64,000 bases of DNA, taken from NCBI GenBank assembly GCA_024875585.1, contig GCA_024875585.1_4107.1. One strand, 5' to 3'. Below, piece after piece: positions 1-64,000 of this stretch. Both the position numbers and the translations under genes were made by a program. Position 1 is the stretch's first letter; the number at the start of each line of letters is the position of its first letter. The notes beneath the pieces were generated by a model. That model did no database searches and was not told where the DNA came from. It saw nothing but the letters and a program-made list of their open reading frames with translations. Source of the stretch: a phage.

Positions 1-49
1 CGCGATTGAGGATGTTTAAAGTATTTTTGCAAAAAGTAATAAAAAGTAC

Positions 50-77
50 TTGCACGATTAAGAGATTAGAGTATAAT
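50..77 (+). promoter_or_regulatory. sigma70-type promoter, class I (AAAAAGTACTTGCA...TATAAT)
   Basis: -35-like TTGCAC, ~16 nt spacer, -10 TATAAT; module recurs >10x in window. Confidence 0.6.
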
Positions 78-122
78 TAATTACATCAAGACAAGACACC
101 TTAACTAACTGAGGATATAAAG

Positions 123-275
123 ATGAATACTTATGAACTGGATTGTTTTACTTTACAAGTAATGTCAGTATGCAGTAAAAAAGATTGGTCATCAAAGGAA
201 TTTAAAGCAGTTATTGCGTGTGCAAAACACGGCAAGACTATCAATGAAACGGCATCAATCATTGATAAACTTTAA
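123..275 (+). CDS. hypothetical small protein (50 aa)
   Basis: ATG with GAGG SD downstream of class I promoter; below ORF-track size cutoff. Confidence 0.5.
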   Translation: MNTYELDCFTLQVMSVCSKKDWSSKEFKAVIACAKHGKTINETASIIDKL

Positions 276-283
276 AAAATAGT

Positions 284-312
284 TTGACAATAGTTTTAAG
301 TACTGCGATAAT
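284..312 (+). promoter_or_regulatory. sigma70-type promoter, class II (TTGACA-N17-GATAAT)
   Basis: TTGACA 284-289, GATAAT 307-312; AGTACTG immediately upstream of -10. Confidence 0.6.
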
Positions 313-345
313 ACATACATCAACTACTGAATAGGAATAAAAACA

Positions 346-573
346 ATGGCTATCGTAATCACTCGCGTAACTGGTACTACTGGCACTGCTTCAACTGTTG
401 CTGTAATTACTAATAAGAAAGGTGCAGAATTACATTTTGCAATGGATAAATGGGCCGTTAATGAGTTTGGTCAGTGGGCAAGTGTAGAATACATTGAAAC
501 CTATCAAGTGCCATCGATTAGCTTAACTGATTTAGGTGTAGAACGTATCCTTTGTCTGGATGAATTAAATTAA
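346..573 (+). CDS. hypothetical protein (75 aa)
   Basis: ORF with SD AGGAATAAAAACA-ATG after class II promoter. Confidence 0.7.
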   Translation: MAIVITRVTGTTGTASTVAVITNKKGAELHFAMDKWAVNEFGQWASVEYIETYQVPSISLTDLGVERILCLDELN

Positions 574-581
574 AAAAGTAC

Positions 582-609
582 TTGCAAAGTAAATCGAATA
601 AAGTATAAT
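582..609 (+). promoter_or_regulatory. sigma70-type promoter, class I
   Basis: TTGCAA / TATAAT, 16-nt spacer. Confidence 0.6.
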
Positions 610-621
610 ACATTACATCAA

Positions 622-642
622 GGGGAGAAAATGGTTCTCCCC
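622..642 (+). promoter_or_regulatory. 5' leader hairpin (GGGGAGAA-loop-TTCTCCCC)
   Basis: perfect 8-bp inverted repeat between promoter and SD; same structure in >10 leaders with compensatory changes. Confidence 0.6.
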
Positions 643-660
643 ACTAAGAGGAAACTAAAA

Positions 661-804
661 ATGAAAACTTGTCAATGTGGTAAAAAATCTATTACTGGTT
701 TGAAACGGGGCGTTTCACTTTGCCAGTACCATTATAATTTACAAGTATGGGGTAAAGAATGGGCCGACCAGGTTGAAGCATCAAAGAAAGCAAAAAGTAA
801 GTAA
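661..804 (+). CDS. hypothetical small Cys-containing protein (47 aa)
   Basis: ATG after SD AAGAGGAAA; MKTCQCGKK...; below track cutoff. Confidence 0.55.
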   Translation: MKTCQCGKKSITGLKRGVSLCQYHYNLQVWGKEWADQVEASKKAKSK

Positions 805-823
805 AATTATTATCACAGTACTA

Positions 824-852
824 TTGACATAGATTGATAGTACTGGCATAAT
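824..852 (+). promoter_or_regulatory. sigma70-type promoter, class III (TTGACA-N17-CATAAT inside CAGTACTA/TAGTACTG palindrome)
   Basis: TTGACA 824-829, CATAAT 847-852; flanked by inverted AGTACT hexamers. Confidence 0.6.
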
Positions 853-885
853 AGATTTTATCAAGACAACTAAGAGGAAATTAAA

Positions 886-1098
886 ATGGCTATCATTATT
901 AAAAACAAAGTTAATAAGACTATCGTTAAACTGGCAGAAGTGAAAGAAGGTTATAAAGTATCTTGGGAGGGTTTTTATCGGACGTTTACTGATATTGACG
1001 ATGCAATCAATTACTACACTGATACGGTTAAAAACTTTGTTCGTGCTGATGTGGTTATGGCAGTGGCAACATATAAAGCATCAAAAGAAAGTAAGTAA
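886..1098 (+). CDS. hypothetical protein (70 aa); paralog of 3841..4020
   Basis: ORF, SD AAGAGGAAA; N-terminus MAII shared with 3841 ORF. Confidence 0.7.
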   Translation: MAIIIKNKVNKTIVKLAEVKEGYKVSWEGFYRTFTDIDDAINYYTDTVKNFVRADVVMAVATYKASKESK

Positions 1099-1118
1099 AA
1101 AATATTATCACAGTACTA

Positions 1119-1147
1119 TTGACATAGATTGATAGTACTGGCATAAT
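1119..1147 (+). promoter_or_regulatory. sigma70-type promoter, class III (second copy)
   Basis: near-identical to 806-870 module. Confidence 0.6.
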
Positions 1148-1180
1148 AGATTTTATCAAGACAACTAAGAGGAAATTAAA

Positions 1181-1525
1181 ATGGCTAACATCAATACTAT
1201 AGCAGCACAAAATATCAACCTGTCTTCTGTTGAAGTTGTACACATTGCCGCCCGGCGTTGGTTCCAGGCGTCTTATGGTAATACGTATTTCTCTTTAACG
1301 GTAGATGTTGAAATCAATGGCGAATTTATTGAAGTAGTAAACGTGCCGTTCCAATATGGCTACGGGGATCATTTTGACACTGTAGCAATGGAAGAATTAA
1401 GCAAGGTTATTAATATGGAAGGTAAAGAGTTTTTACGCGGTTCTTATCTTTCCCGTTTTTGCCGTGATAATAATATTACTGTTTATAGTTCTGTTAGTGA
1501 TGTTAAACGCAAAAAAGATCTTTAA
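1181..1525 (+). CDS. hypothetical protein (114 aa); paralog of 7222..7545
   Basis: ORF+SD; shares YGYG core and C-terminal VKRKKD with 7222 ORF. Confidence 0.7.
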   Translation: MANINTIAAQNINLSSVEVVHIAARRWFQASYGNTYFSLTVDVEINGEFIEVVNVPFQYGYGDHFDTVAMEELSKVINMEGKEFLRGSYLSRFCRDNNITVYSSVSDVKRKKDL

Positions 1526-1539
1526 TTAGCTTTACTTTA

Positions 1540-1566
1540 TGCAGATACTTTGATACAGTGTCTGCA
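1540..1566 (+). repeat. inverted repeat TGCAGATACTT...CAGTGTCTGCA
   Basis: ~10-bp stem with one wobble; no T-tract, so regulatory/processing site rather than clear terminator. Confidence 0.35.
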
Positions 1567-1605
1567 TAGGGGAAAGAAATTAAATCAACTTAAGAGGATA
1601 GTAAA

Positions 1606-1875
1606 ATGAAAAATATCAGTACTTTAATCGATGCAGGTACACATGTTCGTCGGTCTATGGTTGCAACCAGTTCTACAAAACAAGTAGCGAGCGGTTATCT
1701 TGTATTTGTGCACGATGGTAAACTCCTGGAACGTTCAATCAATTTTGATGTTAAAAACAATTGCCGTTTTATTATCTTTAAGCGTGAGCAATATAAAATT
1801 GATTTACCAGCGAAGCCCATTAGTGGGGCGTACAACGTTCAATCATTGTTTGAGCGTCAACCATACACCTATTAA
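1606..1875 (+). CDS. hypothetical protein (89 aa)
   Basis: ORF with SD AAGAGGATAG. Confidence 0.65.
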   Translation: MKNISTLIDAGTHVRRSMVATSSTKQVASGYLVFVHDGKLLERSINFDVKNNCRFIIFKREQYKIDLPAKPISGAYNVQSLFERQPYTY

Positions 1876-1926
1876 TCAAAACAACGTTAGCGGTCGATTT
1901 AGGCCGCTTATACTGGGGATTATATA

Positions 1927-2199
1927 ATGAATACTAATCAAGTACTGAATGAGATTGAAAGCATCATTAAACCGATGAAGCGTACTGATGCTATGTTAAC
2001 ACCGGAAGAATGCCGCCTTTATGAGCGTTACAGCGTCGAACAAGTCCAGGCAATGGCTATGGCTACCCCAGCCGTTAAACAGCCTGAGAACGCGTTACAG
2101 GACGTTACAGGGGATTATATCATCAATCCAGTACTAGGGAAGATGGAAGCAATCACCGAAGAACAAAAAGACTACTTAAGCCAGTACTTAAAAGGTTAA
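1927..2199 (+). CDS. hypothetical protein (90 aa)
   Basis: ORF; weak SD. Confidence 0.55.
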   Translation: MNTNQVLNEIESIIKPMKRTDAMLTPEECRLYERYSVEQVQAMAMATPAVKQPENALQDVTGDYIINPVLGKMEAITEEQKDYLSQYLKG

Positions 2200-2204
2200 T
2201 TAAT

Positions 2205-2414
2205 ATGCTTACTGTACAGGATAAGATCGACATCTTAAAGGTTAATATGTATGTGATTGATGCAGATCCTGAAAAAGTATTTGCATACGATGATTCTAAT
2301 CGTAGTCCTTTTTATTGTAGTCATGTAGTTGGATATGTGCCGTTATCGTATGTTATCGAAAGAGTGGTTGATTCAGCATACAAACATTTTTTAGAAAATA
2401 GTACTTGCAATTAG
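2205..2414 (+). CDS. hypothetical protein (69 aa)
   Basis: ORF 5 nt after previous stop; SD AAAGG. Confidence 0.55.
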   Translation: MLTVQDKIDILKVNMYVIDADPEKVFAYDDSNRSPFYCSHVVGYVPLSYVIERVVDSAYKHFLENSTCN

Positions 2415-2432
2415 TTTTTAGTACTGTATAAT
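2405..2432 (+). promoter_or_regulatory. sigma70-type promoter, class I
   Basis: TTGCAA / TATAAT; followed by leader hairpin 2446-2464. Confidence 0.6.
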
Positions 2433-2482
2433 GTTTTACATGAAGGGGGGAAATGATTCTCCCCAATAACAGGAGAAACAAA

Positions 2483-2635
2483 ATGAAACAATACAACGCT
2501 CGGTTTGATGTTACTATCGGCAACGGCAAAGGTCAATTCTCTTTCAGTACTCGTAAGAGTTATACAGAAAACTTCTTGCGTAATTGTGCACTGACCGCCG
2601 CACAAATTAAACATTATTTTCAGGCTAAAAAATGA
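2483..2635 (+). CDS. hypothetical protein (50 aa)
   Basis: start moved from track 2453 (ATG inside leader hairpin) to ATG after SD AGGAGAAACA. Confidence 0.6.
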   Translation: MKQYNARFDVTIGNGKGQFSFSTRKSYTENFLRNCALTAAQIKHYFQAKK

Positions 2636-2721
2636 AATCATTAGCTTATTATAGCTCGGCCCTGGTCGGTGCATTGATCGCGGCATTGTTAGTAGCTTAT
2701 CTATTCTTTATGGTGATTTAA
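2632..2721 (+). CDS. small hydrophobic membrane peptide (29 aa)
   Basis: ATGA stop/start overlap; MKSLAYYSSALVGALIAALLVAYLFFMVI. Confidence 0.45.
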   Translation: MKSLAYYSSALVGALIAALLVAYLFFMVI

Positions 2722-2859
2722 ATGAATCCTAACGGTATAATTTACAGTACTCCTAAAACGAAAGCAGATAAAGCGGAAGCACGTAAAGCGAAAGTAAAGG
2801 AGTACATCAAGCAAGGTATGACACGAAAGGCGGCGATTCTAAAAGCTAAAAATAAATGA
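2722..2859 (+). CDS. small basic protein (45 aa)
   Basis: ATG one nt after previous stop; Lys/Ala-rich. Confidence 0.45.
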   Translation: MNPNGIIYSTPKTKADKAEARKAKVKEYIKQGMTRKAAILKAKNK

Positions 2860-2955
2860 AAAAAAGTGGTTGACTTCGGTCAGCCATTTTGCTATTATAT
2901 ATTCATTGAGAGATAGCTCACTAGCCCACAGGGTGCGGGAGTGTATCTATTATAT
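2860..2955 (+). repeat. repeated intergenic element copy 1 (terminator hairpin + embedded TTGACT-N17-TATTAT + conserved tail)
   Basis: ~95-bp sequence repeated at 6270, 9275, 11565; hairpin GGTTGAC-TTCG-GTCAGCC then T-run. Confidence 0.65.
2867..2890 (+). terminator. rho-independent terminator
   Basis: stem GGTTGAC/GTCAGCC, TTCG loop, ATTTTG tail. Confidence 0.6.
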
Positions 2956-3002
2956 AAGTATTGAGTACTGAAAACTATTTTAAAAGTACATGTAGAAAGT
3001 AC

Positions 3003-3030
3003 TTGTAAACTATGTTTAAAGGCGTATAAT
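3003..3030 (+). promoter_or_regulatory. sigma70-type promoter, class I
   Basis: TTGTAA / TATAAT; leader hairpin GGGAAACGGTTTCCC follows. Confidence 0.55.
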
Positions 3031-3082
3031 GTTTTACATCGAGAGCGGGAAACGGTTTCCCCTAGTAATAAGGAATAAAATC

Positions 3083-3424
3083 ATGACTATTGCAATTGTA
3101 CAATCTAACTTTGAAAACGAAATCATCGCCCAAGCACTGCGTTTAAATGATGGTCGGGCCGAAATTAATTACGGTTTCAATTCAGGCGGTTGTGAAAAAT
3201 ATCAGTACTTTATAACTGCTGATGGCGGTGTCCTGGGTATTAATACAGTTATTGTAAACATTCAGAAAATTAATTTCAATGATCCAGACGATAGCCAGTT
3301 TTACATTGTAGGCGTAGACGTGAACTATGAGGATGACTCACTAACTGATGATTACACTGGCGAGAAGTTAGAAAGTGCATACGGTGAAGATGATTATCAG
3401 TCAGTACCGGAAGATTTTGAATAA
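3083..3424 (+). CDS. hypothetical acidic protein (113 aa)
   Basis: start moved from track 3029 to ATG after SD AAGGAATAAAATC. Confidence 0.65.
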   Translation: MTIAIVQSNFENEIIAQALRLNDGRAEINYGFNSGGCEKYQYFITADGGVLGINTVIVNIQKINFNDPDDSQFYIVGVDVNYEDDSLTDDYTGEKLESAYGEDDYQSVPEDFE

Positions 3425-3438
3425 TATTAAAAAATAGT

Positions 3439-3466
3439 TTGACAATAGATTATAGTACTGTATAAT
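3439..3466 (+). promoter_or_regulatory. sigma70-type promoter (TTGACA-N16-TATAAT)
   Basis: TTGACA 3439-3444, TATAAT 3461-3466. Confidence 0.6.
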
Positions 3467-3485
3467 AGTTTACATCAAGGGCGAC

Positions 3486-3528
3486 GGGAAGTTTTAAAAA
3501 CTTCCCTATAGGGAGAATAGTTCTCCCC
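3486..3528 (+). promoter_or_regulatory. tandem 5' leader hairpins (GGGAAGTTT-TAAAA-AACTTCCC and GGGAGAA-TAG-TTCTCCC)
   Basis: two perfect inverted repeats in leader; same pair at 5580-5623 and 9763-9804. Confidence 0.6.
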
Positions 3529-3548
3529 ACTAACAGAGAGAAAACAAA

Positions 3549-3761
3549 ATGGCTAATATCTGCACTGTACTGAAAAATGCAAAACAAGTTTTATTTTCTG
3601 ATCACGATCATTTAAACAAGGATATTACTGGCGTTCGGAATATCAAAGATGTAAAACGTGTTATGGGTATCTATTGCAATATGAAACGTGTCGGCACGTT
3701 CGGTAATAAATTTCTATACCAGGCGGGGGATTACAATTTTACACTGACTATCATTAACTAA
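3549..3761 (+). CDS. hypothetical protein (70 aa)
   Basis: ORF+SD after structured leader. Confidence 0.7.
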   Translation: MANICTVLKNAKQVLFSDHDHLNKDITGVRNIKDVKRVMGIYCNMKRVGTFGNKFLYQAGDYNFTLTIIN

Positions 3762-3780
3762 AAATATTATCACAGTACTA

Positions 3781-3809
3781 TTGACATAGATTGATAGTAC
3801 TGGCATAAT
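3781..3809 (+). promoter_or_regulatory. sigma70-type promoter, class III (third copy)
   Basis: TTGACA 3781-3786, CATAAT 3804-3809. Confidence 0.6.
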
Positions 3810-3840
3810 AGATTTTATTAAAACAACTGAGGAAATTAAA

Positions 3841-4020
3841 ATGGCTATCATCGCAAAAACTGAAATCATCGGCCTGGATTCTATCATCATGACGTTTGAA
3901 GATCAAAAAGGTATGTATGTAGTTTCCTATGGTGATTATGTTCGGGAGTATGAAACGGTAGACGAAGCCTTTGAAAGTTACATTCGCCAGGTGAATAAAG
4001 CATACGACGATTACCGCTAA
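3841..4020 (+). CDS. hypothetical protein (59 aa); paralog of 886..1098
   Basis: ATG after SD GAGGAAATTAAA; below track cutoff. Confidence 0.6.
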   Translation: MAIIAKTEIIGLDSIIMTFEDQKGMYVVSYGDYVREYETVDEAFESYIRQVNKAYDDYR

Positions 4021-4047
4021 AATATATTACCAGTACTATCAAAGCTA

Positions 4048-4075
4048 TTGACAACGTTTGATAGTACTGTATAAT
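4048..4075 (+). promoter_or_regulatory. sigma70-type promoter (TTGACA-N16-TATAAT)
   Basis: TTGACA 4048-4053, TATAAT 4070-4075. Confidence 0.55.
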
Positions 4076-4121
4076 AAGTTTTATCAACTGTAGTTAACTT
4101 AACAAAAGAGAGAGAAACAAA

Positions 4122-4265
4122 ATGATCGCACTGGATTCATTCATCGATGCAGTTCTGGCAAAAACTGGCGAGGATCTGACCGCAGAACAATACGCAATGA
4201 TCGAGCAATGCCAGCAAGACGGTAAATCGGTGAAAGATACTGTTAAGATTATCCGCAAGATGTAA
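4122..4265 (+). CDS. hypothetical small acidic protein (47 aa)
   Basis: ATG after SD AAGAGAGAGA; below cutoff; hairpin follows. Confidence 0.55.
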   Translation: MIALDSFIDAVLAKTGEDLTAEQYAMIEQCQQDGKSVKDTVKIIRKM

Positions 4266-4371
4266 GATTATAAGCCCATTAGTTAACGCTGGTGGGCTTT
4301 AATCATTTACCCTATACAATGCCAGTACTAAACCGTTTATCTCGTTAGAATGCATTACAGGACGTTTGACA

Positions 4372-4569
4372 ATGATTAGCATGAAATCAGTACAAAAACA
4401 AATAGAAACATTATCAAAAATTAAACGTAAACAGTACTCATTAGAATATAATATCAATGGTAACTATCATCTAATGAAAGAGAATAATTTTATCGTCATT
4501 GATGAATCATTGCAAATTATTAGTATAGTACTGAAAGCATTAATTAATGATAGAAAAAGGTTAAAATAA
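4372..4569 (+). CDS. hypothetical protein (65 aa)
   Basis: track ORF starts at TTG 4366; first ATG used; start uncertain. Confidence 0.4.
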   Translation: MISMKSVQKQIETLSKIKRKQYSLEYNINGNYHLMKENNFIVIDESLQIISIVLKALINDRKRLK

Positions 4570-4826
4570 TGGCAGTAGGATTCGCGAAAGATGGAGCCGA
4601 GCAAGATGAGATTAACGCAGTTATTCAAGCCGCCGTTAACCACGCTAGAAAGCAAATTAACGCACAAATAGAATCACTGATACATTGCCTCGACTGCGGC
4701 GATAAAATCCCTGAGAATCGCCGACAGGCTGTTAAGGGATGTAAGTACTGCATAACCTGCCAGGAAGATCATGATAGTACTTTTAAAAGAGATCCGCGTA
4801 ATTGTTGGCATAGATCTATGAGATAA
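4569..4826 (+). CDS. DksA/TraR-family C4 zinc-finger protein
   Basis: CLDCGDKIPENRRQAV-x5-CITCQ, the CxxC-x17-CxxC spacing of TraR/DksA proteins. Confidence 0.65.
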   Translation: MAVGFAKDGAEQDEINAVIQAAVNHARKQINAQIESLIHCLDCGDKIPENRRQAVKGCKYCITCQEDHDSTFKRDPRNCWHRSMR

Positions 4827-4833
4827 AAAGTAA

Positions 4834-4861
4834 TTGACAGTACTGAAAGATAGTGTATAAT
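4834..4861 (+). promoter_or_regulatory. sigma70-type promoter
   Basis: TTGACA 4834-4839, TATAAT 4856-4861. Confidence 0.55.
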
Positions 4862-4890
4862 GTTTTATATCTTAACTGAGGATAGAAATC

Positions 4891-5247
4891 ATGGGAATAC
4901 AACATATCACGCGGACCACTGACAATGGCGAGATCACTGGTTATCAAGTACAGGGCAAAGTAGCACAATTGCAGTACTGGTTTGTTAAACGTGGAATCAT
5001 TGCACCGGATCTTGATTATGACCGTGTAGCGTTTATTGATTCTCTTTATGTTGATCCTGATAGTCGGGGCAATGGTGAAGGTAACGAATTAATGAATGCC
5101 TTTATTGATGCTGCCGATGATTCAGATTGTATCATTTTAGAATGCGATACGGGAGAAGATAACGCCTTCAATCTTAAAGAATGGTACGAAGGTTTCGGAT
5201 TCGAAGTACTGATCGATAGTGAATATCCTATCATGATTTTATCATAG
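4891..5247 (+). CDS. GNAT-family N-acetyltransferase (putative)
   Basis: FIDSLYVDPDSRGNGEGNELMNAFID resembles GNAT motif A (acetyl-CoA binding loop). Confidence 0.5.
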   Translation: MGIQHITRTTDNGEITGYQVQGKVAQLQYWFVKRGIIAPDLDYDRVAFIDSLYVDPDSRGNGEGNELMNAFIDAADDSDCIILECDTGEDNAFNLKEWYEGFGFEVLIDSEYPIMILS

Positions 5248-5261
5248 TACTAAAAAAGTAA

Positions 5262-5289
5262 TTGACAGTACTATCAGATAGTGTATAAT
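5262..5289 (+). promoter_or_regulatory. sigma70-type promoter
   Basis: TTGACA / TATAAT; leader hairpin GGGGAAACATCTTCCCC 5302-5318. Confidence 0.55.
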
Positions 5290-5330
5290 GTTTTACATAG
5301 AGGGGAAACATCTTCCCCTACTAAGAGGAA

Positions 5331-5525
5331 ATGAAAATGGAAAAATTATCAAGTATTTTAGTACAAGATGATTTTGGTAATCCTGGAAGTGCTATCATTG
5401 TTCGGGGTAATAAAGCAACGTTTGTTATTGCTGGTGGACCTGTACAGCGTAGCATTAAAAACAATGCTGTTACTATTAATAATGTACGCTATCGCTTAGA
5501 TAAAGAATTGATTCATAAACTTTAA
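5331..5525 (+). CDS. hypothetical protein (64 aa)
   Basis: ORF+SD TAAGAGG. Confidence 0.65.
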   Translation: MKMEKLSSILVQDDFGNPGSAIIVRGNKATFVIAGGPVQRSIKNNAVTINNVRYRLDKELIHKL

Positions 5526-5532
5526 AAAGTAC

Positions 5533-5560
5533 TTGCAATTAGTTTTTAGTACTGTATAAT
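5533..5560 (+). promoter_or_regulatory. sigma70-type promoter, class I
   Basis: TTGCAA / TATAAT; two leader hairpins 5580-5623. Confidence 0.6.
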
Positions 5561-5640
5561 AGTTTACATGAAAGGCAACGGGAAGTTTAAAAACTTCCCT
5601 AAAGGGGGAAATGATTCTCCCCACTAAGAGGAAAGAAAAA

Positions 5641-5853
5641 ATGCAAGGTCAACTAATCGTTCGTAAATGGTCTGATACTAATGAAAAACCGTGGGATGTA
5701 CAATACATCGGACCGGATGGGGTATCACGTTATCAGCCAGGCGTAACGCATAGTACTGAGCAATATGCCGCCGCTCATCGTGAACGCCTGTTAGAATCTA
5801 TGCAACAGGGTTTAGGTGAAAAATTCATTCAAGATCATTGGCTGAAAGATTAA
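5641..5853 (+). CDS. hypothetical protein (70 aa)
   Basis: start moved from 5611 (inside hairpin) to ATG after SD AAGAGGAAAG. Confidence 0.65.
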   Translation: MQGQLIVRKWSDTNEKPWDVQYIGPDGVSRYQPGVTHSTEQYAAAHRERLLESMQQGLGEKFIQDHWLKD

Positions 5854-5860
5854 AAAGTAC

Positions 5861-5888
5861 TTGTGTAGTATAGAAAATAAAGTATAAT
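5861..5888 (+). promoter_or_regulatory. sigma70-type promoter, class I
   Basis: TTGTGT / TATAAT; leader hairpin 5902-5918. Confidence 0.55.
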
Positions 5889-5939
5889 GTTTAATACAGG
5901 AAGGGGAATAGTTCCCCTCCTAACAAAAAGGAAAGTAAC

Positions 5940-6113
5940 ATGATTCATGTAGAATTGTCAGTACTGAGAGATTTGTTTTATCGGATGGGTACTACTGGCG
6001 AATATCCGAAGGGTGATACTGCAAAACTTTTTGTATCTCTCGACTTATGGCAACGCGAACAATTAGTAATGTCGTGGCGTAAAGGTAAAGCAGATCGCGA
6101 GGTGAAAGCATGA
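5940..6113 (+). CDS. hypothetical protein (57 aa)
   Basis: ATG after SD AAAAGGAAAG; below cutoff. Confidence 0.5.
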   Translation: MIHVELSVLRDLFYRMGTTGEYPKGDTAKLFVSLDLWQREQLVMSWRKGKADREVKA

Positions 6114-6259
6114 AAGAATTTTTATTCGAAGTAGTTTTTATTGGTGTAAGTAGTCACCAATTGATTCGCTCAAGTGGTTATAATGTTTGCCAGGCATGGA
6201 ATAACATTAAACAAATGTACCCGAACGCTATCACATATCGCAACCCAAAACAAGTTTAA
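6110..6259 (+). CDS. hypothetical protein (49 aa)
   Basis: ATGA overlap with previous ORF; below cutoff. Confidence 0.4.
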   Translation: MKEFLFEVVFIGVSSHQLIRSSGYNVCQAWNNIKQMYPNAITYRNPKQV

Positions 6260-6269
6260 AAATAATTAA

Positions 6270-6362
6270 AAAAAGGATTGACTTCGGTCAGTCCTTTTTG
6301 CTATTATATATTCATTGAGAGATAGCTCACTGACCCATAGGGTGCGGAAGTGTATCTATTAT
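6270..6362 (+). repeat. repeated intergenic element copy 2
   Basis: hairpin GGATTGAC-TTCG-GTCAGTCC carries a compensatory pair change relative to copy 1. Confidence 0.65.
6274..6299 (+). terminator. rho-independent terminator
   Basis: stem + TTTTTG. Confidence 0.6.
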
Positions 6363-6412
6363 ATGCTGGTGGGTGTATTATCTAGTACTGAAAACTATTT
6401 GATAAAAAGTAC

Positions 6413-6440
6413 TTGCATTGTACTTAGAATCAAGTATAAT
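6413..6440 (+). promoter_or_regulatory. sigma70-type promoter, class I, with no ORF downstream
   Basis: TTGCAT / TATAAT; followed by ~80 nt without ORF before the next promoter. Confidence 0.5.
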
Positions 6441-6446
6441 GTTTTA

Positions 6447-6525
6447 CATCAGGACGGGGAACGAAATAAGTAAATCCCTGTTAAGTAGCCCAGGAGTAAG
6501 GCATACGAAAAACTCCCCTGATAAA
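6447..6525 (+). ncRNA. candidate small RNA or leader-only transcript
   Basis: promoter-driven ORF-free segment with GGGGA...TCCCC pairing potential. Confidence 0.25.
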
Positions 6526-6530
6526 ATAGT

Positions 6531-6559
6531 TTGACAATAATTTTAAGTACTGATAAAAT
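6531..6559 (+). promoter_or_regulatory. sigma70-type promoter, class II (second copy)
   Basis: TTGACA 6531-6536, A/T-rich -10. Confidence 0.5.
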
Positions 6560-6591
6560 AATCACATCAACTACTGATAAGGAAACATAAA

Positions 6592-6867
6592 ATGCGGGTT
6601 CTTCTGACAGCTAACGAAATCGAGCAAGTACTTACTACTAACCTGGAACAATGGAAACGTGAAGCAGATATCCAGGCGGTTCAATTGTTAAATGAGAAGT
6701 TAACGCCGGATGATTTAAGTAAGATTGTAGATCCTCAATTCTACGAAGATATTCACGACACCGCGTTAAGCGTCGAGGATGTACTAGATAAGCACTACAT
6801 TGATACTAATTTACAGGGTTACGGTCGTAAAAATTTTATTACTATTCACGACATTTACAATAATTAA
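6592..6867 (+). CDS. hypothetical protein (91 aa)
   Basis: ORF+SD TAAGGAAACA. Confidence 0.7.
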   Translation: MRVLLTANEIEQVLTTNLEQWKREADIQAVQLLNEKLTPDDLSKIVDPQFYEDIHDTALSVEDVLDKHYIDTNLQGYGRKNFITIHDIYNN

Positions 6868-6870
6868 GTA

Positions 6871-6898
6871 TTGACAAAGTATCTTAGTACTGTATAAT
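6871..6898 (+). promoter_or_regulatory. sigma70-type promoter, class IV (GTATTGACAAAGTATCTTAGTACTGTATAAT)
   Basis: TTGACA / TATAAT; leader hairpin 6913-6931. Confidence 0.6.
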
Positions 6899-6952
6899 AG
6901 TTTACATCAAGTGAGGGGAATGGTTCCCCTCCTAACAAAGAGAGAAATAAAA

Positions 6953-7135
6953 ATGGCTAAGTGCACTATCTGTAAGAAAGAAATCGTATTAGTTCCAAGT
7001 GCCCGTGAGCGTGCCGCTCGGTTCGGTGGCAAAGCGTCAGACTATACAAAAATGTTTACTACTCATGCAAATTGCCAGGTAGCAAAACGTTCACAAGAAA
7101 GCGTAGAATTAATGCGTAAACTTTCCAAAAAATAA
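6953..7135 (+). CDS. small Cys-containing protein (60 aa), possible zinc-binding
   Basis: start moved from 6911; MAKCTICKK...HANCQ. Confidence 0.6.
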   Translation: MAKCTICKKEIVLVPSARERAARFGGKASDYTKMFTTHANCQVAKRSQESVELMRKLSKK

Positions 7136-7138
7136 GTA

Positions 7139-7166
7139 TTGACAAAGTATCTTAGTACTGTATAAT
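7139..7166 (+). promoter_or_regulatory. sigma70-type promoter, class IV (second copy)
   Basis: near-identical to 6868-6900; leader hairpin 7181-7200. Confidence 0.6.
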
Positions 7167-7221
7167 AGTTTACATCAAGTGAGGGGAAACGGTTCCCCTC
7201 CTAACAAAGAGAGAAATAAAA

Positions 7222-7545
7222 ATGACTATGATCCTTGCCCAGAAAGTAGAACTGAAAATTGTAACTTCCTTTGACATTAAAGTTAATCGCTGGACTGATC
7301 GGAACGGTAATACTTACCACTCTTGCTACGTGTCTGCATTGATTGGTGATCGTTGGGAAGACTTGGGACACGAAACCTTTACATACGGTTATGGTACGCA
7401 AGGCGAATACACTGGTTTGGAGATCATTAAAGAAACCGTTATAGGTTTCAACCCGAAAGAAAAAGTTATTCACCGCATCGAAAAAGAGATTAACAAAGAA
7501 ATAACAGTTCGCTACTACGATGTAAAACGTAAGAAAGACATGTAA
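7222..7545 (+). CDS. hypothetical protein (107 aa); paralog of 1181..1525
   Basis: ORF+SD; FTYGYG and C-terminal VKRKKD shared. Confidence 0.7.
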   Translation: MTMILAQKVELKIVTSFDIKVNRWTDRNGNTYHSCYVSALIGDRWEDLGHETFTYGYGTQGEYTGLEIIKETVIGFNPKEKVIHRIEKEINKEITVRYYDVKRKKDM

Positions 7546-7567
7546 TAGAATCCATTTAAAGTACTAT

Positions 7568-7596
7568 TTGACATTACACAGATAGTACTTTATAAT
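7568..7596 (+). promoter_or_regulatory. sigma70-type promoter
   Basis: TTGACA-N17-TATAAT. Confidence 0.55.
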
Positions 7597-7640
7597 AGAC
7601 TCTAACTTGTAGTACTAACTTAACTAATAGGATGTATACC

Positions 7641-8036
7641 ATGATTACTAAATTCTACGCTACCCGTGAAGCTGCCCGTATTGTTGCACGCGAGGAAGGA
7701 GCGGCATTTAAAGACATGGGCAAAGATGCACCGAAAGGCCAACGCTGGAGCGTACAGTTCAAAGAAATCTCTGATATTGTGAATTCACCTGAACCAGTAC
7801 TGACAGCAGCAGAACAGAAGAAAGCTGATGAACTGGCGGCAATTCTTAACGCTCAAGATGAATTCGTCGAGGGTGCTGATATCCAGGTTGTAGTAAATTC
7901 GAATGCATGGACTCACGCGGATCATCTGGCTAACCTGAAGCGTCCAAGCGTACTGATTCGCAACCAGAAAGAGATCCGTCATGACCGTAAGGGTAATCGT
8001 GTAACAGTATACAGTAAACGCCGCCAGGTTATCTAA
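7641..8036 (+). CDS. hypothetical protein (131 aa), GC-richer than neighbours
   Basis: ORF; start ATG 7641 or 7632; host-like codon usage by eye. Confidence 0.6.
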   Translation: MITKFYATREAARIVAREEGAAFKDMGKDAPKGQRWSVQFKEISDIVNSPEPVLTAAEQKKADELAAILNAQDEFVEGADIQVVVNSNAWTHADHLANLKRPSVLIRNQKEIRHDRKGNRVTVYSKRRQVI

Positions 8037-8058
8037 TAACTTGCAGTTCTAACAACAC

Positions 8059-8083
8059 GGCGGGATCTGTTCCCGCCTTTTTT
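8059..8083 (+). terminator. rho-independent terminator
   Basis: GGCGGGA-TCTGT-TCCCGCC then TTTTTT. Confidence 0.75.
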
Positions 8084-8098
8084 ACAGGATAAACTAAA

Positions 8099-8353
8099 AT
8101 GATTAAGGTAAAACTATCTAAAGATAATATCTTGCGGGTACACTATAAAGCCCCTCAGAGAATCATCACAAAGGCCGTACAGCTTGCGAATGAGTTTATT
8201 AATGGTAATCTATTACCTAGGAAGTTAAGCAACGGAAAACTGCGTGTAATCGATGTAGACACTAACAACAGAATAGTAATAGAGAATACCGGAAAGATAA
8301 ACCTATATGAACACCAACAATATAATAAGAAAATAAAACTAATTAGTCGTTGA
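8099..8353 (+). CDS. hypothetical protein (84 aa)
   Basis: ORF+SD AGGATAAACTAAA. Confidence 0.65.
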   Translation: MIKVKLSKDNILRVHYKAPQRIITKAVQLANEFINGNLLPRKLSNGKLRVIDVDTNNRIVIENTGKINLYEHQQYNKKIKLISR

Positions 8354-8378
8354 CAGTACTCAAATGTTTTAGTACTAT
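8350..8378 (+). promoter_or_regulatory. sigma70-type promoter (TTGACAGTACTCAAAT...TACTAT)
   Basis: TTGACA-N17-TACTAT. Confidence 0.5.
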
Positions 8379-8407
8379 ATATCTATACCAACACGGAGAG
8401 AAACAAA

Positions 8408-8626
8408 ATGAAATTATCTAAAATCGAAAAGAAAACTATTGACGTAGCTATCCAACATGGTTACACATTTCGTAATGATTTACATTTTACCAATTTTCAA
8501 CAAGGGTATCGTACTATTAAAAAACTAATTGACAAAGGTTTATTAGTTAAAGTAGACAACGGCAACGGCGTTGAATATCAACCAACACAGGACGCATTTA
8601 ATTTTAAGAAATATAATATTATCTAA
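8408..8626 (+). CDS. hypothetical protein (72 aa)
   Basis: ORF+SD CGGAGAGAAACA. Confidence 0.65.
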   Translation: MKLSKIEKKTIDVAIQHGYTFRNDLHFTNFQQGYRTIKKLIDKGLLVKVDNGNGVEYQPTQDAFNFKKYNII

Positions 8627-8655
8627 TTGACAGTACTCAAATATTTTAGTACTAT
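8627..8655 (+). promoter_or_regulatory. sigma70-type promoter (copy of 8350 module)
   Basis: TTGACAGTACTCAAAT...TACTAT. Confidence 0.5.
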
Positions 8656-8682
8656 ATCTATACCAACACAGGAAAAAACAAA

Positions 8683-9267
8683 ATGCGTAATTATACTAAA
8701 TTCATCCGTACACTGTCAGAAATGGAAACCAACAAAGAGATCTTGACAGCTTGTCGGTTAGCTGGTCTGGAGATCATCGGTGCGGGGTCTTCCCGTATTG
8801 TATTCGCTTTAAATGATCGGTTAGTGATTAAGGTCGCGAATTGTGATGCAGGTGTAGAACAAAATGAAACAGAATGTAAAGTATGGAATTTTTTAGATTA
8901 TGACCGCCCTCAGTTGAAACAGTTCTTTGCTAAAGTACATATGCATTTAAGCGATCCTGATAATATGTTTATTGTTATGGATCGGTTGAGTACTGCAAGT
9001 AAAGGCAGTGTAAAGCACGTTAATGCGTGCAACGAATTAAAGTACAATATTAAACGTAATGCCATTGAACGCCAACACCGCTTTGCTGATGCACTACAAC
9101 ACGTAGATGATACATTATCAACACTAACGATTAGAGATATCAGAAAACAGAATATCGGCCAGGATCGAAATGGACTGATTAAAGTACTTGATTATGGTTT
9201 AACCCGCAATATCTGGAATCAGTACTATAAAAAGCGTGATGTAGCAGCAAGTAAGGTAACACGATAA
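8683..9267 (+). CDS. putative protein kinase-like protein (194 aa)
   Basis: IGAGSSRIVF...VIKVA (Gly-loop + Lys), RDIRKQNIG (catalytic-loop-like), LDYGL (DFG-like); from memory, unverified. Confidence 0.4.
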   Translation: MRNYTKFIRTLSEMETNKEILTACRLAGLEIIGAGSSRIVFALNDRLVIKVANCDAGVEQNETECKVWNFLDYDRPQLKQFFAKVHMHLSDPDNMFIVMDRLSTASKGSVKHVNACNELKYNIKRNAIERQHRFADALQHVDDTLSTLTIRDIRKQNIGQDRNGLIKVLDYGLTRNIWNQYYKKRDVAASKVTR

Positions 9268-9274
9268 AAAAGAT

Positions 9275-9372
9275 TAAAAAAGGGATTGACTCCGGTCAGT
9301 CCCTTTGCTATTATATATTCATTGAGAGATAACTCACTGACCCATAGGGTGCGGGAGTGTATCTATTATATA
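9275..9372 (+). repeat. repeated intergenic element copy 3
   Basis: hairpin GGGATTGAC-TCCG-GTCAGTCCC + conserved tail. Confidence 0.65.
9282..9307 (+). terminator. rho-independent terminator
   Basis: stem + TTTG. Confidence 0.55.
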
Positions 9373-9407
9373 AGTATTGAGTACTGAAAACTATTTTTAA
9401 AAAGTAC

Positions 9408-9435
9408 TTGCAATGTACTTAGAATCAAGTATAAT
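9408..9435 (+). promoter_or_regulatory. sigma70-type promoter, class I
   Basis: TTGCAA / TATAAT; leader hairpin 9450-9468. Confidence 0.6.
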
Positions 9436-9489
9436 GTTTTATATCGAGAGGGGGAAATGGTTCTCCCCAATACAATAAGGAATAAAATC

Positions 9490-9711
9490 ATGACTACAAT
9501 GACTTGCATTTACGCTTCCAATCTTCTGAATGATGCGGCCTTTAATGTTGATTCAGAATATCAATGTTATCGGGATGAAAATAAAAAAGTTTTTGTAGTT
9601 GATAATAATGGTTTCCATATTGAATTGCAATCCGGCTTCACTGGCGTTGATGGTAAATCAGTATGGGGCGTACAGGATGATAAAGGTACATATCATTTTA
9701 AACGTAATTAA
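9490..9711 (+). CDS. hypothetical protein (73 aa)
   Basis: start moved from 9457 to ATG after SD TAAGGAATAAAATC. Confidence 0.65.
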   Translation: MTTMTCIYASNLLNDAAFNVDSEYQCYRDENKKVFVVDNNGFHIELQSGFTGVDGKSVWGVQDDKGTYHFKRN

Positions 9712-9714
9712 GTA

Positions 9715-9742
9715 TTGACAAAGTATCTTAGTACTGTATAAT
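9715..9742 (+). promoter_or_regulatory. sigma70-type promoter, class IV
   Basis: TTGACA / TATAAT; two leader hairpins 9763-9804. Confidence 0.6.
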
Positions 9743-9826
9743 AGTTTACATCAAGGGCAACGGGAAGTTTTTAAAACTTCCCTATAGGGAGAATAGATCT
9801 CCCCGATACTAAAAGGAAACAAAAAT

Positions 9827-10099
9827 ATGTCTAGCTACTCCGCTACTATGATCATTAAAGATATGAACGGTAATCCTACTGCTGCTGGTGGATCATTTGG
9901 AAACATTAACTTAGATGGTCGGTTAACCATGCAATCAGCCATCAATGCAGCGAAAGAAGTTTTTAAGAATGAATGCACTGTAAGTAAGCTGGATTATATG
10001 GGATTCGCTATCGAGAAAACTAATCGTTTTGTGAACTACAAAAATCCACTGATGATTGATACCAACCTGAAAGCTAACGAAGTGGAATACTTATTATGA
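9827..10099 (+). CDS. hypothetical protein (90 aa)
   Basis: ORF+SD AAAAGGAAACA. Confidence 0.7.
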   Translation: MSSYSATMIIKDMNGNPTAAGGSFGNINLDGRLTMQSAINAAKEVFKNECTVSKLDYMGFAIEKTNRFVNYKNPLMIDTNLKANEVEYLL

Positions 10100-10287
10100 C
10101 AGTTGAAGAAGTTAAAAAAGTACTGGCAGTTCTACGCTATCATAATCATTGCAAGGTGAAGAATGATCCTGATTATCTTGATTCATCCCTTGAGGAAGAC
10201 ACATTAAACGCAATAAGCTATATGCAAACATTATTAAAACGTATGACCGAAAAGAATAGACCGGACTATATCGGAAATAAAATTTAA
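10096..10287 (+). CDS. hypothetical protein (63 aa)
   Basis: ATGA overlap with upstream gene. Confidence 0.55.
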   Translation: MTVEEVKKVLAVLRYHNHCKVKNDPDYLDSSLEEDTLNAISYMQTLLKRMTEKNRPDYIGNKI

Positions 10288-10294
10288 AAAGTAC

Positions 10295-10322
10295 TTGCAT
10301 TGTAGTTAGATTAACGTATAAT
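10295..10322 (+). promoter_or_regulatory. sigma70-type promoter, class I
   Basis: TTGCAT / TATAAT; leader hairpin 10337-10353. Confidence 0.6.
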
Positions 10323-10373
10323 GTTTTATATCGAGAGGGGAAATGGTTTCCCCTCAAGTCCAGGAGATACACA

Positions 10374-10637
10374 ATGAACACTATCGAAATCACTATCAAT
10401 GCTCACGTATACGACAACGTAGTACTGCAAACTACTATGACCGCTAATGATACCAGAACTTTGCGGAATACTGTTATAAGTGCCGTATGTGCTGCAATTG
10501 GTGATGTATCCCTGGAAAATGCAGAACATATCAACAACGGTTTCACTATGTGCAAACGTGATAACGCAAAACATATCATCGTAGAAGGTTACGGCGGTGT
10601 AGAATATAATCTTTATATGAAAAAAGTACTTGCATAG
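10374..10637 (+). CDS. hypothetical protein (87 aa)
   Basis: ORF+SD CAGGAGATACACA. Confidence 0.7.
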   Translation: MNTIEITINAHVYDNVVLQTTMTANDTRTLRNTVISAVCAAIGDVSLENAEHINNGFTMCKRDNAKHIIVEGYGGVEYNLYMKKVLA

Positions 10638-10657
10638 TAACTAAAACAAAGTATAAT
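10629..10657 (+). promoter_or_regulatory. sigma70-type promoter, class I (overlaps 3' end of previous CDS)
   Basis: TTGCAT / TATAAT; leader hairpin GGGGGAG-ATATC-CTCCCCC. Confidence 0.55.
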
Positions 10658-10704
10658 GTTTTGCATAGGGGGAGATATCCTCCCCCACTAAAAGGAGTAC
10701 TAAA

Positions 10705-10929
10705 ATGGCTAACTTTGATGAACTGATGCGGGAAGTAGCTACCCTGGCAGAAGAGAAGAAATCATTTGATTCTATCTATAACACCTCTTACCGTGATTCA
10801 GTACTGGCATGTAACCAGGATCAAAAAGATGAACTAATCGCCACCTATCATGAAGCGTGGAAGTATTACCGCCAATGGGAGAAAGAAGAAAGTGAGTCTA
10901 CCATTGACGGCCTCAATAATCTAATCTAA
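10705..10929 (+). CDS. hypothetical acidic protein (74 aa)
   Basis: ORF+SD AAAAGGAGTAC. Confidence 0.7.
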   Translation: MANFDELMREVATLAEEKKSFDSIYNTSYRDSVLACNQDQKDELIATYHEAWKYYRQWEKEESESTIDGLNNLI

Positions 10930-10947
10930 AGTTTTATTTCAGTACTA

Positions 10948-10976
10948 TTGACATAGATTGATAGTACTGATATGAT
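10948..10976 (+). promoter_or_regulatory. sigma70-type promoter, class III variant
   Basis: TTGACATAGATTGATAGTACTGA-TATGAT. Confidence 0.55.
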
Positions 10977-11004
10977 AACTTTACTAACTACAAGGGGAAA
11001 CATC

Positions 11005-11262
11005 ATGGAACAATTCACACAATATCGGGTAAATCCTCAAGCTATGGCATACGTAGAAGACCATAAAACGTTACCAGTACAAACACCAATTAAAGGCCAT
11101 ATCTATCGTGCAATGTCATGGAATCCGGCCCAGGATGGCTATAAAACCGTAGCCGTGGGTATGTACTGCGGTAATGGTGAATGGTTTGATCCTAACAATC
11201 CGATTGCACTTGATAGTACTGAAAAAATGAAATGGGCCGACTACATCGAAGATATTTCATAA
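11005..11262 (+). CDS. hypothetical protein (85 aa)
   Basis: start moved from 10972 to ATG after SD CAAGGGGAAACATC. Confidence 0.6.
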   Translation: MEQFTQYRVNPQAMAYVEDHKTLPVQTPIKGHIYRAMSWNPAQDGYKTVAVGMYCGNGEWFDPNNPIALDSTEKMKWADYIEDIS

Positions 11263-11268
11263 AAATTA

Positions 11269-11297
11269 TTTGACAGTACTAACCAGTAATGTATAAT
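11269..11297 (+). promoter_or_regulatory. sigma70-type promoter
   Basis: TTGACA-N17-TATAAT; leader hairpin with covarying GCGGGGG/CTCCCGC. Confidence 0.6.
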
Positions 11298-11352
11298 GTT
11301 TTACATAGAGCGGGGGAATAGTTCTCCCGCCAATAGTTTGGAGTAAAACATT

Positions 11353-11553
11353 ATGTCTATCGCTATCGCCCTGGTCGAAGTACTGAAAGAAGCTAAAGCC
11401 AACCTTATCGATGTACAGATTAAGGAATTGCAAAATGGCTTAATCGGCTGTACTTGTACCGCTGGTGGCCCGTCAGACTATCGGGAATTCGAATCACTTG
11501 AATCGATGGTCCGTTATCTTACAATCATCGTAGAAGATTGGAGAATCATCTAA
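11353..11553 (+). CDS. hypothetical protein (66 aa)
   Basis: ORF+SD TTTGGAGTAAAACATT. Confidence 0.65.
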   Translation: MSIAIALVEVLKEAKANLIDVQIKELQNGLIGCTCTAGGPSDYREFESLESMVRYLTIIVEDWRII

Positions 11554-11564
11554 CAAAAAAAAAG

Positions 11565-11660
11565 AATAAAAAGGGATTGACTCCGGTCAGTCCCTTTGCT
11601 ATTATATACGCATAGACAAAAACTAGCCCACAGGGTGCATAGGTGTATCTAAAATATATA
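11565..11660 (+). repeat. repeated intergenic element copy 4 (diverged tail)
   Basis: same hairpin as copy 3; downstream half partly diverged. Confidence 0.55.
11573..11598 (+). terminator. rho-independent terminator
   Basis: GGGATTGAC-TCCG-GTCAGTCCC + TTTG. Confidence 0.55.
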
Positions 11661-11716
11661 GTTAATAACGGTGAGTAACCATCTGCTGGTGGAGTGAAAA
11701 CTATTAATAAAAAGTA

Positions 11717-11746
11717 TTGACAAAGTATATCAGTACTGCAATAATG
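11717..11746 (+). promoter_or_regulatory. sigma70-type promoter
   Basis: TTGACA, AGTACTG, A/T-rich -10. Confidence 0.45.
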
Positions 11747-11799
11747 TATCTCGTAGGGCGGCAATGGTGCGACGGCCCACAAAGTTAGGAGATACACAA

Positions 11800-12132
11800 A
11801 TGAGTACTTCAATCGCTATCGTTAAAGCTTTCATCCGTACCAACGTTTCATCTGTATTCATTGACGGATTGGATCGGGAAGTAGAATACTCAATCATTAT
11901 CGCACAAACGGCAAACGGTGCTCGGTACATCCTTAATGATAGTGAAGCAAATCACTACTACTTCACTAAAGCCACTGGCTTTAAACGCATCGATGCTGAT
12001 GTAGTATACGCTAAGATGAATAAGCTGGTAGATAAGATTAACACTAAAGGTACTATCGATTTACAGTACTGGACCGAAACCGATCCAGAATATGGATCTC
12101 ACCGCTACCTGAATCCAGGTATTAAAATGTAA
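11800..12132 (+). CDS. hypothetical protein (110 aa)
   Basis: start moved from 11764 to ATG after SD TTAGGAGATACACAA. Confidence 0.65.
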   Translation: MSTSIAIVKAFIRTNVSSVFIDGLDREVEYSIIIAQTANGARYILNDSEANHYYFTKATGFKRIDADVVYAKMNKLVDKINTKGTIDLQYWTETDPEYGSHRYLNPGIKM

Positions 12133-12138
12133 AAAGTA

Positions 12139-12167
12139 CTTGTGTAGCACTTAGATTTAAGTATAAT
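12139..12167 (+). promoter_or_regulatory. sigma70-type promoter, class I
   Basis: TTGTGT / TATAAT; leader hairpin 12182-12200. Confidence 0.6.
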
Positions 12168-12221
12168 GTTTTTCATAGAGAGGGGGAAATGGTTCTCCCT
12201 CATAAATTAAGGAGTTTTATC

Positions 12222-12623
12222 ATGACCTTCTCAATCACTTCCTTCGCTGACGTTTTAGTACTGGCTCGGACTTTTGGCAAAGCTGGCCTTGAGCACGCTG
12301 TAAGTAATGGTTATATGCACCCGGAATATTGCCGCATTATCGGTAGCTGCAAACGTTGGGCCGTGTCCCGTAATATTGAGATTGAAAACTTCAATGATGG
12401 TAACAACGAATATACAGTTGATGCAGTATTCGAATCCGTTGATCTCGGCGGTATCTATAACACTAACCTGAATGATGTGCGTATCGTTCGCACGGGGTTC
12501 GGTGCTTATGATGTATCTATCCGTGAAGCGATGGACAAGGGATACATTAGCAAGGATCAGTTAGCTTACATTATGCAGCAGACTAAAGAGCGTAATGAAG
12601 CACGCACTATCTTAGGTCTGTAA
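12222..12623 (+). CDS. hypothetical protein (133 aa)
   Basis: start moved from 12189 to ATG after SD TAAGGAGTTTTATC. Confidence 0.65.
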   Translation: MTFSITSFADVLVLARTFGKAGLEHAVSNGYMHPEYCRIIGSCKRWAVSRNIEIENFNDGNNEYTVDAVFESVDLGGIYNTNLNDVRIVRTGFGAYDVSIREAMDKGYISKDQLAYIMQQTKERNEARTILGL

Positions 12624-12648
12624 GCATTACACATCACTAAACATCATA

Positions 12649-12666
12649 GGCCGCTCTCTAGCGGCC
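12649..12666 (+). repeat. palindrome GGCCGCT-CTCT-AGCGGCC
   Basis: perfect 7-bp inverted repeat, GC-rich, no T-tract. Confidence 0.35.
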
Positions 12667-12691
12667 TTAACTATATCAGGAGTACATACAC

Positions 12692-12901
12692 ATGATCTAT
12701 ACAGTATACAGCGTTCTAGGCACTATTGCAGGTGTACACGATAACGTCGATGATACTATGAGTACAGTACTGCAACAGGTTCCACTAAAGCCTAAGACAG
12801 TTAAGAAGATGACCGCACGACTAACCAGGGCGACGGCTGGCGTGGAAGTATGGCAGGACTACGGGGATACACAGGTAATCGTAAGCGTAACGAGGGATTA
12901 A
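12692..12901 (+). CDS. hypothetical protein (69 aa)
   Basis: ORF+SD CAGGAGTACATACAC. Confidence 0.6.
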   Translation: MIYTVYSVLGTIAGVHDNVDDTMSTVLQQVPLKPKTVKKMTARLTRATAGVEVWQDYGDTQVIVSVTRD

Positions 12902-12929
12902 TACGTAAAATGATTTAGTACTGATTCAG

Positions 12930-12995
12930 AAAAAAGTCAAGGCGTTTTTAAAATTATGCGTTAAAAAAATGCATAGGTAATCCCTTGACTTTTTT
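12930..12995 (+). repeat. large inverted repeat AAAAAAGTCAAGG...CCTTGACTTTTTT
   Basis: 13-nt arms ~40 nt apart enclosing smaller palindromes; sits between early module and Family A array. Confidence 0.5.
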
Positions 12996-13150
12996 GAAAT
13001 AAAAGGGATTGGACTATGGCAAAATGCGTAGGGGGGCTAAAGTGCGGGTAACTTAGCGGCTTCGATAAAGGGGTATTACGAATAAAATGTTATTGACTTT
13101 TTATATAAATCGTATAAAATATGATTGATAATAATTTTAAGGGAGTCCCT

Positions 13151-13348
13151 GTGCGTATTTTAACTCAAGCAGAACACCACGAAAGACTTATCAATAACAT
13201 GGCTATGATAATGTATAAGTCCCATGACCGTGGTATTGCCTATAAGCGTGAATTAGTACTGGAACTATTCATTGGAACTAACTTTCAGGAAAGGTATGTC
13301 AACGATTGGATTTGGTATTTAATTGAAGATATAACGAGTAAACTATGA
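13151..13348 (+). CDS. Family A small paralog (LGTNYQE-motif protein)
   Basis: motif FIGTNFQERYV; start set to GTG after SD AAGGGAG (track 13121) by alignment to paralogs. Confidence 0.55.
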   Translation: MRILTQAEHHERLINNMAMIMYKSHDRGIAYKRELVLELFIGTNFQERYVNDWIWYLIEDITSKL

Positions 13349-13539
13349 TCATTTTAAATAAAGAAGAATATCAAGAACTGTTACGTAAAAACTTTGTAAA
13401 GATTTATAATACAGACACACACGTAGAACGAATGGAGTTATACCTTTTGATTACATTGGGAACTAACTATCAGGAAAGATGGGTGATTCAATATATGGAT
13501 ACATTGAAAAATAAAATATTGTCCACGAGGAAACAATGA
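13345..13539 (+). CDS. Family A small paralog
   Basis: LGTNYQERWV; ATGA overlap. Confidence 0.65.
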   Translation: MIILNKEEYQELLRKNFVKIYNTDTHVERMELYLLITLGTNYQERWVIQYMDTLKNKILSTRKQ

Positions 13540-13745
13540 AAACTATAACACGAACCCAATCATACGGACTTATCTTGAAATACATGGACTTAATGGTGGA
13601 TATCAGCAAAGACCTGCCTAAAACTGCAATTGAAGTTGCAAGAGCAGAGATCCGCATGTTGGCTGTACTGAACACAAACCATCAGGAAGAGTATGTTGAC
13701 GATTGGATTCGATTTTTAATAGAAGATATTAAGAGTAAACTATGA
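13536..13745 (+). CDS. Family A small paralog
   Basis: LNTNHQEEYV; ATGA overlap. Confidence 0.65.
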   Translation: MKTITRTQSYGLILKYMDLMVDISKDLPKTAIEVARAEIRMLAVLNTNHQEEYVDDWIRFLIEDIKSKL

Positions 13746-13954
13746 TTATATTAACACCTGAAGAATATAAGAAACGTTTTAATTCTGTCCAGACTGAAAT
13801 ATTACTTATATACCTTTCAAATGCAGATCTTAACTTATCAAGGGTAATGGAGAAGGATTTACTTATGGGTGCATTTTTGGATACAGACTTTCAGGAGTAT
13901 TATGTAGGGGAATACTTTATTGCACTTCAGAACCACATTAAGAGTAAACTATGA
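13742..13954 (+). CDS. Family A small paralog
   Basis: FLDTDFQEYYV; ATGA overlap. Confidence 0.65.
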   Translation: MIILTPEEYKKRFNSVQTEILLIYLSNADLNLSRVMEKDLLMGAFLDTDFQEYYVGEYFIALQNHIKSKL

Positions 13955-14166
13955 TTATTCTAGAAAAATCATATCAATATACTGAACGCATCGCTGCCAG
14001 ACAACTTGAAATCCTCATAATATACGAAGAGACTTCTGATTTAAACTTAGCCGAGGTATTGGAAAATGAAATACTTTTGGGTGCATTCTTGGGAACAGAC
14101 TATCAGGAGTATTATGAGGAAAAGTATTTGTCATCTCTTGAGAAATACGTCAGGAGCAAACTATGA
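13951..14166 (+). CDS. Family A small paralog
   Basis: FLGTDYQEYYE; ATGA overlap. Confidence 0.65.
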   Translation: MIILEKSYQYTERIAARQLEILIIYEETSDLNLAEVLENEILLGAFLGTDYQEYYEEKYLSSLEKYVRSKL

Positions 14167-14390
14167 AACATTTAAGTAATATAGAGAAGAATAAAATTAT
14201 CATTGCTGTAATAAACAAATATTTTACACTTCCACAAAAAGAATGTTTATCTATAAGGGAACACAGGATAAACACCACCGAGATTCGCATGTTGGCTGTA
14301 CTGGGGACTAACTTCCAAGAAGGCTATGTTCATGAGCACATCGTTGCACTCACTAATTACATAATGGACAAATGTAATGAACATCATTAA
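14163..14390 (+). CDS. Family A small paralog
   Basis: LGTNFQEGYV; ATGA overlap. Confidence 0.65.
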   Translation: MKHLSNIEKNKIIIAVINKYFTLPQKECLSIREHRINTTEIRMLAVLGTNFQEGYVHEHIVALTNYIMDKCNEHH

Positions 14391-14601
14391 TAACTTTGAA
14401 TACGAGGCCCGTGCTAAGAGTGCCAGAAAAAAAGAGAACACCATTTACTTCACTATGATGTACTTACAATGGACTGAAATTGAAGAAAAGGTTGCTGAAG
14501 TATGGATGTTGGAATTCATGGGGACGCAGTATCAGAATAGGTTTGCGGGTGAGTATATCAATGTTCTTATGAAACAAATAGAAAGGAAGGAAAAGAACTA
14601 A
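14377..14601 (+). CDS. Family A small paralog
   Basis: MGTQYQNRFA. Confidence 0.6.
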   Translation: MNIINNFEYEARAKSARKKENTIYFTMMYLQWTEIEEKVAEVWMLEFMGTQYQNRFAGEYINVLMKQIERKEKN

Positions 14602-14690
14602 TGGAGGGATGCTGTACTTTATTGGAACTTTTATATATTCATGAACACATAGTTGCCCTCACAAATCTAATAAAGGATAAATGTAAATGA
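14601..14690 (+). pseudogene. internally deleted Family A remnant (29-codon mini-ORF)
   Basis: MEGCCTLLELLYIHEHIVALTNLIKDKCK matches N-terminal bit plus C-terminal helix of the 14163 member; keeps stop/start overlaps on both sides. Confidence 0.5.
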
Positions 14691-14944
14691 AACACTTGAC
14701 TGATGATGAACATGAAACTATAATTCGTAAACTAACCCCCATCACAAGGATAGTCTACGGTGATCCCAGCCTCACATGGAACCAAATGCGAGCTAAAGTT
14801 AATGAGCTATGGTTGCTGTACTTTATGGGGACTCAATATCAAGATAAGTTTTGCACAGAATATATCGAACAATTAACGAATGTTATACAGGATAAACTAA
14901 ATGAACGAATTGTGGAAAAATATGAAAACTTTATCAAGCATTGA
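14687..14944 (+). CDS. Family A small paralog
   Basis: MGTQYQDKFC. Confidence 0.6.
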   Translation: MKHLTDDEHETIIRKLTPITRIVYGDPSLTWNQMRAKVNELWLLYFMGTQYQDKFCTEYIEQLTNVIQDKLNERIVEKYENFIKH

Positions 14945-15173
14945 GTATCAGACTGCCCTCTTCTCTCTTCTAAACACCCTCCGCACGAACAATAAACTTT
15001 ATAATTCCCGTGAAGCTGATATTGTCAACGCTGATGTATATCTTAATAAATTTATAGGGACTAACTATCAAGAACTGTTTGTTTTACGATATATCTCTGC
15101 ACTAAGAAACGAAATATCAGATAAAACCCGCCAAGCCAGAAGAGAATGGAAGAGACAATGCAACAAAGACTAA
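14901..15173 (+). CDS. Family A small paralog
   Basis: FIGTNYQELFV; start uncertain (overlaps previous ORF). Confidence 0.55.
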   Translation: MNELWKNMKTLSSIEYQTALFSLLNTLRTNNKLYNSREADIVNADVYLNKFIGTNYQELFVLRYISALRNEISDKTRQARREWKRQCNKD

Positions 15174-15409
15174 ATCACAAAATGTATTGTAAACTATTAC
15201 AGAATCTAGGACAAAAACACTATGATACAGTATCTGAAATATTACCCTATGATATCATGCGTTTAATTCATAGTGAGGCAGAGATGCTTGTACTGATGAC
15301 CGGTACTGATAAAACAGCAATCACCAGATCGATAGAGCAATATATTGATGCACACTGTCAATGTATTAGAACTGAGATATGGAGGCGAGTAAATGAAAGT
15401 ACTGAATGA
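15146..15409 (+). CDS. Family A small paralog (divergent)
   Basis: degenerate motif MTGTDKTAIT; start uncertain. Confidence 0.5.
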   Translation: MEETMQQRLNHKMYCKLLQNLGQKHYDTVSEILPYDIMRLIHSEAEMLVLMTGTDKTAITRSIEQYIDAHCQCIRTEIWRRVNESTE

Positions 15410-15608
15410 GTATCAGTATCATTGGAGGTTACAAACTATAAGAGGGAAAGTTGTTAGTATTTCTTTAGATAAGTCTATTGCACAAGAGGACAAATGTGTT
15501 ATAATAGCTGAAATGAAGTTGGGTGTATTTGTAGGAACAAACTATCAAAACATCTACACTGACGTATTATTAAGTGCCTTACGCAACAAGGTGTTATCCA
15601 GAGAATGA
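15393..15608 (+). CDS. Family A small paralog
   Basis: FVGTNYQNIYT. Confidence 0.6.
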   Translation: MKVLNEYQYHWRLQTIRGKVVSISLDKSIAQEDKCVIIAEMKLGVFVGTNYQNIYTDVLLSALRNKVLSRE

Positions 15609-15823
15609 GAAAATTAATAGGTTACGAATATGTTAAGCTTCTGAAAACCTGTAGTATTAGCAGGGTAAAGATTCAATCTGATAAGAGTATTCCTGTTGAA
15701 CTAAAGTACGCAATGATGGCTGAACTTTATGTAGGTGCACTATTGGGGACAAACTATCAACAAATGTATGTAGACCTATGGGTTGACGCACTACTGAAAG
15801 AGGTCCAAAGTAAATGCAAATGA
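15605..15823 (+). CDS. Family A small paralog
   Basis: LLGTNYQQMYV; ATGA overlap. Confidence 0.65.
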   Translation: MRKLIGYEYVKLLKTCSISRVKIQSDKSIPVELKYAMMAELYVGALLGTNYQQMYVDLWVDALLKEVQSKCK

Positions 15824-16035
15824 TTCATTTATCTTACTATGAATATCAAAAACGTTTAAATGCATCAAGGGATATAAGGATTAAAATCTACAATAACAAA
15901 AGATTGAAATCTGAAGCCAAAAAAATCAAAATGATAGAAGCTGAATTATGCAACTTCCTTGGGACGAACTATCAGGATGATAAGGTAACAAACTATCTTA
16001 GAGAACTAATGATTAGTATCAAGAGTAAATGTTAG
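15814..16035 (+). CDS. Family A small paralog
   Basis: FLGTNYQDDKV. Confidence 0.6.
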   Translation: MQMIHLSYYEYQKRLNASRDIRIKIYNNKRLKSEAKKIKMIEAELCNFLGTNYQDDKVTNYLRELMISIKSKC

Positions 16036-16039
16036 GCAG

Positions 16040-16297
16040 ATGTACATGAAAATGATTAAATTATCTCAAGCAAAATATAAAGAACGCCTGGTGAAAATTG
16101 CACCTAGACTTAATGAAATCCATCACGGAGAAGTCATTAAACACGGAAATAAGATGATTATGAAACTTGAGTTAAAGGTGGGTGCATTCATAGGAACAAA
16201 CTATCAGGAGTATTATGTAGATGAATACATAATCGCACTTAAGAGATACATTGGAAGAAAACTATATCTACAAACTAAAGAATTGTATTGCAAATAA
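16040..16297 (+). CDS. Family A small paralog
   Basis: FIGTNYQEYYV. Confidence 0.6.
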   Translation: MYMKMIKLSQAKYKERLVKIAPRLNEIHHGEVIKHGNKMIMKLELKVGAFIGTNYQEYYVDEYIIALKRYIGRKLYLQTKELYCK

Positions 16298-16578
16298 ATG
16301 CAAGGATAATGAATATGAAAATGATCAATTTAAGTAAAGATGAATATACCGAGCGTATGACAAAAATTACGCACAAACGTAATACAATCTATCACAACCC
16401 AGAAATTCAACACAGTAAGAAAATGATTATGATGCGTGAGTTAAAGATGGGTGTATTCTTAGGAACAAACTATCAAGATACAGAAGTAAATCGCTTAATC
16501 GCGGAGTTACTACTGGAAATCAGAGGTAAGCTGTACTTTCATCAAATGACCCAACCACTGAGGTGTACTAAGAAATGA
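16288..16578 (+). CDS. Family A small paralog
   Basis: FLGTNYQDTEV; start among several nearby ATGs. Confidence 0.55.
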   Translation: MQINARIMNMKMINLSKDEYTERMTKITHKRNTIYHNPEIQHSKKMIMMRELKMGVFLGTNYQDTEVNRLIAELLLEIRGKLYFHQMTQPLRCTKK

Positions 16579-16790
16579 TCAACATCACATTGCAAGAAAG
16601 ATTCATCCGAATCAACTATGCAATTACCAAATTAGATGCTACTATAGGATTCCAAAGTCTACCGTTCCAAACAAGAATGATATTAGAGTGCGAAGCTAAA
16701 TTGGGTGTACTGTTAGGAACGCAACACCAACAACGATATGTGGAAATCTGGATTGATCTTTTAACCCAAAATGTACATGAGAAAATGTAA
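16575..16790 (+). CDS. Family A small paralog
   Basis: LLGTQHQQRYV; ATGA overlap. Confidence 0.65.
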   Translation: MINITLQERFIRINYAITKLDATIGFQSLPFQTRMILECEAKLGVLLGTQHQQRYVEIWIDLLTQNVHEKM

Positions 16791-17027
16791 ATGAAAAATG
16801 AAATGATATACTTAACGAATGAAGAGTTTCAAGAGAAGATGTTAAAAATCTATGATAATACTCTTGAGTACGTTCCAAATCAATCAATATATGAAGTGTC
16901 TGCGAATGTATTATTTCAGAAGCTACCATACGTTCTTGGAACGGATAAACAAGAATTTATGGTCAAAAATATGATTGAACATCTTATGATGAGTATTAAG
17001 GAAAAAGTGAATGCAAAAGAAAAATGA
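16791..17027 (+). CDS. Family A small paralog
   Basis: VLGTDKQEFMV. Confidence 0.6.
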   Translation: MKNEMIYLTNEEFQEKMLKIYDNTLEYVPNQSIYEVSANVLFQKLPYVLGTDKQEFMVKNMIEHLMMSIKEKVNAKEK

Positions 17028-17274
17028 AATGATATACTTAACACCTGCTGAGTTAACAGAAAGACTAGTTAAATCCAGAAGATATACAAATCAACTTCCT
17101 CACAACCCAAATCAAACCCCAGCGGAAAGGAGTGCAGAAGTTTTATTCCAATCACTACCATACCTTCTTGGAACTAATAGACAAGAGTATCATATCGAAC
17201 GTATAATTAAATATCTTAAAATTACTATTAAGGAAAAAGTAAATGCTCAAGAATTTAAAAATCCTAACAGTTAA
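17011..17274 (+). CDS. Family A small paralog
   Basis: LLGTNRQEYHI; near-duplicate N-terminus of the 16791 member. Confidence 0.6.
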   Translation: MQKKNEMIYLTPAELTERLVKSRRYTNQLPHNPNQTPAERSAEVLFQSLPYLLGTNRQEYHIERIIKYLKITIKEKVNAQEFKNPNS

Positions 17275-17485
17275 TGAATATCATAAGATTGTAATGAAAA
17301 CTAATAGTGCAATTTCTAAAAAATCAAACCCAAAGTACATACTGGAACACACATTTGAAGAACGTCAATTAGCTTTAGTTGAAGCAAAACTTCTTGCACT
17401 ATTAGGAACAAACTATCAGGAAGAATACATCAGAAAACTAATATACCTTTTAACTAAACACATCAGGAAAAGAAAAAAAGCATGA
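17243..17485 (+). CDS. Family A small paralog
   Basis: LLGTNYQEEYI. Confidence 0.6.
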   Translation: MLKNLKILTVNEYHKIVMKTNSAISKKSNPKYILEHTFEERQLALVEAKLLALLGTNYQEEYIRKLIYLLTKHIRKRKKA

Positions 17486-17712
17486 AGCACTTGACAGATG
17501 ATGAACATGGGCTTATAGTAATGGATGTAATCAACATCGAATACAAAAAGTTGATACGCTATCGTTGTTATGAAGATAAGCAACTAGTTCTAGCAGAACA
17601 GAAGTTGTTTCGACTCTTAAACACAAACTTCCAAGCACAATACGAAGAATCGTATATGTACCTTTTGGCGAGGAAAGCAAAAAGAGATTATGAAAATTTT
17701 AAGCAAAGGTGA
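17482..17712 (+). CDS. Family A small paralog
   Basis: LLNTNFQAQYE; N-terminus MKHLTDDEH shared with 14687 member. Confidence 0.6.
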   Translation: MKHLTDDEHGLIVMDVINIEYKKLIRYRCYEDKQLVLAEQKLFRLLNTNFQAQYEESYMYLLARKAKRDYENFKQR

Positions 17713-17911
17713 TTCAGTAATATTACTTATAGAGAGTTCAAATAAATTCTTAAACATAACACTGTCTGATATAGATGAAGATGATAAAGAAGTACTGAGA
17801 GCAGATTTAAGAGTACTGTTACATCTCGGAACAAACCTACAAGAAGAATATGTAGAGTACTACATTGATGAACTTAAAGAATCAGTACTGAGAAGATGCA
17901 AATGCGAATGA
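17690..17911 (+). CDS. Family A small paralog
   Basis: HLGTNLQEEYV. Confidence 0.6.
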   Translation: MKILSKGDSVILLIESSNKFLNITLSDIDEDDKEVLRADLRVLLHLGTNLQEEYVEYYIDELKESVLRRCKCE

Positions 17912-18123
17912 TTACCGACGAAGAATACCTAACAATTATAAATGGATTGTTTTTGAAGTTGTTTGTTATTAACACATCAGATATACCAGATATGGATAAA
18001 ATTATTAAGAGAAATGAAATCTATGTTCTAGCTACCCTGGGAACTAACTATCAAGAATGCAATATTAATGATTATATTAATACACTTAAAGGAGCGATTG
18101 AACTAAAATGCCAAAACCACTAG
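17896..18123 (+). CDS. Family A small paralog
   Basis: TLGTNYQECNI. Confidence 0.6.
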   Translation: MQMRMITDEEYLTIINGLFLKLFVINTSDIPDMDKIIKRNEIYVLATLGTNYQECNINDYINTLKGAIELKCQNH

Positions 18124-18323
18124 GAACAGCAGAATACATTGAACTCATGGGATTACACTTCTCATCCTTTCAGAAACTTATGCGAGAATCAAAGAATGAT
18201 TTAGAATATACCATCAGAGGTTCAGATTTAAGAATGCTTCTCACCCTAGACACAGATTCCCAAGAGAGATTTGTCAATGAGCATATTAGAGCACTTTTAA
18301 TGGAAATTAAAAGTAAACTATGA
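18108..18323 (+). CDS. Family A small paralog
   Basis: TLDTDSQERFV. Confidence 0.6.
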   Translation: MPKPLGTAEYIELMGLHFSSFQKLMRESKNDLEYTIRGSDLRMLLTLDTDSQERFVNEHIRALLMEIKSKL

Positions 18324-18535
18324 AGGTAATATCAAACCAAGAGTACTTGGCACTATTCAGGAAGAATAATCACAAATATATGGCACTTGATTCAAGAACT
18401 GATATAGGGGAACTTGAAAAAAATCTTTTGCGTTCAGAGATGATAGTACTGACACTCTTAGGAACACAACATCAAGAGAGAACTGTTGATTCATATATTG
18501 AGATTCTTAAGAAGCTTATACAGGAAAAACTATGA
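18320..18535 (+). CDS. Family A small paralog
   Basis: LLGTQHQERTV; ATGA overlap. Confidence 0.65.
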   Translation: MKVISNQEYLALFRKNNHKYMALDSRTDIGELEKNLLRSEMIVLTLLGTQHQERTVDSYIEILKKLIQEKL

Positions 18536-18762
18536 GAATCATAACACAAACAGACATATTTAAGTTAGCAAGGGAACATACATCTGAAATTGATGCTATA
18601 GTATCAAAAAGTTACAATGACCCTTATACACAAGATGTGCACTACAATGAATTATGGGTGTATATACTTTTAGGTACAAATTATCAAGAGCAAGCAGTAC
18701 AGAAGTATTTGGCAGCTTTAAGTACTGCTACTGCTAATAGTATAGGTATTAAAAAATGCTAG
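18532..18762 (+). CDS. Family A small paralog
   Basis: LLGTNYQEQAV; ATGA overlap. Confidence 0.65.
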   Translation: MRIITQTDIFKLAREHTSEIDAIVSKSYNDPYTQDVHYNELWVYILLGTNYQEQAVQKYLAALSTATANSIGIKKC

Positions 18763-18992
18763 TACTGACAGAACTAGAAATGTATCATAGATTTAATAAG
18801 TACTATCATTTACTTAAGCCTATACAGAGGATTAAATGTCCATTTGAAGAGAAACAGGTATTAATTTATGAGCATAAGTTATTTGTATCATTAGGTACGA
18901 ATGAACAAGAGTATTATTTGAAGTTGTACTTAATTACTTTAATTGAATTGATTAATCACAAAACACAGAAAGCTAAGAAATCTAAAAAATGA
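18756..18992 (+). CDS. Family A small paralog
   Basis: SLGTNEQEYYL. Confidence 0.6.
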   Translation: MLVLTELEMYHRFNKYYHLLKPIQRIKCPFEEKQVLIYEHKLFVSLGTNEQEYYLKLYLITLIELINHKTQKAKKSKK

Positions 18993-19327
18993 AAACTAAT
19001 ATTCAACTCAAGGTATACATATCTTATGAATCTATATACATCAAATGCAGTCTATGTAAAGATGTAATGGATTATAAAGGTAAGCCATTCACAATTACTT
19101 ACAGTCTAACAGGAGGCTTTTATATATCTTTTGTTGATTACGAAAATAAAATATACAAGCACATTGATATTAAAGATTTAAGTACCTTGTCAGATGAGGA
19201 ATACTTTCAAGAATCATTAGTATGGGATTTAGAGTTTCCTATGACATTAGTACACAAAATGATAGTACTAATGAAAGAAACTAAACCTGAGCCGAGTGGT
19301 TATGAAGAATTCATTATTGAGTATTAA
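18989..19327 (+). CDS. Family B paralog (E-E-x-F-Q-x-S-L-V-x-D motif protein)
   Basis: motif EEYFQESLVWD; first Family B member, embedded in Family A array. Confidence 0.6.
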   Translation: MKTNIQLKVYISYESIYIKCSLCKDVMDYKGKPFTITYSLTGGFYISFVDYENKIYKHIDIKDLSTLSDEEYFQESLVWDLEFPMTLVHKMIVLMKETKPEPSGYEEFIIEY

Positions 19328-19339
19328 GAGTACTGATAT

Positions 19340-19555
19340 ATGAAAAGATTATCATACAAAGATTACAGTAAACTTATCAGTACTTTACAACCAGAAATTA
19401 GAAGAATTAATTATCTTCCTATACCCAACGAAGAACGTGTAGTACTGAAAAATGAGTTAATATTAAAACGCACAGTAGGTACTAACTATCAAGATAATAG
19501 TGTTTGCGATTTAATTAGAGGGTTAATGATCACAATAAAGGCCAAGTGCTATTGA
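19340..19555 (+). CDS. Family A small paralog
   Basis: TVGTNYQDNSV. Confidence 0.6.
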   Translation: MKRLSYKDYSKLISTLQPEIRRINYLPIPNEERVVLKNELILKRTVGTNYQDNSVCDLIRGLMITIKAKCY

Positions 19556-19561
19556 CAGTAC

Positions 19562-19590
19562 TTGACGGAGCTTTTCATTACTGATATAGT
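19562..19590 (+). promoter_or_regulatory. sigma70-type promoter (TTGACG-N17-TATAGT)
   Basis: TTGACG 19562-19567, TATAGT 19585-19590, TG at -15/-14. Confidence 0.5.
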
Positions 19591-19619
19591 ACACTAACGT
19601 TAATCATAGGGTAGAAATT

Positions 19620-19865
19620 ATGTTAAAATTTTTAAATTTCCTTATCGTCTTGTGTATTGTTCTTGGGATTGCACCGTTTGTACTGGTGTATATGGATTCA
19701 GATGAAATGCAAAAGATGAATTGCACAAAGACGGGACAGAGTAGAGAAGAGACGATTCTTATGCCTGTTACTGTTATTGTTAATAATATGCCCATTACAA
19801 ACATGGTCCCTACCCTAACGACAACGTACCAGTACTCTTGTACAGACGGGGAGAGGTGGAGATGA
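19620..19865 (+). CDS. small membrane protein (81 aa)
   Basis: N-terminal hydrophobic helix FLNFLIVLCIVLGIAPFVLVY. Confidence 0.5.
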   Translation: MLKFLNFLIVLCIVLGIAPFVLVYMDSDEMQKMNCTKTGQSREETILMPVTVIVNNMPITNMVPTLTTTYQYSCTDGERWR

Positions 19866-20182
19866 AATTTAATATAGCAAAAACATCGAATGTATGTATA
19901 TTTGGTTATGCAGAAGAGTTAGGTGATATTGACATTCTTTTGTACAAAAAGGATGGTGTTATGCATTTCAAGTACCAGGATGAAGAGGCAGACAATTATC
20001 TTTTGCCTAATTTAGTACAAATGCAGGAAGAGGAATTATTCCAGTACAGCTTAGTATATGACATTGATATTTGCACGATGCCAGTACTAATTAATATTCA
20101 AAAAGTGATGCTCGATGTGTTTGATAGGCTAATACAAGGCACACAAGGAAGAACCATATATGTCAATGTACAAGACAATTAA
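19862..20182 (+). CDS. Family B paralog
   Basis: EELFQYSLVYD; start moved to ATG after SD GAGGTGGAG (track 19838). Confidence 0.6.
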   Translation: MKFNIAKTSNVCIFGYAEELGDIDILLYKKDGVMHFKYQDEEADNYLLPNLVQMQEEELFQYSLVYDIDICTMPVLINIQKVMLDVFDRLIQGTQGRTIYVNVQDN

Positions 20183-20375
20183 TCAAGAATGGAAGAATCA
20201 AAAGTACAGAGAATTCAATAGGAATTTTACAAAAGACGAATTGAATATAAAAACAACAGAATTTGATATGTTTATTTTTCTCGGAACACGTTCTCAGGAG
20301 CAATTTGTTCATTATTATATAAATTCGTTGCGAGCGGAGATAGTATGCAAAACAAAGGGTATTATAAAAAGGTAA
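20160..20375 (+). CDS. Family A small paralog
   Basis: FLGTRSQEQFV. Confidence 0.55.
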   Translation: MSMYKTINQEWKNQKYREFNRNFTKDELNIKTTEFDMFIFLGTRSQEQFVHYYINSLRAEIVCKTKGIIKR

Positions 20376-20611
20376 ACCAACATTTGTACGCTACAAAGTA
20401 CAGGGATTTTTGTTTAAAGGGTGGTGATGAAGATTTTTCTTTGCGATTATCAGAATTTAATCTGTTATTTTATCTTGGTACATCGGAACAAGAAGAAATG
20501 GCACAGAAATTTCTCAATCACCTTGTACAAAAAATTAATATGCAAATTTTGATGCTTAAGTTACAGGATGAGATAAATGAATATGAACCCAACAATAGTA
20601 CAGGATCTTAA
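20345..20611 (+). CDS. Family A small paralog
   Basis: YLGTSEQEEMA. Confidence 0.55.
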   Translation: MQNKGYYKKVNQHLYATKYRDFCLKGGDEDFSLRLSEFNLLFYLGTSEQEEMAQKFLNHLVQKINMQILMLKLQDEINEYEPNNSTGS

Positions 20612-20972
20612 ACAAGTAATATTCCTTTTGAATACAAGAAGTGAATTGTATACAGAGTTTAAAGAGATTAATGCATTTTATCAGAATTTTGTAATTCAAG
20701 AGTTCAGTGATTTAATTACAGATGCATTATTTGAATTATCGGAAAAATACAAAGGAACAGAGTTCAGTGTTAAAAATGTATTACGTTCTTTATCAACGCG
20801 TATAATAAAATTAGATCATTTCAAATTTGAAAATAAAGATTTATTCAGTCACAATCCAAGTACAGCTTTATATTTTATTCCTGATTCAGACAAAAATCAT
20901 CCTATTCATTACGGATGGATTTTGTCGTACATAGTACAAGGAAAGGAGTATCCTATTAAATGGAACGATTAG
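20577..20972 (+). CDS. hypothetical protein (131 aa)
   Basis: ORF; no family motif recognised. Confidence 0.5.
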   Translation: MNMNPTIVQDLKQVIFLLNTRSELYTEFKEINAFYQNFVIQEFSDLITDALFELSEKYKGTEFSVKNVLRSLSTRIIKLDHFKFENKDLFSHNPSTALYFIPDSDKNHPIHYGWILSYIVQGKEYPIKWND

Positions 20973-21120
20973 GGCGATTAGATTATTACACAATTAATAC
21001 AAATTATTTGTTGCGTAATATAAAATCCGATTACAAAATATGGATAAAGAACAGAGATAGCATGTGTTATGAATTTTATTTAGATTATGCTATCAAACGA
21101 TTTTTAAGAGAAGAACATTA

Positions 21121-21324
21121 GTGCAAAATAGTAATACGATAACATTAAATGCATTACAGGATTCATTATTAGATAGTATTAAGATGTATTACAATATACA
21201 TTTGAGGGGTGGCATTGATGATTATAATTATTATTTGAGTTTAATTGTAATTGAGCACCTTTCAGTACAGGACAGGATTTTACATCCTACAAATCCTAGG
21301 TATCCATCGATAGGTAAATTATGA
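21121..21324 (+). CDS. hypothetical protein (67 aa)
   Basis: track ORF with non-ATG start; weak. Confidence 0.35.
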   Translation: MQNSNTITLNALQDSLLDSIKMYYNIHLRGGIDDYNYYLSLIVIEHLSVQDRILHPTNPRYPSIGKL

Positions 21325-21878
21325 ATGAGATAGAGTTATTAGCACACAAGATAAGTACAATAATGCTTATCCTCAATAACAACCATCCTATATCGCAGAT
21401 AGATGGAATCCTGAGTCAGAGGACAGGTGGTAGTTTATATTTGTCCCTAAACGCAAATATCGCAAGGAAATACATTGACATTGGTGATGTTGATGCTGAA
21501 ATCGAATGTGATACAACTGGAATTGTTGATGTAGGTGCATTAATCAGTTCAAATCCTGTATCAGTATCCCCGTTGACCAAAGGTGTTAGTACAGGATTCG
21601 AAGGATATTTGTGGTATAATGCTAATGATAATTATTTTATATATCAGCATTCTAATACAAATTATGATGAAGATAAATTTGAGTTCATTGACCCTTATGA
21701 TGAAGCTGGAGTATTTCAACAATCATTAATCACAAAACCACATCAAATGATGTATCTAATGTTATTCAGTACAATGAATTTGAATCCATTAATTAATGGT
21801 TTAAAGTTTTATATTCAATTGAATTTGGTTCATGTAGTTTATGATTTATTAATGCAAGGATATAGTTATGAAGTATAA
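21321..21878 (+). CDS. Family B paralog
   Basis: AGVFQQSLITK; ATGA overlap. Confidence 0.6.
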   Translation: MNEIELLAHKISTIMLILNNNHPISQIDGILSQRTGGSLYLSLNANIARKYIDIGDVDAEIECDTTGIVDVGALISSNPVSVSPLTKGVSTGFEGYLWYNANDNYFIYQHSNTNYDEDKFEFIDPYDEAGVFQQSLITKPHQMMYLMLFSTMNLNPLINGLKFYIQLNLVHVVYDLLMQGYSYEV

Positions 21879-22170
21879 AATGATGTATACTCCAGATATG
21901 ATTTATGTTGAATTAGAAGACGATGACGACGGCTGGAATTTGATTTATTCAATTAGTTCAGGTTGGTACATGGCACATTTAAATGATAACAAAGTTACAG
22001 ATTATTTTGTAGATTTCAACACCTTATCCGATGAAGAATTGTTTCAACAACAATTAGTGATTGATACAGGTGGTTATGATGTGTTATTATTAAAAAAGAT
22101 ACAGAAAGCTGTTATTGATTTTAAGCCCAATATGTTGCAAAGGAAATATTATGACATCGAAGTACAATAA
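21868..22170 (+). CDS. Family B paralog
   Basis: EELFQQQLVID. Confidence 0.6.
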   Translation: MKYKMMYTPDMIYVELEDDDDGWNLIYSISSGWYMAHLNDNKVTDYFVDFNTLSDEELFQQQLVIDTGGYDVLLLKKIQKAVIDFKPNMLQRKYYDIEVQ

Positions 22171-22504
22171 TGTATTTGATATTAAGAAATTAAAAGAATG
22201 GGTTTATAGTATTGAAATTGAAGCAATTCCTTATCATAGATACAAACAATATGATTTATGTAATATAGATATTCGTGAGTTGTACGCATATTATCAGAGT
22301 GCATTAGAGATGCATAAGATATTTTTGAGTTCAAATTACATGACACGTTGTAATGATGCTTTTAAAGAATTTAATAATTATAATTTAGTACAAAAATATG
22401 TCGTATCAAAGTACATGTACAATCAAGGAATTAAAGGTTGTATTGAATTCAATTCGGTCTTTGCTTTAGTTGAGATAATTTTATGCAGTACATGTCTGAT
22501 TTAG
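22151..22504 (+). CDS. hypothetical protein (117 aa)
   Basis: start moved to ATG after SD AAAGGA (track 22115); no clear family motif. Confidence 0.45.
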   Translation: MTSKYNNVFDIKKLKEWVYSIEIEAIPYHRYKQYDLCNIDIRELYAYYQSALEMHKIFLSSNYMTRCNDAFKEFNNYNLVQKYVVSKYMYNQGIKGCIEFNSVFALVEIILCSTCLI

Positions 22505-22980
22505 AGTTTAGTTTAGATGCTGCTTTTAAATTTGTACACAAGATAGAAACAATATATCGTACATTATGTGCAATACGATTAGTAACATCTGAACTTGATG
22601 TTGGTAAAAGGTATCAGGTATGGAATAACACATTTCTAGACAAAGAGCGTTGTTCAACTGGGTTTAATATTTTATCATTTAATCCAAGTAATTGTTACCC
22701 AGAGAAGCATGAGCGTTATCCGAATGATGACATGTGGTTTGAGTACAAAGAAGATGGTGATATGTCGTTCATTGAAGTTCCTGATGATTTTAATGCACAA
22801 GATTTAACAGAAGAATGGTGGTTCCAGCAGAATTTAGTCCACGATGATATTGATTTATTTTTTTATGTAGTATTTAAAATGCTTTATCACAACAAGATAG
22901 TACAAGATAGTGTATTTTTTTCATGTCTATATATTGATGATTTGTACAATGAAATTCAAATCAACATGCCTGTATCGTAA
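22483..22980 (+). CDS. Family B paralog
   Basis: EWWFQQNLVHD. Confidence 0.6.
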   Translation: MQYMSDLEFSLDAAFKFVHKIETIYRTLCAIRLVTSELDVGKRYQVWNNTFLDKERCSTGFNILSFNPSNCYPEKHERYPNDDMWFEYKEDGDMSFIEVPDDFNAQDLTEEWWFQQNLVHDDIDLFFYVVFKMLYHNKIVQDSVFFSCLYIDDLYNEIQINMPVS

Positions 22981-23005
22981 GATATGGGCTTTTTTTGTTT
23001 TGGTA

Positions 23006-23034
23006 TTGACATAGAAGTACAAAACTGTTATCAT
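23006..23034 (+). promoter_or_regulatory. sigma70-type promoter (TTGACA-N17-TATCAT)
   Basis: internal promoter in Family B array; strong SD AAAGGAGG follows. Confidence 0.55.
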
Positions 23035-23060
23035 GGGTAATCATTTTAAAGGAGGAATTT

Positions 23061-23594
23061 ATGGCGAGTTTTATGGTTCCAAGTACATACGAAGATGCAT
23101 CAAGTGCAGTGCATAAGGTTCATCATATTTTTAATTTAATTATTAATGCATCAAAAAATAAAATGTATGCACCTCTAGTGAAATTTAATAAAAATGAGGA
23201 AATTTTTGTTAGTACAGAACAAACGATTTTTCCATATTTCAATAAAGATAGATTATGGTTCATGCATTCAGTTGCATTACAAAGATATAATATAACAAGA
23301 TCCAACGAAAATCATAATCCAGGATATTTGCATATATCGTTATACCATCCCGATATTGGAGAGGATGTATATTTTCAGTACAGCACAGTACACTGCCATG
23401 AAGATATCTTTGCTGCTATGCTTATTGCTAAACTGAACACCGTTGATTTGGAGTACCACAAATACAATAATAAATCATTTAAGATCATAATCCCTGCATT
23501 CATAGCTCTTTATGATTATGTGGTGCATAACAAAAAAGATGATACATATGCTTTCAATGAAGAGTATTTGGATTTTTTTAAGGAGAACATATGA
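23061..23594 (+). CDS. Family B paralog
   Basis: DVYFQYSTVHC; SD AAAGGAGG. Confidence 0.65.
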   Translation: MASFMVPSTYEDASSAVHKVHHIFNLIINASKNKMYAPLVKFNKNEEIFVSTEQTIFPYFNKDRLWFMHSVALQRYNITRSNENHNPGYLHISLYHPDIGEDVYFQYSTVHCHEDIFAAMLIAKLNTVDLEYHKYNNKSFKIIIPAFIALYDYVVHNKKDDTYAFNEEYLDFFKENI

Positions 23595-24136
23595 GCAGTA
23601 CAACAGTACAGAAAGCAATGACATTCAATGAAATTGGTGCATTTAAAGATAAGATTATTGATAGTATTGAATATTTGATTTGTTGTAACATCAATAAGAT
23701 AGATGTATATAACAAGGTAAATGGTTCATATCACACAATGTACATGACAAACAACAATGGAACTATTCCATTTATTTCGGATAGTACAATATGGTACGCA
23801 TGTGATACAACAAAATACACAGCAGGTTCGTATGTGTTAGGGACACATAAGGAATTAATTATTCCTGAGCATTGTATACAAGAAGAAGAATATTTTCAAA
23901 TGCAGTTAGTACACGCACCATTAGAGATGGTTGCTTTATATATGATACCTTATATCTCTAAATGTGTTCATGAGAATAAAGCTCCATGGAATCATGAATT
24001 TGGTTCGTTGAAGTTATTGTATAATGTTTTAGCACAATATTATGATTACAGACACGAGGGTACAATCAGCGATGTATGGGATTTTGAATCACTAAGGGTG
24101 AAAACATACACAGGTGAATTATATGTCCAGAATTAA
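23591..24136 (+). CDS. Family B paralog
   Basis: EEYFQMQLVHA; ATGA overlap. Confidence 0.65.
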   Translation: MSSTTVQKAMTFNEIGAFKDKIIDSIEYLICCNINKIDVYNKVNGSYHTMYMTNNNGTIPFISDSTIWYACDTTKYTAGSYVLGTHKELIIPEHCIQEEEYFQMQLVHAPLEMVALYMIPYISKCVHENKAPWNHEFGSLKLLYNVLAQYYDYRHEGTISDVWDFESLRVKTYTGELYVQN

Positions 24137-24737
24137 AATGTGTGATTTGATGCAGTACAGTAAAATTGCAATTCCAGTACTTAATAAAGTTCTTGATGCA
24201 TTCATTGCAAAATACCCTGAGAATTCAGAATTACGTATTCCGTTTCGTGTACCAGACATAGATGATACATTCTATGTAAATGTCAGTACACGTGGTATTA
24301 CATTGCAGCAGAAATACAGGGATACAGAATACTATGGAATAAAGTTGGATTCGGGGCAGGGTTCTAAATCATCCTATGATTTTTTTGTTCCTAATAATAT
24401 AGAGTCATGGGAAACAAACATTTCAAAGAAAGATGAAAATGATGTTCCTATTAGTGGTGAATTAAGCAATAAAGTTTTTTATTATTACGAAACTGATAAA
24501 TTCCCTGAAGAGTTATATTACAATTCAGAAATGAGTGAAGATGTAGATGCATTCATGTTTCAATTATCTTTAGTACAGGATATAATTAATGTTCAAGAGT
24601 TAAGAGCAGAAATCAATTTAGCTAAAGAGTTGTCGGACATGTTGCCACCGTTTAGTATGATTTTTTGTGAAGGAGGTTATTTTACAAAAGAAGTGTTTGA
24701 ACATTTCGTAGATGTTGTAAAAGGGTTGGATATATAG
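24123..24737 (+). CDS. Family B paralog
   Basis: DAFMFQLSLVQD; start moved to first ATG (track 24114 GTG). Confidence 0.6.
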   Translation: MSRIKMCDLMQYSKIAIPVLNKVLDAFIAKYPENSELRIPFRVPDIDDTFYVNVSTRGITLQQKYRDTEYYGIKLDSGQGSKSSYDFFVPNNIESWETNISKKDENDVPISGELSNKVFYYYETDKFPEELYYNSEMSEDVDAFMFQLSLVQDIINVQELRAEINLAKELSDMLPPFSMIFCEGGYFTKEVFEHFVDVVKGLDI

Positions 24738-24738
24738 T

Positions 24739-24969
24739 ATGCTTACTGATGATATTAAACAAAAATACCGTAAGTTTGATTGGTTCACCGACAGTTTCCA
24801 GCTTGAATTACTGTATTTGAATATAAGTGAGACATTATGTGCAGAAACACAAGATGAATTTGATGACAGAGTTCTTAACATAGTAATGCTTTCTTGCTTT
24901 AAACACTTTGGTTATTTTTCGAACAGGATTAAGGTACAAAATGCATCAACACAAGCATCATTCATATGA
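24739..24969 (+). CDS. hypothetical protein (76 aa)
   Basis: ORF immediately after previous stop. Confidence 0.45.
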   Translation: MLTDDIKQKYRKFDWFTDSFQLELLYLNISETLCAETQDEFDDRVLNIVMLSCFKHFGYFSNRIKVQNASTQASFI

Positions 24970-25456
24970 TTTTGCAATTAACATTATGAAGTTCATTCGA
25001 GCGTTGGAGGATGGGAAGCTTAGTCATAAGTACAGGAAAGAGGGTAACAATTGGTTCAGAAATGATTCCGAGTTCAGGAGTCATAACATCGTGTATAGCA
25101 ATCAGTACAGTGCTAATTACCTACAAGATGTAGTGATGTGTTTTGAATATGTATTGCAGTTCAGGGGTACAATCCAGAATGAATTAATGGATCACATGTA
25201 CATCCGATACCTTCCAATGCATAAAGATGAAAATGCATTATTAGGTTCAATATACCAACGAGTAAGGGAAATTGAGTGCAGGGATATATTAGATACAGAA
25301 GAATCGTATTTCCAGCAATCTCTTATTACTGCACCTGATTCATTACAGGCACATAATTTGTTTAATACATTACGTCAGAACATCAGTACAGACATATTTT
25401 TGTCATTATTGGATTATGATACATTTGTCAAAGATTTAGAGGAAATAGGTTTATGA
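24908..25456 (+). CDS. Family B paralog
   Basis: ESYFQQSLITA. Confidence 0.6.
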   Translation: MVIFRTGLRYKMHQHKHHSYDFAINIMKFIRALEDGKLSHKYRKEGNNWFRNDSEFRSHNIVYSNQYSANYLQDVVMCFEYVLQFRGTIQNELMDHMYIRYLPMHKDENALLGSIYQRVREIECRDILDTEESYFQQSLITAPDSLQAHNLFNTLRQNISTDIFLSLLDYDTFVKDLEEIGL

Positions 25457-25809
25457 GTATATTTTCGGTTTATATAGTAAACGTCCACAACGATGGTAGT
25501 TTAATTGAATTTGATCTAGTTGATAACGATGATAATGCATATGGTATTAAAGTGCAGGGAGATGAAGTGCAGTTCACTACAAGAACAAATTTTGAAAATC
25601 CAGTCCAAGTTCCTAATTTCATAGAAGATGAAGCTGCACGATTCCAATACGAAACGATATACGAGAATGTACATATGCATACTGTTATGCAACAAAGTTT
25701 AGTTCAATTAGTTCCTTTGTTTAAACAAAATATATATGTACATGAATTGTCGATTAATGACGTTCGCAGTTCCGTTTTGTTCGGTTCCAGGGATACCGAT
25801 GATATGTAA
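25453..25809 (+). CDS. Family B paralog (degenerate motif)
   Basis: HTVMQQSLVQL; ATGA overlap. Confidence 0.55.
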   Translation: MSIFSVYIVNVHNDGSLIEFDLVDNDDNAYGIKVQGDEVQFTTRTNFENPVQVPNFIEDEAARFQYETIYENVHMHTVMQQSLVQLVPLFKQNIYVHELSINDVRSSVLFGSRDTDDM

Positions 25810-25818
25810 GGAAGTGTT

Positions 25819-26367
25819 ATGAGTTTATTAGATACATTAGAAAAAGACCGAAGTGCAATTAAACGATTAAAAAAGCAAATTCAAAAGATTGTATACAACG
25901 TTGATAAGTTTGAGGTTCCTGGGAGAGTAGGTGATATTTCCCATACTGAGATCAAATCCCTTAAGTCAGATTTGTTGGTTAAAAATAAAAATGAGTTGAT
26001 TTTAGTTTTGAGTTCAGATATGATGGGGGTAAGATATGGTTTTAATTCAGTATCAGTGCATCCTAAGAGTGAAGGGATATATCTATCACAGGGTTTCAAT
26101 AGCAACGAGCAGAAGTGTTTTTACGATGCTGTACATGAACCTTTGAAGTTTACGAGAAGTGAAGCTCAAGCGTTATTAGAGCTATCAGACGAGAGTTTGT
26201 TTCAGTACAGTACAATGTACGACAATGACAAGCTTCGTTGTATGTACGCAGTGAAGCATTATGCACATGAGTTCTCTGGATTTGAATACCTTTTAGTTAG
26301 AACCAATACAATGTATCTTGATATGTTAGAAGAATACATCGATAAAGTTGTTAATGAGTATCACTAA
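25819..26367 (+). CDS. Family B paralog
   Basis: ESLFQYSTMYD. Confidence 0.6.
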   Translation: MSLLDTLEKDRSAIKRLKKQIQKIVYNVDKFEVPGRVGDISHTEIKSLKSDLLVKNKNELILVLSSDMMGVRYGFNSVSVHPKSEGIYLSQGFNSNEQKCFYDAVHEPLKFTRSEAQALLELSDESLFQYSTMYDNDKLRCMYAVKHYAHEFSGFEYLLVRTNTMYLDMLEEYIDKVVNEYH

Positions 26368-26528
26368 TGAAAGAGTTATTTGAAGATCAGTTCAATACCT
26401 ATGTGGATAATATTCTTTATTCCAATCGTGCCAGTCAACGAGGAAATCGTGCTTACAATATTGATTACCTATTAGTGGTACTGAGTTCACAGTACACACA
26501 CGCTGTACAGAGGATGTATTATGAATAG
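26367..26528 (+). CDS. hypothetical small protein (53 aa)
   Basis: TAATG-coupled ORF below cutoff. Confidence 0.35.
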   Translation: MKELFEDQFNTYVDNILYSNRASQRGNRAYNIDYLLVVLSSQYTHAVQRMYYE

Positions 26529-26724
26529 TTATCACGATATTGCAAAGGAGAAGTTGGAGTGTAGTTTAGATTACGGTTTAAATAATTTTCTTACATGCAC
26601 AATGTACAGGGATGAAGATTATGAACAATCCGTAATTTCGTTGCATAGATATTTCGAAATAATTTACGCAAGATATCTTAGAAGGTTAAACGGGATAGGG
26701 GATTGGAATTATGATTACGTTTGA
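26521..26724 (+). CDS. hypothetical protein (67 aa)
   Basis: ORF. Confidence 0.45.
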   Translation: MNSYHDIAKEKLECSLDYGLNNFLTCTMYRDEDYEQSVISLHRYFEIIYARYLRRLNGIGDWNYDYV

Positions 26725-26965
26725 AGAACCAGAAACAATGAGTCCATATACGATGAAAGGTTTTGAATTCATGATGGATTCGATTTTGAAGAATTCGTGT
26801 TTAGTACACAATCCTGGATGTGCTACAGTGAGGGAATATCAGGACAATGCATTGCATCGTGTAATGAATATGTACAGGAATACGAGCCGTAAGCTTTGTG
26901 CGATTAAAAGGATTAAAGAAATCAAGGCTTCTAAGATGAATAAAATCAATCCGTGTGATTTTTGA
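26711..26965 (+). CDS. hypothetical protein (84 aa)
   Basis: ORF. Confidence 0.45.
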   Translation: MITFEEPETMSPYTMKGFEFMMDSILKNSCLVHNPGCATVREYQDNALHRVMNMYRNTSRKLCAIKRIKEIKASKMNKINPCDF

Positions 26966-27001
26966 AATCTTCGTATTCATATATCATAAGGTTTAATAAA
27001 A

Positions 27002-27730
27002 ATGAAATATAAAGAATTTTGTATAAAAACATGGATGTACACTGGTGAATTGCTTACGTGCTGTAATTTGTACAAGCGTGATGTAAACTTCACAAAGGAC
27101 AAAGTTATCAAGTATGAAAATTCTCAATTTTATTTGATGGATTTTAGTACTGGGTTTCATGGTAAATCAACCGAGATGCTGGATTATACATTAATGGATG
27201 AGGCGGCACTATTTCAAGAATCATTAGTATTTGATAAGAAGTACATCTGTACATTAGAAGAGATGATTGAAATTCAGAATAAAATTAAATGTGTTCACAG
27301 GGAATGTATTGATAAATGGTGTAAAACGGGTGAAACTGATTTTAGTAATCATTTTAATCTAGGAGAAAGAGTGATGGAATTTGATTTTTTAATATCAGTG
27401 CATACATTCAAGAATACACATCAGTACTTTTGTAATTTAAACAAAGGTGATTTAATGCACAGTGCGAATGAGTATATTCATTTTATGGATGGTAAATTCA
27501 CATTCATTGATTACAGTTCATTACAATATCCACATCAAGATATGCCGGACTATACAATAATGAATGAGGCTGAACTATTTCAAGCTTCATTAGTATTTGA
27601 CAAGAAGTACATCTGTACATTTGAAGAAGTAATTACTATACAAAATGAAATGAAGGAGTATGCATCTTTGAATAAACCCAATGAAGGTATTAATCAAGAA
27701 TACAAATTCAATATAGAGATTCCAAAATGA
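27002..27730 (+). CDS. Family B paralog with internal tandem duplication (two motif modules)
   Basis: MDEAALFQESLVFDKKYICTLEE and MNEAELFQASLVFDKKYICTFEE in one ORF. Confidence 0.6.
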   Translation: MKYKEFCIKTWMYTGELLTCCNLYKRDVNFTKDKVIKYENSQFYLMDFSTGFHGKSTEMLDYTLMDEAALFQESLVFDKKYICTLEEMIEIQNKIKCVHRECIDKWCKTGETDFSNHFNLGERVMEFDFLISVHTFKNTHQYFCNLNKGDLMHSANEYIHFMDGKFTFIDYSSLQYPHQDMPDYTIMNEAELFQASLVFDKKYICTFEEVITIQNEMKEYASLNKPNEGINQEYKFNIEIPK

Positions 27731-28086
27731 CATATGATTACTCTATGTACTATTATAAGTTACCTAAAGGATGGGACTTGTGCTGTAATCTTATTAAGGG
27801 AGACTCGGAACATGAGTTGAATTTATATATGCACTACAAAGATTCTTGTTTTAAATTTATTCATGTATCACATGATGACTATGACTATGAATCTGAGAGT
27901 CTTATAGATTATACAGTACTGGACGATGGCGAACTATTTCAGGAAGCATTAGTGTTTGATAAGAATAAGTACTCCTGTACATTTGAAGAAATGGTTTCTT
28001 TGCAAACTGAAATGAAGAGATTTGAAAAAGAAAACGTATTTAATCCATCCCCATCAAGAACGAATAATTATTATTTCAATATATGA
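27727..28086 (+). CDS. Family B paralog
   Basis: GELFQEALVFDKN; ATGA overlap. Confidence 0.6.
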   Translation: MTYDYSMYYYKLPKGWDLCCNLIKGDSEHELNLYMHYKDSCFKFIHVSHDDYDYESESLIDYTVLDDGELFQEALVFDKNKYSCTFEEMVSLQTEMKRFEKENVFNPSPSRTNNYYFNI

Positions 28087-28095
28087 GATTATAAA

Positions 28096-28578
28096 ATGAC
28101 ATTACAGAGTTCATTGGAAAAAGCAAAGAAGATCCATGAGTACATGAATATGGCAAAAGAAGGTTCAGTTTACGGTGTTTTCAAAGACACAAGTACTCAA
28201 TATTTTGTGCCGGATAACCTCCTTTATAATGACTACTCAGATACAGAAACGTGCGTACTGGATACCGACCCTAAAGATTATGAATGTTTCATTGATATGC
28301 ATTATGAGTACATGGTCTATATTAATGATGCAGATATTACCATCTACAGTACTGACTGCAATTCCGATGATATTATAATTCCTAGTGAAGTTCTGAATGG
28401 CCCGTGGGATAGTGAAGAGTATTACTTCCAACAAAGTACTGTATACAATGAAGAAGTACTTGATGTTATTATAATTATGTGGTACTTTAAAAATATTGGT
28501 TCTGATAACTTCTATTTCGATTACAGATACGTAAAGAAAGCTATAGATAACGATATTAATAAACCACACGGGGGTTGA
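28096..28578 (+). CDS. Family B paralog, subfamily B1
   Basis: EYYFQQSTVYNEE...IIMWYFKNI; N-terminus MTLQSSLEKAKKIHEY. Confidence 0.65.
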   Translation: MTLQSSLEKAKKIHEYMNMAKEGSVYGVFKDTSTQYFVPDNLLYNDYSDTETCVLDTDPKDYECFIDMHYEYMVYINDADITIYSTDCNSDDIIIPSEVLNGPWDSEEYYFQQSTVYNEEVLDVIIIMWYFKNIGSDNFYFDYRYVKKAIDNDINKPHGG

Positions 28579-28579
28579 A

Positions 28580-29050
28580 ATGAGTTTAGAAAGAGCATTA
28601 GAGATTGCGAAGTTAATTGATTTATGCAGCAAAGAAATTGTATCAAATTGTCTCAATGGATATCTATTCAAGGAAGGTAAATCATATTGTCGAATGAGAT
28701 ACGATGACAGTAGTGAGTATATTCACATGTATGAAGAAGACCTTGATGATTCCGAAATAACACTGAATGGGTGTGATGTTAATCTGGAAGATAATTACAT
28801 TTACTTCAGTCGTGGTGCTGATATTTTAATACAAGAAACATCAATTCAACATGTGAATCCAGATGTATATCTTCCATATTCAGTACTGGATAATGACTGG
28901 GGAAGTGAAGAGGTTTACTTTCAGCATAATACTATCTACGATGAAGATGTGCTTGACAAGCTTGTCATTCTGTGGTACTTTAAGAACACTGATACTCCCA
29001 ACTTCTATATGGATTTGGATCTACTACGAGTTATAAAAGAGGATATATGA
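28580..29050 (+). CDS. Family B paralog, subfamily B1
   Basis: EVYFQHNTIYDED...ILWYFKNT. Confidence 0.65.
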   Translation: MSLERALEIAKLIDLCSKEIVSNCLNGYLFKEGKSYCRMRYDDSSEYIHMYEEDLDDSEITLNGCDVNLEDNYIYFSRGADILIQETSIQHVNPDVYLPYSVLDNDWGSEEVYFQHNTIYDEDVLDKLVILWYFKNTDTPNFYMDLDLLRVIKEDI

Positions 29051-29490
29051 GTTTAGCAAGTGCACTTAAACTGGCACACAAAATACATCACTTCCACGAT
29101 AACATAAAAAGTGGGTTCTATGGTGATAAAGTAAGTGCATTGGGTAATGAGTATTATCTATCAGGTATAAAGACATACTCTGATGATATTTTACTTATGG
29201 GACATGATAAAGACAATACTATACAGTACTCTTCATGTAGTCAATATACTAGTTTTATGGTATATATTCCAGGTACTAAGATTACGTTTGACACATCAAA
29301 TTCACCTGTTGACTTCGGGGTACTTGATGGCCCGTGGGGTACTGAAGAGTATTACTTCCAACAGAGTCTTATTTTCAACCAAGAAATTCTTGATTCCTTG
29401 GTTGTTTTGTGGTACTTTAAGGAATTGAATTTTGAACCATTCTTTCTTGACTGGGGAGCATGTGAGTATTTAAGTACAGGGGATTTGTAA
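29047..29490 (+). CDS. Family B paralog, subfamily B1
   Basis: EYYFQQSLIFNQE...VLWYFKEL. Confidence 0.65.
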   Translation: MSLASALKLAHKIHHFHDNIKSGFYGDKVSALGNEYYLSGIKTYSDDILLMGHDKDNTIQYSSCSQYTSFMVYIPGTKITFDTSNSPVDFGVLDGPWGTEEYYFQQSLIFNQEILDSLVVLWYFKELNFEPFFLDWGACEYLSTGDL

Positions 29491-29978
29491 TGTCGTTACA
29501 AAGTGCATTAAAAGAAGCAAAGAAAATCCATGAGTACATGATTATGGTACAAGAAGGTTCAGTCCCAGGTGTGTATAAAACATCTGATACTGAATTTTTT
29601 GTAAAAGACCGTGACGATTATGATGAGTCAGAGATATGTGCAGAAACGTTAGTACTGCACACTGATACTGGTGATAGTGATAACTGTGAATATCATATGT
29701 ACAATCAGTACATTAGTTATTGCCGTAATGAAGATATTACCATCTACAACACAGATATTGATGCTGATGACACTATCATTCCGTATTCAGTACTGGAAGG
29801 TCCGTGGGATAGTGAAGGGTATTACTTTCAGAATAGTACTATCTACAATGAAGAAGAACTGGATGTTATTGTGATTATGTGGTACTTTAAAAGTATTGAC
29901 TCCAGTAGTTTCTATTTTGATTATGAATATGTAGAGAATACAGTAGGAGAAGGTAATGTCATTACAAAGTGCTCTTGA
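29490..29978 (+). CDS. Family B paralog, subfamily B1
   Basis: GYYFQNSTIYNEE...IMWYFKSI. Confidence 0.65.
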   Translation: MSLQSALKEAKKIHEYMIMVQEGSVPGVYKTSDTEFFVKDRDDYDESEICAETLVLHTDTGDSDNCEYHMYNQYISYCRNEDITIYNTDIDADDTIIPYSVLEGPWDSEGYYFQNSTIYNEEELDVIVIMWYFKSIDSSSFYFDYEYVENTVGEGNVITKCS

Positions 29979-30402
29979 AAAAGCAAAAGAAATACATGGA
30001 TACTTTGAAGATATAAAGGCAGGAAAGTTCAAAGAAGTATACAAAGCCGAGAACGGTAACTACTACAAAGATGAAATATATAATAATTCCGTTGGTGTAA
30101 GGGTTATTCTTGAGTTGAATTCCAATAGTCCTGTGTCGTTTTCTGAATACAATAGAGATGCAGAATTCATTAGTTATGTTGAAAATGGTAGCATTCGTTT
30201 TATTAATAGACAAAAACCATTAATTTTGAATTATGAAGTTCTGGATGGTCAGTGGGATAATGAAGAGTATTACTTCCAAAACAGTACTGTATACGACGAT
30301 GAAGTACTTGAAGCATTAGTTATTATGTGGTACTTCAAGAGTATTAACTGTCCTCGATTTTATTTGGATTTCGAAGAACTTGGTAAAGATCCAGAGGTAT
30401 AG
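29956..30402 (+). CDS. Family B paralog, subfamily B1
   Basis: EYYFQNSTVYDDE...IMWYFKSI. Confidence 0.65.
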   Translation: MSLQSALEKAKEIHGYFEDIKAGKFKEVYKAENGNYYKDEIYNNSVGVRVILELNSNSPVSFSEYNRDAEFISYVENGSIRFINRQKPLILNYEVLDGQWDNEEYYFQNSTVYDDEVLEALVIMWYFKSINCPRFYLDFEELGKDPEV

Positions 30403-30403
30403 A

Positions 30404-30718
30404 ATGAAAAACTTATTCAGTGTTCAGTACGTTCCAGGTGAAATTAGTTTATTGTATCTCTTTGACCATGATAATTCATTATTACTAGTAGTAAAGAAAT
30501 GTCAAGCTAGTTCGTTTGTTGAATACATTCACGATAATGAATATATACCTGATTTTTTAGAGTGCGATTATTACGATGATCATGAATCATTTATTTTTCA
30601 GGAATCGCTAGTATGGGACAAATCGATTAACTTCTTTACGTTAATTGAATTACAAAAGCAAGTGAAGTATCATTGGGATTATTTAATTACACAGGATTAC
30701 ATTGAGATAGAAATATAA
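30404..30718 (+). CDS. Family B paralog
   Basis: SFIFQESLVWD; start moved to ATG after SD GAGGT (track 30380). Confidence 0.55.
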   Translation: MKNLFSVQYVPGEISLLYLFDHDNSLLLVVKKCQASSFVEYIHDNEYIPDFLECDYYDDHESFIFQESLVWDKSINFFTLIELQKQVKYHWDYLITQDYIEIEI

Positions 30719-30960
30719 TGACTAAAAATGAATTTGATTCACTTTGTACTGTTTATAATTCATTAACAGAAATACCTAACTTTATTAGTTATATTTCAGC
30801 TTTAAATCACATTATGCATAGTTTTGAACAATCGTTTGAAGAGAAATATGCTGGAAGAAAAGTTCTATGTCATATGCCAATGTACTTAGGAGATGGTGAG
30901 CCTTACACTACAAGTACTACATGTGAAATAAAAAATATAATATATTATTGGGTACTATAG
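30718..30960 (+). CDS. hypothetical protein (80 aa)
   Basis: ATGA-type overlap; no family motif. Confidence 0.45.
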   Translation: MTKNEFDSLCTVYNSLTEIPNFISYISALNHIMHSFEQSFEEKYAGRKVLCHMPMYLGDGEPYTTSTTCEIKNIIYYWVL

Positions 30961-31021
30961 AATTCACAGTATCCAATGGCGGTAGTTATATGTACTTTAG
31001 AGATGGAGTGGTTGAATTATT

Positions 31022-31471
31022 ATGAGTTACGAAAGTGCAATCAAGAAAGCAAATGATATTCTACGCGTCGTTCAATTCTTCAAAGAAAATCCTGAATACG
31101 TAGATGATAAAAACCAAGAGCACGATGAGAGATTGAGACGAAAAATTATCTCTTTATTTGACACTAATAAAGATAATTGGAGTCTAATTGAGTTAGCATA
31201 CGATTATATTTCATTGAACCGAAATGATGATGTAGTTAAGATAGAAAGGCATGAGTCAGAAGAATCTTTTAGAATTTCAGATATTTTATCCCTGAGTACT
31301 GAAGAAGGGTACTTCCAGGGTAGCACTCTTTATAATGAAGAAACACTTGACAATCTATGCACATTCAGTGTAATATATCAGAAATCTGTACTAGATATAT
31401 TTTATCTTGACACTGCTGAACTGCATACCCTAACCAATTTTGTTACTACCGAAGAGGCTACATTCGAGTGA
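31022..31471 (+). CDS. Family B paralog (B1-like)
   Basis: EGYFQGSTLYNEE; N-terminus MSYESAIKKAND. Confidence 0.6.
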   Translation: MSYESAIKKANDILRVVQFFKENPEYVDDKNQEHDERLRRKIISLFDTNKDNWSLIELAYDYISLNRNDDVVKIERHESEESFRISDILSLSTEEGYFQGSTLYNEETLDNLCTFSVIYQKSVLDIFYLDTAELHTLTNFVTTEEATFE

Positions 31472-32004
31472 TGAAAGTTAACATTAATGACTTTGATGCA
31501 TTACAAGATTTATCAAAAAAGATTCGCACCATCGTACCAGTACTTAAAAAATGCAGTACTGGTTTAATCGATCCTAGTTCTGTTGTCAATGAGAAGTACA
31601 ATTTTCATCGTGTATTACAGGGGACAGGTGCATTTCAGAAGTGTGAGGTACGTGAGAAACATGTAATTGATACATCGTTGTTTTCTATTGGTGCACCTGT
31701 GTCAAACAATACTATTTTCCTGGATGCCGCTGGAAATATTCAACAATTAACATTTAAGAAAAGGAAAAAGAATAATAACATTGGTGTGTACGAGATGAAG
31801 TGGGGACAGCCAGAGTTGATGCGTGACATTCACATTCCTAAGTACAATTTCAATGCATTTGAAGAACAGTGTTTTCAACTTTCTTGTACTGACCCTGACT
31901 ATGCTATCATTCAATTCTATATGGAATTGCAGATTGCATTTAATAGTAATTTGTATATTAACTTATTGGCAATGAACATAGATGAAGTATTCAAAAACAT
32001 TTAA
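31471..32004 (+). CDS. Family B paralog (divergent)
   Basis: EEQCFQLSCTD; start at ATG overlapping previous stop. Confidence 0.5.
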   Translation: MKVNINDFDALQDLSKKIRTIVPVLKKCSTGLIDPSSVVNEKYNFHRVLQGTGAFQKCEVREKHVIDTSLFSIGAPVSNNTIFLDAAGNIQQLTFKKRKKNNNIGVYEMKWGQPELMRDIHIPKYNFNAFEEQCFQLSCTDPDYAIIQFYMELQIAFNSNLYINLLAMNIDEVFKNI

Positions 32005-32200
32005 TCGAATTGAATACATGAGAACTGTGAGAGCGGTGTGGAATATATGGTACACTACTAAACCAAAAATGGATTACCATGATTTTAAGCTCTTGTTCTT
32101 TGTTGGCTCTAACAAACAGGATGTTGCAATGAAGGGTTATATTCAGCACTTACAGGAACTAATCCAGAAGAGAATATATGAAAATAATAGACCAAAATGA
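31982..32200 (+). CDS. Family A small paralog (displaced into Family B array)
   Basis: FVGSNKQDVAM. Confidence 0.5.
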   Translation: MKYSKTFNRIEYMRTVRAVWNIWYTTKPKMDYHDFKLLFFVGSNKQDVAMKGYIQHLQELIQKRIYENNRPK

Positions 32201-32369
32201 CATTGCTAAACTATTCAATATATATTCTACTAGAATGATGCAAACAGATTCATATAGTACTAAATTCAAAGAGTTGAAAGTACTGATGTACTTGGGAACA
32301 CAATATCAGGAACAAGTTATTTTAGAATATATTAATTCATTAAAGAAGGATATCCGTGATGTACGATGA
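32178..32369 (+). CDS. Family A small paralog (displaced into Family B array)
   Basis: YLGTQYQEQVI. Confidence 0.55.
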   Translation: MKIIDQNDIAKLFNIYSTRMMQTDSYSTKFKELKVLMYLGTQYQEQVILEYINSLKKDIRDVR

Positions 32370-32919
32370 TTTAGATCTTGCGTTTGAACGCATGAAAATT
32401 TTAATGCAATGCAATGAAATGCATGAGACAATCCGTCGCACCAAAGGGATTGAATATACAAGTAAACTATTCTCATACGAAAGTCGTCGAGGGATGGATC
32501 ATTTTTACTGCACTGATTGTTCAAAGTTTTCAGTACTGAAATATTATCATCCTACTGTTTCCAATAATAGTTTAATATCCACATATGACGGTGATCTGTT
32601 TAGTGTAATGTATGACACATTACATCCATCAATTTCAATATATAAAGATTGCGATAGTAGTCTATCGTATATAATTGAAGATTACTTATCTCCTAATACT
32701 GAAGAGAATATATTTCAAAACAGTGTATTGCATGATGAATTAAGTATAAAATGCATCTATATGTTCAATAAGTTAAAAGAATACGTTGATAATAATTACT
32801 TAATTGATGAGTTAGCTGTGTTTTCGGTTTCAGTTTTCAATACAAATGATGTTGATATGAAATACTATAACGAAATTTGTAAAGTACATAACATGTATAA
32901 GGAACTCTTATGCTACTAA
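32359..32919 (+). CDS. Family B paralog
   Basis: ENIFQNSVLHD; start at ATG (track GTG 32356). Confidence 0.55.
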   Translation: MYDDLDLAFERMKILMQCNEMHETIRRTKGIEYTSKLFSYESRRGMDHFYCTDCSKFSVLKYYHPTVSNNSLISTYDGDLFSVMYDTLHPSISIYKDCDSSLSYIIEDYLSPNTEENIFQNSVLHDELSIKCIYMFNKLKEYVDNNYLIDELAVFSVSVFNTNDVDMKYYNEICKVHNMYKELLCY

Positions 32920-33512
32920 ATGCCAATAAATGTTGTAGTGCAAATGTGCATTTGTTTTTTAAGAAATTGGCAAATGATATTATATATATGCAGGAAATGA
33001 TTTACCACAAACGAACAGATTTAGAAAAAGCATTAGGACAGTTCTCATTTATGCTTGATGGTGATATATTTCTACATGGTGATACATTGCGAACAGTACT
33101 GGACGGAAATTCAAATAGAAGTTTCATTTGTACAAATAATAAATTTTCTTCCCCGATGTGCCGTACTTTTTATAATCCTGATTCGGACTTATATCAAGTG
33201 TCGTATTCTAAAGGTGCAATTGAATCATCATATTGTGATAGTTCAGCTTTAGGTAAAAGTCGTCCATATATGCAATCATTTGAAATTGAACTCATCAGTA
33301 CTGATGAAGATGCAATGTTCACAAATGATATAACGATGGATCGTGAATCGGCAATGATATATATTACAAATTCTATGCATACATTCTTTCAACGATTAGA
33401 ATTTGATAATGTATATATATCAAATGTAAATATTTTCAATGATCTGTGTCAGTACTTGAAAAGTGTTTGTGATTTTGATGAAAGCTATTGTAAGCTTTAT
33501 ACTGAGGTATAA
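32910..33512 (+). CDS. hypothetical protein (200 aa), possibly divergent Family B
   Basis: ORF+SD; motif not clear. Confidence 0.5.
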   Translation: MLLNANKCCSANVHLFFKKLANDIIYMQEMIYHKRTDLEKALGQFSFMLDGDIFLHGDTLRTVLDGNSNRSFICTNNKFSSPMCRTFYNPDSDLYQVSYSKGAIESSYCDSSALGKSRPYMQSFEIELISTDEDAMFTNDITMDRESAMIYITNSMHTFFQRLEFDNVYISNVNIFNDLCQYLKSVCDFDESYCKLYTEV

Positions 33513-33517
33513 AACAA

Positions 33518-33880
33518 ATGAACACATTAAGTATTACATACTATACAACTAAAAAATTAGTTACTTGTTTAATATCATTGAAGTCAAAAAATGATGATAT
33601 GTTTGATATGGCTGCATATGAATTAGAATTATCAGAAGATGGTTTCAAGATCTATGAAGTATATAGCTATGTTCGTGAAGATGTAATTGACACTACACTA
33701 ATGCAAGAGGATGAGTTATTCCAAGAAAGTTTAGTATGGGATAATAAGTACGATTGTAACTTTGATTTCTTATGTTTAATCCAAAAAGAAATGAAAAGAA
33801 TCTTTGATAATTATCCAATCAAACGTTTCAGTACTGCACCTGAGCAATATAAAAGGATTATATTCACCTATGAAGATTGA
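33518..33880 (+). CDS. Family B paralog
   Basis: DELFQESLVWD. Confidence 0.6.
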   Translation: MNTLSITYYTTKKLVTCLISLKSKNDDMFDMAAYELELSEDGFKIYEVYSYVREDVIDTTLMQEDELFQESLVWDNKYDCNFDFLCLIQKEMKRIFDNYPIKRFSTAPEQYKRIIFTYED

Positions 33881-34247
33881 ATTTGAAGTTATTACATATA
33901 GTATAGGTGATGGTATCCGTTGCTACGTACAAGCAAGGCATATTGTTCCTGATGATAAACTGTCACCCAAAAGTTTCCTTATTACACAAGAACTCTTAGA
34001 TATTAACAGAGAGAACAAGTATACATATTATCTCACTAAGGGTTATTGTGGTTCGCGTGGATTTAATATTGTAGCTGTTTCTAGAGATGAAATTGATGAT
34101 TTAACTGAGTACGGTGAAGAAGAGATGTTCCAGTACAGTACTGTTTTTAATGAACTGGATGTGTTTCTGTTACGAAAAATACAACACATTATGCAAGAAT
34201 GTTTGCATCATAAGAGAGGTATTGTATGCGACGTGAATCTGAATTAG
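33870..34247 (+). CDS. Family B paralog
   Basis: EEMFQYSTVFN; start moved to ATGA-overlapping ATG (track 33804). Confidence 0.55.
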   Translation: MKIEFEVITYSIGDGIRCYVQARHIVPDDKLSPKSFLITQELLDINRENKYTYYLTKGYCGSRGFNIVAVSRDEIDDLTEYGEEEMFQYSTVFNELDVFLLRKIQHIMQECLHHKRGIVCDVNLN

Positions 34248-34567
34248 TTAAAGTAATGTACGCTACTCATATTAAACTACTACTTGTGAAATTTGATTAT
34301 AATATAAAACATAATGATTTCTATACGTTGATTCGTGATGAAAATTCATTCTCATTGCGATGCAACAATATACAGTGGACGATAAGTGATTTTACTTCAC
34401 TTGACGAGGGTGAATTATTTCAAGAATCATTAGTTTTTAATAGTAATATAAAAGTTGATATAGAAGCAATTAAACAGTATCAAATATTATTAAACAAAAT
34501 TATTGATTGTTATCCATGTGAAATAGGTGGTCATATGCAGTTCAAATCAAAAATGTACGAGTTATGA
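34226..34567 (+). CDS. Family B paralog
   Basis: GELFQESLVFN. Confidence 0.6.
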   Translation: MRRESELVKVMYATHIKLLLVKFDYNIKHNDFYTLIRDENSFSLRCNNIQWTISDFTSLDEGELFQESLVFNSNIKVDIEAIKQYQILLNKIIDCYPCEIGGHMQFKSKMYEL

Positions 34568-34574
34568 GGTCTTT

Positions 34575-35111
34575 ATGTTAGATAAAAAAATGAACACTGG
34601 AACTCTATACAATCATCTTAAGTTGGATACTTTCGAATCAGCTATCAGTACTGCACAAGATATTATCGATATTATTAAGTACATTAAAGAAAATAAGTTA
34701 AAATGTGTGAAAACACCCGAACGTACAATGTATAAAGATGACTGTATTCACGTATCTGTTGTTAATCCAAAAGATAAGGATGGTAATAGAGATTTCTATA
34801 ATAACAGTGAGCAGTTCGAATGTGAATATGATCCAGAATTCAGAGGTGGTTTCATGTGTTACAGTATGAAGGATACCTCACACATTGAGATACGTTCATC
34901 TAAAGGTGGCATACGTACATTAGAGTTCATTGATATAGTTTTAAATCAGGAATACTACTTTCAACTATCATTATTGTTTCCTGCATACGATTTAGGAGTT
35001 CTATTCATGTATAAGTACTTTCATGAGCACTGGAATGAAGACTTCTATCTGGACTTAGAAGATTACCAATTAGTTTGGGAAGAAATGGTAGAACTTCGCA
35101 ACCACTCTTGA
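34575..35111 (+). CDS. Family B paralog
   Basis: QEYYFQLSLLF; start moved to ATG after SD (track 34527). Confidence 0.55.
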   Translation: MLDKKMNTGTLYNHLKLDTFESAISTAQDIIDIIKYIKENKLKCVKTPERTMYKDDCIHVSVVNPKDKDGNRDFYNNSEQFECEYDPEFRGGFMCYSMKDTSHIEIRSSKGGIRTLEFIDIVLNQEYYFQLSLLFPAYDLGVLFMYKYFHEHWNEDFYLDLEDYQLVWEEMVELRNHS

Positions 35112-35137
35112 CACCCACCGATTTTTTGTGATATAAT
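35108..35137 (+). promoter_or_regulatory. promoter with TGTGATATAAT extended -10
   Basis: TTGACA 35108-35113, ~18-nt spacer, TATAAT; leader hairpin CCCTTTA...TAAAGGG 35138-35160. Confidence 0.5.
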
Positions 35138-35170
35138 CCCTTTATATTAATTTTAAAGGGTTATAACACA

Positions 35171-35647
35171 ATGTCCAACGAACTCACATTCACCAATGCA
35201 CAAAAAATAGCAAAAGACATTATCAGGGTTTATAAATTCCTTGCGAATGTTACTGAAGATTTTTTAATTGATAAAAATAAAGTTATTAAGCGAAATGGAT
35301 ACCTTTCCTTTATGGATGGGTTGCTCTATAGTTCAGATGAGTCAGCTTGTAGTATTAGAGTACTTGATACTGTACCAAGTGGTGATTTTATTTCATACCA
35401 TTTTCCAAGTTCAGATAAGTTCAAATACTACAATAGTATTCTCATAGCAGAAGACTTTGATACGATTGTAATTAACACTGAAGAAGAGTTCTTCCAGTAC
35501 AGTACTGTGTACCCAGAGAGGATTGTTTTCAGTTCAGTGATTTACACTACCCTTAAAAATGAACTAAATTCCGATAGTGATCATTTCTACTTGGACCTGA
35601 ATAATATCGATTGTATTATTGAGTACATGGAGAAAAATGGTTTATGA
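35171..35647 (+). CDS. Family B paralog
   Basis: EEFFQYSTVYP. Confidence 0.6.
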   Translation: MSNELTFTNAQKIAKDIIRVYKFLANVTEDFLIDKNKVIKRNGYLSFMDGLLYSSDESACSIRVLDTVPSGDFISYHFPSSDKFKYYNSILIAEDFDTIVINTEEEFFQYSTVYPERIVFSSVIYTTLKNELNSDSDHFYLDLNNIDCIIEYMEKNGL

Positions 35648-36147
35648 TTACTACAGAATATGATTACAATAGTGTCCTTGAATTTGCAGAAAATATATAT
35701 CGTATTGCAAAGGAGTTCAGAAGTCCTGAGCCGTTTGGTGGTATGTTCGAATACGATGAGTTTAGTTCATCAAAAGGAAGACTTGCATTTACTAATGGTA
35801 GAGGTAATCAAATCTACACAGAGTACTTTGATGACAATGACTTTCATCACAAAGCCGAATACATTTCATATTGCCCTGGGTCTGATTTGAAGATTCATAT
35901 TGAAAGAGATATAGAAAATGTATTTGTTCCATATACTGATTTAGTCTTCATGTCAGAGGAAATGTACTTTCAGGAATCATTGATTCATGATACAAAAGTA
36001 CTTAATACTATATTATTATATGGTACACTACTTAATCATTACAAATACAATCAAAGATTCTTTTTAGATTTAGTAGTATACCATCAATGTGTGGATTATT
36101 TGAATGCAAAATCAGACAACAATTCAGTACATGACCGATGGTTCTGA
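35644..36147 (+). CDS. Family B paralog
   Basis: EEMYFQESLIHD; ATGA overlap. Confidence 0.6.
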   Translation: MITTEYDYNSVLEFAENIYRIAKEFRSPEPFGGMFEYDEFSSSKGRLAFTNGRGNQIYTEYFDDNDFHHKAEYISYCPGSDLKIHIERDIENVFVPYTDLVFMSEEMYFQESLIHDTKVLNTILLYGTLLNHYKYNQRFFLDLVVYHQCVDYLNAKSDNNSVHDRWF

Positions 36148-36466
36148 ATACTTTGTTTCAAGATATGTAATAAATCACAACCATTATGTAACCTATATTC
36201 CAGAGTACAATCAATTTTATATCCAGATTTATCAACATAATGGAAAGAGAAATGATATATATTCAGAAATAAAAATCCCTGATTATAGTTCTTTATCAGA
36301 AGAGGAATTGTTTCAGGAGAGCACTATCAGTACTGAAGATGTGTACGAAATAATGGAGTACCAGAAGGTACTTAAACATTTTCATGAAACAAATGATATA
36401 CAAATAGATATTGTTAAACCGTGGTGTTACAATACATATGAGGTAAATTATGTTAGAAATGATTAA
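36104..36466 (+). CDS. Family B paralog
   Basis: EELFQESTIST; start uncertain. Confidence 0.55.
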   Translation: MQNQTTIQYMTDGSEYFVSRYVINHNHYVTYIPEYNQFYIQIYQHNGKRNDIYSEIKIPDYSSLSEEELFQESTISTEDVYEIMEYQKVLKHFHETNDIQIDIVKPWCYNTYEVNYVRND

Positions 36467-36863
36467 AATTATGCAACGCTGTCTTATTGACAAATACGGG
36501 ATATATGGATATCGTTTAAGTGCTCCTATTGACAAAAATAAAACAACCTATGTAAGCTATAATGCTGTACAAGGGTTTGATATATTCATTAGTACTAATT
36601 ATCAAATCAAACAAGCTAAAGATGTGTCTATAATGACCCCTGATGAGTTATTTCAGTACAGCTTAGTTCTTCCTACATGTATCGATTTACAACGTCTAGG
36701 AGCGATACAGAAGGTTTTACGCGAACATAAAGTACAACCCAATAAAGTCACGCACATTCCAGAAACAATCTTCAAAACTATAGAAGTAGAAACCCCTGAT
36801 TATATGTTAAGTGATGATGAATTCTACGAGAAGCACTTCCCTGGTAAAGTTTGGAGAGACTAA
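36450..36863 (+). CDS. Family B paralog
   Basis: DELFQYSLVLP. Confidence 0.6.
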   Translation: MLEMIKIMQRCLIDKYGIYGYRLSAPIDKNKTTYVSYNAVQGFDIFISTNYQIKQAKDVSIMTPDELFQYSLVLPTCIDLQRLGAIQKVLREHKVQPNKVTHIPETIFKTIEVETPDYMLSDDEFYEKHFPGKVWRD

Positions 36864-37345
36864 TGAACCGAAAGTACAGAGAAACTATGAAGTTCGCTAA
36901 GGAGTGTTTAGAGACATTTGATTTCATTTTCGATAACAAAGACTCACTTGGTCATTACTTCGTAATTACAAAAAAAGAAGATGAGAGATACAAGTGTCAA
37001 AGATTAGGATACAGTATTGAGTTATCCTTAATGAGTGATGGTATGATAAACTCCATATATGAATCTGGTAAGACAGATTACATTTCATTTAGATCATGGA
37101 GTGATAATATAATGTTCTTGAGTCCTAATGGAAGTAAATATCCATTCATTAATGATTTATCAGAAGAAAGTTACTTTCAAAACAGTTTAATTTATACAGA
37201 AAAAGAACTCAAAATGTTATTCATAATGTCGTACTTTAAAAAGTACTGTAAATTTAAATCATTATCTTTTGAGATTTCTGCGATGAAAGTATTCATTAAA
37301 AATGTAAAAGAATTAAAGAGGGCTTTTAATGTACATAGAAAATGA
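36863..37345 (+). CDS. Family B paralog
   Basis: ESYFQNSLIYT; start at TAATG overlap (track 36851 TTG). Confidence 0.55.
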   Translation: MNRKYRETMKFAKECLETFDFIFDNKDSLGHYFVITKKEDERYKCQRLGYSIELSLMSDGMINSIYESGKTDYISFRSWSDNIMFLSPNGSKYPFINDLSEESYFQNSLIYTEKELKMLFIMSYFKKYCKFKSLSFEISAMKVFIKNVKELKRAFNVHRK

Positions 37346-37871
37346 GAATGTAAAATGCATCACTGACATTTGTATAAAATTAATGAAAATTTTCATTAAC
37401 CCAAAATACAAGACTCGTTCTTTACGTCATAATATTGATGAGCATTGTACCATTAATATCCTAGGTAGTATTCTTGATGTAAAATATGATGGTAAACTGT
37501 TATTCGGTATAAGAGAAGAGAAAATGGATGATGCATTCTTTTCTTGTAAAGATAAATTTGAACCTTCTGATTATAAAGTAATTATTCGTGATGATAGCAT
37601 CTATATTAGTAGTGATTATTCAAATTACTTCGATAAAATATACACTGAAAACGTTGATTACCATTATGAAATGCTAGATTTACCAGTAACAGACATTGAT
37701 ATGGAGAGAATCAAATTTTCATTATCAGATAATGAGTACTTAGGTATACAAACATATTATTCACTACAAGGAAAGATTCCACCTGCTATGTATATAAGGA
37801 TTGAGATTGGTAATGTATTCAATGATAAGGTTATATCAATTGCTGATAAAATATTGAGGGTTGAATTATGA
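37329..37871 (+). CDS. hypothetical protein (180 aa), possibly divergent Family B
   Basis: ORF+SD AAAGAGGG; motif not clear. Confidence 0.5.
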   Translation: MYIENENVKCITDICIKLMKIFINPKYKTRSLRHNIDEHCTINILGSILDVKYDGKLLFGIREEKMDDAFFSCKDKFEPSDYKVIIRDDSIYISSDYSNYFDKIYTENVDYHYEMLDLPVTDIDMERIKFSLSDNEYLGIQTYYSLQGKIPPAMYIRIEIGNVFNDKVISIADKILRVEL

Positions 37872-38431
37872 ATGGCCATGATTACCAATTCCATAGACTA
37901 GAATTTAGACACTGTGTTGCATATGCAAAAACATTAATGTGCATCATTGACACTCTTTCATCCGAACAATTTTGTAAGGATAATGATTTATTGCTGAAAA
38001 AAGGTCGTATAACATCATCCGATATCGGTATTGAACTATTTGTTGAAATCAGTGTTGATACCGGAGACAGTACAAGGGCTGGTTGTATAGGTCATATTGG
38101 TACACATTGTTTCACATGGAATCCAAATACAAGTCAAGTTAGAATTGATTATAGAAATTCACGTTGGGTTGATCTTAGTACTGAATCAGATTTAGAATCA
38201 GTTATGTTCCAGCTAAGTTTAATTCACGATCCTAATGAACTTCTTTATATTATTACTTTCAGTTATCTGTTACAAAACTACGATAGTCCATCAGGGTTTT
38301 TCATAGAATCAGATATAGATGAAATTATGGAAGAGATTCCTAGTTTAAAGAATATTCTGGAAGAAAAAGATTTCTATAAGGACTTCAGAGATTTATACGA
38401 CATGCACTTGGAGTTATTTAAGAATGGATAA
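37868..38431 (+). CDS. Family B paralog
   Basis: SVMFQLSLIHD; ATGA overlap. Confidence 0.6.
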   Translation: MNGHDYQFHRLEFRHCVAYAKTLMCIIDTLSSEQFCKDNDLLLKKGRITSSDIGIELFVEISVDTGDSTRAGCIGHIGTHCFTWNPNTSQVRIDYRNSRWVDLSTESDLESVMFQLSLIHDPNELLYIITFSYLLQNYDSPSGFFIESDIDEIMEEIPSLKNILEEKDFYKDFRDLYDMHLELFKNG

Positions 38432-38942
38432 AGATGATATTCTAATTAGACTAGTTCAGAGTTTGATAAAGTTCGCAAATAATGATATCAATACATACAA
38501 AGTAGGTGATATTGAATTCAAATCATTTGGTATGTACGGTGATGACGAAACATATTATGCTTCAATGAAATTTCAAGAATTTCACGAGATGTTAATATCG
38601 TTATCATACGAAGATGTTGACCCAAGATGGAGTTCCAGTATTTCACTATCGAGAATGGTAATTCGTAGTAAGCATCGTTACATTTCGTCAAAGAATACTC
38701 CTAACTTGATTAATATTGTGTTGAATGAAAATACAAACCCCCTATCTAAACATGATATCGTACCTTTAACCGATGAAGCAATTTTTCAATTGCGTACTAT
38801 TTGTGATGAAGATGTGATATCATGTATGAAAATTTATGAGAAAGTTGGGGGTGATATTCCCATGAACTATTACCTAACTATAGATGAAACGTATCTCCAA
38901 GATGATGTTCTGGCGTACATTGACAGTGTTTTACCAAAATAA
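38424..38942 (+). CDS. Family B paralog
   Basis: EAIFQLRTICD. Confidence 0.55.
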   Translation: MDKDDILIRLVQSLIKFANNDINTYKVGDIEFKSFGMYGDDETYYASMKFQEFHEMLISLSYEDVDPRWSSSISLSRMVIRSKHRYISSKNTPNLINIVLNENTNPLSKHDIVPLTDEAIFQLRTICDEDVISCMKIYEKVGGDIPMNYYLTIDETYLQDDVLAYIDSVLPK

Positions 38943-38964
38943 AGACCCGTTATGGGTCTTTTTG
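38943..38964 (+). terminator. rho-independent terminator
   Basis: AGACCCG-TTA-TGGGTCT then TTTTTG. Confidence 0.7.
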
Positions 38965-38974
38965 TGTTTATGGC

Positions 38975-39003
38975 TTTACAAGAGCATTCAGGTGTGTTAT
39001 ACT
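38975..39003 (+). promoter_or_regulatory. sigma70-type promoter (TTTACA-N17-TATACT)
   Basis: follows terminator; SD GGAGG downstream. Confidence 0.45.
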
Positions 39004-39030
39004 TGATTTCAAATAGAGTTGGAGGAATAT

Positions 39031-39594
39031 ATGAGTACTGAATTAATTAAAGAAGTTACCTTACTTCTGAAGCATTGTTTTAAGTTCATTCCTGATACTG
39101 GTTCACGCCAGTACATTAAAGTTAATGAGAAATATAACATCAATATCCTTGTATCTGAAACTGCGAGCAGCTATGCTAACATTGAGTTGGATTCTGAAGA
39201 AAAATATACAGTATTACAAATCATAGCAGATGTACAACGTAAACAAGATTATCGTTCTTCATTTGACAACGATTATCTGTGTGTTTGCTCAAACTTCAGT
39301 GAGAATAAAATTGTGTATAAGAATTTATACACACATGAAGTGATTGATACATATAATTATAAAATTTCATCTGATGAATACAATGTTCTAATGTTCAACG
39401 CAAACCTTTTGTATGATGCCAGTACTGTACGCTGTTTAGAGTTAGCATATAAAATTCCAAAGATCATGGAAAGAAAAGATTTGATTCACTTTAAAACTAT
39501 TTTAAAATACAGTACAAAAGAATTAGAAGATTTAGTACAGGCTCTTAAGAATTTCATTAATGAACATGTACCTGTTAAATTAGAGGACTTATAA
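39031..39594 (+). CDS. Family B paralog (degenerate motif)
   Basis: YNVLMFNANLLYD; start at ATG after SD GGAGG (track TTG 39019). Confidence 0.55.
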   Translation: MSTELIKEVTLLLKHCFKFIPDTGSRQYIKVNEKYNINILVSETASSYANIELDSEEKYTVLQIIADVQRKQDYRSSFDNDYLCVCSNFSENKIVYKNLYTHEVIDTYNYKISSDEYNVLMFNANLLYDASTVRCLELAYKIPKIMERKDLIHFKTILKYSTKELEDLVQALKNFINEHVPVKLEDL

Positions 39595-40178
39595 TGCAAG
39601 TTGAACACATTCAAATTATGAAATTGATGCATGACATTGCGGAACTATCTGATAAGTACGATATTACTGTTCATGAGCCTATTGGAAATTATCGACTTAA
39701 AATTGAAAACAAATCACCACATCGTTTTGGTTCTGTAACTCTTGAATATTATAAAGTTTACGGTTATGAAACGGCAAAAAAAGGTTTCTGGGATACTATG
39801 GCAATGTATATCCGTACATCAAGACGTAGAGAACAAATCGGTTCAATCACGCCACATATGATATTTGTCAATGCTGTACACAGTGATATTAATCGAATTG
39901 TTGAATCTAATTTTGGTGACGTTGAGAACGATACATATTTAGAAATTCCACCAGAACTAGATCAATGTGAAGACATTCGTGAAGCATACATTTTCCAGAG
40001 ATCATTACTTGACAACTTCAATGAGTTTGAGTACTTGATGCTTTGCTATGAAACTGCAAAAGCTATTAAGACTGGGGAATTGGTAATGTATAATAATTTC
40101 ATTAACTGCAAATCCGATACACTTAAAGAGTTACACACTGCCATAAAAAACATCAAGGATACATATGAACGCTTATAG
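39594..40178 (+). CDS. Family B paralog
   Basis: EAYIFQRSLLD. Confidence 0.55.
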   Translation: MQVEHIQIMKLMHDIAELSDKYDITVHEPIGNYRLKIENKSPHRFGSVTLEYYKVYGYETAKKGFWDTMAMYIRTSRRREQIGSITPHMIFVNAVHSDINRIVESNFGDVENDTYLEIPPELDQCEDIREAYIFQRSLLDNFNEFEYLMLCYETAKAIKTGELVMYNNFINCKSDTLKELHTAIKNIKDTYERL

Positions 40179-40743
40179 TTACATGACAGAACGTCATCAG
40201 ATATTATATGATATCAGTACTAAAATGTTATCAATTGTTAGTAGTGCGAAAGAAATTGAAAAACAATACCTCATCCGTGATGTAGCAATTTCATCTAAAT
40301 GTTGGTCCAATGAATATTACGATCATGGTATTCTTACTATTTCTGGGGCTAGAAATATTTGTATTGTAAAAAATAAGAAAAAATGCAATGAAGAGTGTGA
40401 GATTAGTTCTGATATCCAAATAAAGGATGATGGAAGCTTTTCTCATCATCCATTCCATATTAGTACTATTGGTGTTTTATATAATATTAAAGTACTATTC
40501 GGTGATGAAGAGTATGTGTTAAAAGCTATCAATCCAGAATCAAGTACAGTTGAAGAAGAACTGTTCCAGATGAGCACGGTTATACCTGAAGAGGTTCTTA
40601 GTACTGTTATTTTTTGTAGTTTAATTTATCATGAATACAAAAAGAACCAGTTCGATTTCCACATGTTAGGAACGTACATCTTCAATAATTTGAGCGTAGA
40701 TCGTTTAAAAGCATTAAATTCAGCGATGGATAAGGTTCTATAA
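40165..40743 (+). CDS. Family B paralog
   Basis: EELFQMSTVIP. Confidence 0.6.
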   Translation: MNAYSYMTERHQILYDISTKMLSIVSSAKEIEKQYLIRDVAISSKCWSNEYYDHGILTISGARNICIVKNKKKCNEECEISSDIQIKDDGSFSHHPFHISTIGVLYNIKVLFGDEEYVLKAINPESSTVEEELFQMSTVIPEEVLSTVIFCSLIYHEYKKNQFDFHMLGTYIFNNLSVDRLKALNSAMDKVL

Positions 40744-41171
40744 TGACAAGAGATGATTGTTTGTACATATGGGATGTAGTTGAAAATACACTTTCAAATC
40801 CAGAAAATTATAAAACACAAAAAAGACAGCGACACAAAACATGGATAGATTTGTTCGTTGAGGACATACATGCAGTGACTATTTGGGATTCACCGAGGGC
40901 ATCAGCATCTACTCTATTGGACAATGAATGCATTGATTGCATTAATTCCACTTTTCATCTACACGGTTCTACAATTTTTGGTACATTTCTGGATATTGAA
41001 AATAAAGATGATATTGATTCACTTGCGTTACAATATCAAGTACTGTATAATACTAAATTAATTTACGATTTAGTACTAGCTTCTTATGTGTATAAATTAA
41101 TGATGAAATATAATCACATTTCAGTATCAGTTTATACCAAGGATATTCTTTCATTAAGAGACAAAACATGA
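40743..41171 (+). CDS. hypothetical protein (142 aa), possibly divergent Family B
   Basis: degenerate DSLALQYQVLYN. Confidence 0.45.
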   Translation: MTRDDCLYIWDVVENTLSNPENYKTQKRQRHKTWIDLFVEDIHAVTIWDSPRASASTLLDNECIDCINSTFHLHGSTIFGTFLDIENKDDIDSLALQYQVLYNTKLIYDLVLASYVYKLMMKYNHISVSVYTKDILSLRDKT

Positions 41172-41677
41172 GTTTATTAAATGCACGAGAATTAGTTGAG
41201 ATGTATGAGATCTTATCTTCATATAAAAATTCCCCAAAAGATGTAATTCTCAACAAAAAGTTCCATGTCAATGTTGATCATATGAAAAATATAGATATGA
41301 TTTCTTTAGTGGAAAGTAGTAAATCGGGTCTTGAGCGTGATATCATGCGTTTGATTTATATTACCAAACCATCATATACCAATGATAGTTCAATTAGTAA
41401 TGAGACGTTTTTGTACACTCCTTATACTGATTGTACTTTAGTTTCAGTGTCTAATCAGAAACAAGATAATTTCCAATTCATCTATACCAGTACTGACAAC
41501 ATTGAAGAAGTTGAATTCCAAAACAATACATTAAGTCCATGTGGTAGTGTTATAACTTTTATGTCGTATCTATGGTCATCTAAAACAAGTGCAATTGTAT
41601 ATAGTTCTAATTACACACAAGATAGTATTGTTGAATCATATAAAGCTCTGAAGGAATACTATGAAAATAACAAATGA
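41168..41677 (+). CDS. Family B paralog
   Basis: EVEFQNNTLSP; ATGA overlap. Confidence 0.55.
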   Translation: MSLLNARELVEMYEILSSYKNSPKDVILNKKFHVNVDHMKNIDMISLVESSKSGLERDIMRLIYITKPSYTNDSSISNETFLYTPYTDCTLVSVSNQKQDNFQFIYTSTDNIEEVEFQNNTLSPCGSVITFMSYLWSSKTSAIVYSSNYTQDSIVESYKALKEYYENNK

Positions 41678-42242
41678 TTTTTTTAAATGTTTAGTACACC
41701 CTATGCTTAGTGTTATGAAAAAATTACAGAATCTACCGGAAGACAACGATTACAAGTTTAATCGTTTTGATTCAGATGTGTTTTGTATTGAAATGGAAAT
41801 TAATAATAATCGTAATTTGCATTTAAAATTCAAAGAATCGTCAAGTCCGTATTACAACTTTGATATGAATTTTAAAATAGATACTGACATTGAAGAAAAC
41901 GTAATATCAAATCATACTAGCAAAAATGGTTTTAAGCATAGAACTACTATGTACAATAATAAAAATAGTATTATATCTAAATGGTTTCACCAATTCACCA
42001 AAATTGGTGAAATTGAATATAGTGATTTTGGTGAAGAGCAATACTTTCAGTTGAGTACAATTCATGAACTTCCACCATATGATTATGTTAAAACATGGTT
42101 TGATATTCATAATATAATTGATGATGCAATCAAACTTCCATTTGGGGTATCAATATCATATACTGCTCCTAAAACATTTGTTTTTACGGAAGATATGATT
42201 ATGAAAAAGATATGGGCAATTATCCCACTTATGATGGATTAA
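41661..42242 (+). CDS. Family B paralog
   Basis: EQYFQLSTIHE; start uncertain. Confidence 0.55.
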   Translation: MKITNDFFKCLVHPMLSVMKKLQNLPEDNDYKFNRFDSDVFCIEMEINNNRNLHLKFKESSSPYYNFDMNFKIDTDIEENVISNHTSKNGFKHRTTMYNNKNSIISKWFHQFTKIGEIEYSDFGEEQYFQLSTIHELPPYDYVKTWFDIHNIIDDAIKLPFGVSISYTAPKTFVFTEDMIMKKIWAIIPLMMD

Positions 42243-42248
42243 ATTTAT

Positions 42249-42274
42249 ACCAGGGGTTGACTCTGGTATTTTTG
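42249..42274 (+). terminator. weak terminator hairpin overlapping TTGACT promoter-like box
   Basis: ACCAG-loop-CTGGT then ATTTTTG. Confidence 0.35.
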
Positions 42275-42303
42275 TATGATACATTATCCTAAAGGAGAAT
42301 TTT

Positions 42304-42855
42304 ATGAACTACAATCATGATCTTTTTACATTATGTGCATCAAAATGTGTTGATGGTTGGGCAGATAAAATCAATACCATAATTCATCGATATCTCGTCT
42401 TTAGTTCCCGTGCACGAAGTGAGGGGGCTATGGATTTCAAATATACACTATCTATTGATGGTGTAACTATCCATGCAGACGAAGAACGTCTGAGCATTAA
42501 TTTGTATGATTCCTGTGTATTTGCTATTCACCAAAAGATGGGGAAAGGATGGGGTTGTAATAACATTAACTCCAAAGCTATCTTTTGGGTTGGTCACCAT
42601 CAGACAGTACTTGATCCTTCAATTAAATCTAATCTTTTATCCGATAATATGGTTTATGATTTATTGTACTCCGAAGAACAACATTTTCAATTAAGTACAT
42701 TGCATGATCTGGCACAGTACGAGGATTGTTACAAAACATTAGAACTATGCCATTCCCTTGAACTCAAAGATAAATTGATACAAGTTTACCCTTCATTCTT
42801 TCATGAAGAAGTACAATGCACACTAGAACATATTTTATATGGGTACGACAAATGA
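42304..42855 (+). CDS. Family B paralog
   Basis: EQHFQLSTLHD; SD AAAGGAGA. Confidence 0.65.
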   Translation: MNYNHDLFTLCASKCVDGWADKINTIIHRYLVFSSRARSEGAMDFKYTLSIDGVTIHADEERLSINLYDSCVFAIHQKMGKGWGCNNINSKAIFWVGHHQTVLDPSIKSNLLSDNMVYDLLYSEEQHFQLSTLHDLAQYEDCYKTLELCHSLELKDKLIQVYPSFFHEEVQCTLEHILYGYDK

Positions 42856-43454
42856 GAAAAAGTTATCAAGAAACTATTGACCTAATTAGAGAAGTTATTA
42901 AAGTGGCTCCTGGTGCGATAGCATTCAAGAAGTCCCTATATAAAAAGTATGGCTCCATGTCAAATATGTGTTGTCAAAAGAAACGTAGTAAATTCACTAC
43001 GCAGTACTGGCATGATTCTATTATCCTTAGTAATGAACATCAGCGTATTTTAACACTAGAATCTGAACCTAATGAGTACGAGGAAGGAAACATTTGTGTA
43101 CCTGATTATGATGAAATTAACTTCAACTGCGGTGATTTTGAAACAACATTATTACTTCACGAGGGTTATCCAGAAGGTGATGTATTAGCTGAGTACAATC
43201 CAAAAACTAAAATTCTCAAAAGAGGAATCCAGTTCACTATTAATAACAAAGATGATGTTGAAGCAGCACTAATGCAACTGAGTACAAGTGAACCTATTAC
43301 TATTAGTGTAGAAGAGTTATGGGGAATTATTTCAGTCCTCAATGAATGCTACAAAGTAAAATCATTGCGTAATCACACCCTTATATTGCATACTAATATG
43401 GCAAATATAAAATGTAAGCACATTCAAGAAATGGCGGTTCCAGATGGACTTTAA
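42852..43454 (+). CDS. Family B paralog (degenerate motif)
   Basis: AALMQLSTSEP; start at ATGA-overlapping ATG (track 42816). Confidence 0.5.
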   Translation: MRKSYQETIDLIREVIKVAPGAIAFKKSLYKKYGSMSNMCCQKKRSKFTTQYWHDSIILSNEHQRILTLESEPNEYEEGNICVPDYDEINFNCGDFETTLLLHEGYPEGDVLAEYNPKTKILKRGIQFTINNKDDVEAALMQLSTSEPITISVEELWGIISVLNECYKVKSLRNHTLILHTNMANIKCKHIQEMAVPDGL

Positions 43455-44037
43455 AGAAATTGAAAGTAAATTAAAGTACTTCAAAGATATCAAACTTCTT
43501 TGGGAAAAGTATAAAATTGATTACAAATTCAGTGATGATGAGACAATAAAATCCATTGATATTAATATCAAAATCAAGTTCAAGAATAATAATTATGGTG
43601 AAGTAAGCTTAAATCATACTGGTGTATCACTCAGGGACTATGATGGTTCAACACTCGCATATTTCGACTTCATTCCAGAACCAGGTGAAACACTACTTAG
43701 TGAGATAAATTCCTATGATATGGAAATATTCGGCGGGAATCCGTTACTGTTCCGACTGTCTGAAGAGTGGAGTGAAGAATACTACACTTACAAAGATGGT
43801 GTAGTACTTGACATTAATGGAGAAGTTGTGAATGACTTGGAAGAACGTTTGTTCCAAGAATTGTGTGTTTCAAATACTTCATATGCATACAATCATATCC
43901 TTGACATGTTTGATTTATATAGTAAAATAGATGCTGAAATGAATGCACATGGTATTCATTACCTTACAATTAACGACTATGCACAACTCGAAACCGCTGT
44001 GACAGCATTGTCTAAAGTACTGAAAATAGGAACGTAA
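43444..44037 (+). CDS. Family B paralog
   Basis: ERLFQELCVSN. Confidence 0.55.
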   Translation: MDFKEIESKLKYFKDIKLLWEKYKIDYKFSDDETIKSIDINIKIKFKNNNYGEVSLNHTGVSLRDYDGSTLAYFDFIPEPGETLLSEINSYDMEIFGGNPLLFRLSEEWSEEYYTYKDGVVLDINGEVVNDLEERLFQELCVSNTSYAYNHILDMFDLYSKIDAEMNAHGIHYLTINDYAQLETAVTALSKVLKIGT

Positions 44038-44038
44038 T

Positions 44039-44452
44039 ATGAAACTGTACCATGCGAGTACTGTAAAAATTGATAACTTTTATATCCCGTATGGTGGCCT
44101 TCATATGGGAGGCAAACATAGTGCTTTGGAAGCTGCATTACGCAAGCTAAGAAGCCCACTGAACGTTGTTGATGCTGATACAGTATACTTGCATACCTTA
44201 GAAGTGGACATTGATAACGTGCTTCTGTGTGAAGATTTAGGTAGTGATGATGAGTGGCGTTCACTTATTGAGAATTGCACTGCTCAAGGTTATGATGCTG
44301 TTCAGTACAAAAATGATTACGAGCCAGACAATGTTCCTAGCTTTATGATTTGGGATGCATCTAAAGTTCGCATCATTGAAGTTGATGCTATGCATATGGA
44401 TGATGCTGAAATGATTATCGAAGATTTTCTTGATGAATATGAAGGTGTATAA
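44039..44452 (+). CDS. hypothetical acidic protein (137 aa)
   Basis: ORF; no family motif. Confidence 0.55.
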   Translation: MKLYHASTVKIDNFYIPYGGLHMGGKHSALEAALRKLRSPLNVVDADTVYLHTLEVDIDNVLLCEDLGSDDEWRSLIENCTAQGYDAVQYKNDYEPDNVPSFMIWDASKVRIIEVDAMHMDDAEMIIEDFLDEYEGV

Positions 44453-44988
44453 TGTCTGACCCGATGGTAGCACTGGCACGTACTAAATTACTATTAAAGA
44501 TTGGTGAGATATTCACAGATCTTCTGTGCAATAAAATTGATATTACCGAGCTAGATATTAAGCAACCGTGGGAAGTGAGTATGTTCTCGGCGTTTCACCG
44601 ATTGTCATATAAAGGTGAAAGTGTTCTTGATTTTAACCCCAAAGCTAAATTCATAGATTATGCCGCGTTGTACAGAGCATTGCACCGAAATAGTTATTCA
44701 GGTTGTATAACAAATAACTTTGAACGAATTCAAGTTCAAACTGCATCACATGAGTTCAATGATTTACTCTATCCAGAATTTAATCTAACTGAAGAATTAC
44801 TTTTTCAGTACTCGTTAATTCTCACAAATCTAGAATCACTCGAGTACTACACAAAGTTAGTAGATATTTTTATGAATACACGACTTTCAAAAGATATTGT
44901 GATATTCTGGTATACAGAGCATGTTACGGAGGAATTGCTTACTGAATTTCTTCTAAATATGACAGCTATAAAGGAGAAGTTATGTTAG
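44452..44988 (+). CDS. Family B paralog
   Basis: ELLFQYSLILT; ATGA-type overlap. Confidence 0.6.
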   Translation: MSDPMVALARTKLLLKIGEIFTDLLCNKIDITELDIKQPWEVSMFSAFHRLSYKGESVLDFNPKAKFIDYAALYRALHRNSYSGCITNNFERIQVQTASHEFNDLLYPEFNLTEELLFQYSLILTNLESLEYYTKLVDIFMNTRLSKDIVIFWYTEHVTEELLTEFLLNMTAIKEKLC

Positions 44989-45455
44989 ATATTTTAGGAA
45001 ACATCGATACTGCAAATTATTTTATCCAAGACGCACTGTTTAATACACTACAAAAAGGTTTAGAAGTTCGTCACAATGTATACCAAGGTGATGGTTATTT
45101 CGTTGATATTGTTGAGGCACGAAAGAATACGTTTAATCTTAACATTACGACGCTTGGAAGACAGAACATTGCACGAATTTTAGTAAGTAAAGATGAAATA
45201 GTACTGAGATACAGTGCTAAGTTTATGTTGACGTACAAGAAAAAAACTGACATGTTCAGTACTAATTTATTTGATGAGCCATTTGACCTTGAAGATATTG
45301 AAGCTACCTTCTTTACTCAAAGTACTATGGTAAAATACACTGATGTTCAATTTTCATCAGACGTTATGTCTGAAACATTACAAATGATCAAGGTATTATT
45401 TTATGCATTTGAGCAATTCAGAGAAGAAAGAAATAAGGTTAACAACCACAGATGA
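44982..45455 (+). CDS. Family B paralog
   Basis: EATFFTQSTMVK. Confidence 0.55.
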   Translation: MLDILGNIDTANYFIQDALFNTLQKGLEVRHNVYQGDGYFVDIVEARKNTFNLNITTLGRQNIARILVSKDEIVLRYSAKFMLTYKKKTDMFSTNLFDEPFDLEDIEATFFTQSTMVKYTDVQFSSDVMSETLQMIKVLFYAFEQFREERNKVNNHR

Positions 45456-45816
45456 ACTAATAGAGGCGATCACTAAGGATTCAAAATACCATAAAGGTAT
45501 TCGTCTATACTTTATAGATAATGGTTCGATGGAAGGTACATACATTTATGGTTCACAATCATTGTCTTATGATGCAATGCCAGATAAACATGTTAAAATC
45601 TTTCTAGGTTCAAGTAATAAAACTTTCTTGACAATTAATGATAACAGTGTTATTATGAATTCCCTGGGTCATGACAAAGTAGAAATTGACCTAAACACAT
45701 TAGAAGAAATGGATTTTTTTCAATACGAGTGTTTAGGCGTTGACTTACATGGTATCAGTAGTGATATGATAAAATCATTAATTAAATATTTCGAAGGTGT
45801 TTATAAATGTATCTAA
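45403..45816 (+). CDS. Family B paralog
   Basis: EMDFFQYECLG; overlaps previous ORF by ~50 nt, start uncertain. Confidence 0.5.
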   Translation: MHLSNSEKKEIRLTTTDELIEAITKDSKYHKGIRLYFIDNGSMEGTYIYGSQSLSYDAMPDKHVKIFLGSSNKTFLTINDNSVIMNSLGHDKVEIDLNTLEEMDFFQYECLGVDLHGISSDMIKSLIKYFEGVYKCI

Positions 45817-46313
45817 CTAAATCGATGAAAAATTCATTAGATAATATAAAGAGTGTAATTAGTGGTGAGTATATTGCTAGTGTAACACAAACTGCTGACC
45901 AGATACAAAGTAGTTCTAGTGATTGTACTGTGATTCTCGGTTTACACAGTCTACGTTTATCAATAGTAAATAATATTGACAACACTGCTATTGTAATCAC
46001 ACCATGTCATATTCAAAATGAGAATGGTGTATATCTTCATCACATGGGAACAGTATTTTACATTTTCAATACAAACAATACACTCGAAACAATTATCAAA
46101 GAATATAATACACTTAACATTGATCCGGGTGAATTATTTCAGATGAGTACGTTGTATTCATGTGATTTTACAGATACCTCACATATTTTACCATTTTTCT
46201 TGGAAATTCTAAAGAAAATGGAAAAATTAAATCGTGAATACAATAAAAAAATGGTTCCAGAAGCTATATTAAATATTACTGATGCTATGAAAAAATATAA
46301 AGCAGTGCCTTAA
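45807..46313 (+). CDS. Family B paralog
   Basis: GELFQMSTLYS. Confidence 0.6.
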   Translation: MYLTKSMKNSLDNIKSVISGEYIASVTQTADQIQSSSSDCTVILGLHSLRLSIVNNIDNTAIVITPCHIQNENGVYLHHMGTVFYIFNTNNTLETIIKEYNTLNIDPGELFQMSTLYSCDFTDTSHILPFFLEILKKMEKLNREYNKKMVPEAILNITDAMKKYKAVP

Positions 46314-46357
46314 TAAAAAAACGCACATGGAGTGCATATGAAGATCAAGGATAGATC

Positions 46358-46831
46358 ATGGAGATTAAAACTGTTGAAAATGGGAAAATTGATGACATTT
46401 TAGACTTGGACGCATTCAAAGTTCATGATATAATGTTTAATGTGAAGGACATTATTCAATGTCTGTTTTTATGCAGCAAGACTATGCATGATTTTTTTCA
46501 CAACCCGAATACTAATGTTTTTATACTTACAATCAGTACTGAAAACTCGTTCATCATGGGTATGCCCATGAGTACAAATGAACAGTATATTGATTGTGTT
46601 ATTCGCAATAATGATTGTATTACCCCACAATCTGAAGTTCGCAAAAAGAAAAACACTTACACAATCAAAGATGATAAAATCATGATGTGTTGCAGTAAAG
46701 GATTTATATTGGACAATTTCATCGTCAAAGATAGTTATCATGACTTTAAAATTTCCGAAAATCAATCCAATGTAGTTCTTTATGCTAGTGATATCGAAAG
46801 TTTAACAGTCAAAGATCCTAGTTTGGAGTAA
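46358..46831 (+). CDS. hypothetical protein (157 aa)
   Basis: ORF; no family motif. Confidence 0.55.
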   Translation: MEIKTVENGKIDDILDLDAFKVHDIMFNVKDIIQCLFLCSKTMHDFFHNPNTNVFILTISTENSFIMGMPMSTNEQYIDCVIRNNDCITPQSEVRKKKNTYTIKDDKIMMCCSKGFILDNFIVKDSYHDFKISENQSNVVLYASDIESLTVKDPSLE

Positions 46832-46833
46832 GT

Positions 46834-46965
46834 ATGGCTAAGAAAGTAAACAATTTCGTACAGAAACACATGAATGAGTTTAACAAGCCTCAGACACATG
46901 TGGATCGTAAAAAAGAAATGAAAAATGGTAAAGTAAAACACAAGTCGAGATTTATTCTCGACTAA
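46834..46965 (+). CDS. small basic protein (43 aa)
   Basis: ATG after SD GGAG; MAKKVNNFVQKHM...; terminator hairpin overlaps 3' end. Confidence 0.45.
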   Translation: MAKKVNNFVQKHMNEFNKPQTHVDRKKEMKNGKVKHKSRFILD

Positions 46966-46971
46966 TTTTTT
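46944..46971 (+). terminator. rho-independent terminator
   Basis: GTCGAGA-TTTAT-TCTCGAC then TAATTTTTTG. Confidence 0.5.
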
Positions 46972-46994
46972 GTCTAAATTTTTGAGGATTGTAT

Positions 46995-47843
46995 ATGTTG
47001 GACATTTCAGATTTTCTTAATTTTAAAAAGTATTCAGTACTTGAACATATCAACGAATTTCTGAATTCCCCAACACCATTTGGTATCAGTACATCAGATT
47101 CATACGATGGATATAGAATCTTCCCATGCAATGACTTTCAAATTTCTGTCAAAAAAGGTTTTACAAAAGAAGTTGCAATTCGTGATGTAGTAATGTATAG
47201 CGATTCTTCTATTTCTTACTGTCATGATGTGAACAATTTTGAATCTCTTTCAACACCTAATTGTTCATACTACAAATCCCATGACACGATGATGTATAAA
47301 GAACAACATATCAATGGTGTTTCGTTCTACAAAACTAGCAGTGATAAATCATATACATCTAGAGATGATTTTGGAAAATACACATGTACTATGCACACGG
47401 ATAATGAAAAAACAAATTACACTCATTCATTCGAGTCCAAATTCCAAGAGAGTGAAGTTTCAAATATCACTATACAAGAACAGGTTTCAGAAGGCATTGT
47501 ATATCGTAGTACTGCATTCTTTCGCATGAAAGATGTTGCCACAGGCAGACCAATGATGTACAATATTGACATATACATGAAAGGTGATATATCAGAAGTA
47601 GTGATTAGTACTGGTTATCGTGAAAAATATACAGTTACAATGGAATCACCAGATGCATCGTTAGTTCACCTCTTTAACAATTTATATACATTCCAATTCG
47701 AACTTAGTTTAGACTACAATGAATATCAAATATTCGATATATTAAAAAGTAATATTATTAATAAGTTAGAATATTACTACAAGTTAGGTGGTAAGATGTG
47801 CATAGTTAATACTATGTTACATAACATAAAAGAAACATTATAA
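46995..47843 (+). CDS. hypothetical protein (282 aa), possibly divergent Family B
   Basis: start at ATG after SD GAGGA (track TTG 46989); C-terminal YTFQFELSLDY. Confidence 0.55.
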   Translation: MLDISDFLNFKKYSVLEHINEFLNSPTPFGISTSDSYDGYRIFPCNDFQISVKKGFTKEVAIRDVVMYSDSSISYCHDVNNFESLSTPNCSYYKSHDTMMYKEQHINGVSFYKTSSDKSYTSRDDFGKYTCTMHTDNEKTNYTHSFESKFQESEVSNITIQEQVSEGIVYRSTAFFRMKDVATGRPMMYNIDIYMKGDISEVVISTGYREKYTVTMESPDASLVHLFNNLYTFQFELSLDYNEYQIFDILKSNIINKLEYYYKLGGKMCIVNTMLHNIKETL

Positions 47844-47859
47844 ATCTGGAGGATTTGGT

Positions 47860-48153
47860 ATGGATACTAAATTCAAAATTATTTTTAAAACTAAGCCGTA
47901 TATTCCACATACAGCAGAACGTTTTATACCACATGATGCAGAGGAAATTATTCATCAAGATGGTACAAAGTTATATCTAGTGCCATGTTCATATGAACGT
48001 GCAGTAGAAATGTTACTCATGAATTCTAAATTATGTACAAACAAGTACATTAGTTACTTATATAATGAACATATTTTAGATTTTAATGATGAAAATATGT
48101 TTATTCTGGCAATTGAAGATTTTAATAATTGGTACAACATTATTAAAATCTGA
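47860..48153 (+). CDS. hypothetical protein (97 aa)
   Basis: ORF+SD GGAGGA. Confidence 0.65.
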   Translation: MDTKFKIIFKTKPYIPHTAERFIPHDAEEIIHQDGTKLYLVPCSYERAVEMLLMNSKLCTNKYISYLYNEHILDFNDENMFILAIEDFNNWYNIIKI

Positions 48154-48160
48154 TAAAATA

Positions 48161-48190
48161 TTGTGAACATATTAAATCTTTATGATATAA
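48161..48190 (+). promoter_or_regulatory. promoter with TGATATAAT -10 inside inverted repeat GTGAACAT...ATGTTCAC
   Basis: TTGTGA, ~18 nt, TATAAT; 8-bp inverted repeat flanks the -10; T-run follows. Confidence 0.45.
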
Positions 48191-48223
48191 TGTTCACATC
48201 TTTTTTTGATAATGGAGATATAG

Positions 48224-48610
48224 ATGAATACAAGTTCAATCCTAAAAGCAATTGGTGGTGTTTTACTTATTGAAGTGAAAGGTGAACCAAAACTGTGCTG
48301 TTTGGAAGATATGAAGAATACAAAACACTTCAGTACTGGTCAGATTTTTAATGCCATTCGTGTTCTAAATGATAAATCAATCGCTGATTATGGTAAAGTT
48401 TGGCCTGTATATCAAAACGCAGATGGTGATATCAGTTCTGACTGGAAAACCATTGAAGCAGTCCGACAAAGTTGTGATAGCGACTGGGACTTCATTGTAG
48501 AAGTATGTGACCAACTTCAAGAAGATGTACCAGAAATTGTGGAACGAAAGGAAGTTCTGGCAAATCTAGAAAAGTTCCGTCATGGAACACTACCATATGA
48601 TACAATCTAA
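48224..48610 (+). CDS. hypothetical protein (128 aa)
   Basis: ORF+SD AATGGAGATA. Confidence 0.65.
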   Translation: MNTSSILKAIGGVLLIEVKGEPKLCCLEDMKNTKHFSTGQIFNAIRVLNDKSIADYGKVWPVYQNADGDISSDWKTIEAVRQSCDSDWDFIVEVCDQLQEDVPEIVERKEVLANLEKFRHGTLPYDTI

Positions 48611-48660
48611 TCTACTTATTAAAAAATAGCTAGTTAACATTATATAAAAAGGAATTTAAA

Positions 48661-48966
48661 ATGGAAGATAATGGAATGAAATTTGATATGTTTGAGGGTG
48701 TACCTGAGTTTGATTTTAACAAACTAGAAAATGGTGAAGAGTCAGAACTCGTTAGTGTTACACTTAAAGCAGATTCTAAAAAGAAATATTCATCAACGGT
48801 ACGTTCACGTTCACAAGAAGAATATGAATCTTTCATTGAAAGTATTCATTATGAAACATTATATCATAAAGATGGAACTCCATATGAAGTACGTGTAACA
48901 GTACTGAAGCCTGAAGTGAATCCAATGGAAAATCTACGTCCTGTTTACTGCTGGGCAAGTCACTAA
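48661..48966 (+). CDS. hypothetical protein (101 aa)
   Basis: ORF+SD AAAAGGAAT. Confidence 0.65.
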   Translation: MEDNGMKFDMFEGVPEFDFNKLENGEESELVSVTLKADSKKKYSSTVRSRSQEEYESFIESIHYETLYHKDGTPYEVRVTVLKPEVNPMENLRPVYCWASH

Positions 48967-48975
48967 TAAACCAAT

Positions 48976-49004
48976 GGACGGGATTTCATATCTCGTCCTT
49001 TTTT
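48976..49004 (+). terminator. rho-independent terminator
   Basis: GGACGGGA-loop-TCTCGTCC then TTTTTTAT. Confidence 0.65.
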
Positions 49005-49017
49005 ATATGGAGATTTT

Positions 49018-49872
49018 ATGAAACTTTATCTAATAGTTGACTATAATAAAGAATATGCTGGAAATTTTTCTGAAGATTCAGAAGGACATTGTACCTCTAC
49101 TAATGTTAATGTGCGTTCCAGTAATACACATGAGCATGAATCAATTACTAATCTAAAAAATTTCATCACATATCGAGCCTTTGAAACCAATTTTTGTCGT
49201 TCGAGATATTCTAAGTTTGAGTACCCATTAATTGATGTTCCTGATGAATTGATGTTCCAGCTAATGTTAACTGGAGTTCAAGATTATGATTATATTGCTT
49301 ATAATCACATAACAAAGAAGATTTACATTGGAACATCAGTACACGATACTTCCATGTATGCATCATGCCCAGATGATCGAATGAAGCATAGAAATTCATA
49401 CTATAGTGGATCAGTTGGTTCAAATAATTCATCAAATAAAAATTCATTCTTTGAGTACGTGTATGATTACCATCACGAGAAAAAAGAACGTGAAGATTAC
49501 TGTATAGAGATTGATAGTACTAATGGATATGAAGACGTAAAAGAAGCTCTTATGCCATACATTATAGAAAAATACTACAAAGATTTTCAGTACTGTAGTA
49601 ATTTTCTAATCAGAAATTCTATTCAAATCGGTCGTCAATCCACTGCATACGCTATGTACTACAGTGATTCTCCAGTTGTAGCAGGAAATGAAAGGGGTGA
49701 TATCCTACCAATTCCACGTGAAGATATGACATTCATTTTTACATCTTTTATTGAGGATGATGAATTGTACGTTAAAAATAAGCATCGTTTCATGCCAAGT
49801 AAAATTGAGATTATTAGAAGCATCAGTGTTGATATATTAACCAATTTTACTGAAAAAACTGAATATAACTGA
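49018..49872 (+). CDS. Family B-related protein (284 aa)
   Basis: DELMFQLMLTG motif near N-terminal third; SD ATGGAG. Confidence 0.6.
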   Translation: MKLYLIVDYNKEYAGNFSEDSEGHCTSTNVNVRSSNTHEHESITNLKNFITYRAFETNFCRSRYSKFEYPLIDVPDELMFQLMLTGVQDYDYIAYNHITKKIYIGTSVHDTSMYASCPDDRMKHRNSYYSGSVGSNNSSNKNSFFEYVYDYHHEKKEREDYCIEIDSTNGYEDVKEALMPYIIEKYYKDFQYCSNFLIRNSIQIGRQSTAYAMYYSDSPVVAGNERGDILPIPREDMTFIFTSFIEDDELYVKNKHRFMPSKIEIIRSISVDILTNFTEKTEYN

Positions 49873-49902
49873 GACAAAATAGAAGTTAATGATATAATGT
49901 GA

Positions 49903-49931
49903 GGTGACAGTATATACTGTCACCTTTTTTT
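49903..49931 (+). terminator. rho-independent terminator
   Basis: GGTGACAGTATATACTGTCACC then TTTTTTT; preceded by TGATATAAT box. Confidence 0.7.
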
Positions 49932-50500
49932 AATCCTGAAAGGTTCCTATAAGGAAATGATTAAAAGCCTAATCCACTCGAAAATGTAGAGGGTAGATGA
50001 GTAGTCCTTTCAGTACGAACAGCAGATGAAACCCGTTAGATGATGGCATAGTTTGAACCACTCACGGCAATGCGGCTGTATAAAGAACTCCAATAGGATA
50101 AAGAGAGTTCCTAGATAGACATATAAGGATCGCACCTTACCAATTATCTAAGGGAGATTTCATAAGAAATATGCGGTCGGAATTATACAATATAGTTGCG
50201 TCCAAATTTTGTGAAATCAAATACAAGTACTGGTCATATGGTATTTGTATTATGTGTCGGGATGTTTAAGACCGACGACCGTTGCTACAAGAACCGCGAT
50301 AGAGAGAAACAGAGCAACCCGCTTTCGTCTCGTAAGAGAATTCGTGATATGAACTATGTGAAGGCCACCAGCGTCAAACTTTTTTGTTCTTTCCCCTGCG
50401 GGGGGGGATGAAATATGCTCAAGCAAACCTCGTCAATATTAATTAAAAGACTTTATAATACTTGTAGAATTGTACATGCACCGCATGGAGAATTCTACTG
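49932..50500 (+). ncRNA. candidate structured non-coding RNA / ORF-free GC-richer region
   Basis: ~570 bp with no RBS-preceded ORF, visibly higher GC than flanks, several local hairpins; identity unknown. Confidence 0.3.
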
Positions 50501-51097
50501 ATGTTGATTACATCAACATCACGTATATTCATTGATGTTTCCATAGGAATAATGATGGCATTTATTAAAAAAGAAAAAACTATTACTTATAAAACTTTGA
50601 ATTTTGATGATTGTATTAATCAATCACAGGACGAAAATATTTTTACTGGATATGTGGTTATTAAAGAAAAAGGATGCATTTCTTATATAAAGGAATTGCA
50701 AAATGGCATTGAAGTCACTTCAGTTAAATTACTTCCTACACAAAAACCAACAATATCAAAAGCCCAGTACGGTAATTATTTCGAGGAAAGATACAGTAAT
50801 AATTTAATAAGTGTTAAAGCTCATATTGTAAAAGGAGAACTAGAAGGAGAATATAGAAAATTCAACCCACAAGGAAAATGTGTTTGGGTTAAATACTACA
50901 ATTCAGGTGTTGATATAACATCTGAAATTATAGAGTTCTTAGGGTTGTCATGTACACCTGAAACTCTTCATGACTACAAATTTAATACTGAAGAAGAGTT
51001 TAATCTGATGATGCGTTATGGATCACATTTTAAATTTTTATATGAATATAACGTTGACAGTAGTATTTTTGATAAAATAGTACATAACTGTCTATAA
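50501..51097 (+). CDS. hypothetical protein (198 aa), possible MORN/YwqK-like repeats
   Basis: ORF+SD GGAGAA; GEYRKFNPQGKCVWVKYYNSG repeat-like segment. Confidence 0.55.
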   Translation: MLITSTSRIFIDVSIGIMMAFIKKEKTITYKTLNFDDCINQSQDENIFTGYVVIKEKGCISYIKELQNGIEVTSVKLLPTQKPTISKAQYGNYFEERYSNNLISVKAHIVKGELEGEYRKFNPQGKCVWVKYYNSGVDITSEIIEFLGLSCTPETLHDYKFNTEEEFNLMMRYGSHFKFLYEYNVDSSIFDKIVHNCL

Positions 51098-51113
51098 CAA
51101 AAGGATTTATATA

Positions 51114-51635
51114 ATGTCGAAGAAGGATACTTCGAATAAGCACTCAGTTCATTTCAGTACTGGAAAAGATAACTGGACAACCCCAAAAGATTTTTTTGAA
51201 GATTTAGATGAGTTATGGGGATTTACACTTGATGCTGCTTGTGTAGATGAGACTGCATTGTGTGATAATTTTTTCACTCCAGAAGATGATTCACTGTCAC
51301 AGGATTGGGGAAATAATATAGTTTGGTTGAATCCACCATATAGTGACTTAAAAACATGGTTATCTAAAGCTGTAGATGCATATAATAACGGAGCAACTGT
51401 AGTTATTCTTGTACCCTCAAGAACCGATACAATTGCTTTTCAGGATTATGCTGCTAAAATATGTGATTGTATTTGTTTTATTAAGGGAAGATTGCGATTT
51501 GGTATACCAGAAGAACCCGATAAGAAAACTGATTCAGCACCATTTCCTTCGTGTCTGATAGTTCTGGATAAGTACTTAACCACTGCTAAAATCAATTGTC
51601 TTAAATCTCTCGGATTGGTGATGAAGAATTTATGA
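51114..51635 (+). CDS. dam: DNA N6-adenine methyltransferase (phage Dam family)
   Basis: WTTPKDFF...FTLDAAC...VWLNPPYS: catalytic NPPY motif and upstream blocks typical of the small phage Dam family. Confidence 0.8.
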   Translation: MSKKDTSNKHSVHFSTGKDNWTTPKDFFEDLDELWGFTLDAACVDETALCDNFFTPEDDSLSQDWGNNIVWLNPPYSDLKTWLSKAVDAYNNGATVVILVPSRTDTIAFQDYAAKICDCICFIKGRLRFGIPEEPDKKTDSAPFPSCLIVLDKYLTTAKINCLKSLGLVMKNL

Positions 51636-52165
51636 AAGAAACATGTATATTATCATTTATGAGATGTAACCCAGTCCACAATGGACATGGTTTAGTTTTT
51701 GAAAAGGCCAAAACATTACAAGAACAGTACAATGCTGATTTAAAAATTTATCTAAGCACTAGTACTGACAATATAAAAAACCCACTACCACCTGAACTAA
51801 AAATGTATTATACAGAGGGATTCTATCCTTCAGTGCAAGAGAACATCTACACAGAGGACAATCTATTTGATATAATGAGAGAACTGGATGGAAAGTACTT
51901 AGATGTTCTCTTCATATGTGGTTCTGACCGTATTGATTCTTTTCAGAAAACCCTTGACACTTACAATGGGAAGTTGTATAATTTTTGTAATATAAAAGTA
52001 ATTCAAGCAGGTATTGACCGCCAATCAAGTCGATATAGCTCAACACAAATGCGTAAGTTTGCCAAAAATGAAGATTTTGATAGTTTTCGTGAGTTTTTGC
52101 CTGGAAATGACGAGAACTTAAAAATTCAATTATTTGAAGATGTTATAAAATACATGAGGAAATAA
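51632..52165 (+). CDS. nucleotidyltransferase, NMN/NaMN adenylyltransferase-like
   Basis: N-terminal HNGH (HxGH) and C-terminal SSTQMR (SxTxxR) motifs of cytidylyltransferase-fold enzymes; ATGA overlap with dam. Confidence 0.55.
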   Translation: MKETCILSFMRCNPVHNGHGLVFEKAKTLQEQYNADLKIYLSTSTDNIKNPLPPELKMYYTEGFYPSVQENIYTEDNLFDIMRELDGKYLDVLFICGSDRIDSFQKTLDTYNGKLYNFCNIKVIQAGIDRQSSRYSSTQMRKFAKNEDFDSFREFLPGNDENLKIQLFEDVIKYMRK

Positions 52166-52167
52166 TT

Positions 52168-52461
52168 ATGTCAGTACTGTTCAAAACTAATCCAGTACTT
52201 TGGGAACAAAATGAACAATCAGGATTTCGTTCCATCCATGTTGAATACAAAGGTAATACAGTAGTTGCAATTATTGCTAACAAAACTCTAGGAAAATGGA
52301 CCGCACAGGTTGTTCCTATGGGCTATTCTTATACATCTGATGAGGTTCAATTTTTAGCTGAACTTTATCGTCAAGTTCCTTTTATTATTAATGTGTTAGA
52401 AGGCAATGATACATTATCACATGAAGATGTGATTGATTTTCTTGGAAACTTACATGTGTGA
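52168..52461 (+). CDS. hypothetical protein (97 aa)
   Basis: ORF 3 nt after previous stop. Confidence 0.6.
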   Translation: MSVLFKTNPVLWEQNEQSGFRSIHVEYKGNTVVAIIANKTLGKWTAQVVPMGYSYTSDEVQFLAELYRQVPFIINVLEGNDTLSHEDVIDFLGNLHV

Positions 52462-52741
52462 TGAAATAAATCTTACAGGATATTTTTTACAAGAATCTAT
52501 GATCAAATTTAGTGAACATTTCCCAGTACTGGATGGTATCGAAATGTGGCATGTCAAACCACTGTTTCACACTTTCAGTAAAGAGCACAAAATGTTATTG
52601 ACTGAAGCGAGTAAATCAAATAACATATGTGAAATCAAAATTGGTGTAAATGTCTATAAAGGGATGGTTATCTTTTTTGACAATAACAGCAACTACTTTT
52701 ATATTGTTAAGGAGCAATACGTTGACAAATACAAATACTAA
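52454..52741 (+). CDS. hypothetical protein (95 aa)
   Basis: first ATG of track ORF 52433. Confidence 0.45.
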   Translation: MCDEINLTGYFLQESMIKFSEHFPVLDGIEMWHVKPLFHTFSKEHKMLLTEASKSNNICEIKIGVNVYKGMVIFFDNNSNYFYIVKEQYVDKYKY

Positions 52742-53330
52742 TACATACTTCCGTTATCTTCGTTTAGGTCTTTCCCTTCGACCAATCCGTGGAAAGTGTG
52801 ATTCACTCGCAGACCTTGACTATGCATATGCATTACATCATGAGGGTGTACAGTATGTATTGGGTGATTATGGTGAATTTGAAGAAACAAATGACAGTAC
52901 TGGAATTAATGCTGGTGTAGAAAATCTCAACAACATTGCAAACAGTTCGCGTCATGATATTGTGTTACAGATTCAAAACTTTATTGAGCAACACACTGGT
53001 AAACGTGTTTGGTGTTATGTCGGAACTGATGCACAAATGTCTATTTCATTCGGTAATGATGACGGATATGTCGCACAGCTAATTATGGATTTTGAATCTG
53101 AAGAGAAGTTTTTAGAATTTAAAGATAAAATCATCAAATCACTCGTTGATATGGGTATCCCAGAAGATAAAATGCCAGAAGTTCAAAACATTGATGAATT
53201 TGTTTTGATTCCATCTGATGAGAAATACGATGCTATGTTTTCTGCTCTTAATATTCCAGGAGTCATTGTGGAGTACTTTGATGATGGTGATGATAGCATC
53301 TATATCGATTTAGATGACGATGATGAATAA
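52722..53330 (+). CDS. acidic protein with poly-Asp C-terminus (~202 aa)
   Basis: candidate TTG start 7 nt after AAGGAG (track 52650); ends DLDDDDE. Confidence 0.45.
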   Translation: MTNTNTNTYFRYLRLGLSLRPIRGKCDSLADLDYAYALHHEGVQYVLGDYGEFEETNDSTGINAGVENLNNIANSSRHDIVLQIQNFIEQHTGKRVWCYVGTDAQMSISFGNDDGYVAQLIMDFESEEKFLEFKDKIIKSLVDMGIPEDKMPEVQNIDEFVLIPSDEKYDAMFSALNIPGVIVEYFDDGDDSIYIDLDDDDE

Positions 53331-53335
53331 TATAT

Positions 53336-53362
53336 AGCCCGACATAAGTTCGGGCTATTTTT
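53336..53362 (+). terminator. rho-independent terminator
   Basis: AGCCCGA-CATAAGT-TCGGGCT then ATTTTTG. Confidence 0.75.
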
Positions 53363-53374
53363 GTAAGGGGAAAT

Positions 53375-53650
53375 ATGAATTATAAATTTCTACAATATAC
53401 ATACACAATATTATTTGATTTACATCACAATGGACGATATATCAACACAATACGAGAAAACACATTTACTCATATGTTATGGATTGATTACTTAGAAACG
53501 ATTCGTGCATATTTTGTTAATACTGAGATAATCATTCGTGGTAAAAAACAGAAGATTCAACATGTTAATAGTTATGGTGGTAAATTAACTCTAACATTTA
53601 CCGATAATAATACTAATGAAATATGTTGTATCGAGTTGGTGAACATATGA
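53375..53650 (+). CDS. Family C small protein
   Basis: N-terminal FLQYTYTILFDL, C-terminal GGKLTLTFTD; SD AAGGGGAAAT. Confidence 0.6.
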   Translation: MNYKFLQYTYTILFDLHHNGRYINTIRENTFTHMLWIDYLETIRAYFVNTEIIIRGKKQKIQHVNSYGGKLTLTFTDNNTNEICCIELVNI

Positions 53651-53913
53651 ATTATAAAGATTTCCAATTAACATATAAGATTATTCGCAATCTAGCACAC
53701 AGCAATAATAGCCCTAGTCTAGAAGACACATGCACAGAAATGATCCATACGATTCGTGCAAAGATTGAAGAAAATTTCAGTACTGTTATTATTAATGATG
53801 ACCATGCAGAATTTTCTGATATAATCATTAGACGTGATGGTAAAGTTGAGGTTCAGTACTACACTGATTTTGGATTTACAAGTGTACCGTTGGAGATATT
53901 CCCTTGGGATTAA
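53647..53913 (+). CDS. Family C small protein
   Basis: MNYKDFQLTYKII; start at ATGA overlap (track 53623). Confidence 0.55.
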   Translation: MNYKDFQLTYKIIRNLAHSNNSPSLEDTCTEMIHTIRAKIEENFSTVIINDDHAEFSDIIIRRDGKVEVQYYTDFGFTSVPLEIFPWD

Positions 53914-54215
53914 ATTTAAATGATATACAATTCACTTATAAGGTACTATATGATTTGTATGATGCATACCTTGTTAGTAACAAAATAGGTTCACATAACC
54001 CAACCAAAGAACAATCATTTATTGATTTATATATTGAGTACTTAGATTCTATTGAAAACTATCTCAAAAAGAATTACAGTACTTTTATCGATGGAAATGA
54101 TACATTCGATTTCTATGGTGTGCAATCATATGATGGTATAATCCATGTTCAATTTCAGGAAAGAACCGATAGGGAATTTATCGAAATTAAAGTTGTGAAG
54201 TTGGTGAATTTATAA
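53904..54215 (+). CDS. Family C small protein
   Basis: LNDIQFTYKVLYDLY; non-ATG (TTG) start, uncertain. Confidence 0.45.
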   Translation: MGLNLNDIQFTYKVLYDLYDAYLVSNKIGSHNPTKEQSFIDLYIEYLDSIENYLKKNYSTFIDGNDTFDFYGVQSYDGIIHVQFQERTDREFIEIKVVKLVNL

Positions 54216-54225
54216 GAGGTTACAT

Positions 54226-54537
54226 ATGTTATTAAATGATATACAATTTACATACAAATTTTTGTATATCCAATTCGCAACGGTTGATGCTGGTGAATAT
54301 ATCTACAGTGAAGTTTATCGTTCGATATGGATAAAGTTTTTAGATGAATTACATGAATATTACCATGATTTGCGTATAGTTCGTAATAATAAAATATACA
54401 AATTCCGCGATATTGTTAGTCATAGCGGTAAGCTACGATTGGAATTAAGTACTGATAGTGATGTTGATTGGATTGGTGTAAATTTACTGGAGTTGGAGAA
54501 TGAAAAGCAACTTAAAGGAAATACAAGTATTTTATAA
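54226..54537 (+). CDS. Family C small protein
   Basis: MLLNDIQFTYKFLY. Confidence 0.6.
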   Translation: MLLNDIQFTYKFLYIQFATVDAGEYIYSEVYRSIWIKFLDELHEYYHDLRIVRNNKIYKFRDIVSHSGKLRLELSTDSDVDWIGVNLLELENEKQLKGNTSIL

Positions 54538-54784
54538 ATTCTTATACTTGTCATATGTTAAAGATGAGTACTATGAAAGTGTGTATTATTTTTTATGGCA
54601 ACATTACCGTACTATAGTAAGAGATTTATATCTAGGAAAATCTATCATATACAATGGTGAAAAATGTACATGTACGGATGTAGTTAGTTTTAATGGTTCT
54701 TTAACACTGTGTTTCAGATGCGATAATAATAGTGGGTCATTTTCATTAAACGTATATCAGTTAGAAGGAATAAATTTTGAATAA
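54500..54784 (+). CDS. Family C small protein
   Basis: LKEIQVFYKFLY; SD GGAGA. Confidence 0.55.
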   Translation: MKSNLKEIQVFYKFLYLSYVKDEYYESVYYFLWQHYRTIVRDLYLGKSIIYNGEKCTCTDVVSFNGSLTLCFRCDNNSGSFSLNVYQLEGINFE

Positions 54785-54977
54785 GTGTCCATATTGTAAC
54801 AGTACTCAATTAGCTCGTTTCCGTTTAGATTCAGACTGGGCAACTGGTGCTGGGGATTTCTTCCCTATTAATGATGATGCGGAATACACCGAAGAACAAC
54901 ACAAAGATTTTGATAAATCATGGCGACCGGACATTGAGTGCATTTATTGCCTTAATTGTGAGCGTGTCCATGACTAA
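54777..54977 (+). CDS. small zinc-ribbon protein (66 aa)
   Basis: CPYC-x44-CIYCLNC; TTG start, uncertain. Confidence 0.4.
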   Translation: MNKCPYCNSTQLARFRLDSDWATGAGDFFPINDDAEYTEEQHKDFDKSWRPDIECIYCLNCERVHD

Positions 54978-55233
54978 AGCTGAACTAATAGTTCATACAT
55001 ATAAAATGATATCAAGTACTGAGTTATCATATAGTGAAGATAATCCGGTACTGGATTATTTTGTGGAATTATTGAAAGACCATTATATTGGTAAATCACT
55101 GAATCTTAATAATATTAATTTCACTGTAAAGGATGTAGCACCAGGTAAAAACGTACTAATAGTATGTGTTACTTCATCTGATAACCCAGTATACCCAATA
55201 TCAATAACTTTTGAGATATTAGGGGATGTATGA
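54970..55233 (+). CDS. Family C-like small protein (87 aa)
   Basis: start moved to ATG 54970 (track 54847); MTKAELIVHTYKMI. Confidence 0.5.
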   Translation: MTKAELIVHTYKMISSTELSYSEDNPVLDYFVELLKDHYIGKSLNLNNINFTVKDVAPGKNVLIVCVTSSDNPVYPISITFEILGDV

Positions 55234-55520
55234 ATATCATTTTAATACAAAAAACATATACTCTACTAATGAAAGAATATGCTAATACTTATGATGAAAG
55301 GTGTAGTGCAATTCATAATATGTATGAATTTATTACTCAAGAGTACAGGGATTATATATATGCTGCGTTAGTGGGTAGATATTTCAGTACTAGAAAATAC
55401 CCAAAACTTCAAATAGTTGATGTTTCTTTTTATTTCAATGGTCATATTACTATTCATAGTTTAGACCAAGATTCAACAACGTACTTAAACTTTTCATTTG
55501 ATGAGGTAACATTTTTATGA
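55230..55520 (+). CDS. Family C small protein
   Basis: LIQKTYTLLMKEY; ATGA overlap. Confidence 0.55.
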   Translation: MNIILIQKTYTLLMKEYANTYDERCSAIHNMYEFITQEYRDYIYAALVGRYFSTRKYPKLQIVDVSFYFNGHITIHSLDQDSTTYLNFSFDEVTFL

Positions 55521-55699
55521 GAACAGTATTTTTTATCTGGAGTCTTTTTTCATTGGCAGTACTGACAGTTTCAGGTGCTTATTCATTTTTAACAATGAAC
55601 ACATGGTATGTTAATTTACTATTCCCAATTGTTGGTGTTGGTTTAGGATTTAGTTTACATAGTGTATGTAAGGATTACAATGACAAATACAACAAATGA
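55517..55699 (+). CDS. small membrane protein (60 aa, two predicted TM helices)
   Basis: FFIWSLFSLAVLTVSG and LLFPIVGVGLGFSL hydrophobic runs. Confidence 0.5.
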   Translation: MRTVFFIWSLFSLAVLTVSGAYSFLTMNTWYVNLLFPIVGVGLGFSLHSVCKDYNDKYNK

Positions 55700-55964
55700 A
55701 GTTCTTATTGCTGAAACAATGAAGATGATTTACTTTATTACTACGGCACAGGATTTGTCTTATCCAGTGAAATCGTTACTTAGGTCAATGTATCTTGATA
55801 TTGTAAAAGAATATTATAAATCTAAACACAGAAGCATTATTAGTGTTTATCGTGATTATGAAAGGATTCGTATTTTATTCTGGAACAAGAATCGAGTACG
55901 TTCTGAATGTGATCTAGTAGATTTTAAATTAGAGAATCTTTATTGCTATAAACAGGAACAATAG
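55680..55964 (+). CDS. hypothetical protein (94 aa)
   Basis: start moved to ATG after SD AAGGA (track 55662). Confidence 0.5.
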   Translation: MTNTTNEVLIAETMKMIYFITTAQDLSYPVKSLLRSMYLDIVKEYYKSKHRSIISVYRDYERIRILFWNKNRVRSECDLVDFKLENLYCYKQEQ

Positions 55965-55973
55965 TTTAATTCA

Positions 55974-55982
55974 TGATATAAT
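55974..55982 (+). promoter_or_regulatory. TGATATAAT extended -10 box
   Basis: same 9-mer as at 35129, 48183, 49892, 63747; no clear -35. Confidence 0.35.
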
Positions 55983-56022
55983 AAAGGGTAAGGAACAATA
56001 ATTAACACAAGGAGTGTGTGAA

Positions 56023-56751
56023 ATGCTTGACCGTATCCGTTTCGCTACAGAGATGGCGAATGAATTAAACATGGCAAATTTCCAAATGTTAACATCAGTA
56101 ATGGCTGAACATGCATGTGCTTATTCTGTAAGTGGTGTGCAGTGTGGTCAGGAGAATATGTTAGCAGATGTTTATAGTGAAGTACAAAGTAAGCAATATA
56201 GTGTAAAGACTTACAAGGACAAGTTTGTAAGTCTTTACATGAATGAAGATATTAAAGAAGATCGTAAATTCACTGATTTTATTATTGAACGTCGAGTATC
56301 GGGTGTATCTAATCCTAATGCATCAAGTGATGAAGTCTTTGCGGAAGTACTTCAAGATATATATGAAAATGAATTGAAAAGTAAGAATCATTACAATGTA
56401 CGTGAAACTAGCACAGTGCTCTTGGGATATGATGAAGACGAACAATATTATTATTTCCGTATGACTGAAGTTCCATTTGAATATAAATCACCAAACACCA
56501 CATCAGTTAAAGAATTTACTGAAAAAAGTAAAAATTACATGAAACATGAAGGTAATCGCTGTAGTGTGAATGGTTATGATGAAAATGGTGTTCATGTTTA
56601 CGAGTGGATTCATCCTAACTGTCAGACATACACCCGTTGCTTGAAAAAACGTTATAATTTAGAAGAGCATGACTCATTCTATTTTAAGGTAAAGAAACAA
56701 GATTACCGTCGCCCTGATGATTCTGAATTAATGGGGATGGTCTATTTCTAA
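56023..56751 (+). CDS. hypothetical protein (242 aa)
   Basis: ATG 8 nt after SD AAGGAG (track GTG 56014). Confidence 0.65.
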   Translation: MLDRIRFATEMANELNMANFQMLTSVMAEHACAYSVSGVQCGQENMLADVYSEVQSKQYSVKTYKDKFVSLYMNEDIKEDRKFTDFIIERRVSGVSNPNASSDEVFAEVLQDIYENELKSKNHYNVRETSTVLLGYDEDEQYYYFRMTEVPFEYKSPNTTSVKEFTEKSKNYMKHEGNRCSVNGYDENGVHVYEWIHPNCQTYTRCLKKRYNLEEHDSFYFKVKKQDYRRPDDSELMGMVYF

Positions 56752-56761
56752 AGGAATCGTC

Positions 56762-57046
56762 ATGGATTTATACTCACATGCTTGGACATTCGAACAGTAT
56801 ATTTCATTATATAATGAAATTTACAATACTGATATGTCATACTGCAATTATTTTCGCAATATGATCGATGAATATTCAAAGGAATTTAATAGTTTATACC
56901 TTTATGTTAATAAAGAAGTTACACATAAGACTATGAATAAAACAGGTACAATTGATGAAATTTCATTTGATTCCTATGGTGTGTATTTCTATATTACATT
57001 TTCTGATGATACTTTAGGTATACACACTTATAGTGAGTTAAAATAA
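56762..57046 (+). CDS. Family C-like small protein
   Basis: C-terminal DSYGVYFYITFSDD. Confidence 0.55.
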   Translation: MDLYSHAWTFEQYISLYNEIYNTDMSYCNYFRNMIDEYSKEFNSLYLYVNKEVTHKTMNKTGTIDEISFDSYGVYFYITFSDDTLGIHTYSELK

Positions 57047-57053
57047 AAATATA

Positions 57054-57077
57054 GGCCAGCGTTTGCTGGTCTTTTTT
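57054..57077 (+). terminator. rho-independent terminator
   Basis: GGCCAGC-GTTT-GCTGGTC then TTTTTT. Confidence 0.7.
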
Positions 57078-57090
57078 CGCAGGTACAAAG

Positions 57091-57393
57091 ATGATCAGTA
57101 TAGATTTAATTGATAGTACTATAAAAATGTTGGCTGATTTAGTGAGACAATCCAATGAAACTTTATACCAATCAATGTATAAAATGTTTGACCGATACAT
57201 CAAGGATTGTAACATATCATTATATGGACTTGCTGTTGATATAGACGATTACTATGGTATTAATACTTCATATGAAACAGGAATTTTAATTGGTATTAAT
57301 ATAAAGATGGGATATTATCCTTATTACTGTATAGGATTACCAGATAATACGTTGGTAGAATATCCAGCCAGTACTATTAAATTAAGAGGATAA
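57091..57393 (+). CDS. hypothetical protein (100 aa)
   Basis: ORF after terminator. Confidence 0.55.
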   Translation: MISIDLIDSTIKMLADLVRQSNETLYQSMYKMFDRYIKDCNISLYGLAVDIDDYYGINTSYETGILIGINIKMGYYPYYCIGLPDNTLVEYPASTIKLRG

Positions 57394-57400
57394 AACTAAA

Positions 57401-57979
57401 ATGAATGTATTAGAATTAAGTACGAAGCTGATTAGTATGCGTAACGAGTGGTACGATTGGTTTTATAATGGTACTGATATGGATTTTTCAAAATATCCAT
57501 TTATGGAATCAGGATGTGATTCAAGATACCGCTGGTTGAGCAAAAGTGGTTCTGGTTTATTCATTCGTGTTGATGATAGTGGTCGAGGAATTATAAAAGA
57601 TTTCATTCAAGTTGAAGAACTCGTCTATGATAATTGGGGTGATAACGATCCATACCTTGGAAATATGATTTATGTAAGTGAAAATGATTGCATATTCGTT
57701 ATCCAGCGTCATGGTGATTCTATGTTTTATGTAGCGGACAACAATACACCTGACGGTGCAGCAGCCGATGGACTTATGCCTAAGATTGATATATTGGAAT
57801 TTGGATTACCTGAGCATTTTCAGATTAGTACTTTATACGATATCCCACCACTTGAGTTCTTTGAAGAATTTAAATTATACTACAATGAACTTCAAAAATT
57901 GAGTTCTGAACATCGAATTGAAATAACAGTCAAGTACATAGATGGGACAAAATTAACCGATACGGGGATAGAATTTTGA
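57401..57979 (+). CDS. Family B paralog (distal copy)
   Basis: PEHFQISTLYDIPP. Confidence 0.55.
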   Translation: MNVLELSTKLISMRNEWYDWFYNGTDMDFSKYPFMESGCDSRYRWLSKSGSGLFIRVDDSGRGIIKDFIQVEELVYDNWGDNDPYLGNMIYVSENDCIFVIQRHGDSMFYVADNNTPDGAAADGLMPKIDILEFGLPEHFQISTLYDIPPLEFFEEFKLYYNELQKLSSEHRIEITVKYIDGTKLTDTGIEF

Positions 57980-58665
57980 TTAAAGATTTAGATAGAATTT
58001 TATATGTACTAAGGGGTGTAATTACATTACATCCACACATCAATCGAATTGAAAGTACATTTCAGTTGGAGTCAAGAGAAACTCAATATTCACATATATC
58101 AAATGTAGTTGGCTCACTTAGTACTGAAGACTCGCCTTACGATATTTGTGTATGTGAAGTACAACCAAGTTCGGATCTTGGATTTGCTATTTTTGATAAA
58201 AATCAAAATCTCATTAGTATGTTTCAGTGCAATAATCCTTTTTGGAAAACATGCCTGTATCCAGAGTGGGCTATGCTTGATCCAACCAAGAGCACCATTA
58301 AAGTTTATGACTCTAAAAATGATGAAGTCGTTATTGATTTGGATGAGTCAATGTCCGAGGAAGAACACTTTCAGCTAATGATGATGCGTGCTATGCCTGA
58401 ATACAATGCAATGATTAACACTGTGCAATACATTAAGGATACCATGCCATCATTGCGTACACATGAGTTTTGTCATCCGGTATTGTATGAACATTTAGAT
58501 TTAGATTTCAGTACTATTAAATTTAAAGATAGTGTCATTGAGTATATCCAAGAGGTTACTAAATTCGATTTCATTAGTACAATGAATAATAACCCTGAAA
58601 CAAATTTCAGACGACAATACAATGAATCTTTGTCTAATGGACGTGATACAAGTTGGTGGAAATAA
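57976..58665 (+). CDS. Family B paralog (distal copy)
   Basis: EEHFQLMMMRA; ATGA overlap. Confidence 0.55.
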   Translation: MIKDLDRILYVLRGVITLHPHINRIESTFQLESRETQYSHISNVVGSLSTEDSPYDICVCEVQPSSDLGFAIFDKNQNLISMFQCNNPFWKTCLYPEWAMLDPTKSTIKVYDSKNDEVVIDLDESMSEEEHFQLMMMRAMPEYNAMINTVQYIKDTMPSLRTHEFCHPVLYEHLDLDFSTIKFKDSVIEYIQEVTKFDFISTMNNNPETNFRRQYNESLSNGRDTSWWK

Positions 58666-58666
58666 T

Positions 58667-58930
58667 ATGAATATTCAAGATAGATTACAATTACTATACA
58701 CTATTGAACAGGCTGCTTTTGAACTTGTTAATAAAATCTCCGAAGAACTTCCCAAAGGAACTATAGTTCGTGTACGTGAGAGGGATTATGAATCTGGAGA
58801 AATTGAAGAACTAGTACTGACCGTGAATAAAGTAACATACTATGAATCTGAGTTGGCTATCCAATGTAGATCGGAAGATGGTAAAATATACTATTATGAC
58901 ACTGGTGTAGATATAGAGGTAATAAAATGA
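58667..58930 (+). CDS. hypothetical small protein (87 aa)
   Basis: start moved to ATG after SD GGTGGA (track 58622). Confidence 0.55.
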   Translation: MNIQDRLQLLYTIEQAAFELVNKISEELPKGTIVRVRERDYESGEIEELVLTVNKVTYYESELAIQCRSEDGKIYYYDTGVDIEVIK

Positions 58931-60069
58931 CCCTTTTGCAAATATATGAAGATTTAATGCACTTGTGCAATACAAACGATGCGTTCTTTTATGTGGATCA
59001 TAAAAGTCCTGCTGGTGGAACGTATCGTGTATTCAGTTATCGTCTAGCATCATATACTGATTTCATGCAACCCAATGCATTAGAAACCCGTGGATCTATG
59101 TGGGAAATTGATGAAGAAGGTAATATGATTCGTTGTGCTGCTCGTACTATGAAAAAGTTCTTTAATGCTTACGAGAATCCTGCTACAATGTTCCCTGCTA
59201 ACACCACATGCGATGACATTGCAGTAGTGATGCCTAAATTGGATGGTTCAGTGATCAGTACTTACCGTGACAATGATGGTGAGATTCGTTGTAAATCACA
59301 TACTGCATTGTATTCTGACCATGCGATTAACAGTACTCGACTTATTAACGAGAACCAGAATCTATATCAGTACATCGATGAAGCTGAACGTTTAGGTTAC
59401 ACAGTTAATATGGAGTATACAAGCCCAGAGTACCGAATTGTATTACCGTATCAGGTAGAACAATTGTTTGTGCTGAACGTTCGTCATCGTGTAAGTGGTG
59501 AGTTGCTATGTGGTAAAGCATTACGTGATAAGTTTCCATGTCTTTCACAGTACAGCACTAATATGACAGGAAAAGATATTCATCACACTTTTCCTGTGCG
59601 AAATTCATTCCGTGAAAGCGTTGATGAAGTTCATAAAATGCTTGACATTGAGGGTTTTGTTTGCATTTTAAAAGATGGGACAATGTGTAAAATAAAGACT
59701 GACTGGTACAGTTCATTACATCTTACAAAAGATAGTATTATTATTGATTCTCATTTATATGAAGCTGTATTAAATGGTTCAAGTGATGATTTAAAACAAT
59801 TGTTCAGTTCTGACGAATATGCTATGCAAAAGATATTAAGAATGGAACAGTTGGTTTTTTCGTGCTATAATGCATTACAAGATGAAGTAGAAAGCTTCGT
59901 CAATGAACACAAGCACTTAGAGCGAAAGGAATTCGCATTGAAGGTTCAGACGTGCTTATCTAGTGAACTGAATCGTCAGGGCTTGGCATTTGCAATGTAT
60001 AATAATAAGAAAGTTGATTACAAAGATACACTTATCAAATACATGAAAATTATACTAAAAGATTTTTAG
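58927..60069 (+). CDS. rnlA: RNA ligase 1 (T4 Rnl1-like, ATP-dependent)
   Basis: FFY.D..S..G.TYR.FSY..ASY N-terminal block, nucleotidyl-lysine motif PKLDGS, and overall colinearity with T4 Rnl1 from memory. Confidence 0.85.
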   Translation: MTLLQIYEDLMHLCNTNDAFFYVDHKSPAGGTYRVFSYRLASYTDFMQPNALETRGSMWEIDEEGNMIRCAARTMKKFFNAYENPATMFPANTTCDDIAVVMPKLDGSVISTYRDNDGEIRCKSHTALYSDHAINSTRLINENQNLYQYIDEAERLGYTVNMEYTSPEYRIVLPYQVEQLFVLNVRHRVSGELLCGKALRDKFPCLSQYSTNMTGKDIHHTFPVRNSFRESVDEVHKMLDIEGFVCILKDGTMCKIKTDWYSSLHLTKDSIIIDSHLYEAVLNGSSDDLKQLFSSDEYAMQKILRMEQLVFSCYNALQDEVESFVNEHKHLERKEFALKVQTCLSSELNRQGLAFAMYNNKKVDYKDTLIKYMKIILKDF

Positions 60070-60099
60070 TACTAACTAGCCTAAGCACAAGGAGAAGTG

Positions 60100-60354
60100 A
60101 TGGCTAAACCTAAGTATAAAAATGACGGTTCCCTTTCTCCAACTGAGTTCAGGAAAATACAACAAGAAATCGATGAATTACAGCACAAACGCTCAATGAA
60201 AGGTGTGAAGATAAGTAAGAAGAGAATCGAGAATACTTTCGGATGTAGTAGTACTGAATATAAGAAGAAAAGGAAACCGAAGGGTGTTAAGCCGAGAATA
60301 CATGATGTAACTCGCTATACATCAAAACGTGAAAATAAATTTGATCCACTATAA
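60100..60354 (+). CDS. small basic protein (84 aa)
   Basis: ATG after SD AAGGAGAAG; Lys/Arg-rich. Confidence 0.55.
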   Translation: MAKPKYKNDGSLSPTEFRKIQQEIDELQHKRSMKGVKISKKRIENTFGCSSTEYKKKRKPKGVKPRIHDVTRYTSKRENKFDPL

Positions 60355-60363
60355 GGAGTTCAT

Positions 60364-60594
60364 ATGAAAGTTGAAGTTCAGCATAGTATTGTTCAAGATA
60401 TGTCTGTAGTTAAATTTCTTTCATTAAAAGATTACTTTAGATGTATCAAGTTCCTAGAAGAATCTCATTTAAAATGGACTCCATTAAAGTACAGTTCATC
60501 CAAAGACACTGCTAGTATTCGTTGTGATGAAGCTGTACTCGTAAAAATCTCTAAAAGATTTGGGATAGGTAAAGTGAATGAGCACAGTAAATGA
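60364..60594 (+). CDS. hypothetical protein (76 aa)
   Basis: ORF+SD AAGGAG. Confidence 0.6.
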   Translation: MKVEVQHSIVQDMSVVKFLSLKDYFRCIKFLEESHLKWTPLKYSSSKDTASIRCDEAVLVKISKRFGIGKVNEHSK

Positions 60595-60832
60595 ACTAAA
60601 ATACTACAACAAAATTGCGGATACGTTTATTACTCATTTATATGAAGAATTCAGTAGTATCCGCAAGGAATATACAGGTAAATGTATTTTATATAGTTCT
60701 TATCTTAGTGGAAGAATTGAACGTGCTTACATTACTAAAGTGAAGTTTTCTGATGATTATCAATTACTATTTGAATTGGATGATTGTTTAGTCATTGAAG
60801 CTGATTTAATAGTAGATGTGCTGAACAATTGA
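60578..60832 (+). CDS. hypothetical protein (84 aa)
   Basis: ORF overlapping upstream gene by 17 nt. Confidence 0.5.
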   Translation: MSTVNELKYYNKIADTFITHLYEEFSSIRKEYTGKCILYSSYLSGRIERAYITKVKFSDDYQLLFELDDCLVIEADLIVDVLNN

Positions 60833-60838
60833 GGACAT

Positions 60839-61153
60839 ATGAATAAAGAACTTGCATATAAGGGTATCGAAAAGCTAAAGTTCGTTGAAAAGGAACTAAT
60901 AGAATCAGTTGAAACAATGGTTGAAGATTACGTTTTTGATTTTAAGAAAACATTAATTGGATGTAAAGTCAAATGCTGGGATCATACCATTAGAGAATGG
61001 TTCAGTGCTATAATTCTTGATGTTAAAGTATCTCGAACTGGTATTGGTAACTTAGTAAATGGTGAATGCTTTGTATACACTGAATACAATAACGGTACAA
61101 GACACCTTTCAAAAGGATGGCACAATCTCGAAGATGTAGAATTCATTGAGTAA
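60839..61153 (+). CDS. hypothetical protein (104 aa)
   Basis: ORF+SD GAGGACAT. Confidence 0.6.
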   Translation: MNKELAYKGIEKLKFVEKELIESVETMVEDYVFDFKKTLIGCKVKCWDHTIREWFSAIILDVKVSRTGIGNLVNGECFVYTEYNNGTRHLSKGWHNLEDVEFIE

Positions 61154-61165
61154 CAAGGAGTAATA

Positions 61166-62098
61166 ATGCCAACTATCACCTTAACAATTGGGTTGCCTGG
61201 GTGTGGTAAAACTACATGGGCAGTGCAAGAGATTAAAAACGCCAAATCTAAGACTATCAACATCAACCGTGATGATATTCGTGAATCTATGGCGGGGTCA
61301 CATGATGCTTACAAATTCAACGATGCTAATGAGCAGTACGTAACTACTTTACAGTTCAGTGCAGCAAATTTAGCAGCAGAGAATGGTTGGAACATCATCA
61401 TATCCGATACGAACCTTAAACAACATTTCCGTGATCTCTGGAAAGTATGGGCTAAAGATAATGATTATGATTACAAAGAAAAGAACTTCTATGATGATTT
61501 TGTACCTAATGAAGACCGTGGTGCAGATGTTCATGAATTCTTTAAGATTAAAGAGTTCGTAAAACTTTGTAAGAAATATAACCGCCAGCGTGAGCGTTCA
61601 GTACAAGATAATATCATTGACACTATGGCAGATACTTACTATTATAGTAAAGCAATGCACATTGGTTACTATGGTAATTCAAGAGAAGCCGCTGTTATCG
61701 TTGATATTGACGGAACTCTTGCTCATAAATGGGGTCGTAATCCTTACGATGAAAGTACTGTACTACAAGATACACCAGATGAAGAAGTTATTTTGTCTAT
61801 TATCGCTGAAGCAGTTTTCCATAAACGTAAGATTATTGTAATGAGTGGGCGTACTGAAGGGTGTCGTGCAGACACAGAACAGTGGCTTAAGAATTGGGGT
61901 GTTCCTTACGATGCATTGTTTATGCGAGGCATCGATGATAAACGACCCGATGATGTGGTAAAATATGAGTTGTATATGAATAACGTCGTGCATCATTACG
62001 ATGTTAAAAAAGTATACGATGACAGATCACAAGTCGTATTCATGTGGCGTAAACTACTTGGATTAAAAGTGATGCAAGTTGCAGAAGGAAATTTCTGA
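61166..62098 (+). CDS. pseT: polynucleotide 5'-kinase / 3'-phosphatase (T4 Pnk-like)
   Basis: P-loop GLPGCGKTT, NINRDD, and HAD-phosphatase motif DIDGTLA; colinear with T4 Pnk from memory. Confidence 0.85.
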   Translation: MPTITLTIGLPGCGKTTWAVQEIKNAKSKTININRDDIRESMAGSHDAYKFNDANEQYVTTLQFSAANLAAENGWNIIISDTNLKQHFRDLWKVWAKDNDYDYKEKNFYDDFVPNEDRGADVHEFFKIKEFVKLCKKYNRQRERSVQDNIIDTMADTYYYSKAMHIGYYGNSREAAVIVDIDGTLAHKWGRNPYDESTVLQDTPDEEVILSIIAEAVFHKRKIIVMSGRTEGCRADTEQWLKNWGVPYDALFMRGIDDKRPDDVVKYELYMNNVVHHYDVKKVYDDRSQVVFMWRKLLGLKVMQVAEGNF

Positions 62099-62105
62099 CA
62101 CAAAA

Positions 62106-62129
62106 GGGATCAATGTATGATCCCTTTTT
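62106..62129 (+). terminator. rho-independent terminator
   Basis: GGGATCA-ATGTA-TGATCCC then TTTTTC. Confidence 0.75.
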
Positions 62130-62147
62130 CTTTTAAGGTATATTATA

Positions 62148-62324
62148 ATGAATGTAAAAACACAGATGTTATTACAAAAAGAATACTTAGAAAATATAGA
62201 AATGTTCTATAGATTGTCTTTATACGAAAATAAACATAAAAAATATAACTTTTCTAAACAACTAACCACAAGTACTAATGATTATCTATTTTCATCAATG
62301 TTTTATGTGAGAGGTTTATTATAA
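62148..62324 (+). CDS. hypothetical small protein (58 aa)
   Basis: ORF below cutoff; TAATG overlap with next gene. Confidence 0.4.
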   Translation: MNVKTQMLLQKEYLENIEMFYRLSLYENKHKKYNFSKQLTTSTNDYLFSSMFYVRGLL

Positions 62325-62581
62325 TGGATAAATTTCACACAGATATAACACAGATAGGTAATCTTATCAATAGTCTAATTACTGATTTAGAAGAAAAGTA
62401 CTTAGGTCGAAATGTATACGTTGAAATGTATGAAACATATGGTGTTATTGATATGATTTATTACAGTGCATTGAAGTGTGAAATACGTTTAACAGTATGT
62501 TTGTTTGAAAAAGATACATTCAACAGAAGTACTGCAATTCGTCAGGTTGGTGTAGATGACATTGAATTATATGAGGAATAA
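62324..62581 (+). CDS. hypothetical small protein (85 aa)
   Basis: ORF; resembles neighbours (KYLGRNVYVEMY). Confidence 0.55.
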   Translation: MDKFHTDITQIGNLINSLITDLEEKYLGRNVYVEMYETYGVIDMIYYSALKCEIRLTVCLFEKDTFNRSTAIRQVGVDDIELYEE

Positions 62582-62835
62582 TGATGTTTGAACAGGACGT
62601 AGAGCTATTCAAAAGACATATTGAATATTTGACTGTTTTAGAGAATGATTTAACCACAAAATACAAAGGAATTAGAGTCCAGTGTTGGTATGATGACTGG
62701 GATTATAAAAGGGAACTTACTATTGACCGAATTTATTTCAGTGATGGTGTACTGAATGTACATGGTGTAAATGATTTTGGTCATTCATATACATATTCTA
62801 ATAATGCTAAATTTAAAAGGATCTGCAATGAATGA
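62581..62835 (+). CDS. hypothetical small protein (84 aa)
   Basis: ORF; KYKGIRVQCWY resembles neighbours. Confidence 0.55.
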   Translation: MMFEQDVELFKRHIEYLTVLENDLTTKYKGIRVQCWYDDWDYKRELTIDRIYFSDGVLNVHGVNDFGHSYTYSNNAKFKRICNE

Positions 62836-63130
62836 ATATTATCATAATTTATTCGATTACATAAAACTAATAGATGATCTTTCTTTTGAATTTCTCAGTA
62901 CTGAAAAAGTTGATGAACCTCTCTATTATGATTGTATTAGTTCACTGTGTTTAGATGAAAAAGAGATATTAGCAAATAACTTACCATCCACGGTCTGTGT
63001 AATCAATGGTTCCAAGGCTGTGGTGTCTGAGGTTAATTTTCATAAATCACTTAATACAATTGTTTACAAGTTCGATAACACTTGGTTTAATCACGTAACT
63101 AGTAATATTAAATCTGTGAGATTTTTATGA
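62828..63130 (+). CDS. hypothetical protein (100 aa)
   Basis: start moved to first ATG (track 62771). Confidence 0.5.
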   Translation: MNEYYHNLFDYIKLIDDLSFEFLSTEKVDEPLYYDCISSLCLDEKEILANNLPSTVCVINGSKAVVSEVNFHKSLNTIVYKFDNTWFNHVTSNIKSVRFL

Positions 63131-63423
63131 ATATAAAAAAATTATTTGAACAAGTAAATTTATTGTACTTGTGTTCAGACGGCTCAGATAAGGAATATAG
63201 TGAAGTTTATTTAGAACTATTTAGAACTGAAATACATCTAATTCGAAGATACCTAATTGATAACAAAACTGAAGTAAAAGTTAGATACCATAATGGTACT
63301 TTAAAGAATGGTATAATTATTGGATTGATAGTTACAAGAATGTCCAGTAATATTAAAGTTGCAGTAAGATTAATGACTGATGATGGTGTCTACACAATAG
63401 AAGCTAATGAGATTATATATTAA
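63127..63423 (+). CDS. hypothetical protein (98 aa)
   Basis: ATGA overlap. Confidence 0.55.
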   Translation: MNIKKLFEQVNLLYLCSDGSDKEYSEVYLELFRTEIHLIRRYLIDNKTEVKVRYHNGTLKNGIIIGLIVTRMSSNIKVAVRLMTDDGVYTIEANEIIY

Positions 63424-63729
63424 ATGGATATACAAACATTCAATAAACTAAAGTACTATGATAATGGTTTTGTATTAATAATTAACGAACTTGATAGTAT
63501 ACCATACGAATATCATAATCAAGTAATGAATATAGTAAAAAATATATGTGAAGAACTAAAAAGTATATTTAAAAATGAATATGTTTATGATTTAGGTAAT
63601 AATAGAACAAAACTATACATAAAGAAATTCTGGGGAACACATTGTGGTTTGATGGTCGATTTGGGTTTAAGTTTAGACAATAATTTCGAATCATGTTCAT
63701 TATATTTGGACGAAATGAGAATCTCATGA
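63424..63729 (+). CDS. hypothetical protein (101 aa)
   Basis: ORF directly after previous stop. Confidence 0.55.
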   Translation: MDIQTFNKLKYYDNGFVLIINELDSIPYEYHNQVMNIVKNICEELKSIFKNEYVYDLGNNRTKLYIKKFWGTHCGLMVDLGLSLDNNFESCSLYLDEMRIS

Positions 63730-63746
63730 GACATAAGGACATTCGG

Positions 63747-63766
63747 TGATATAATTTGATTATATC
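63747..63766 (+). promoter_or_regulatory. TGATATAAT -10 box within palindrome GATATAAT-TTG-ATTATATC
   Basis: extended -10 consensus embedded in perfect 8-bp inverted repeat; SD AAGGAG follows. Confidence 0.4.
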
Positions 63767-63786
63767 ATTAATAAGGAGAGGTTGAA

Positions 63787-64000
63787 GTGAATGGGTCGTT
63801 TTTAGAAATACTAGAAAAGACAACTGGGATGCTTTCAAGTTCACTAATGCACATTTTCAGTACTAGTAATTTTTACGATTCGCGTGTGTTAGATGTAATT
63901 TGTAATAGCTATGTTGAATGTGTGTCTAATACAATATGTCCATTTAACGCTTATTCAAATGATGGTGTTGAAAAGTTTATTATATCCAAGATTCAATGTG
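63787..64000 (+). CDS. hypothetical protein (5' partial, runs off window)
   Basis: GTG 8 nt after SD AAGGAGAG; open frame to window end; adjacent ATG frame stops after 4 codons. Confidence 0.4.
   Translation, partial: MNGSFLEILEKTTGMLSSSLMHIFSTSNFYDSRVLDVICNSYVECVSNTICPFNAYSNDGVEKFIISKIQC

Follow-up and report, generated by a model that had tools for sequence, protein, structure and literature searches.

PeSL-type regulatory cassettes of T4-type phages combine a promoter, a stem-loop and an orphan gene, and breakpoints of synteny fall within them (PMC2839356). Among the relatives of the phage considered here, direct terminal repeats (DTRs) of ~21 kb have been verified by PhageTerm and by digests (PMC13070987, PMC11895373), a sigma70-like factor is encoded (PMC5259590), and several methyltransferases occur in the clade, the DNA of RaK2 being reported as methylated (PMC3622015, PMC11895373). 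The DNA analyzed here, a stretch of 64,000 nucleotides referred to below as the window, is assigned by sequence comparison to an Asteriusvirus (Rak2-like) jumbo coliphage, a jumbo myovirus; its nearest relatives are the Asteriusviruses UE-S1 (97.7%) and 121Q, PBECO4 and G17 (~92%). Window positions 9710-14381 are colinear in alignment with 18212-22864 of vB_Ec-M-J, and the annotated DTR end of the latter at 21,525 corresponds to window position ~13,020; hence, positions 1 to ~13,020 (+ strand) lie inside the DTR, as its inner part, and carry an array of single-gene early cassettes with 76 copies of the hexamer AGTACT (5.8 per kb).

PeSL-Type Cassettes of the Direct Terminal Repeat

On the evidence of its sequence and of comparison with relatives, this inner part of the ~21-kb DTR is made up of ~34 PeSL-type regulatory cassettes. 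Each begins with an A-rich tract upstream of a near-consensus sigma70 promoter and has a stem-loop, located either over the -35 and spacer or within the 5' leader; a Shine-Dalgarno sequence then precedes a single small gene, in most cases an orphan. The anatomy is that of the T4-type cassettes, down to the synteny breakpoints, which fall within cassettes in 12 of 13 cases against TH47 and in 7 of 9 against vB_Ec-M-J, where 30% would be expected; the cassettes also serve as recombination joints at which genes are shuffled between relatives. By analogy with the early regions of T4-type phages and T5, host RNA polymerase would fire the cassette promoters upon DNA entry.

A reading of the sequence combined with a scan of it yielded 34 strong sigma70-like putative promoters, all + strand and located from 41 to 13,120, nearly every one with a small ORF directly downstream; 33 of them lie within 41-12170, in agreement with the roughly 30 that a first-pass annotation had placed there. 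The near-verbatim repetition described in that annotation is likewise evident, for the class III string occurs verbatim three times (816, 1111 and 3773) and that of class IV likewise three times (6868, 7136 and 9712), but the four classes it proposed are replaced, at a clustering threshold of 78% identity, by seven multi-member clusters and 11 singletons. AGTACT, which all promoters were said to carry next to the -10, is present in 29 of the 34, being absent from four hairpin-type promoters of the form TTGACT-N17/18-TATTAT (2870, 6278, 9286 and 11577) and from the promoter at 13093, and it adjoins the -10 in only 15. The second copy attributed to classes I and III holds for class III, in which two copies are listed per promoter (e.g., 817/839), and mostly fails for class I, in which 11 promoters have a single copy overlapping the -35 (AGTACTTGCA) and both copies are found only at 2405 and 5533. 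Altogether, two copies occur in 11 promoters at a distance of 16-31 bp, mostly 20-22 bp, and one copy in 18 of the 29 hexamer-bearing promoters; relative to the -10, the hexamer takes five registers, with starts at -7/-8, -17/-18, -27, -30/-31 and -38.

All of the promoters are on the + strand, and hexamer starts are given in brackets. Class III promoters lie at 816-852 (817 and 839), 1111-1147 (1112 and 1134) and 3773-3809 (3774 and 3796), with a variant at 10940-10976 (10941 and 10963), and class IV promoters at 6863-6898 (6886), 7131-7166 (7154) and 9707-9742 (9730). Spacers of 16 bp are found in AGTACTTGCAC-N16-TATAAT at 41-77 (45, overlapping the -35), AGTACTTGCAA-N16-TATAAT at 573-609 (577) and 9399-9435 (9403), AGTACTTGTAA-N16-TATAAT at 2994-3030 (2998), TTGACA-N16-TATAAT at 3431-3466 (3454), AGTACTTGCAT-N16-TATAAT at 6404-6440 (6408), 10286-10322 (10290) and 10621-10657 (10625), and AGTACTTGTGT-N16-TATAAT at 5852-5888 (5856) and 12131-12167 (12135), the last promoter in the DTR. 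Spacers of 17 bp characterize TTGACA-N17-GATAAT at 276-312 (299, the CTG of which gives an extended -10 TG), TTGACA-N17-TAAAAT at 6523-6559 (6546) and TTGACA-N17-AATAAT at 11709-11745 (11732). Two-hexamer promoters occupy 2396-2432 (2400, overlapping the -35, and 2420, adjoining the -10) and 5524-5560 (5528 and 5548); those of the TTGACAGTACT type occupy 4826-4861 (4839), 5246-5289 (5246 and 5267) and 11262-11297 (11275); and the type TTGACAGTACT-N-AGTACTAT is represented at 8342-8378 (8355 and 8371, the second overlapping the -10) and 8619-8655 (8632 and 8648), a pair that flanks a swappable ORF at 8408-8626. The hairpin-embedded promoters, which lack the hexamer, extend over 2863-2965 (TTGACT-N17-TATTAT), 6270-6375 (TTGACT-N18-TATTAT) and 9279-9380, each with a conserved ~60-nt element, and over 11570-11666, with a diverged copy of that element. 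The first promoter past the DTR, TTGACT-N16-TAAAAT at 13085-13120, is also without AGTACT and heads a 28-member paralogue array.

The paired hexamers had been interpreted as dyads forming a dimeric site; however, several of them coincide with inverted repeats of 12-14 bp, i.e., with stem-loops of the PeSL type. The promoter at 816-852 has a 12-bp inverted repeat over its -35 and spacer (fold -13 kcal/mol, z -3.8), the hexamers at 4032 and 4063 form the base of a perfect 13-bp repeat in the promoter at 4031-4075 (-16 kcal/mol, z -5.4), and those at 7560 and 7584 form the base of a 14-bp repeat in the promoter at 7557-7596 (-15.3 kcal/mol, z -7.9). The inner arms of these repeats differ among classes yet stay complementary, and PeSL stem-loops without operator function would explain such dyads equally well. 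AGTACT might be mainly a structural or recombinational word, serving as the self-complementary base of the stem-loops and/or as the site at which a protein initiates recombination among cassettes, the same role that has been speculated for GGGG...CCCC (PMC2839356). The strongly negative folding z-scores of class III and of the promoters at 4048 and 7568, the clustering of breakpoints in cassettes, and the GTACT-built stems of some hairpin promoters in the Pectobacterium phage CBB would all fit; nevertheless, we consider this reading decidedly unlikely, given the many promoters with one copy only, a near-Poisson spacing outside the DTR with no excess of close pairs, and an equal enrichment in conserved late genes that do not shuffle.

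Conservation and Phasing of the Hexamer in Promoters

Over the 1,647 bp that the promoter windows make up together, AGTACT occurs 40 times, or 24 times per kb as compared with 2.5 per kb in ORFs, a ten-fold difference for the DTR promoters, and with 0.33 per kb predicted by base composition. When the promoters were compared with their orthologues in TH47 and vB_Ec-M-J, AGTACT was 97% identical, the -10 96-97%, the -35 92% and the rest of the spacer 82-86%, so that the hexamer exceeds the flanking spacer, contrary to the refuting outcome named with the first-pass annotation; it is also invariant although spacers vary between promoter classes. With the -10 hexamer taken as -12 to -7, its centers in the DTR promoters fall near -16.5, -26.5, -36.5 and -47.5, on one face of the helix and in constant phase with the -10 (R = 0.72, class-level p ~2e-5). 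The DTR promoters of CBB, a phage of another genus, share the layout AGTACT(T)TG(A/C)CA-N9-10-AGTACT-N-TATAAT and the same phase (R = 0.81). Some hairpin-promoter stems of CBB are made of GTACT. In both phages, the sigma70-like promoters outside the DTR are without AGTACT.

A phage-specific promoter-recognition element had been offered as one explanation; however, the five registers make a fixed RNA-polymerase or sigma element unlikely. In its wider form, this explanation takes AGTACT as a genuine promoter element that host RNA polymerase, perhaps modified by the phage, or a phage sigma factor or appropriator would recognize, with the ORF copies incidental. It would account for a hexamer as conserved as the -10 and phased with it, for the G after AGTACT that makes an extended -10 TG beside a weak -10 in promoters with 17-bp spacers, and for the sigma70-like factor of relatives (PMC5259590). 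Besides the registers, it is confronted with the palindromic nature of the word and its symmetric flanks, with promoters of 16-bp spacer in which the TG is one base too near the -10 hexamer to function as its extension, and with the ~70% of copies that lie in ORFs under purifying selection and with codon bias, late opposite-strand genes included; we regard it as quite unlikely.

AGTACT across the Window, the Genome, and the Clade

The window contains 200 copies of AGTACT against 16.9 +/- 4.4 in dinucleotide-preserving shuffles, none of 100 of which reached 200, and 37 copies of CAGTACTG. Since 142 of the 200 (~70%) are internal to ORFs, in all three frames (59/32/51), the signal is not specific to promoters as first supposed. 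The palindrome, (C)AGTACT(G), is spread over positions 1-64000 and thins out in no more than two stretches, both just past the DTR, where it drops to background level (2 copies in 13.0-17.8 kb, 1 in 20.1-27.1 kb); its function would thus be dispensable there, and the bias varies along the genome. The complete relative TH47 has 909 copies against 118 expected and 203 of CAGTACTG against 3.7, a 55-fold excess, whereas single-mismatch variants of AGTACT are enriched merely 0.4-2.2-fold. Most of the ~900 copies in the full genome are ORF-internal, on either strand, and late structural genes are included. On its two sides, the hexamer has flanks of reverse-complement symmetry, with C at -1 and G at +1, and the information is confined to 8 bp, as would be expected of a symmetric reader of double-stranded DNA; the preference at -1 is graded, from C (47%) through T and A to G far behind (7%), and -3 and -2 are uninformative.

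The excess, ~6-8-fold in genomes from which most other palindromes, GC-rich ones included, have been removed, extends over four Rak2-like genera and is found in phages of Escherichia, Klebsiella, Cronobacter, Pectobacterium and Yersinia (RaK2 6.9x, CBB 6.4x, GAP32 6.3x, fHe-Yen9-04 5.6x), and AGTACT, with CAGTACTG as its optimum, is the hallmark word throughout the enterobacterial Rak2-like clade. No copy was found in 30 kb of XacN1 (Xanthomonas) or in 50 kb of the coliphage RB49, and three were present in a 50-kb sample of E. coli K-12. Selection acting on the DNA itself maintains the word in every class of ORF and on either strand: AGT-ACT encodes 369 of 711 Ser-Thr pairs (107 expected), and the remaining two frames show a ~5-fold excess. 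The excess persists after correction for codon usage. Between the window and TH47, the intact hexamer is kept in 73.5% of cases in ORFs (47% for other hexamers) and in 91% in intergenic DNA (51%). Some sites in the tail-sheath gene are common to five phages of four genera, the same alignment columns being occupied by AGTACT at 66-73% protein identity. An excess without function, arising from the duplication of cassettes, from biased mutation or repair, or from codon usage, could draw on the plainly duplicated cassettes and on sites common to members of paralogue families; nonetheless, it is disfavored as very improbable by the excess in every frame, in intergenic DNA and beyond codon usage, by the retention of the intact word far above hexamers of the same composition, by the occupancy of the same columns across genera, and by the background-level islands.

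Alternatively, AGTACT may be the target of a phage modifying (methyltransferase), restriction-like or nicking enzyme, in which case promoter modification could separate injected from newly replicated DNA. A sharp palindrome of 6-8 bp with barely enriched single-mismatch variants is typical of type II enzymes; the word is missing in the samples of RB49 and XacN1 and rare in that of E. coli, as a restriction target would be, and a phage with 900 copies would need protection; and methyltransferases and methylated DNA are reported in the clade (PMC3622015, PMC11895373). The window itself encodes a PF05869 methyltransferase at 51114-51635. However, characterized PF05869 members methylate GATC or lack sequence specificity, and none is known to target AGTACT. 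Modification, moreover, lifts counter-selection only and leaves the positive selection for ~900 copies unexplained, and the graded flank preference resembles a gradient of binding affinity more closely. With the DNA of fEgEco12, ten enzymes gave the predicted cuts, so that it carries no global modification (PMC13070987). On balance, an enzyme target appears unlikely.

The word could also be read by a host protein of Enterobacterales, the candidate being the nucleoid-occlusion factor SlmA (site GTGAGTACTCAC), with a use such as a block of cell division. The 6-bp core is identical (PMC3020112), and the excess is seen in phages of five enterobacterial host genera and not in the Xanthomonas phage XacN1. 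The SlmA site, however, requires G1, T2 and a purine at position 3 (PMC3020112), whereas the phage sites are uninformative at -3/-2 and prefer C at -1, only 6 of the 909 come as close to that site as two mismatches, and the 50 kb of coliphage RB49 hold no AGTACT; this host factor is accordingly a highly improbable reader.

A Proposed Reader of AGTACT

The best explanation, to which we give a probability of roughly 40%, combines PeSL-type cassettes in the DTR with a conserved, symmetric AGTACT-binding factor. The common dimeric regulator site suggested at the outset is upheld in its symmetry, conservation and phasing; its promoter specificity is not, and several of its dyads are stem-loops. The reader would most likely be a symmetric (dimeric) factor that binds DNA sequence-specifically and is shared across the clade; the phage probably encodes it or brings it in with the virion. 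Against this explanation, Pfam scans of ~58 window proteins revealed no convincing DNA-binding domain save a DksA/TraR zinc finger. Moreover, the sole ORF with the annotation of a transcriptional regulator (8408-8626) does not occur in TH47, which still has the full motif excess.

With such a factor bound at the promoters, sigma70 polymerase would be gated in the immediate-early class, in the simplest case as a shut-off once the factor accumulates. At the same time, the ~900 dispersed sites give the phage ~40x the site density of the sampled stretch of E. coli DNA, and through this difference, the same factor may discriminate between phage and host DNA.

Phage identity and the terminal repeat

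By megablast, the window belongs to Asteriusvirus, Rak2-like jumbo myoviruses of E. coli; its closest relative is UE-S1 (97.7% over 25 kb), while 121Q, PBECO4, phAPEC6 and G17 stand at about 92%, and its approximately 160 ORFs are all on the + strand. Relatives have direct terminal repeats (DTRs) of approximately 21 kb, verified by PhageTerm and by digestion (PMC13070987; PMC11895373). In the relative vB_Ec-M-J, the annotated DTR ends at 21,525 and positions 18212-22864 are colinear with window 9710-14381, which places the DTR end at approximately window 13,020; therefore, the "first 12.9 kb" singled out as promoter-dense by the first-pass annotation is the inner part of the terminal repeat. 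Just inside this boundary (window 12930-12995), a perfect 13-bp inverted repeat (AAAAAAGTCAAGG / CCTTGACTTTTTT) has its arms 40 nt apart, and TTGACTTTTT is found again at 13093; the repeat may serve as a terminator, or as a repeat-boundary or packaging signal.

The E. coli Chi sequence (GCTGGTGG) occurs eight times in the window against approximately 0.4 expected for both strands together, at 4288, 5430, 6365, 9884, 11461, 11685 and 59011 on the + strand and at 50365 on the - strand. Six co-oriented copies lie within the DTR, three of them intergenic, and in the right-hand copy of the DTR they would be oriented towards RecBCD coming in from the end of the genome on that side; the complete genome of TH47, a relative used for comparison, contains 23 copies.

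The promoter array as PeSL-like cassettes

A consensus scan of the + strand from 1 to 13.5 kb at a threshold of at least 10 of 12 matches yields 31 promoters, nine of which match at all 12 positions, and with the TTGCAT and TTGTGT variants missed by the scan the total becomes 34. A-tracts stand upstream of the -35 in these promoters. Clustering gives seven repeated classes and 11 singletons, with the class III string (816, 1111, 3773) and the class IV string (6868, 7136, 9712) each present verbatim three times. AGTACT is carried by 29 promoters, in two copies in 11 of them; it lies 1-2 bp from the -10 in 15, and in 11 the only copy is one overlapping the -35 (AGTACTTGCA). The promoters lacking it are four hairpin-embedded TTGACT-N17/18-TATTAT promoters and the first promoter past the DTR (13093). 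Promoter windows totalling 1,647 bp hold 40 hexamers, or 24 per kb versus 2.5 per kb in ORFs, so that the repeated AGTACT promoter array reported at first reading is real and far beyond chance; its description as four classes, all with AGTACTG abutting the -10, was overstated on both counts. Outside the DTR, sigma70-like promoters are without the hexamer in both the window and CBB (a Rak2-like Pectobacterium phage of another genus, Mimasvirus), the window's one exception being the promoter at 19562. Because the cassettes are duplicates, raw promoter counts are not independent, and class-level and orthologue-level tests were therefore used.

Each unit proceeds from an A-rich tract through the promoter, a conserved initial transcribed segment (TTTACAT) and a Shine-Dalgarno sequence to one small ORF, and most units include a leader hairpin (GGGG...CCCC), which follows approximately 18 promoters. 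The stem-loop of other classes spans the -35 and spacer, for example as GC-rich hairpins in the four TTGACT-type promoters; 12-14 bp inverted repeats in class III and in the promoters at 4048 and 7568 fold at -13 to -16 kcal/mol (z -3.8 to -7.9). Most early ORFs have no Pfam match; recognisable domains are limited to four early genes of the DTR (4569-4826, 4891-5247, 8099-8353 and 8683-9267), which encode a DksA/TraR C4 zinc finger, a GNAT acetyltransferase, a ParE-like toxin domain that the CBB DTR also contains, and a weakly matching protein-kinase-like domain. Synteny breakpoints fall inside cassettes in 12 of 13 cases against TH47 (p = 5e-6) and in seven of nine against vB_Ec-M-J (p = 0.004), with cassettes covering 30% of the region. 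Between two identical promoters lies the ORF at 8408-8626 (72 aa), which vB_Ec-M-J and Turkey5 also have and which is replaced in TH47, a clean example of cassette exchange.

These units correspond to the promoter-early stem-loop cassettes (PeSLs) described in the T4-type phages RB49 and phi1 (Arbiol et al. 2010, PMC2839356; Comeau et al. 2014, PMC4122927), in that a strong sigma70-consensus promoter with an AT-rich tract before the -35, a stable stem-loop next to it whose place with respect to the -35 and -10 varies, and orphan genes in a hyperplastic region rearranged at the cassettes are all found here. As in RB49 and phi1, repeats of approximately 100 bp combine an A-rich tract, a consensus sigma70 promoter and a Shine-Dalgarno sequence, the stem-loop lies between or overlapping the -35 and -10 or downstream of them (PMC2839356), and the repeats flank small orphan genes of a plastic region whose breakpoints lie in the cassettes. 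Unlike in those phages, the array sits in a terminal repeat of approximately 21 kb, in a jumbo phage of the Rak2-like group, which neither PeSL paper covers (PMC2839356, PMC4122927), and many stems are built on AGTACT rather than on GGGG/CCCC, the PeSLs of RB49 being without AGTACT. The cassettes inside the DTR are of PeSL type, and the array is a known kind of element in a new setting, which extends the idea of mobile promoter/stem-loop joints shuffling orphan genes beyond T4-type phages, into the terminal repeats of jumbo phages of 350 kb. We regard a purely structural or recombinational role, with AGTACT serving as the base of PeSL stems, as quite improbable.

The terminal repeat of T5 carries the pre-early (first-step-transfer) genes, which act in host takeover and have strong promoters for the host polymerase. 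The present array likewise lies in a long direct terminal repeat, with small genes behind strong promoters all reading inward from the genome end. To our knowledge, the two are homologous neither in sequence nor in protein, no palindrome is common to the T5 promoters, and two-step DNA transfer is not known in Rak2-like phages.

A further repeat unit of approximately 100 nt, at window 2863-2965, 6270-6375, 9279-9380 and 11570-11666 and in CBB (L013) near 32419, 34343, 41099, 42001 and 43316, consists of a GC-rich hairpin containing the TTGACT-N17/18-TATTAT promoter and, after the hairpin, a conserved segment of approximately 60 nt (…TTCATTG…GCCCAYAGGGTGCG…TATCT…). It is conserved between the Asteriusvirus and Mimasvirus DTRs, with some compensatory changes in two small helices, and may be a small RNA or a protein-binding element; an Rfam search of 1-13.5 kb gave no match to it and nothing else relevant.

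Genome-wide excess of AGTACT

The window contains 200 copies of AGTACT, where shuffled sequences give 16.9 +/- 4.4; 142 of them lie within ORFs (frames 59/32/51), mostly outside any promoter context. In TH47, 909 copies compare with 118 expected and 203 copies of the octamer CAGTACTG with 3.7, that is, an excess of approximately 8-fold and 55-fold, respectively; the three most enriched hexamers there are CAGTAC, GTACTG and AGTACT, while single-mismatch variants reach just 0.4-2.2-fold. The flanks are reverse-complement symmetric, with C at -1 and G at +1, and information is limited to these 8 bp. Palindromes are otherwise extremely avoided across the whole window, TH47 (L002-L008) and the samples of RaK2, GAP32, CBB and fHe-Yen9-04; since GCGC (zero versus 331 expected) and 23 of 64 palindromic hexamers, including the PstI, SacI, XhoI, SphI, PvuII, KpnI and SalI sites, are absent from the 350 kb of TH47, AGTACT stands as the lone exception to this avoidance.

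Copies number approximately 10 per 5 kb in either gene orientation, with maxima of 30-43 per 5 kb in the DTR. The dispersed sites are not regularly spaced, their distribution being near-Poisson (CV 0.87-1.04). Two stretches adjoining the DTR hold the word at background level only. A paralogous family of 28 densely packed, overlapping ORFs of 64-90 aa begins right past the DTR (13121-20611, plus 32178-32369), with almost no AGTACT in its members at 13.1-17.8 kb and 16 copies in those at 17.8-20.1 kb. A 7-kb stretch (20100-27100) contains orphan ORFs without Pfam match and a single AGTACT, shows a lower identity to TH47 (74-84%) and corresponds to an 8.4-kb AGTACT-free gap in that genome. Of the paralogue families in the window, the one richest in AGTACT, at 4.2 per kb, is a seven-member family of approximately 150-aa ORFs (28096-30402 and 35644-37345), in which a AGTACTGTATAC...GAAGTACTTGA pair 20 bp apart is conserved in at least two members (28096-28578 and 29956-30402).

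Selection on the word and its range across phages

Within coding sequence, 369 of 711 Ser-Thr pairs are encoded AGT-ACT, where codon usage predicts 107, and the other frames are also enriched (xAG-TAC-Txx 5.3-fold; xxA-GTA-CTx 5.0-fold). The dipeptides Ser-Thr and Val-Leu are themselves in excess, whereas Thr-Ser and Leu-Val are not. Since every frame shows the excess, at 3.4-5.3 times what codon usage predicts, neither codon nor dipeptide bias accounts for the word. When the window is compared with TH47 (85% identity), AGTACT remains intact in 73.5% of cases within ORFs versus 47% for other or same-composition hexamers, and in 91% versus 51% in intergenic DNA. The tail-sheath gene of five phages from four genera contains 6-11 copies in each at a protein identity of 66-73%, with one AGTACT column shared by all five and three columns by four of the five. 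The excess in every frame and the purifying selection on individual copies are those of a signature word, and neutral causes are hardly credible as an explanation.

The excess reaches 6.9-fold in RaK2, 6.3 in GAP32, 6.4 in CBB and 5.6 in fHe-Yen9-04, in samples of 30-50 kb; samples of the same range contained no copy in XacN1, a more distant Xanthomonas phage (30 kb), none in the classic PeSL coliphage RB49 (50 kb; 16 expected), and three against 11.6 expected in E. coli K-12 (50 kb; 0.26-fold). The word is therefore clade-specific among the phages sampled, and its absence from the RB49 sample rules it out as a general PeSL or T4-like trait. Its lack in the RB49 and XacN1 samples and its scarcity in the host sample would also suit a DNA-modifying enzyme targeting AGTACT as a ScaI/Eco255I-type site, an explanation that we consider unlikely; the window's own methyltransferase is of the PF05869 Dam type, and no support was found for it as an AGTACT enzyme. 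Within window 51114-52165, this gene is followed by an ORF annotated as a cytidyltransferase in relatives and without Pfam match here. Elsewhere, at window 58927-62098, are genes annotated in UE-S1 as an RnlA-family RNA ligase and a polynucleotide kinase/phosphatase, a T4-like tRNA-repair pair.

Placement of AGTACT within predicted early promoters

The first-pass annotation had named, as an outcome that would count against it, AGTACT conservation no higher than that of the flanking spacer; the comparison with orthologous promoters shows the opposite: per-base identity is 97% for AGTACT, 96-97% for the -10 and 92% for the -35, as against 82-86% for the rest of the spacer. The hexamers begin at -7/-8, -17/-18, -27, -30/-31 and -38 from the -10, in steps of approximately 10 bp that keep them to a single face of the helix (R = 0.72; at class level R = 0.73, p about 2e-5); any numbering relative to the transcription start takes the -10 hexamer as -12 to -7. 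The DTR promoters of CBB have a matching phase (R = 0.81) and the layout AGTACT(T)TG(A/C)CA-N9-10-AGTACT-t-TATAAT. Every class of predicted immediate-early promoter that bears AGTACT has it at a constant helical phase; as in the operator of a dimeric repressor, a palindrome conserved beyond promoter need lies over the core promoter, overlapping the -35 or within the spacer abutting the -10. A recognition element for polymerase or sigma is distinctly unlikely: such a fixed element would keep a single register relative to the -10, and five are used. An extended -10 is also ruled out as a full explanation, since the TGn arises only in classes with a 17-bp spacer.

Taken with its genome-wide behaviour, AGTACT is a palindromic word selected at the DNA level throughout the clade, with its greatest concentration in a single promoter class, where its phase is locked to that of the -10. 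Searchable literature yielded no description of the signature or of its promoter embedding; the hexamer goes unmentioned in the papers on Asteriusvirus, CBB, RaK2 and PeSLs, overrepresented AGTACT in phages led only to a giant-virus methylome paper, and the octamer CAGTACTG only to primer sequences.

Candidate readers

Pfam analysis of 58 window proteins, including those of the AGTACT-free island and the methyltransferase neighbours, gave almost no matches and no candidate AGTACT-binding protein. The ORF at 8408-8626, annotated as a transcriptional regulator in Turkey5, was rejected as a binder because it is absent from TH47. The operator of TrpR is built on ACTAGT/CTAG rather than AGTACT, and TrpR is set aside as reader on this difference, with ACTAGT at 0.65-fold of expectation. 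A LexA box in AGTACTGTATAAT...ACAT is likewise ruled out, given one CTGT half-site only and a spacing of 10 instead of 8. The site of SlmA, GTGAGTACTCAC, has an AGTACT core in common with the phage word, but it needs G1, T2 and a purine at position 3 beside that core (PMC3020112), whereas the phage sites hold no information at -3/-2, prefer C at -1 and come within two mismatches of the SlmA site in only six of 909 cases. These flanking positions rule against SlmA, which is very improbable as the reader.

Proposed function and meaning

The palindrome points to a symmetric, sequence-specific reader of double-stranded AGTACT that would be conserved in the clade, with both genome-wide and promoter roles; this putative reader may gate the immediate-early promoters, and a site density approximately 40-fold above that of the sampled host DNA would let it mark phage DNA. 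In the boldest reading, to which we give a probability of about one in four, the enterobacterial Rak2-like phages, with unmodified DNA and no known phage nucleus, would label their own DNA with approximately 900 (C)AGTACT(G) sites read by a conserved phage factor. The contrast in density with the host would then tell self from non-self, for use in protection, host shut-off or selective transcription. At the promoters of the terminal repeat, the same factor, bound in helical register, would set the timing of the immediate-early genes or protect against superinfection by related phages.

The operator and stoperator sites of L5, a temperate mycobacteriophage, are asymmetric, orientation-dependent 13-bp sites, present at approximately 20-35 positions. 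As with the repressor sites of L5 and other cluster A phages, one short site is found here both at early promoters and at many positions inside transcription units genome-wide; unlike them, it is a palindrome of 6-8 bp, with approximately 900 copies, inside ORFs and in a virulent jumbo phage. Chi and uptake sequences are asymmetric, unlike the AGTACT palindrome, and we know of no SlmA, Noc, Chi or uptake word that is a promoter-embedded element or has been described for the Rak2-like clade. With SlmA sites (PMC3020112), Noc sites, Chi and DNA uptake sequences, AGTACT shares the character of a short selected word far above chance, in coding DNA and in all frames, able to mark "own" DNA.

AGTACT has been kept across four genera and several host genera, strongly enough to bias codon and even dipeptide usage. 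Identification of the putative reader could reveal by what means large phages whose DNA is unmodified distinguish it from that of the host, and how their early transcription is switched off.

Follow-up and report, generated by a model that had tools for sequence, protein, structure and literature searches.

Promoter-linked leader hairpins in the ORFan-rich terminal repeat of a PBECO4-like jumbo coliphage

Promoter-hairpin cassettes of the terminal repeat

The window analyzed here, a stretch of 64,000 nucleotides, comes from an Asteriusvirus, i.e. a PBECO4/121Q-like jumbo coliphage. Small ORFan genes are densely packed from position 1 to about 13 kb. This immediate-early region (1..13050, + strand) corresponds to the right-hand part of a direct terminal repeat of ~21 kb, its boundary near 13050 being placed by colinearity with phage vB_Ec-M-J (repeat annotated at 1-21525). 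About 15 tiny genes of the repeat, all of them ORFans, each possess a strong host-type promoter and a short, G-rich hairpin in the leader. They are probably expressed early; terminal-repeat DNA with host-type sigma-70 promoters would presumably be the first DNA read by the host polymerase.

Between 622 and 12201, 15 hairpins of the type GGGGRGAA-loop-TTCYCCCC were found. A preliminary description had reported such hairpins between the -10 box and the SD of at least a dozen genes, and all those it quoted were recovered as placed. Each hairpin starts 9-16 nt past the -10 box of a near-consensus sigma-70 promoter and ends 17-22 nt before the start codon (15/15 in both cases). A looser pattern (GGGRRA1-3 N2-6 T1-3YYCCC) matched 15 loci on the + strand of positions 1-13000 and none in the remaining 51 kb (13001-64000), while dinucleotide shuffling of these 13 kb (300 replicates) yielded a mean of 0.02 matches and a maximum of 2.

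The hairpin belongs to a repeated cassette of ~100 bp, composed of an A-rich upstream tract, TTGACA or TTGCAA, a 16-bp spacer, TATAAT, 'gttttacat' as initial sequence, the hairpin, a spacer rich in A, and finally SD and ATG. The cassette promoters match the consensus at 10-12 of 12 positions. In the first cassette (582..663, + strand like all others) the -35 box at 582-587 and the -10 box at 604-609 precede the hairpin GGGGAGAAaatggTTCTCCCC at 622-642, the SD and the ATG at 661; its leader folds with an MFE of -13.8, leaving the SD unpaired. The second (2405..2485) has its -10 box at 2427-2432, a hairpin with one G·U pair at 2445-2464 (GGGGGGAAatgaTTCTCCCC) and the ATG at 2483. The weakest copy (z -0.15) is the 6-bp hairpin GGGAAAcggTTTCCC at 3047-3061, located between the -10 box at 3025-3030 and the ATG at 3083 of cassette 3003..3085. 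Further copies are found at 5262..5339 (-10 box 5284-5289, hairpin 5301-5319, GGGGAAacatcTTCCCC; AGGGGAAacatcTTCCCCT, ATG 5337), at 5861..5942 (-10 box 5883-5888, hairpin 5902-5918, extendable to 5898-5921 and reading GGGGAAtggTTCCCC with the outer pairs, ATG 5940) and at 6871..6955 (-10 box 6893-6898, hairpin 6913-6931, GAGGGGAAtggTTCCCCTC, again GGGGAAtggTTCCCC with the outer pairs, ATG 6953). They are followed by cassettes 7139..7224 (-10 box 7161-7166, hairpin 7181-7200, ATG 7222) and 9408..9492 (-10 box 9430-9435, hairpin 9450-9467 with a G·U pair, ATG 9490). The last four occupy 10295..10376 (-10 box 10317-10322, hairpin 10335-10355, GAGGGGAAAtggTTTCCCCTC, ATG 10374), 10630..10707 (-10 box 10652-10657, hairpin 10668-10686, GGGGGAGatatcCTCCCCC, ATG 10705), 11270..11355 (-10 box 11292-11297, hairpin 11310-11330, GCGGGGGAAtagTTCTCCCGC, with a G·U pair, ATG 11353) and 12140..12224 (-10 box 12162-12167, hairpin 12180-12201, ATG 12222).

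Three leaders carry a second hairpin, as had been described. This extra hairpin, GGGAAGTTT..AAACTTCCC, lies upstream of the main one at 3486-3506 in cassette 3439..3551 (-10 box 3461-3466, main hairpin 3511-3527, ATG 3549), at 5580-5599 in cassette 5533..5643 (-10 box 5555-5560, main hairpin 5604-5621, ATG 5641) and at 9762-9782 in cassette 9715..9829 (-10 box 9737-9742, main hairpin 9787-9803, ATG 9827). It is a lineage-specific insertion of ~30 bp, with three copies in this phage and one in ph0011, and is absent from G17, vB_Ec-M-J, PBECO4 and the 121Q stretches examined. No covariation was detected in it.

The main stems are G-C-rich and comprise 7-9 bp. Folding of the leaders gave hairpins with a dG of -12 to -16 kcal/mol and a dG of about 0 for the hairpin-less leaders of the region. 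SD and AUG stay unpaired in the folded hairpin leaders, and the ribosome-binding site is not masked. An identity as intrinsic terminators was rejected, as a T-run is missing after all 15 hairpins; terminators with a T-run lie elsewhere in the region. Open reading frames starting within the loop (MVLP/MILP N-termini) had been considered artefacts, and rightly so: many loops contain no ATG, and in the G17 orthologue of the hairpin at 622 a loop shortened by 1 nt shifts its ATG out of the reading frame of the real start. Leaders without structure follow approximately 12 of the 33 promoters of this region; hence, the hairpin is not obligatory. It is almost exclusive to one promoter class (16-bp spacer, perfect TATAAT), a link that could reflect shared cassette ancestry rather than function.

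Homology blocks between phages break at the cassettes, and 57 of 112 block ends are intergenic, intergenic DNA being 26% of the sequence. Because they are repeated and similar, the cassettes would also act as sites of homologous exchange, shuffling ORFans between phages. Such exchange has been proposed for the promoter-early stem-loop (PeSL) cassettes of T4-like phages (Arbiol et al. 2010, PMC2839356; Comeau et al. 2014, PMC4122927).

Selection on base pairing in the transcript

The hairpins are genuine, and selection acts on them. RNAalifold, applied to a plain MAFFT alignment, revealed double changes in 4 of the 5 core pairs, in agreement with the earlier proposal that compensatory changes maintain the stem. 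Among 107 distinct copies from five related phages, whose alignment is model-fitted and hence biased towards structure, double changes occurred in 9 of 10 stem pairs, and the covariation score was 0.318, compared to 0.173 in shuffles (0/500 reaching 0.318) and at most 0.219 in slid controls. Single alignment columns hold G-C, A-U, U-A and C-G pairs, for which several independent double changes are needed. Furthermore, orthologous leaders keep a hairpin while its sequence drifts.

A covariance model identified 127 copies in relatives, all of them on the gene strand. The 5' arm is purine-rich in 51 of 51 distinct hairpins (mean 90%), and internal mispairs are G·U in 15 cases versus A·C in 4, the G being in the 5' arm every time. 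Folding favors the + strand over its complement (64 versus 43 leaders, p = 0.003, with copies that are not independent). The purine-rich 5' arms together with mispairs of the G·U and not the A·C kind indicate that selection acts on the transcript.

That structure rather than sequence is kept had likewise been suggested, and a second genus bears this out. In Klebsiella phage Muenster, unrelated stems (GGAGATTCCAG/CTGGAATCTCC, GGGGATACA/TGTATCCCC and GGGAATGAA/TTCATTCCC) occupy the same position, their 5' arms containing fewer G runs; Salmonella phage Munch has related stems at that site. The position after the -10 box is thus conserved across genera, and a stem start of GGG, GGA or AGG with a purine-rich 5' arm is common to all three lineages. 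In four phages representing three lineages, the 40 nt that follow a strong promoter were enriched in stable structure (14/25, 25/40, 14/37 and 9/39, versus 1.4-3 in shuffles). Within Asteriusvirus the G4/C4 core is near invariant, 95 and 88 of the 107 copies having G-C at the two central pairs. This core and the strict purine-5'/pyrimidine-3' polarity exceed what a purely structural stabilizer needs.

Possible roles of the leader hairpins

By analogy with the 5' stem-loops of T7 gene 10, ompA and papA, we tentatively regard the hairpin as a cis-acting, sequence-nonspecific leader element that would increase the lifetime or yield of short early mRNAs, within promoter-leader cassettes that may also shuffle ORFans. 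The stem-loop would be transcribed, fold a few nucleotides from the mRNA 5' end and leave the ribosome-binding site single-stranded. The same may hold for the pieces left when read-through transcripts are cut within the AU-rich promoter stretch directly upstream. If sigma-70 spacing is as usual, the predicted start site is an A at nt 6 or 8 past the -10 box, and the predicted unpaired 5' overhang before the hairpin is 1-7 nt, most often 5; we infer this start-site position and any effect on stability or expression. Classical protection reportedly needs a stem no farther than about 2-4 nt from the end, according to the papers by Emory, Bouvet and Belasco. The predicted overhang would be long for 5'-end protection of this type and would weaken it. 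RNase E bound to a free 5' end easily bypasses a simple (orthogonal) stem-loop while scanning (PMC9943677). The T7 phi10 stem-loop placed before an SD raised expression 1.5-3-fold together with the mRNA level (PMC6146998).

It is unlikely that the hairpins instead attenuate or terminate transcription from upstream promoters, insulating each small gene, which is the role assigned to the PeSL stem-loop. Canonical terminators are few among these tandem genes, and in RB49 the PeSL211/210 stem-loop lowered lacZ expression as much as rrnB T1 (PMC2839356; PMC4122927). The lack of a T-run in all 15 hairpins speaks against such a role; however, the RB49 stem-loop AGGGGATcacgtATCCCCT is also without one, so that the missing T-run is compatible with attenuation. 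Separate canonical terminators or terminator-promoter composites at 8059, 2863, 6270, 9279 and 11570 indicate that the phage has proper terminators where wanted. Moreover, nothing would tie an attenuator of upstream transcription to one position past the -10 box, yet the hairpins keep to one both here and in other genera, whereas the RB49 stem-loop is found at varied sites inside the promoter.

It is slightly less probable still that the hairpin tags this early mRNA class for recognition by a trans-acting factor of the phage or the host, such as a nuclease or a translational repressor acting in timed shut-off, an antitermination factor (lambda boxB, HK022 put) or one that shields against phage-induced RNA decay. 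Both the near-invariant core and the stem starts and purine-rich arms shared by three lineages go beyond pairing needs, and the restriction of the hairpin to some of the early genes would set these apart as a regulatory class. T4 RegB has GGAG in early leaders as its target and is blocked by secondary structure. The conserved core is nevertheless explicable by recent copying among paralogous cassettes, the Muenster stems are unrelated and a conserved boxA-like partner was not found. A binding site for a phage factor had been put forward earlier; the loop-specific kind is unlikely because the 51 distinct hairpins carry 26 different loops.

We consider it improbable that a purine-rich initial transcribed sequence was selected for efficient escape at promoters of very strong consensus type, and that the 3' arm then evolved as a mask that hides the SD-like GGAG/GGGG run and prevents ribosome trapping or starts at a loop AUG. 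Purine-rich initial sequences favor escape at T5 N25. The invariably 5' purine-rich arm spans about +6 to +13 of these near-perfect promoters, and with a loop ATG it forms a perfect SD-spacer-AUG that is picked up by gene callers. However, equally strong promoters of the region have A/U-rich unstructured leaders, and G runs are fewer in Muenster. Even less credit is due to a functionless passenger, i.e. a small palindromic insertion spread among paralogous cassettes by gene conversion. The extra hairpin, ~30 bp in size, patchy among phages and without covariation, fits this description, but pairing in the main hairpin survives many independent double changes, orthologous leaders retain it despite drift, and another genus has an unrelated stem set at the same position.

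A cruciform or palindromic DNA site for a recombinase, resolvase or repressor is highly improbable: homology-block ends cluster at the cassettes and the PeSL authors suggested GGGG...CCCC motifs as a possible recombination target (PMC2839356; PMC4122927), but homology over the whole cassette can explain the breakpoints, a cruciform gives no reason for the arm polarity or for G·T mispairs with G always in the same arm, all copies have one orientation relative to transcription, and a dimeric DNA-binding protein would conserve sequence where compensatory changes preserve pairing.

Comparison with known systems

With intrinsic (Rho-independent) terminators the hairpins share a G-C-rich stem of 7-9 bp and a short loop; unlike them, they have no T-run and are flanked by a promoter upstream and a gene downstream. 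Lambda nut boxB and HK022 put are also small hairpins in early phage transcript leaders made by host RNA polymerase, and put is a tandem pair, as in the three leaders with two hairpins. However, conservation covers the loop in boxB, which also has boxA as its partner, and the two-stem sequences in put, while the loops here vary freely without a conserved boxA. Since each gene has its own promoter, long-range antitermination would find little to act on.

The stabilizing leader stem-loop favored here has its models in T7 gene 10, ompA and papA, where a short hairpin rich in G-C stands close to the 5' end, the A/U-rich stretch after it is unstructured, the SD is free, and any pairing sequence is tolerated. 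An almost superimposable structure is the T7 phi10 leader GGGAGACCacaacGGUUUCCC, with a stem of 8 bp, a purine-rich 5' arm, a loop of 5 nt and a dG of about -16, although its stem starts at +1 and not, as predicted here, 1-7 nt (mode 5) in. Such a leader occurs once in T7; the present element is multicopy and tied to promoters.

As a whole, the cassettes resemble those already described in T4-like phages. Akin to PeSLs, they combine a strong sigma-70-type early promoter and an A/T-rich upstream tract with an adjacent stem-loop, usually GGGG...CCCC with occasional G-T pairs, followed by the SD and ATG of a small ORFan; many copies populate a hyperplastic region, and differences between phages begin or end at the cassettes. 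Even the hairpin-less promoters (TTGACA-17-CATAAT...atcaagaca) resemble RB49 early promoters (...CATAATacacccatcaagacga). The RB49 stem-loop, however, lies between the -35 box and the -10 box or across the latter, e.g. ttgacAGGGGATcacgtATCCCCTatact, and being inside the promoter it is transcribed only from upstream promoters. The hairpins described here always begin 9-16 nt past the -10 box, within the gene's own leader, a position conserved across genera, and they belong to a Rak2-like jumbo phage lineage, where the cassettes lie in a ~21 kb terminal repeat.

Hairpin cassettes in the terminal repeat

Positions 1-12600 of the window were compared with phage genomes by megablast, which yielded 145 matching records. 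Most were Escherichia jumbo phages of the genus Asteriusvirus, including PBECO4, 121Q, G17, vB_Ec-M-J and ph0011, at 90-96% identity; these relatives cover just 36-64% of the query, in many pieces. Ten Campylobacter phage records also appeared among the matches. The counterpart DNA of vB_Ec-M-J lies within its annotated direct terminal repeat of 21,525 bp, and terminal repeats of 20.7-21.5 kb are described for Sharanji, fEgEco12 and vB_Ec-M-J (PhageTerm; for fEgEco12 also restriction mapping). Colinearity with vB_Ec-M-J places the end of the repeat at about 13,050 in the window. The first 13 kb carry approximately 40 small genes on the + strand, annotated in relatives almost entirely as hypothetical. 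Ten hairpin-led genes gave no Pfam family above threshold, and no tRNAs were found in the window. A kinase encoded in the terminal repeat of the Klebsiella phage Muenster (Alcyoneusvirus) is 37% identical to that of the window. Just past the repeat, from 13121 to 14166 and beyond, tandem ORFs of ~65-75 aa overlap at ATGA and are mutual paralogues (13277-13378 and 13674-13775 are 77% identical); vB_Ec-M-J has a comparable run of ~18 such small genes.

Direct reading of the sequence and a mechanical hairpin scan recovered every hairpin example quoted in the preliminary description. Hairpins of the type GGGGRGAA-loop-TTCYCCCC occur 15 times between 622 and 12201, on the + strand. A loose pattern likewise found 15 loci in 1-13000 and none in the other 51 kb, the mean in dinucleotide shuffles being 0.02. 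Upstream of each hairpin is a promoter with TTGACA or TTGCAA, a 16 bp spacer and TATAAT. The hairpin starts 9-16 nt after the -10 box (mode nt 13), has a stem of 6-9 bp and ends 17-22 nt before an ATG with its own SD. When the leaders were folded from the predicted start to the AUG, one hairpin was obtained, with -12 to -16 kcal/mol and z of about -2 to -3; the copy at 3047 folds weakly. SD and AUG were unpaired in all 15 leaders, and hairpin-less leaders had a dG of about 0. In four phages, structure was found in the 40 nt after strong promoters in 14/25, 25/40, 14/37 and 9/39 cases, compared with 1.4-3 in shuffled leaders, so that stable structure after the promoter is enriched in all four.

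A unit of ~100 bp is repeated, and the hairpin is one of its modules. Read directly, hairpin-bearing leaders (catcaa, then the stem GGGGAGAA..TTCTCCCC, then actaagaggaaa) and hairpin-less leaders (atcaagacaactaagaggaaa) differ as if by insertion. The promoters match 10-12 of the 12 consensus positions and have AAAAAGT tracts upstream. Two classes were distinguished. Class 1 has a 16-bp spacer and a perfect TATAAT, usually with a hairpin; class 2 has a 17-bp spacer, a TG-extended imperfect -10 box (CATAAT or GATAAT), the start region atcaagaca and an unstructured leader. Around 33 good promoters lie in the first 13 kb, 15 with a hairpin and ~12 with unstructured leaders, the remainder driving non-coding units. 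The leader of the gene at 11800 (11740-11802) carries a different, imperfect hairpin (GGGCGGCaatggtgcgacGGCCC) behind a promoter with a 17-bp spacer; this hairpin is kept in G17, vB_Ec-M-J, PBECO4 and ph0011. The palindrome AGTACT occurs 200 times in the window, compared with 21 copies expected from base composition and far above other 6-bp palindromes, with several GC-rich palindromes being absent. The first 13 kb account for 76 of its copies, which frequently occupy promoter spacers (tAGTACTgTATAAT) or overlap the -35 box (AAAAAGTACTTGCAA); the palindrome is common within genes as well.

Several hairpins have an ATG in the loop, downstream of the SD-like 5' arm, and in five of six cases it is in frame with the true start; ORF lists consequently begin with MVLP or MILP. 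These starts had been treated as artefacts, and the view holds: ATG is missing from many loops (tag, cgg, cac, acatc), and in the G17 orthologue of the 622 hairpin the loop is one base shorter, which puts the loop ATG out of frame. Real N-terminal extensions were thus rejected, given the ATG-free loops and a frame that is not kept in orthologues.

IMG/VR was scanned by pattern, and the only multi-copy match was 121Q, the other matches being single. The single matches include an unrelated phage group with one leader in which TTGACA-17-TATAAT is followed by GGGGAGAA..TTCTCCCC, a T-run and a gene starting GTGAGTTT (loci L005, L014, L015, L021, L025-L029, L031, L032). To judge from its sequence, this leader looks like an attenuator that shares the motif by sequence only.

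Base pairing and the level of action

In a plain MAFFT alignment the arms of hairpins with unequal loop lengths fell out of register, and an alignment to a covariance model, derived from 20 cassettes, was used for this reason. The model found 127 copies across the window, G17, vB_Ec-M-J, PBECO4, ph0011, 121Q, Munch and Muenster, all 127 on the gene strand and all in early or terminal-repeat regions. Changes on both sides were seen in nine of the ten modelled pairs (107 distinct copies, model-fitted alignment). The covariation score was 0.318; shuffles gave 0.173 (0/500 reach the observed score), and sliding the 3' partner gave no more than 0.219. These figures are not probabilities, since the copies are related to each other and the model-fitted alignment is biased in favor of the modelled structure. 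The covariance check proposed in the preliminary description, run with RNAalifold on the ordinary MAFFT alignment, gave double changes in four of five core pairs. G-C, A-U, U-A and C-G all occur within single columns, which requires several independent events.

Hairpins of Muenster follow the same kind of promoter at the same distance, with stems of unrelated sequence: GGAGATTCCAG/CTGGAATCTCC, GGGGATACA/TGTATCCCC, GGGAATGAA/TTCATTCCC and GGGGCAA/TTGCCCC. The Salmonella phage Munch has a hairpin set of its own. Such cross-genus hairpins of unrelated sequence are the strongest evidence for selection on structure. Together with the covariation, the Muenster stems uphold the earlier proposal that structure rather than sequence is maintained.

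Several features point to an action of the hairpin in the transcript. Besides its constant orientation, the 5' arm is purine-rich in 51 of 51 distinct hairpins (mean 90% purine) and the reverse is never seen. Internal mispairs are G.U in 15 cases and A.C in four, with the G always in the 5' arm, although many of the G.U mispairs belong to one GGGGGAA/TTCTCCC variant and so represent few independent events. Finally, folding is better for the + strand than for its complement. Neither orientation, arm polarity, G.U bias nor strand folding would be expected of a cruciform or a dimeric DNA-binding site, so the transcript is favored; a DNA palindrome or operator is disfavored by the G.U to A.C asymmetry and the arm polarity.

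Other identities were rejected. None of the 15 hairpins is followed by a T-run or figures among the terminator-like sites of the + strand, which speaks against intrinsic terminators; real terminators (8059-8077) and terminator-promoter composites occur nearby. SD masking, a thermometer or a riboswitch does not fit, with SD and AUG free in every fold and no Rfam match, an Rfam scan of 1-14000 at E up to 1 having returned none. The stems are too short for an RNase III site (6-9 bp compared with about 20 bp of double-stranded RNA). A lambda boxB/nut-type site was dismissed on the 26 different loops among 51 hairpins; a boxA-like partner was also sought, and the alignment contained no conserved flanking box.

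Cassette exchange and further candidate RNAs

When the first 13 kb were compared with four relatives by local blastn, 112 ends of homology blocks were obtained, 57 of them in intergenic cassettes; such cassettes account for 26% of the sequence, and the genomes compared are not independent. Several ends match hairpin borders exactly, with homology interrupted from 3481 to 3511, from 5572 to 5602 and from 9757 to 9787. These gaps coincide with an additional stem-loop, 5' of the main hairpin, which had been noticed in three leaders and which the hairpin scan located on the + strand at 3486-3506, 5580-5599 and 9762-9782 (GGGAAGTTT..AAACTTCCC). The gaps identify this second hairpin as an insertion of ~30 bp. 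It occurs three times in the window, only in leaders sharing one promoter variant, and once in ph0011, and is absent from G17, vB_Ec-M-J, PBECO4 and the stretches of 121Q that were compared. No covariation was detected in the second hairpin, which may be a passenger spread among similar leaders. It is flanked on both sides by GG(G), which could reflect a short target duplication or leader gene conversion. Among orthologous genes the leader may hold a single hairpin or two, and the hairpins may belong to different sub-families, as expected under cassette recombination.

Two further elements of the repeat were observed. A composite terminator-promoter unit is present in four copies (2863-2960, 6270-6370, 9279-9375 and 11570-11665). 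It consists of a terminator-like hairpin containing the -35 box (AAAGGGATTGACtccgGTCAGTCCCTTT), then TATTAT and a non-coding stretch of ~55 nt with the invariant core CCCAYNGGGTGC ... GTATCTAT. A small hairpin before the core covaries (GAG/CTC, GGC/GCC, GCA/TGC, ACCAC/GTGGT), and some copies have a distal complement (GCACCCGGTGGG). The unit is kept in Munch and Muenster at 4-6 copies per terminal repeat, and Rfam returned no match for it; a small RNA present in several copies and a protein-binding site are possible identities. In the relative PA5oct, two highly expressed ncRNAs are located within the terminal repeat. The second element, at 6436-6525, consists of a hairpin-type promoter and ~75 nt without an ORF, followed by the next promoter, and has a branched fold of -18.8 kcal/mol. 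Asteriusvirus, Munch and Muenster share a conserved loop UAAGNCAUACGAAAAA and, upstream, an AAGUAG, and the loop is closed by a covarying 4-bp stem (GGAG/CTCC, CCAG/CTGG, CCTG/CAGG). From its predicted fold, this element looks like an undescribed structured RNA.

Possible functions and relation to known stem-loops

We propose that the leader hairpin would act in cis, raising the lifetime or yield of short early mRNAs, and that the cassettes carrying it would double as recombination sites. Classical work on the 5' stem-loops of stable mRNAs is that of Emory, Bouvet and Belasco (1992) and Bricker and Belasco (1999). In the T7 record, the phi10 leader starts at +1 with GGGAGACCacaacGGUUUCCC; it folds into a hairpin of 8 bp whose 5' arm is rich in purines, and beyond the hairpin come an open A/U-rich stretch and the SD. 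Placed before an SD behind other promoters, the T7 stem-loop increased expression 1.5-3-fold and raised mRNA abundance (PMC6146998). As in stem-loops of the ompA/papA/T7 g10 type, pairing rather than sequence is required in the window hairpins, judging from the covariation and the Muenster stems.

The extent of protection would depend on the start site. We infer this to be the A at nt 6 or 8 of gttttAcAt, and the unpaired 5' overhang predicted from it is 1-7 nt (mode 5). Sigma-70 promoters usually start ~7 nt past the -10 box, at a purine. BsRppH requires just two or three unpaired nucleotides, and scanning RNase E easily bypasses an orthogonal stem-loop (PMC9943677); with overhangs of this length, protection would be partial unless the true start is nearer. 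The easy bypass contradicts a hairpin near the 5' end as a block to RNase E scanning, and our confidence in the stabilizer reading is lower because of it.

Among the rivals, attenuation of read-through transcription carries most weight, though we consider it unlikely. It corresponds to the proposal made for the promoter-early stem-loop (PeSL) cassettes of T4-like phages, whose authors suggest termination of upstream transcription together with modular shuffling, mini-circles having been demonstrated (PMC2839356; PMC4122927). The RB49 stem-loop for which termination is reported likewise lacks a T-run, so the missing T-run is insufficient to dismiss an attenuator role in the window. Second in weight, and a little harder to credit, is a recognition element for a trans-acting factor: strict arm polarity and a stem that begins with a conserved GGR would suit it, but the loops are free and the stems unrelated across genera. 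More doubtful again is that the hairpin is a self-marking tag of one immediate-early transcript class in Rak2-like jumbo phages. The stem-loop, with its G-rich 5' arm and at a fixed distance from the start site, would then be read by a phage or host factor that might spare these mRNAs from phage-induced decay or shut them off jointly at the end of the early period. The tag is considered because a passive stabilizer would need neither the strict arm polarity, nor the GGR stem start in three lineages, nor the confinement to a single class of promoter. Third among the weighted rivals, and in our view improbable, is that selection favors purines in the initial transcribed sequence and that the 3' arm masks an SD-like run; a DNA-level site and a functionless passenger are both very improbable.

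Genome papers on CBB, Sharanji, fEgEco12 and PA5oct, which describe promoters or terminal repeats, do not mention the hairpins. The terminal repeats of Rak2-like jumbo phages contain ~50 ORFan genes whose control was so far undescribed, and most of these genes sit in PeSL-like cassettes. Recognition of the cassettes corrects many wrong start codons, which arise because gene callers pick the ATG in the hairpin loop, and explains the mosaicism of the terminal repeat between phages. As compact and very strong promoter-leader-RBS units, the cassettes are of possible use in expression work. The finding helps annotation and offers a lead for experiments; it is modest and leaves the current understanding of mRNA control unchanged.

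PeSL cassettes consist of a strong sigma-70 early promoter joined to a stem-loop ('generally GGGG...CCCC') and are found upstream of ORFans in hyperplastic regions (PMC2839356; PMC4122927). In the window cassettes, likewise, a strong early promoter that is sigma-70-like is preceded by A/T-rich DNA and adjoined by a stable GGGG...CCCC stem-loop, a small ORFan lying in a variable region supplies the SD and ATG at the cassette end, and the cassettes serve as sites of exchange, insertion and deletion between related phages. The similarity of the class-2, hairpin-less promoters of the window to RB49 early promoters is close, extends to the initial transcribed sequence and suggests a common promoter heritage. 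Placement, however, differs. PeSL stem-loops lie within or over the promoter (most common), upstream of the -35 box, or just after the -10 box before the start site, whereas in the window cassettes the expected start site precedes the stem, which begins 9-16 nt past the -10 box; of the PeSL subclasses, the rare 'downstream of -10' one comes nearest. In the RB49 sequence, read directly, the stem-loop is between the -35 box and the -10 box (ttgacAGGGGATcacgtATCCCCTatact) or across the -10 box, and thus outside the gene's own transcript, while window hairpins are always downstream of the expected start site. The one real difference from PeSL is a stem-loop in the predicted transcript, its position kept across genera. 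The element is recognizably related to both PeSL cassettes and 5' leader stem-loops and carries the PeSL concept beyond T4-like phages into a distant lineage, with the stem-loop now in the predicted transcript.
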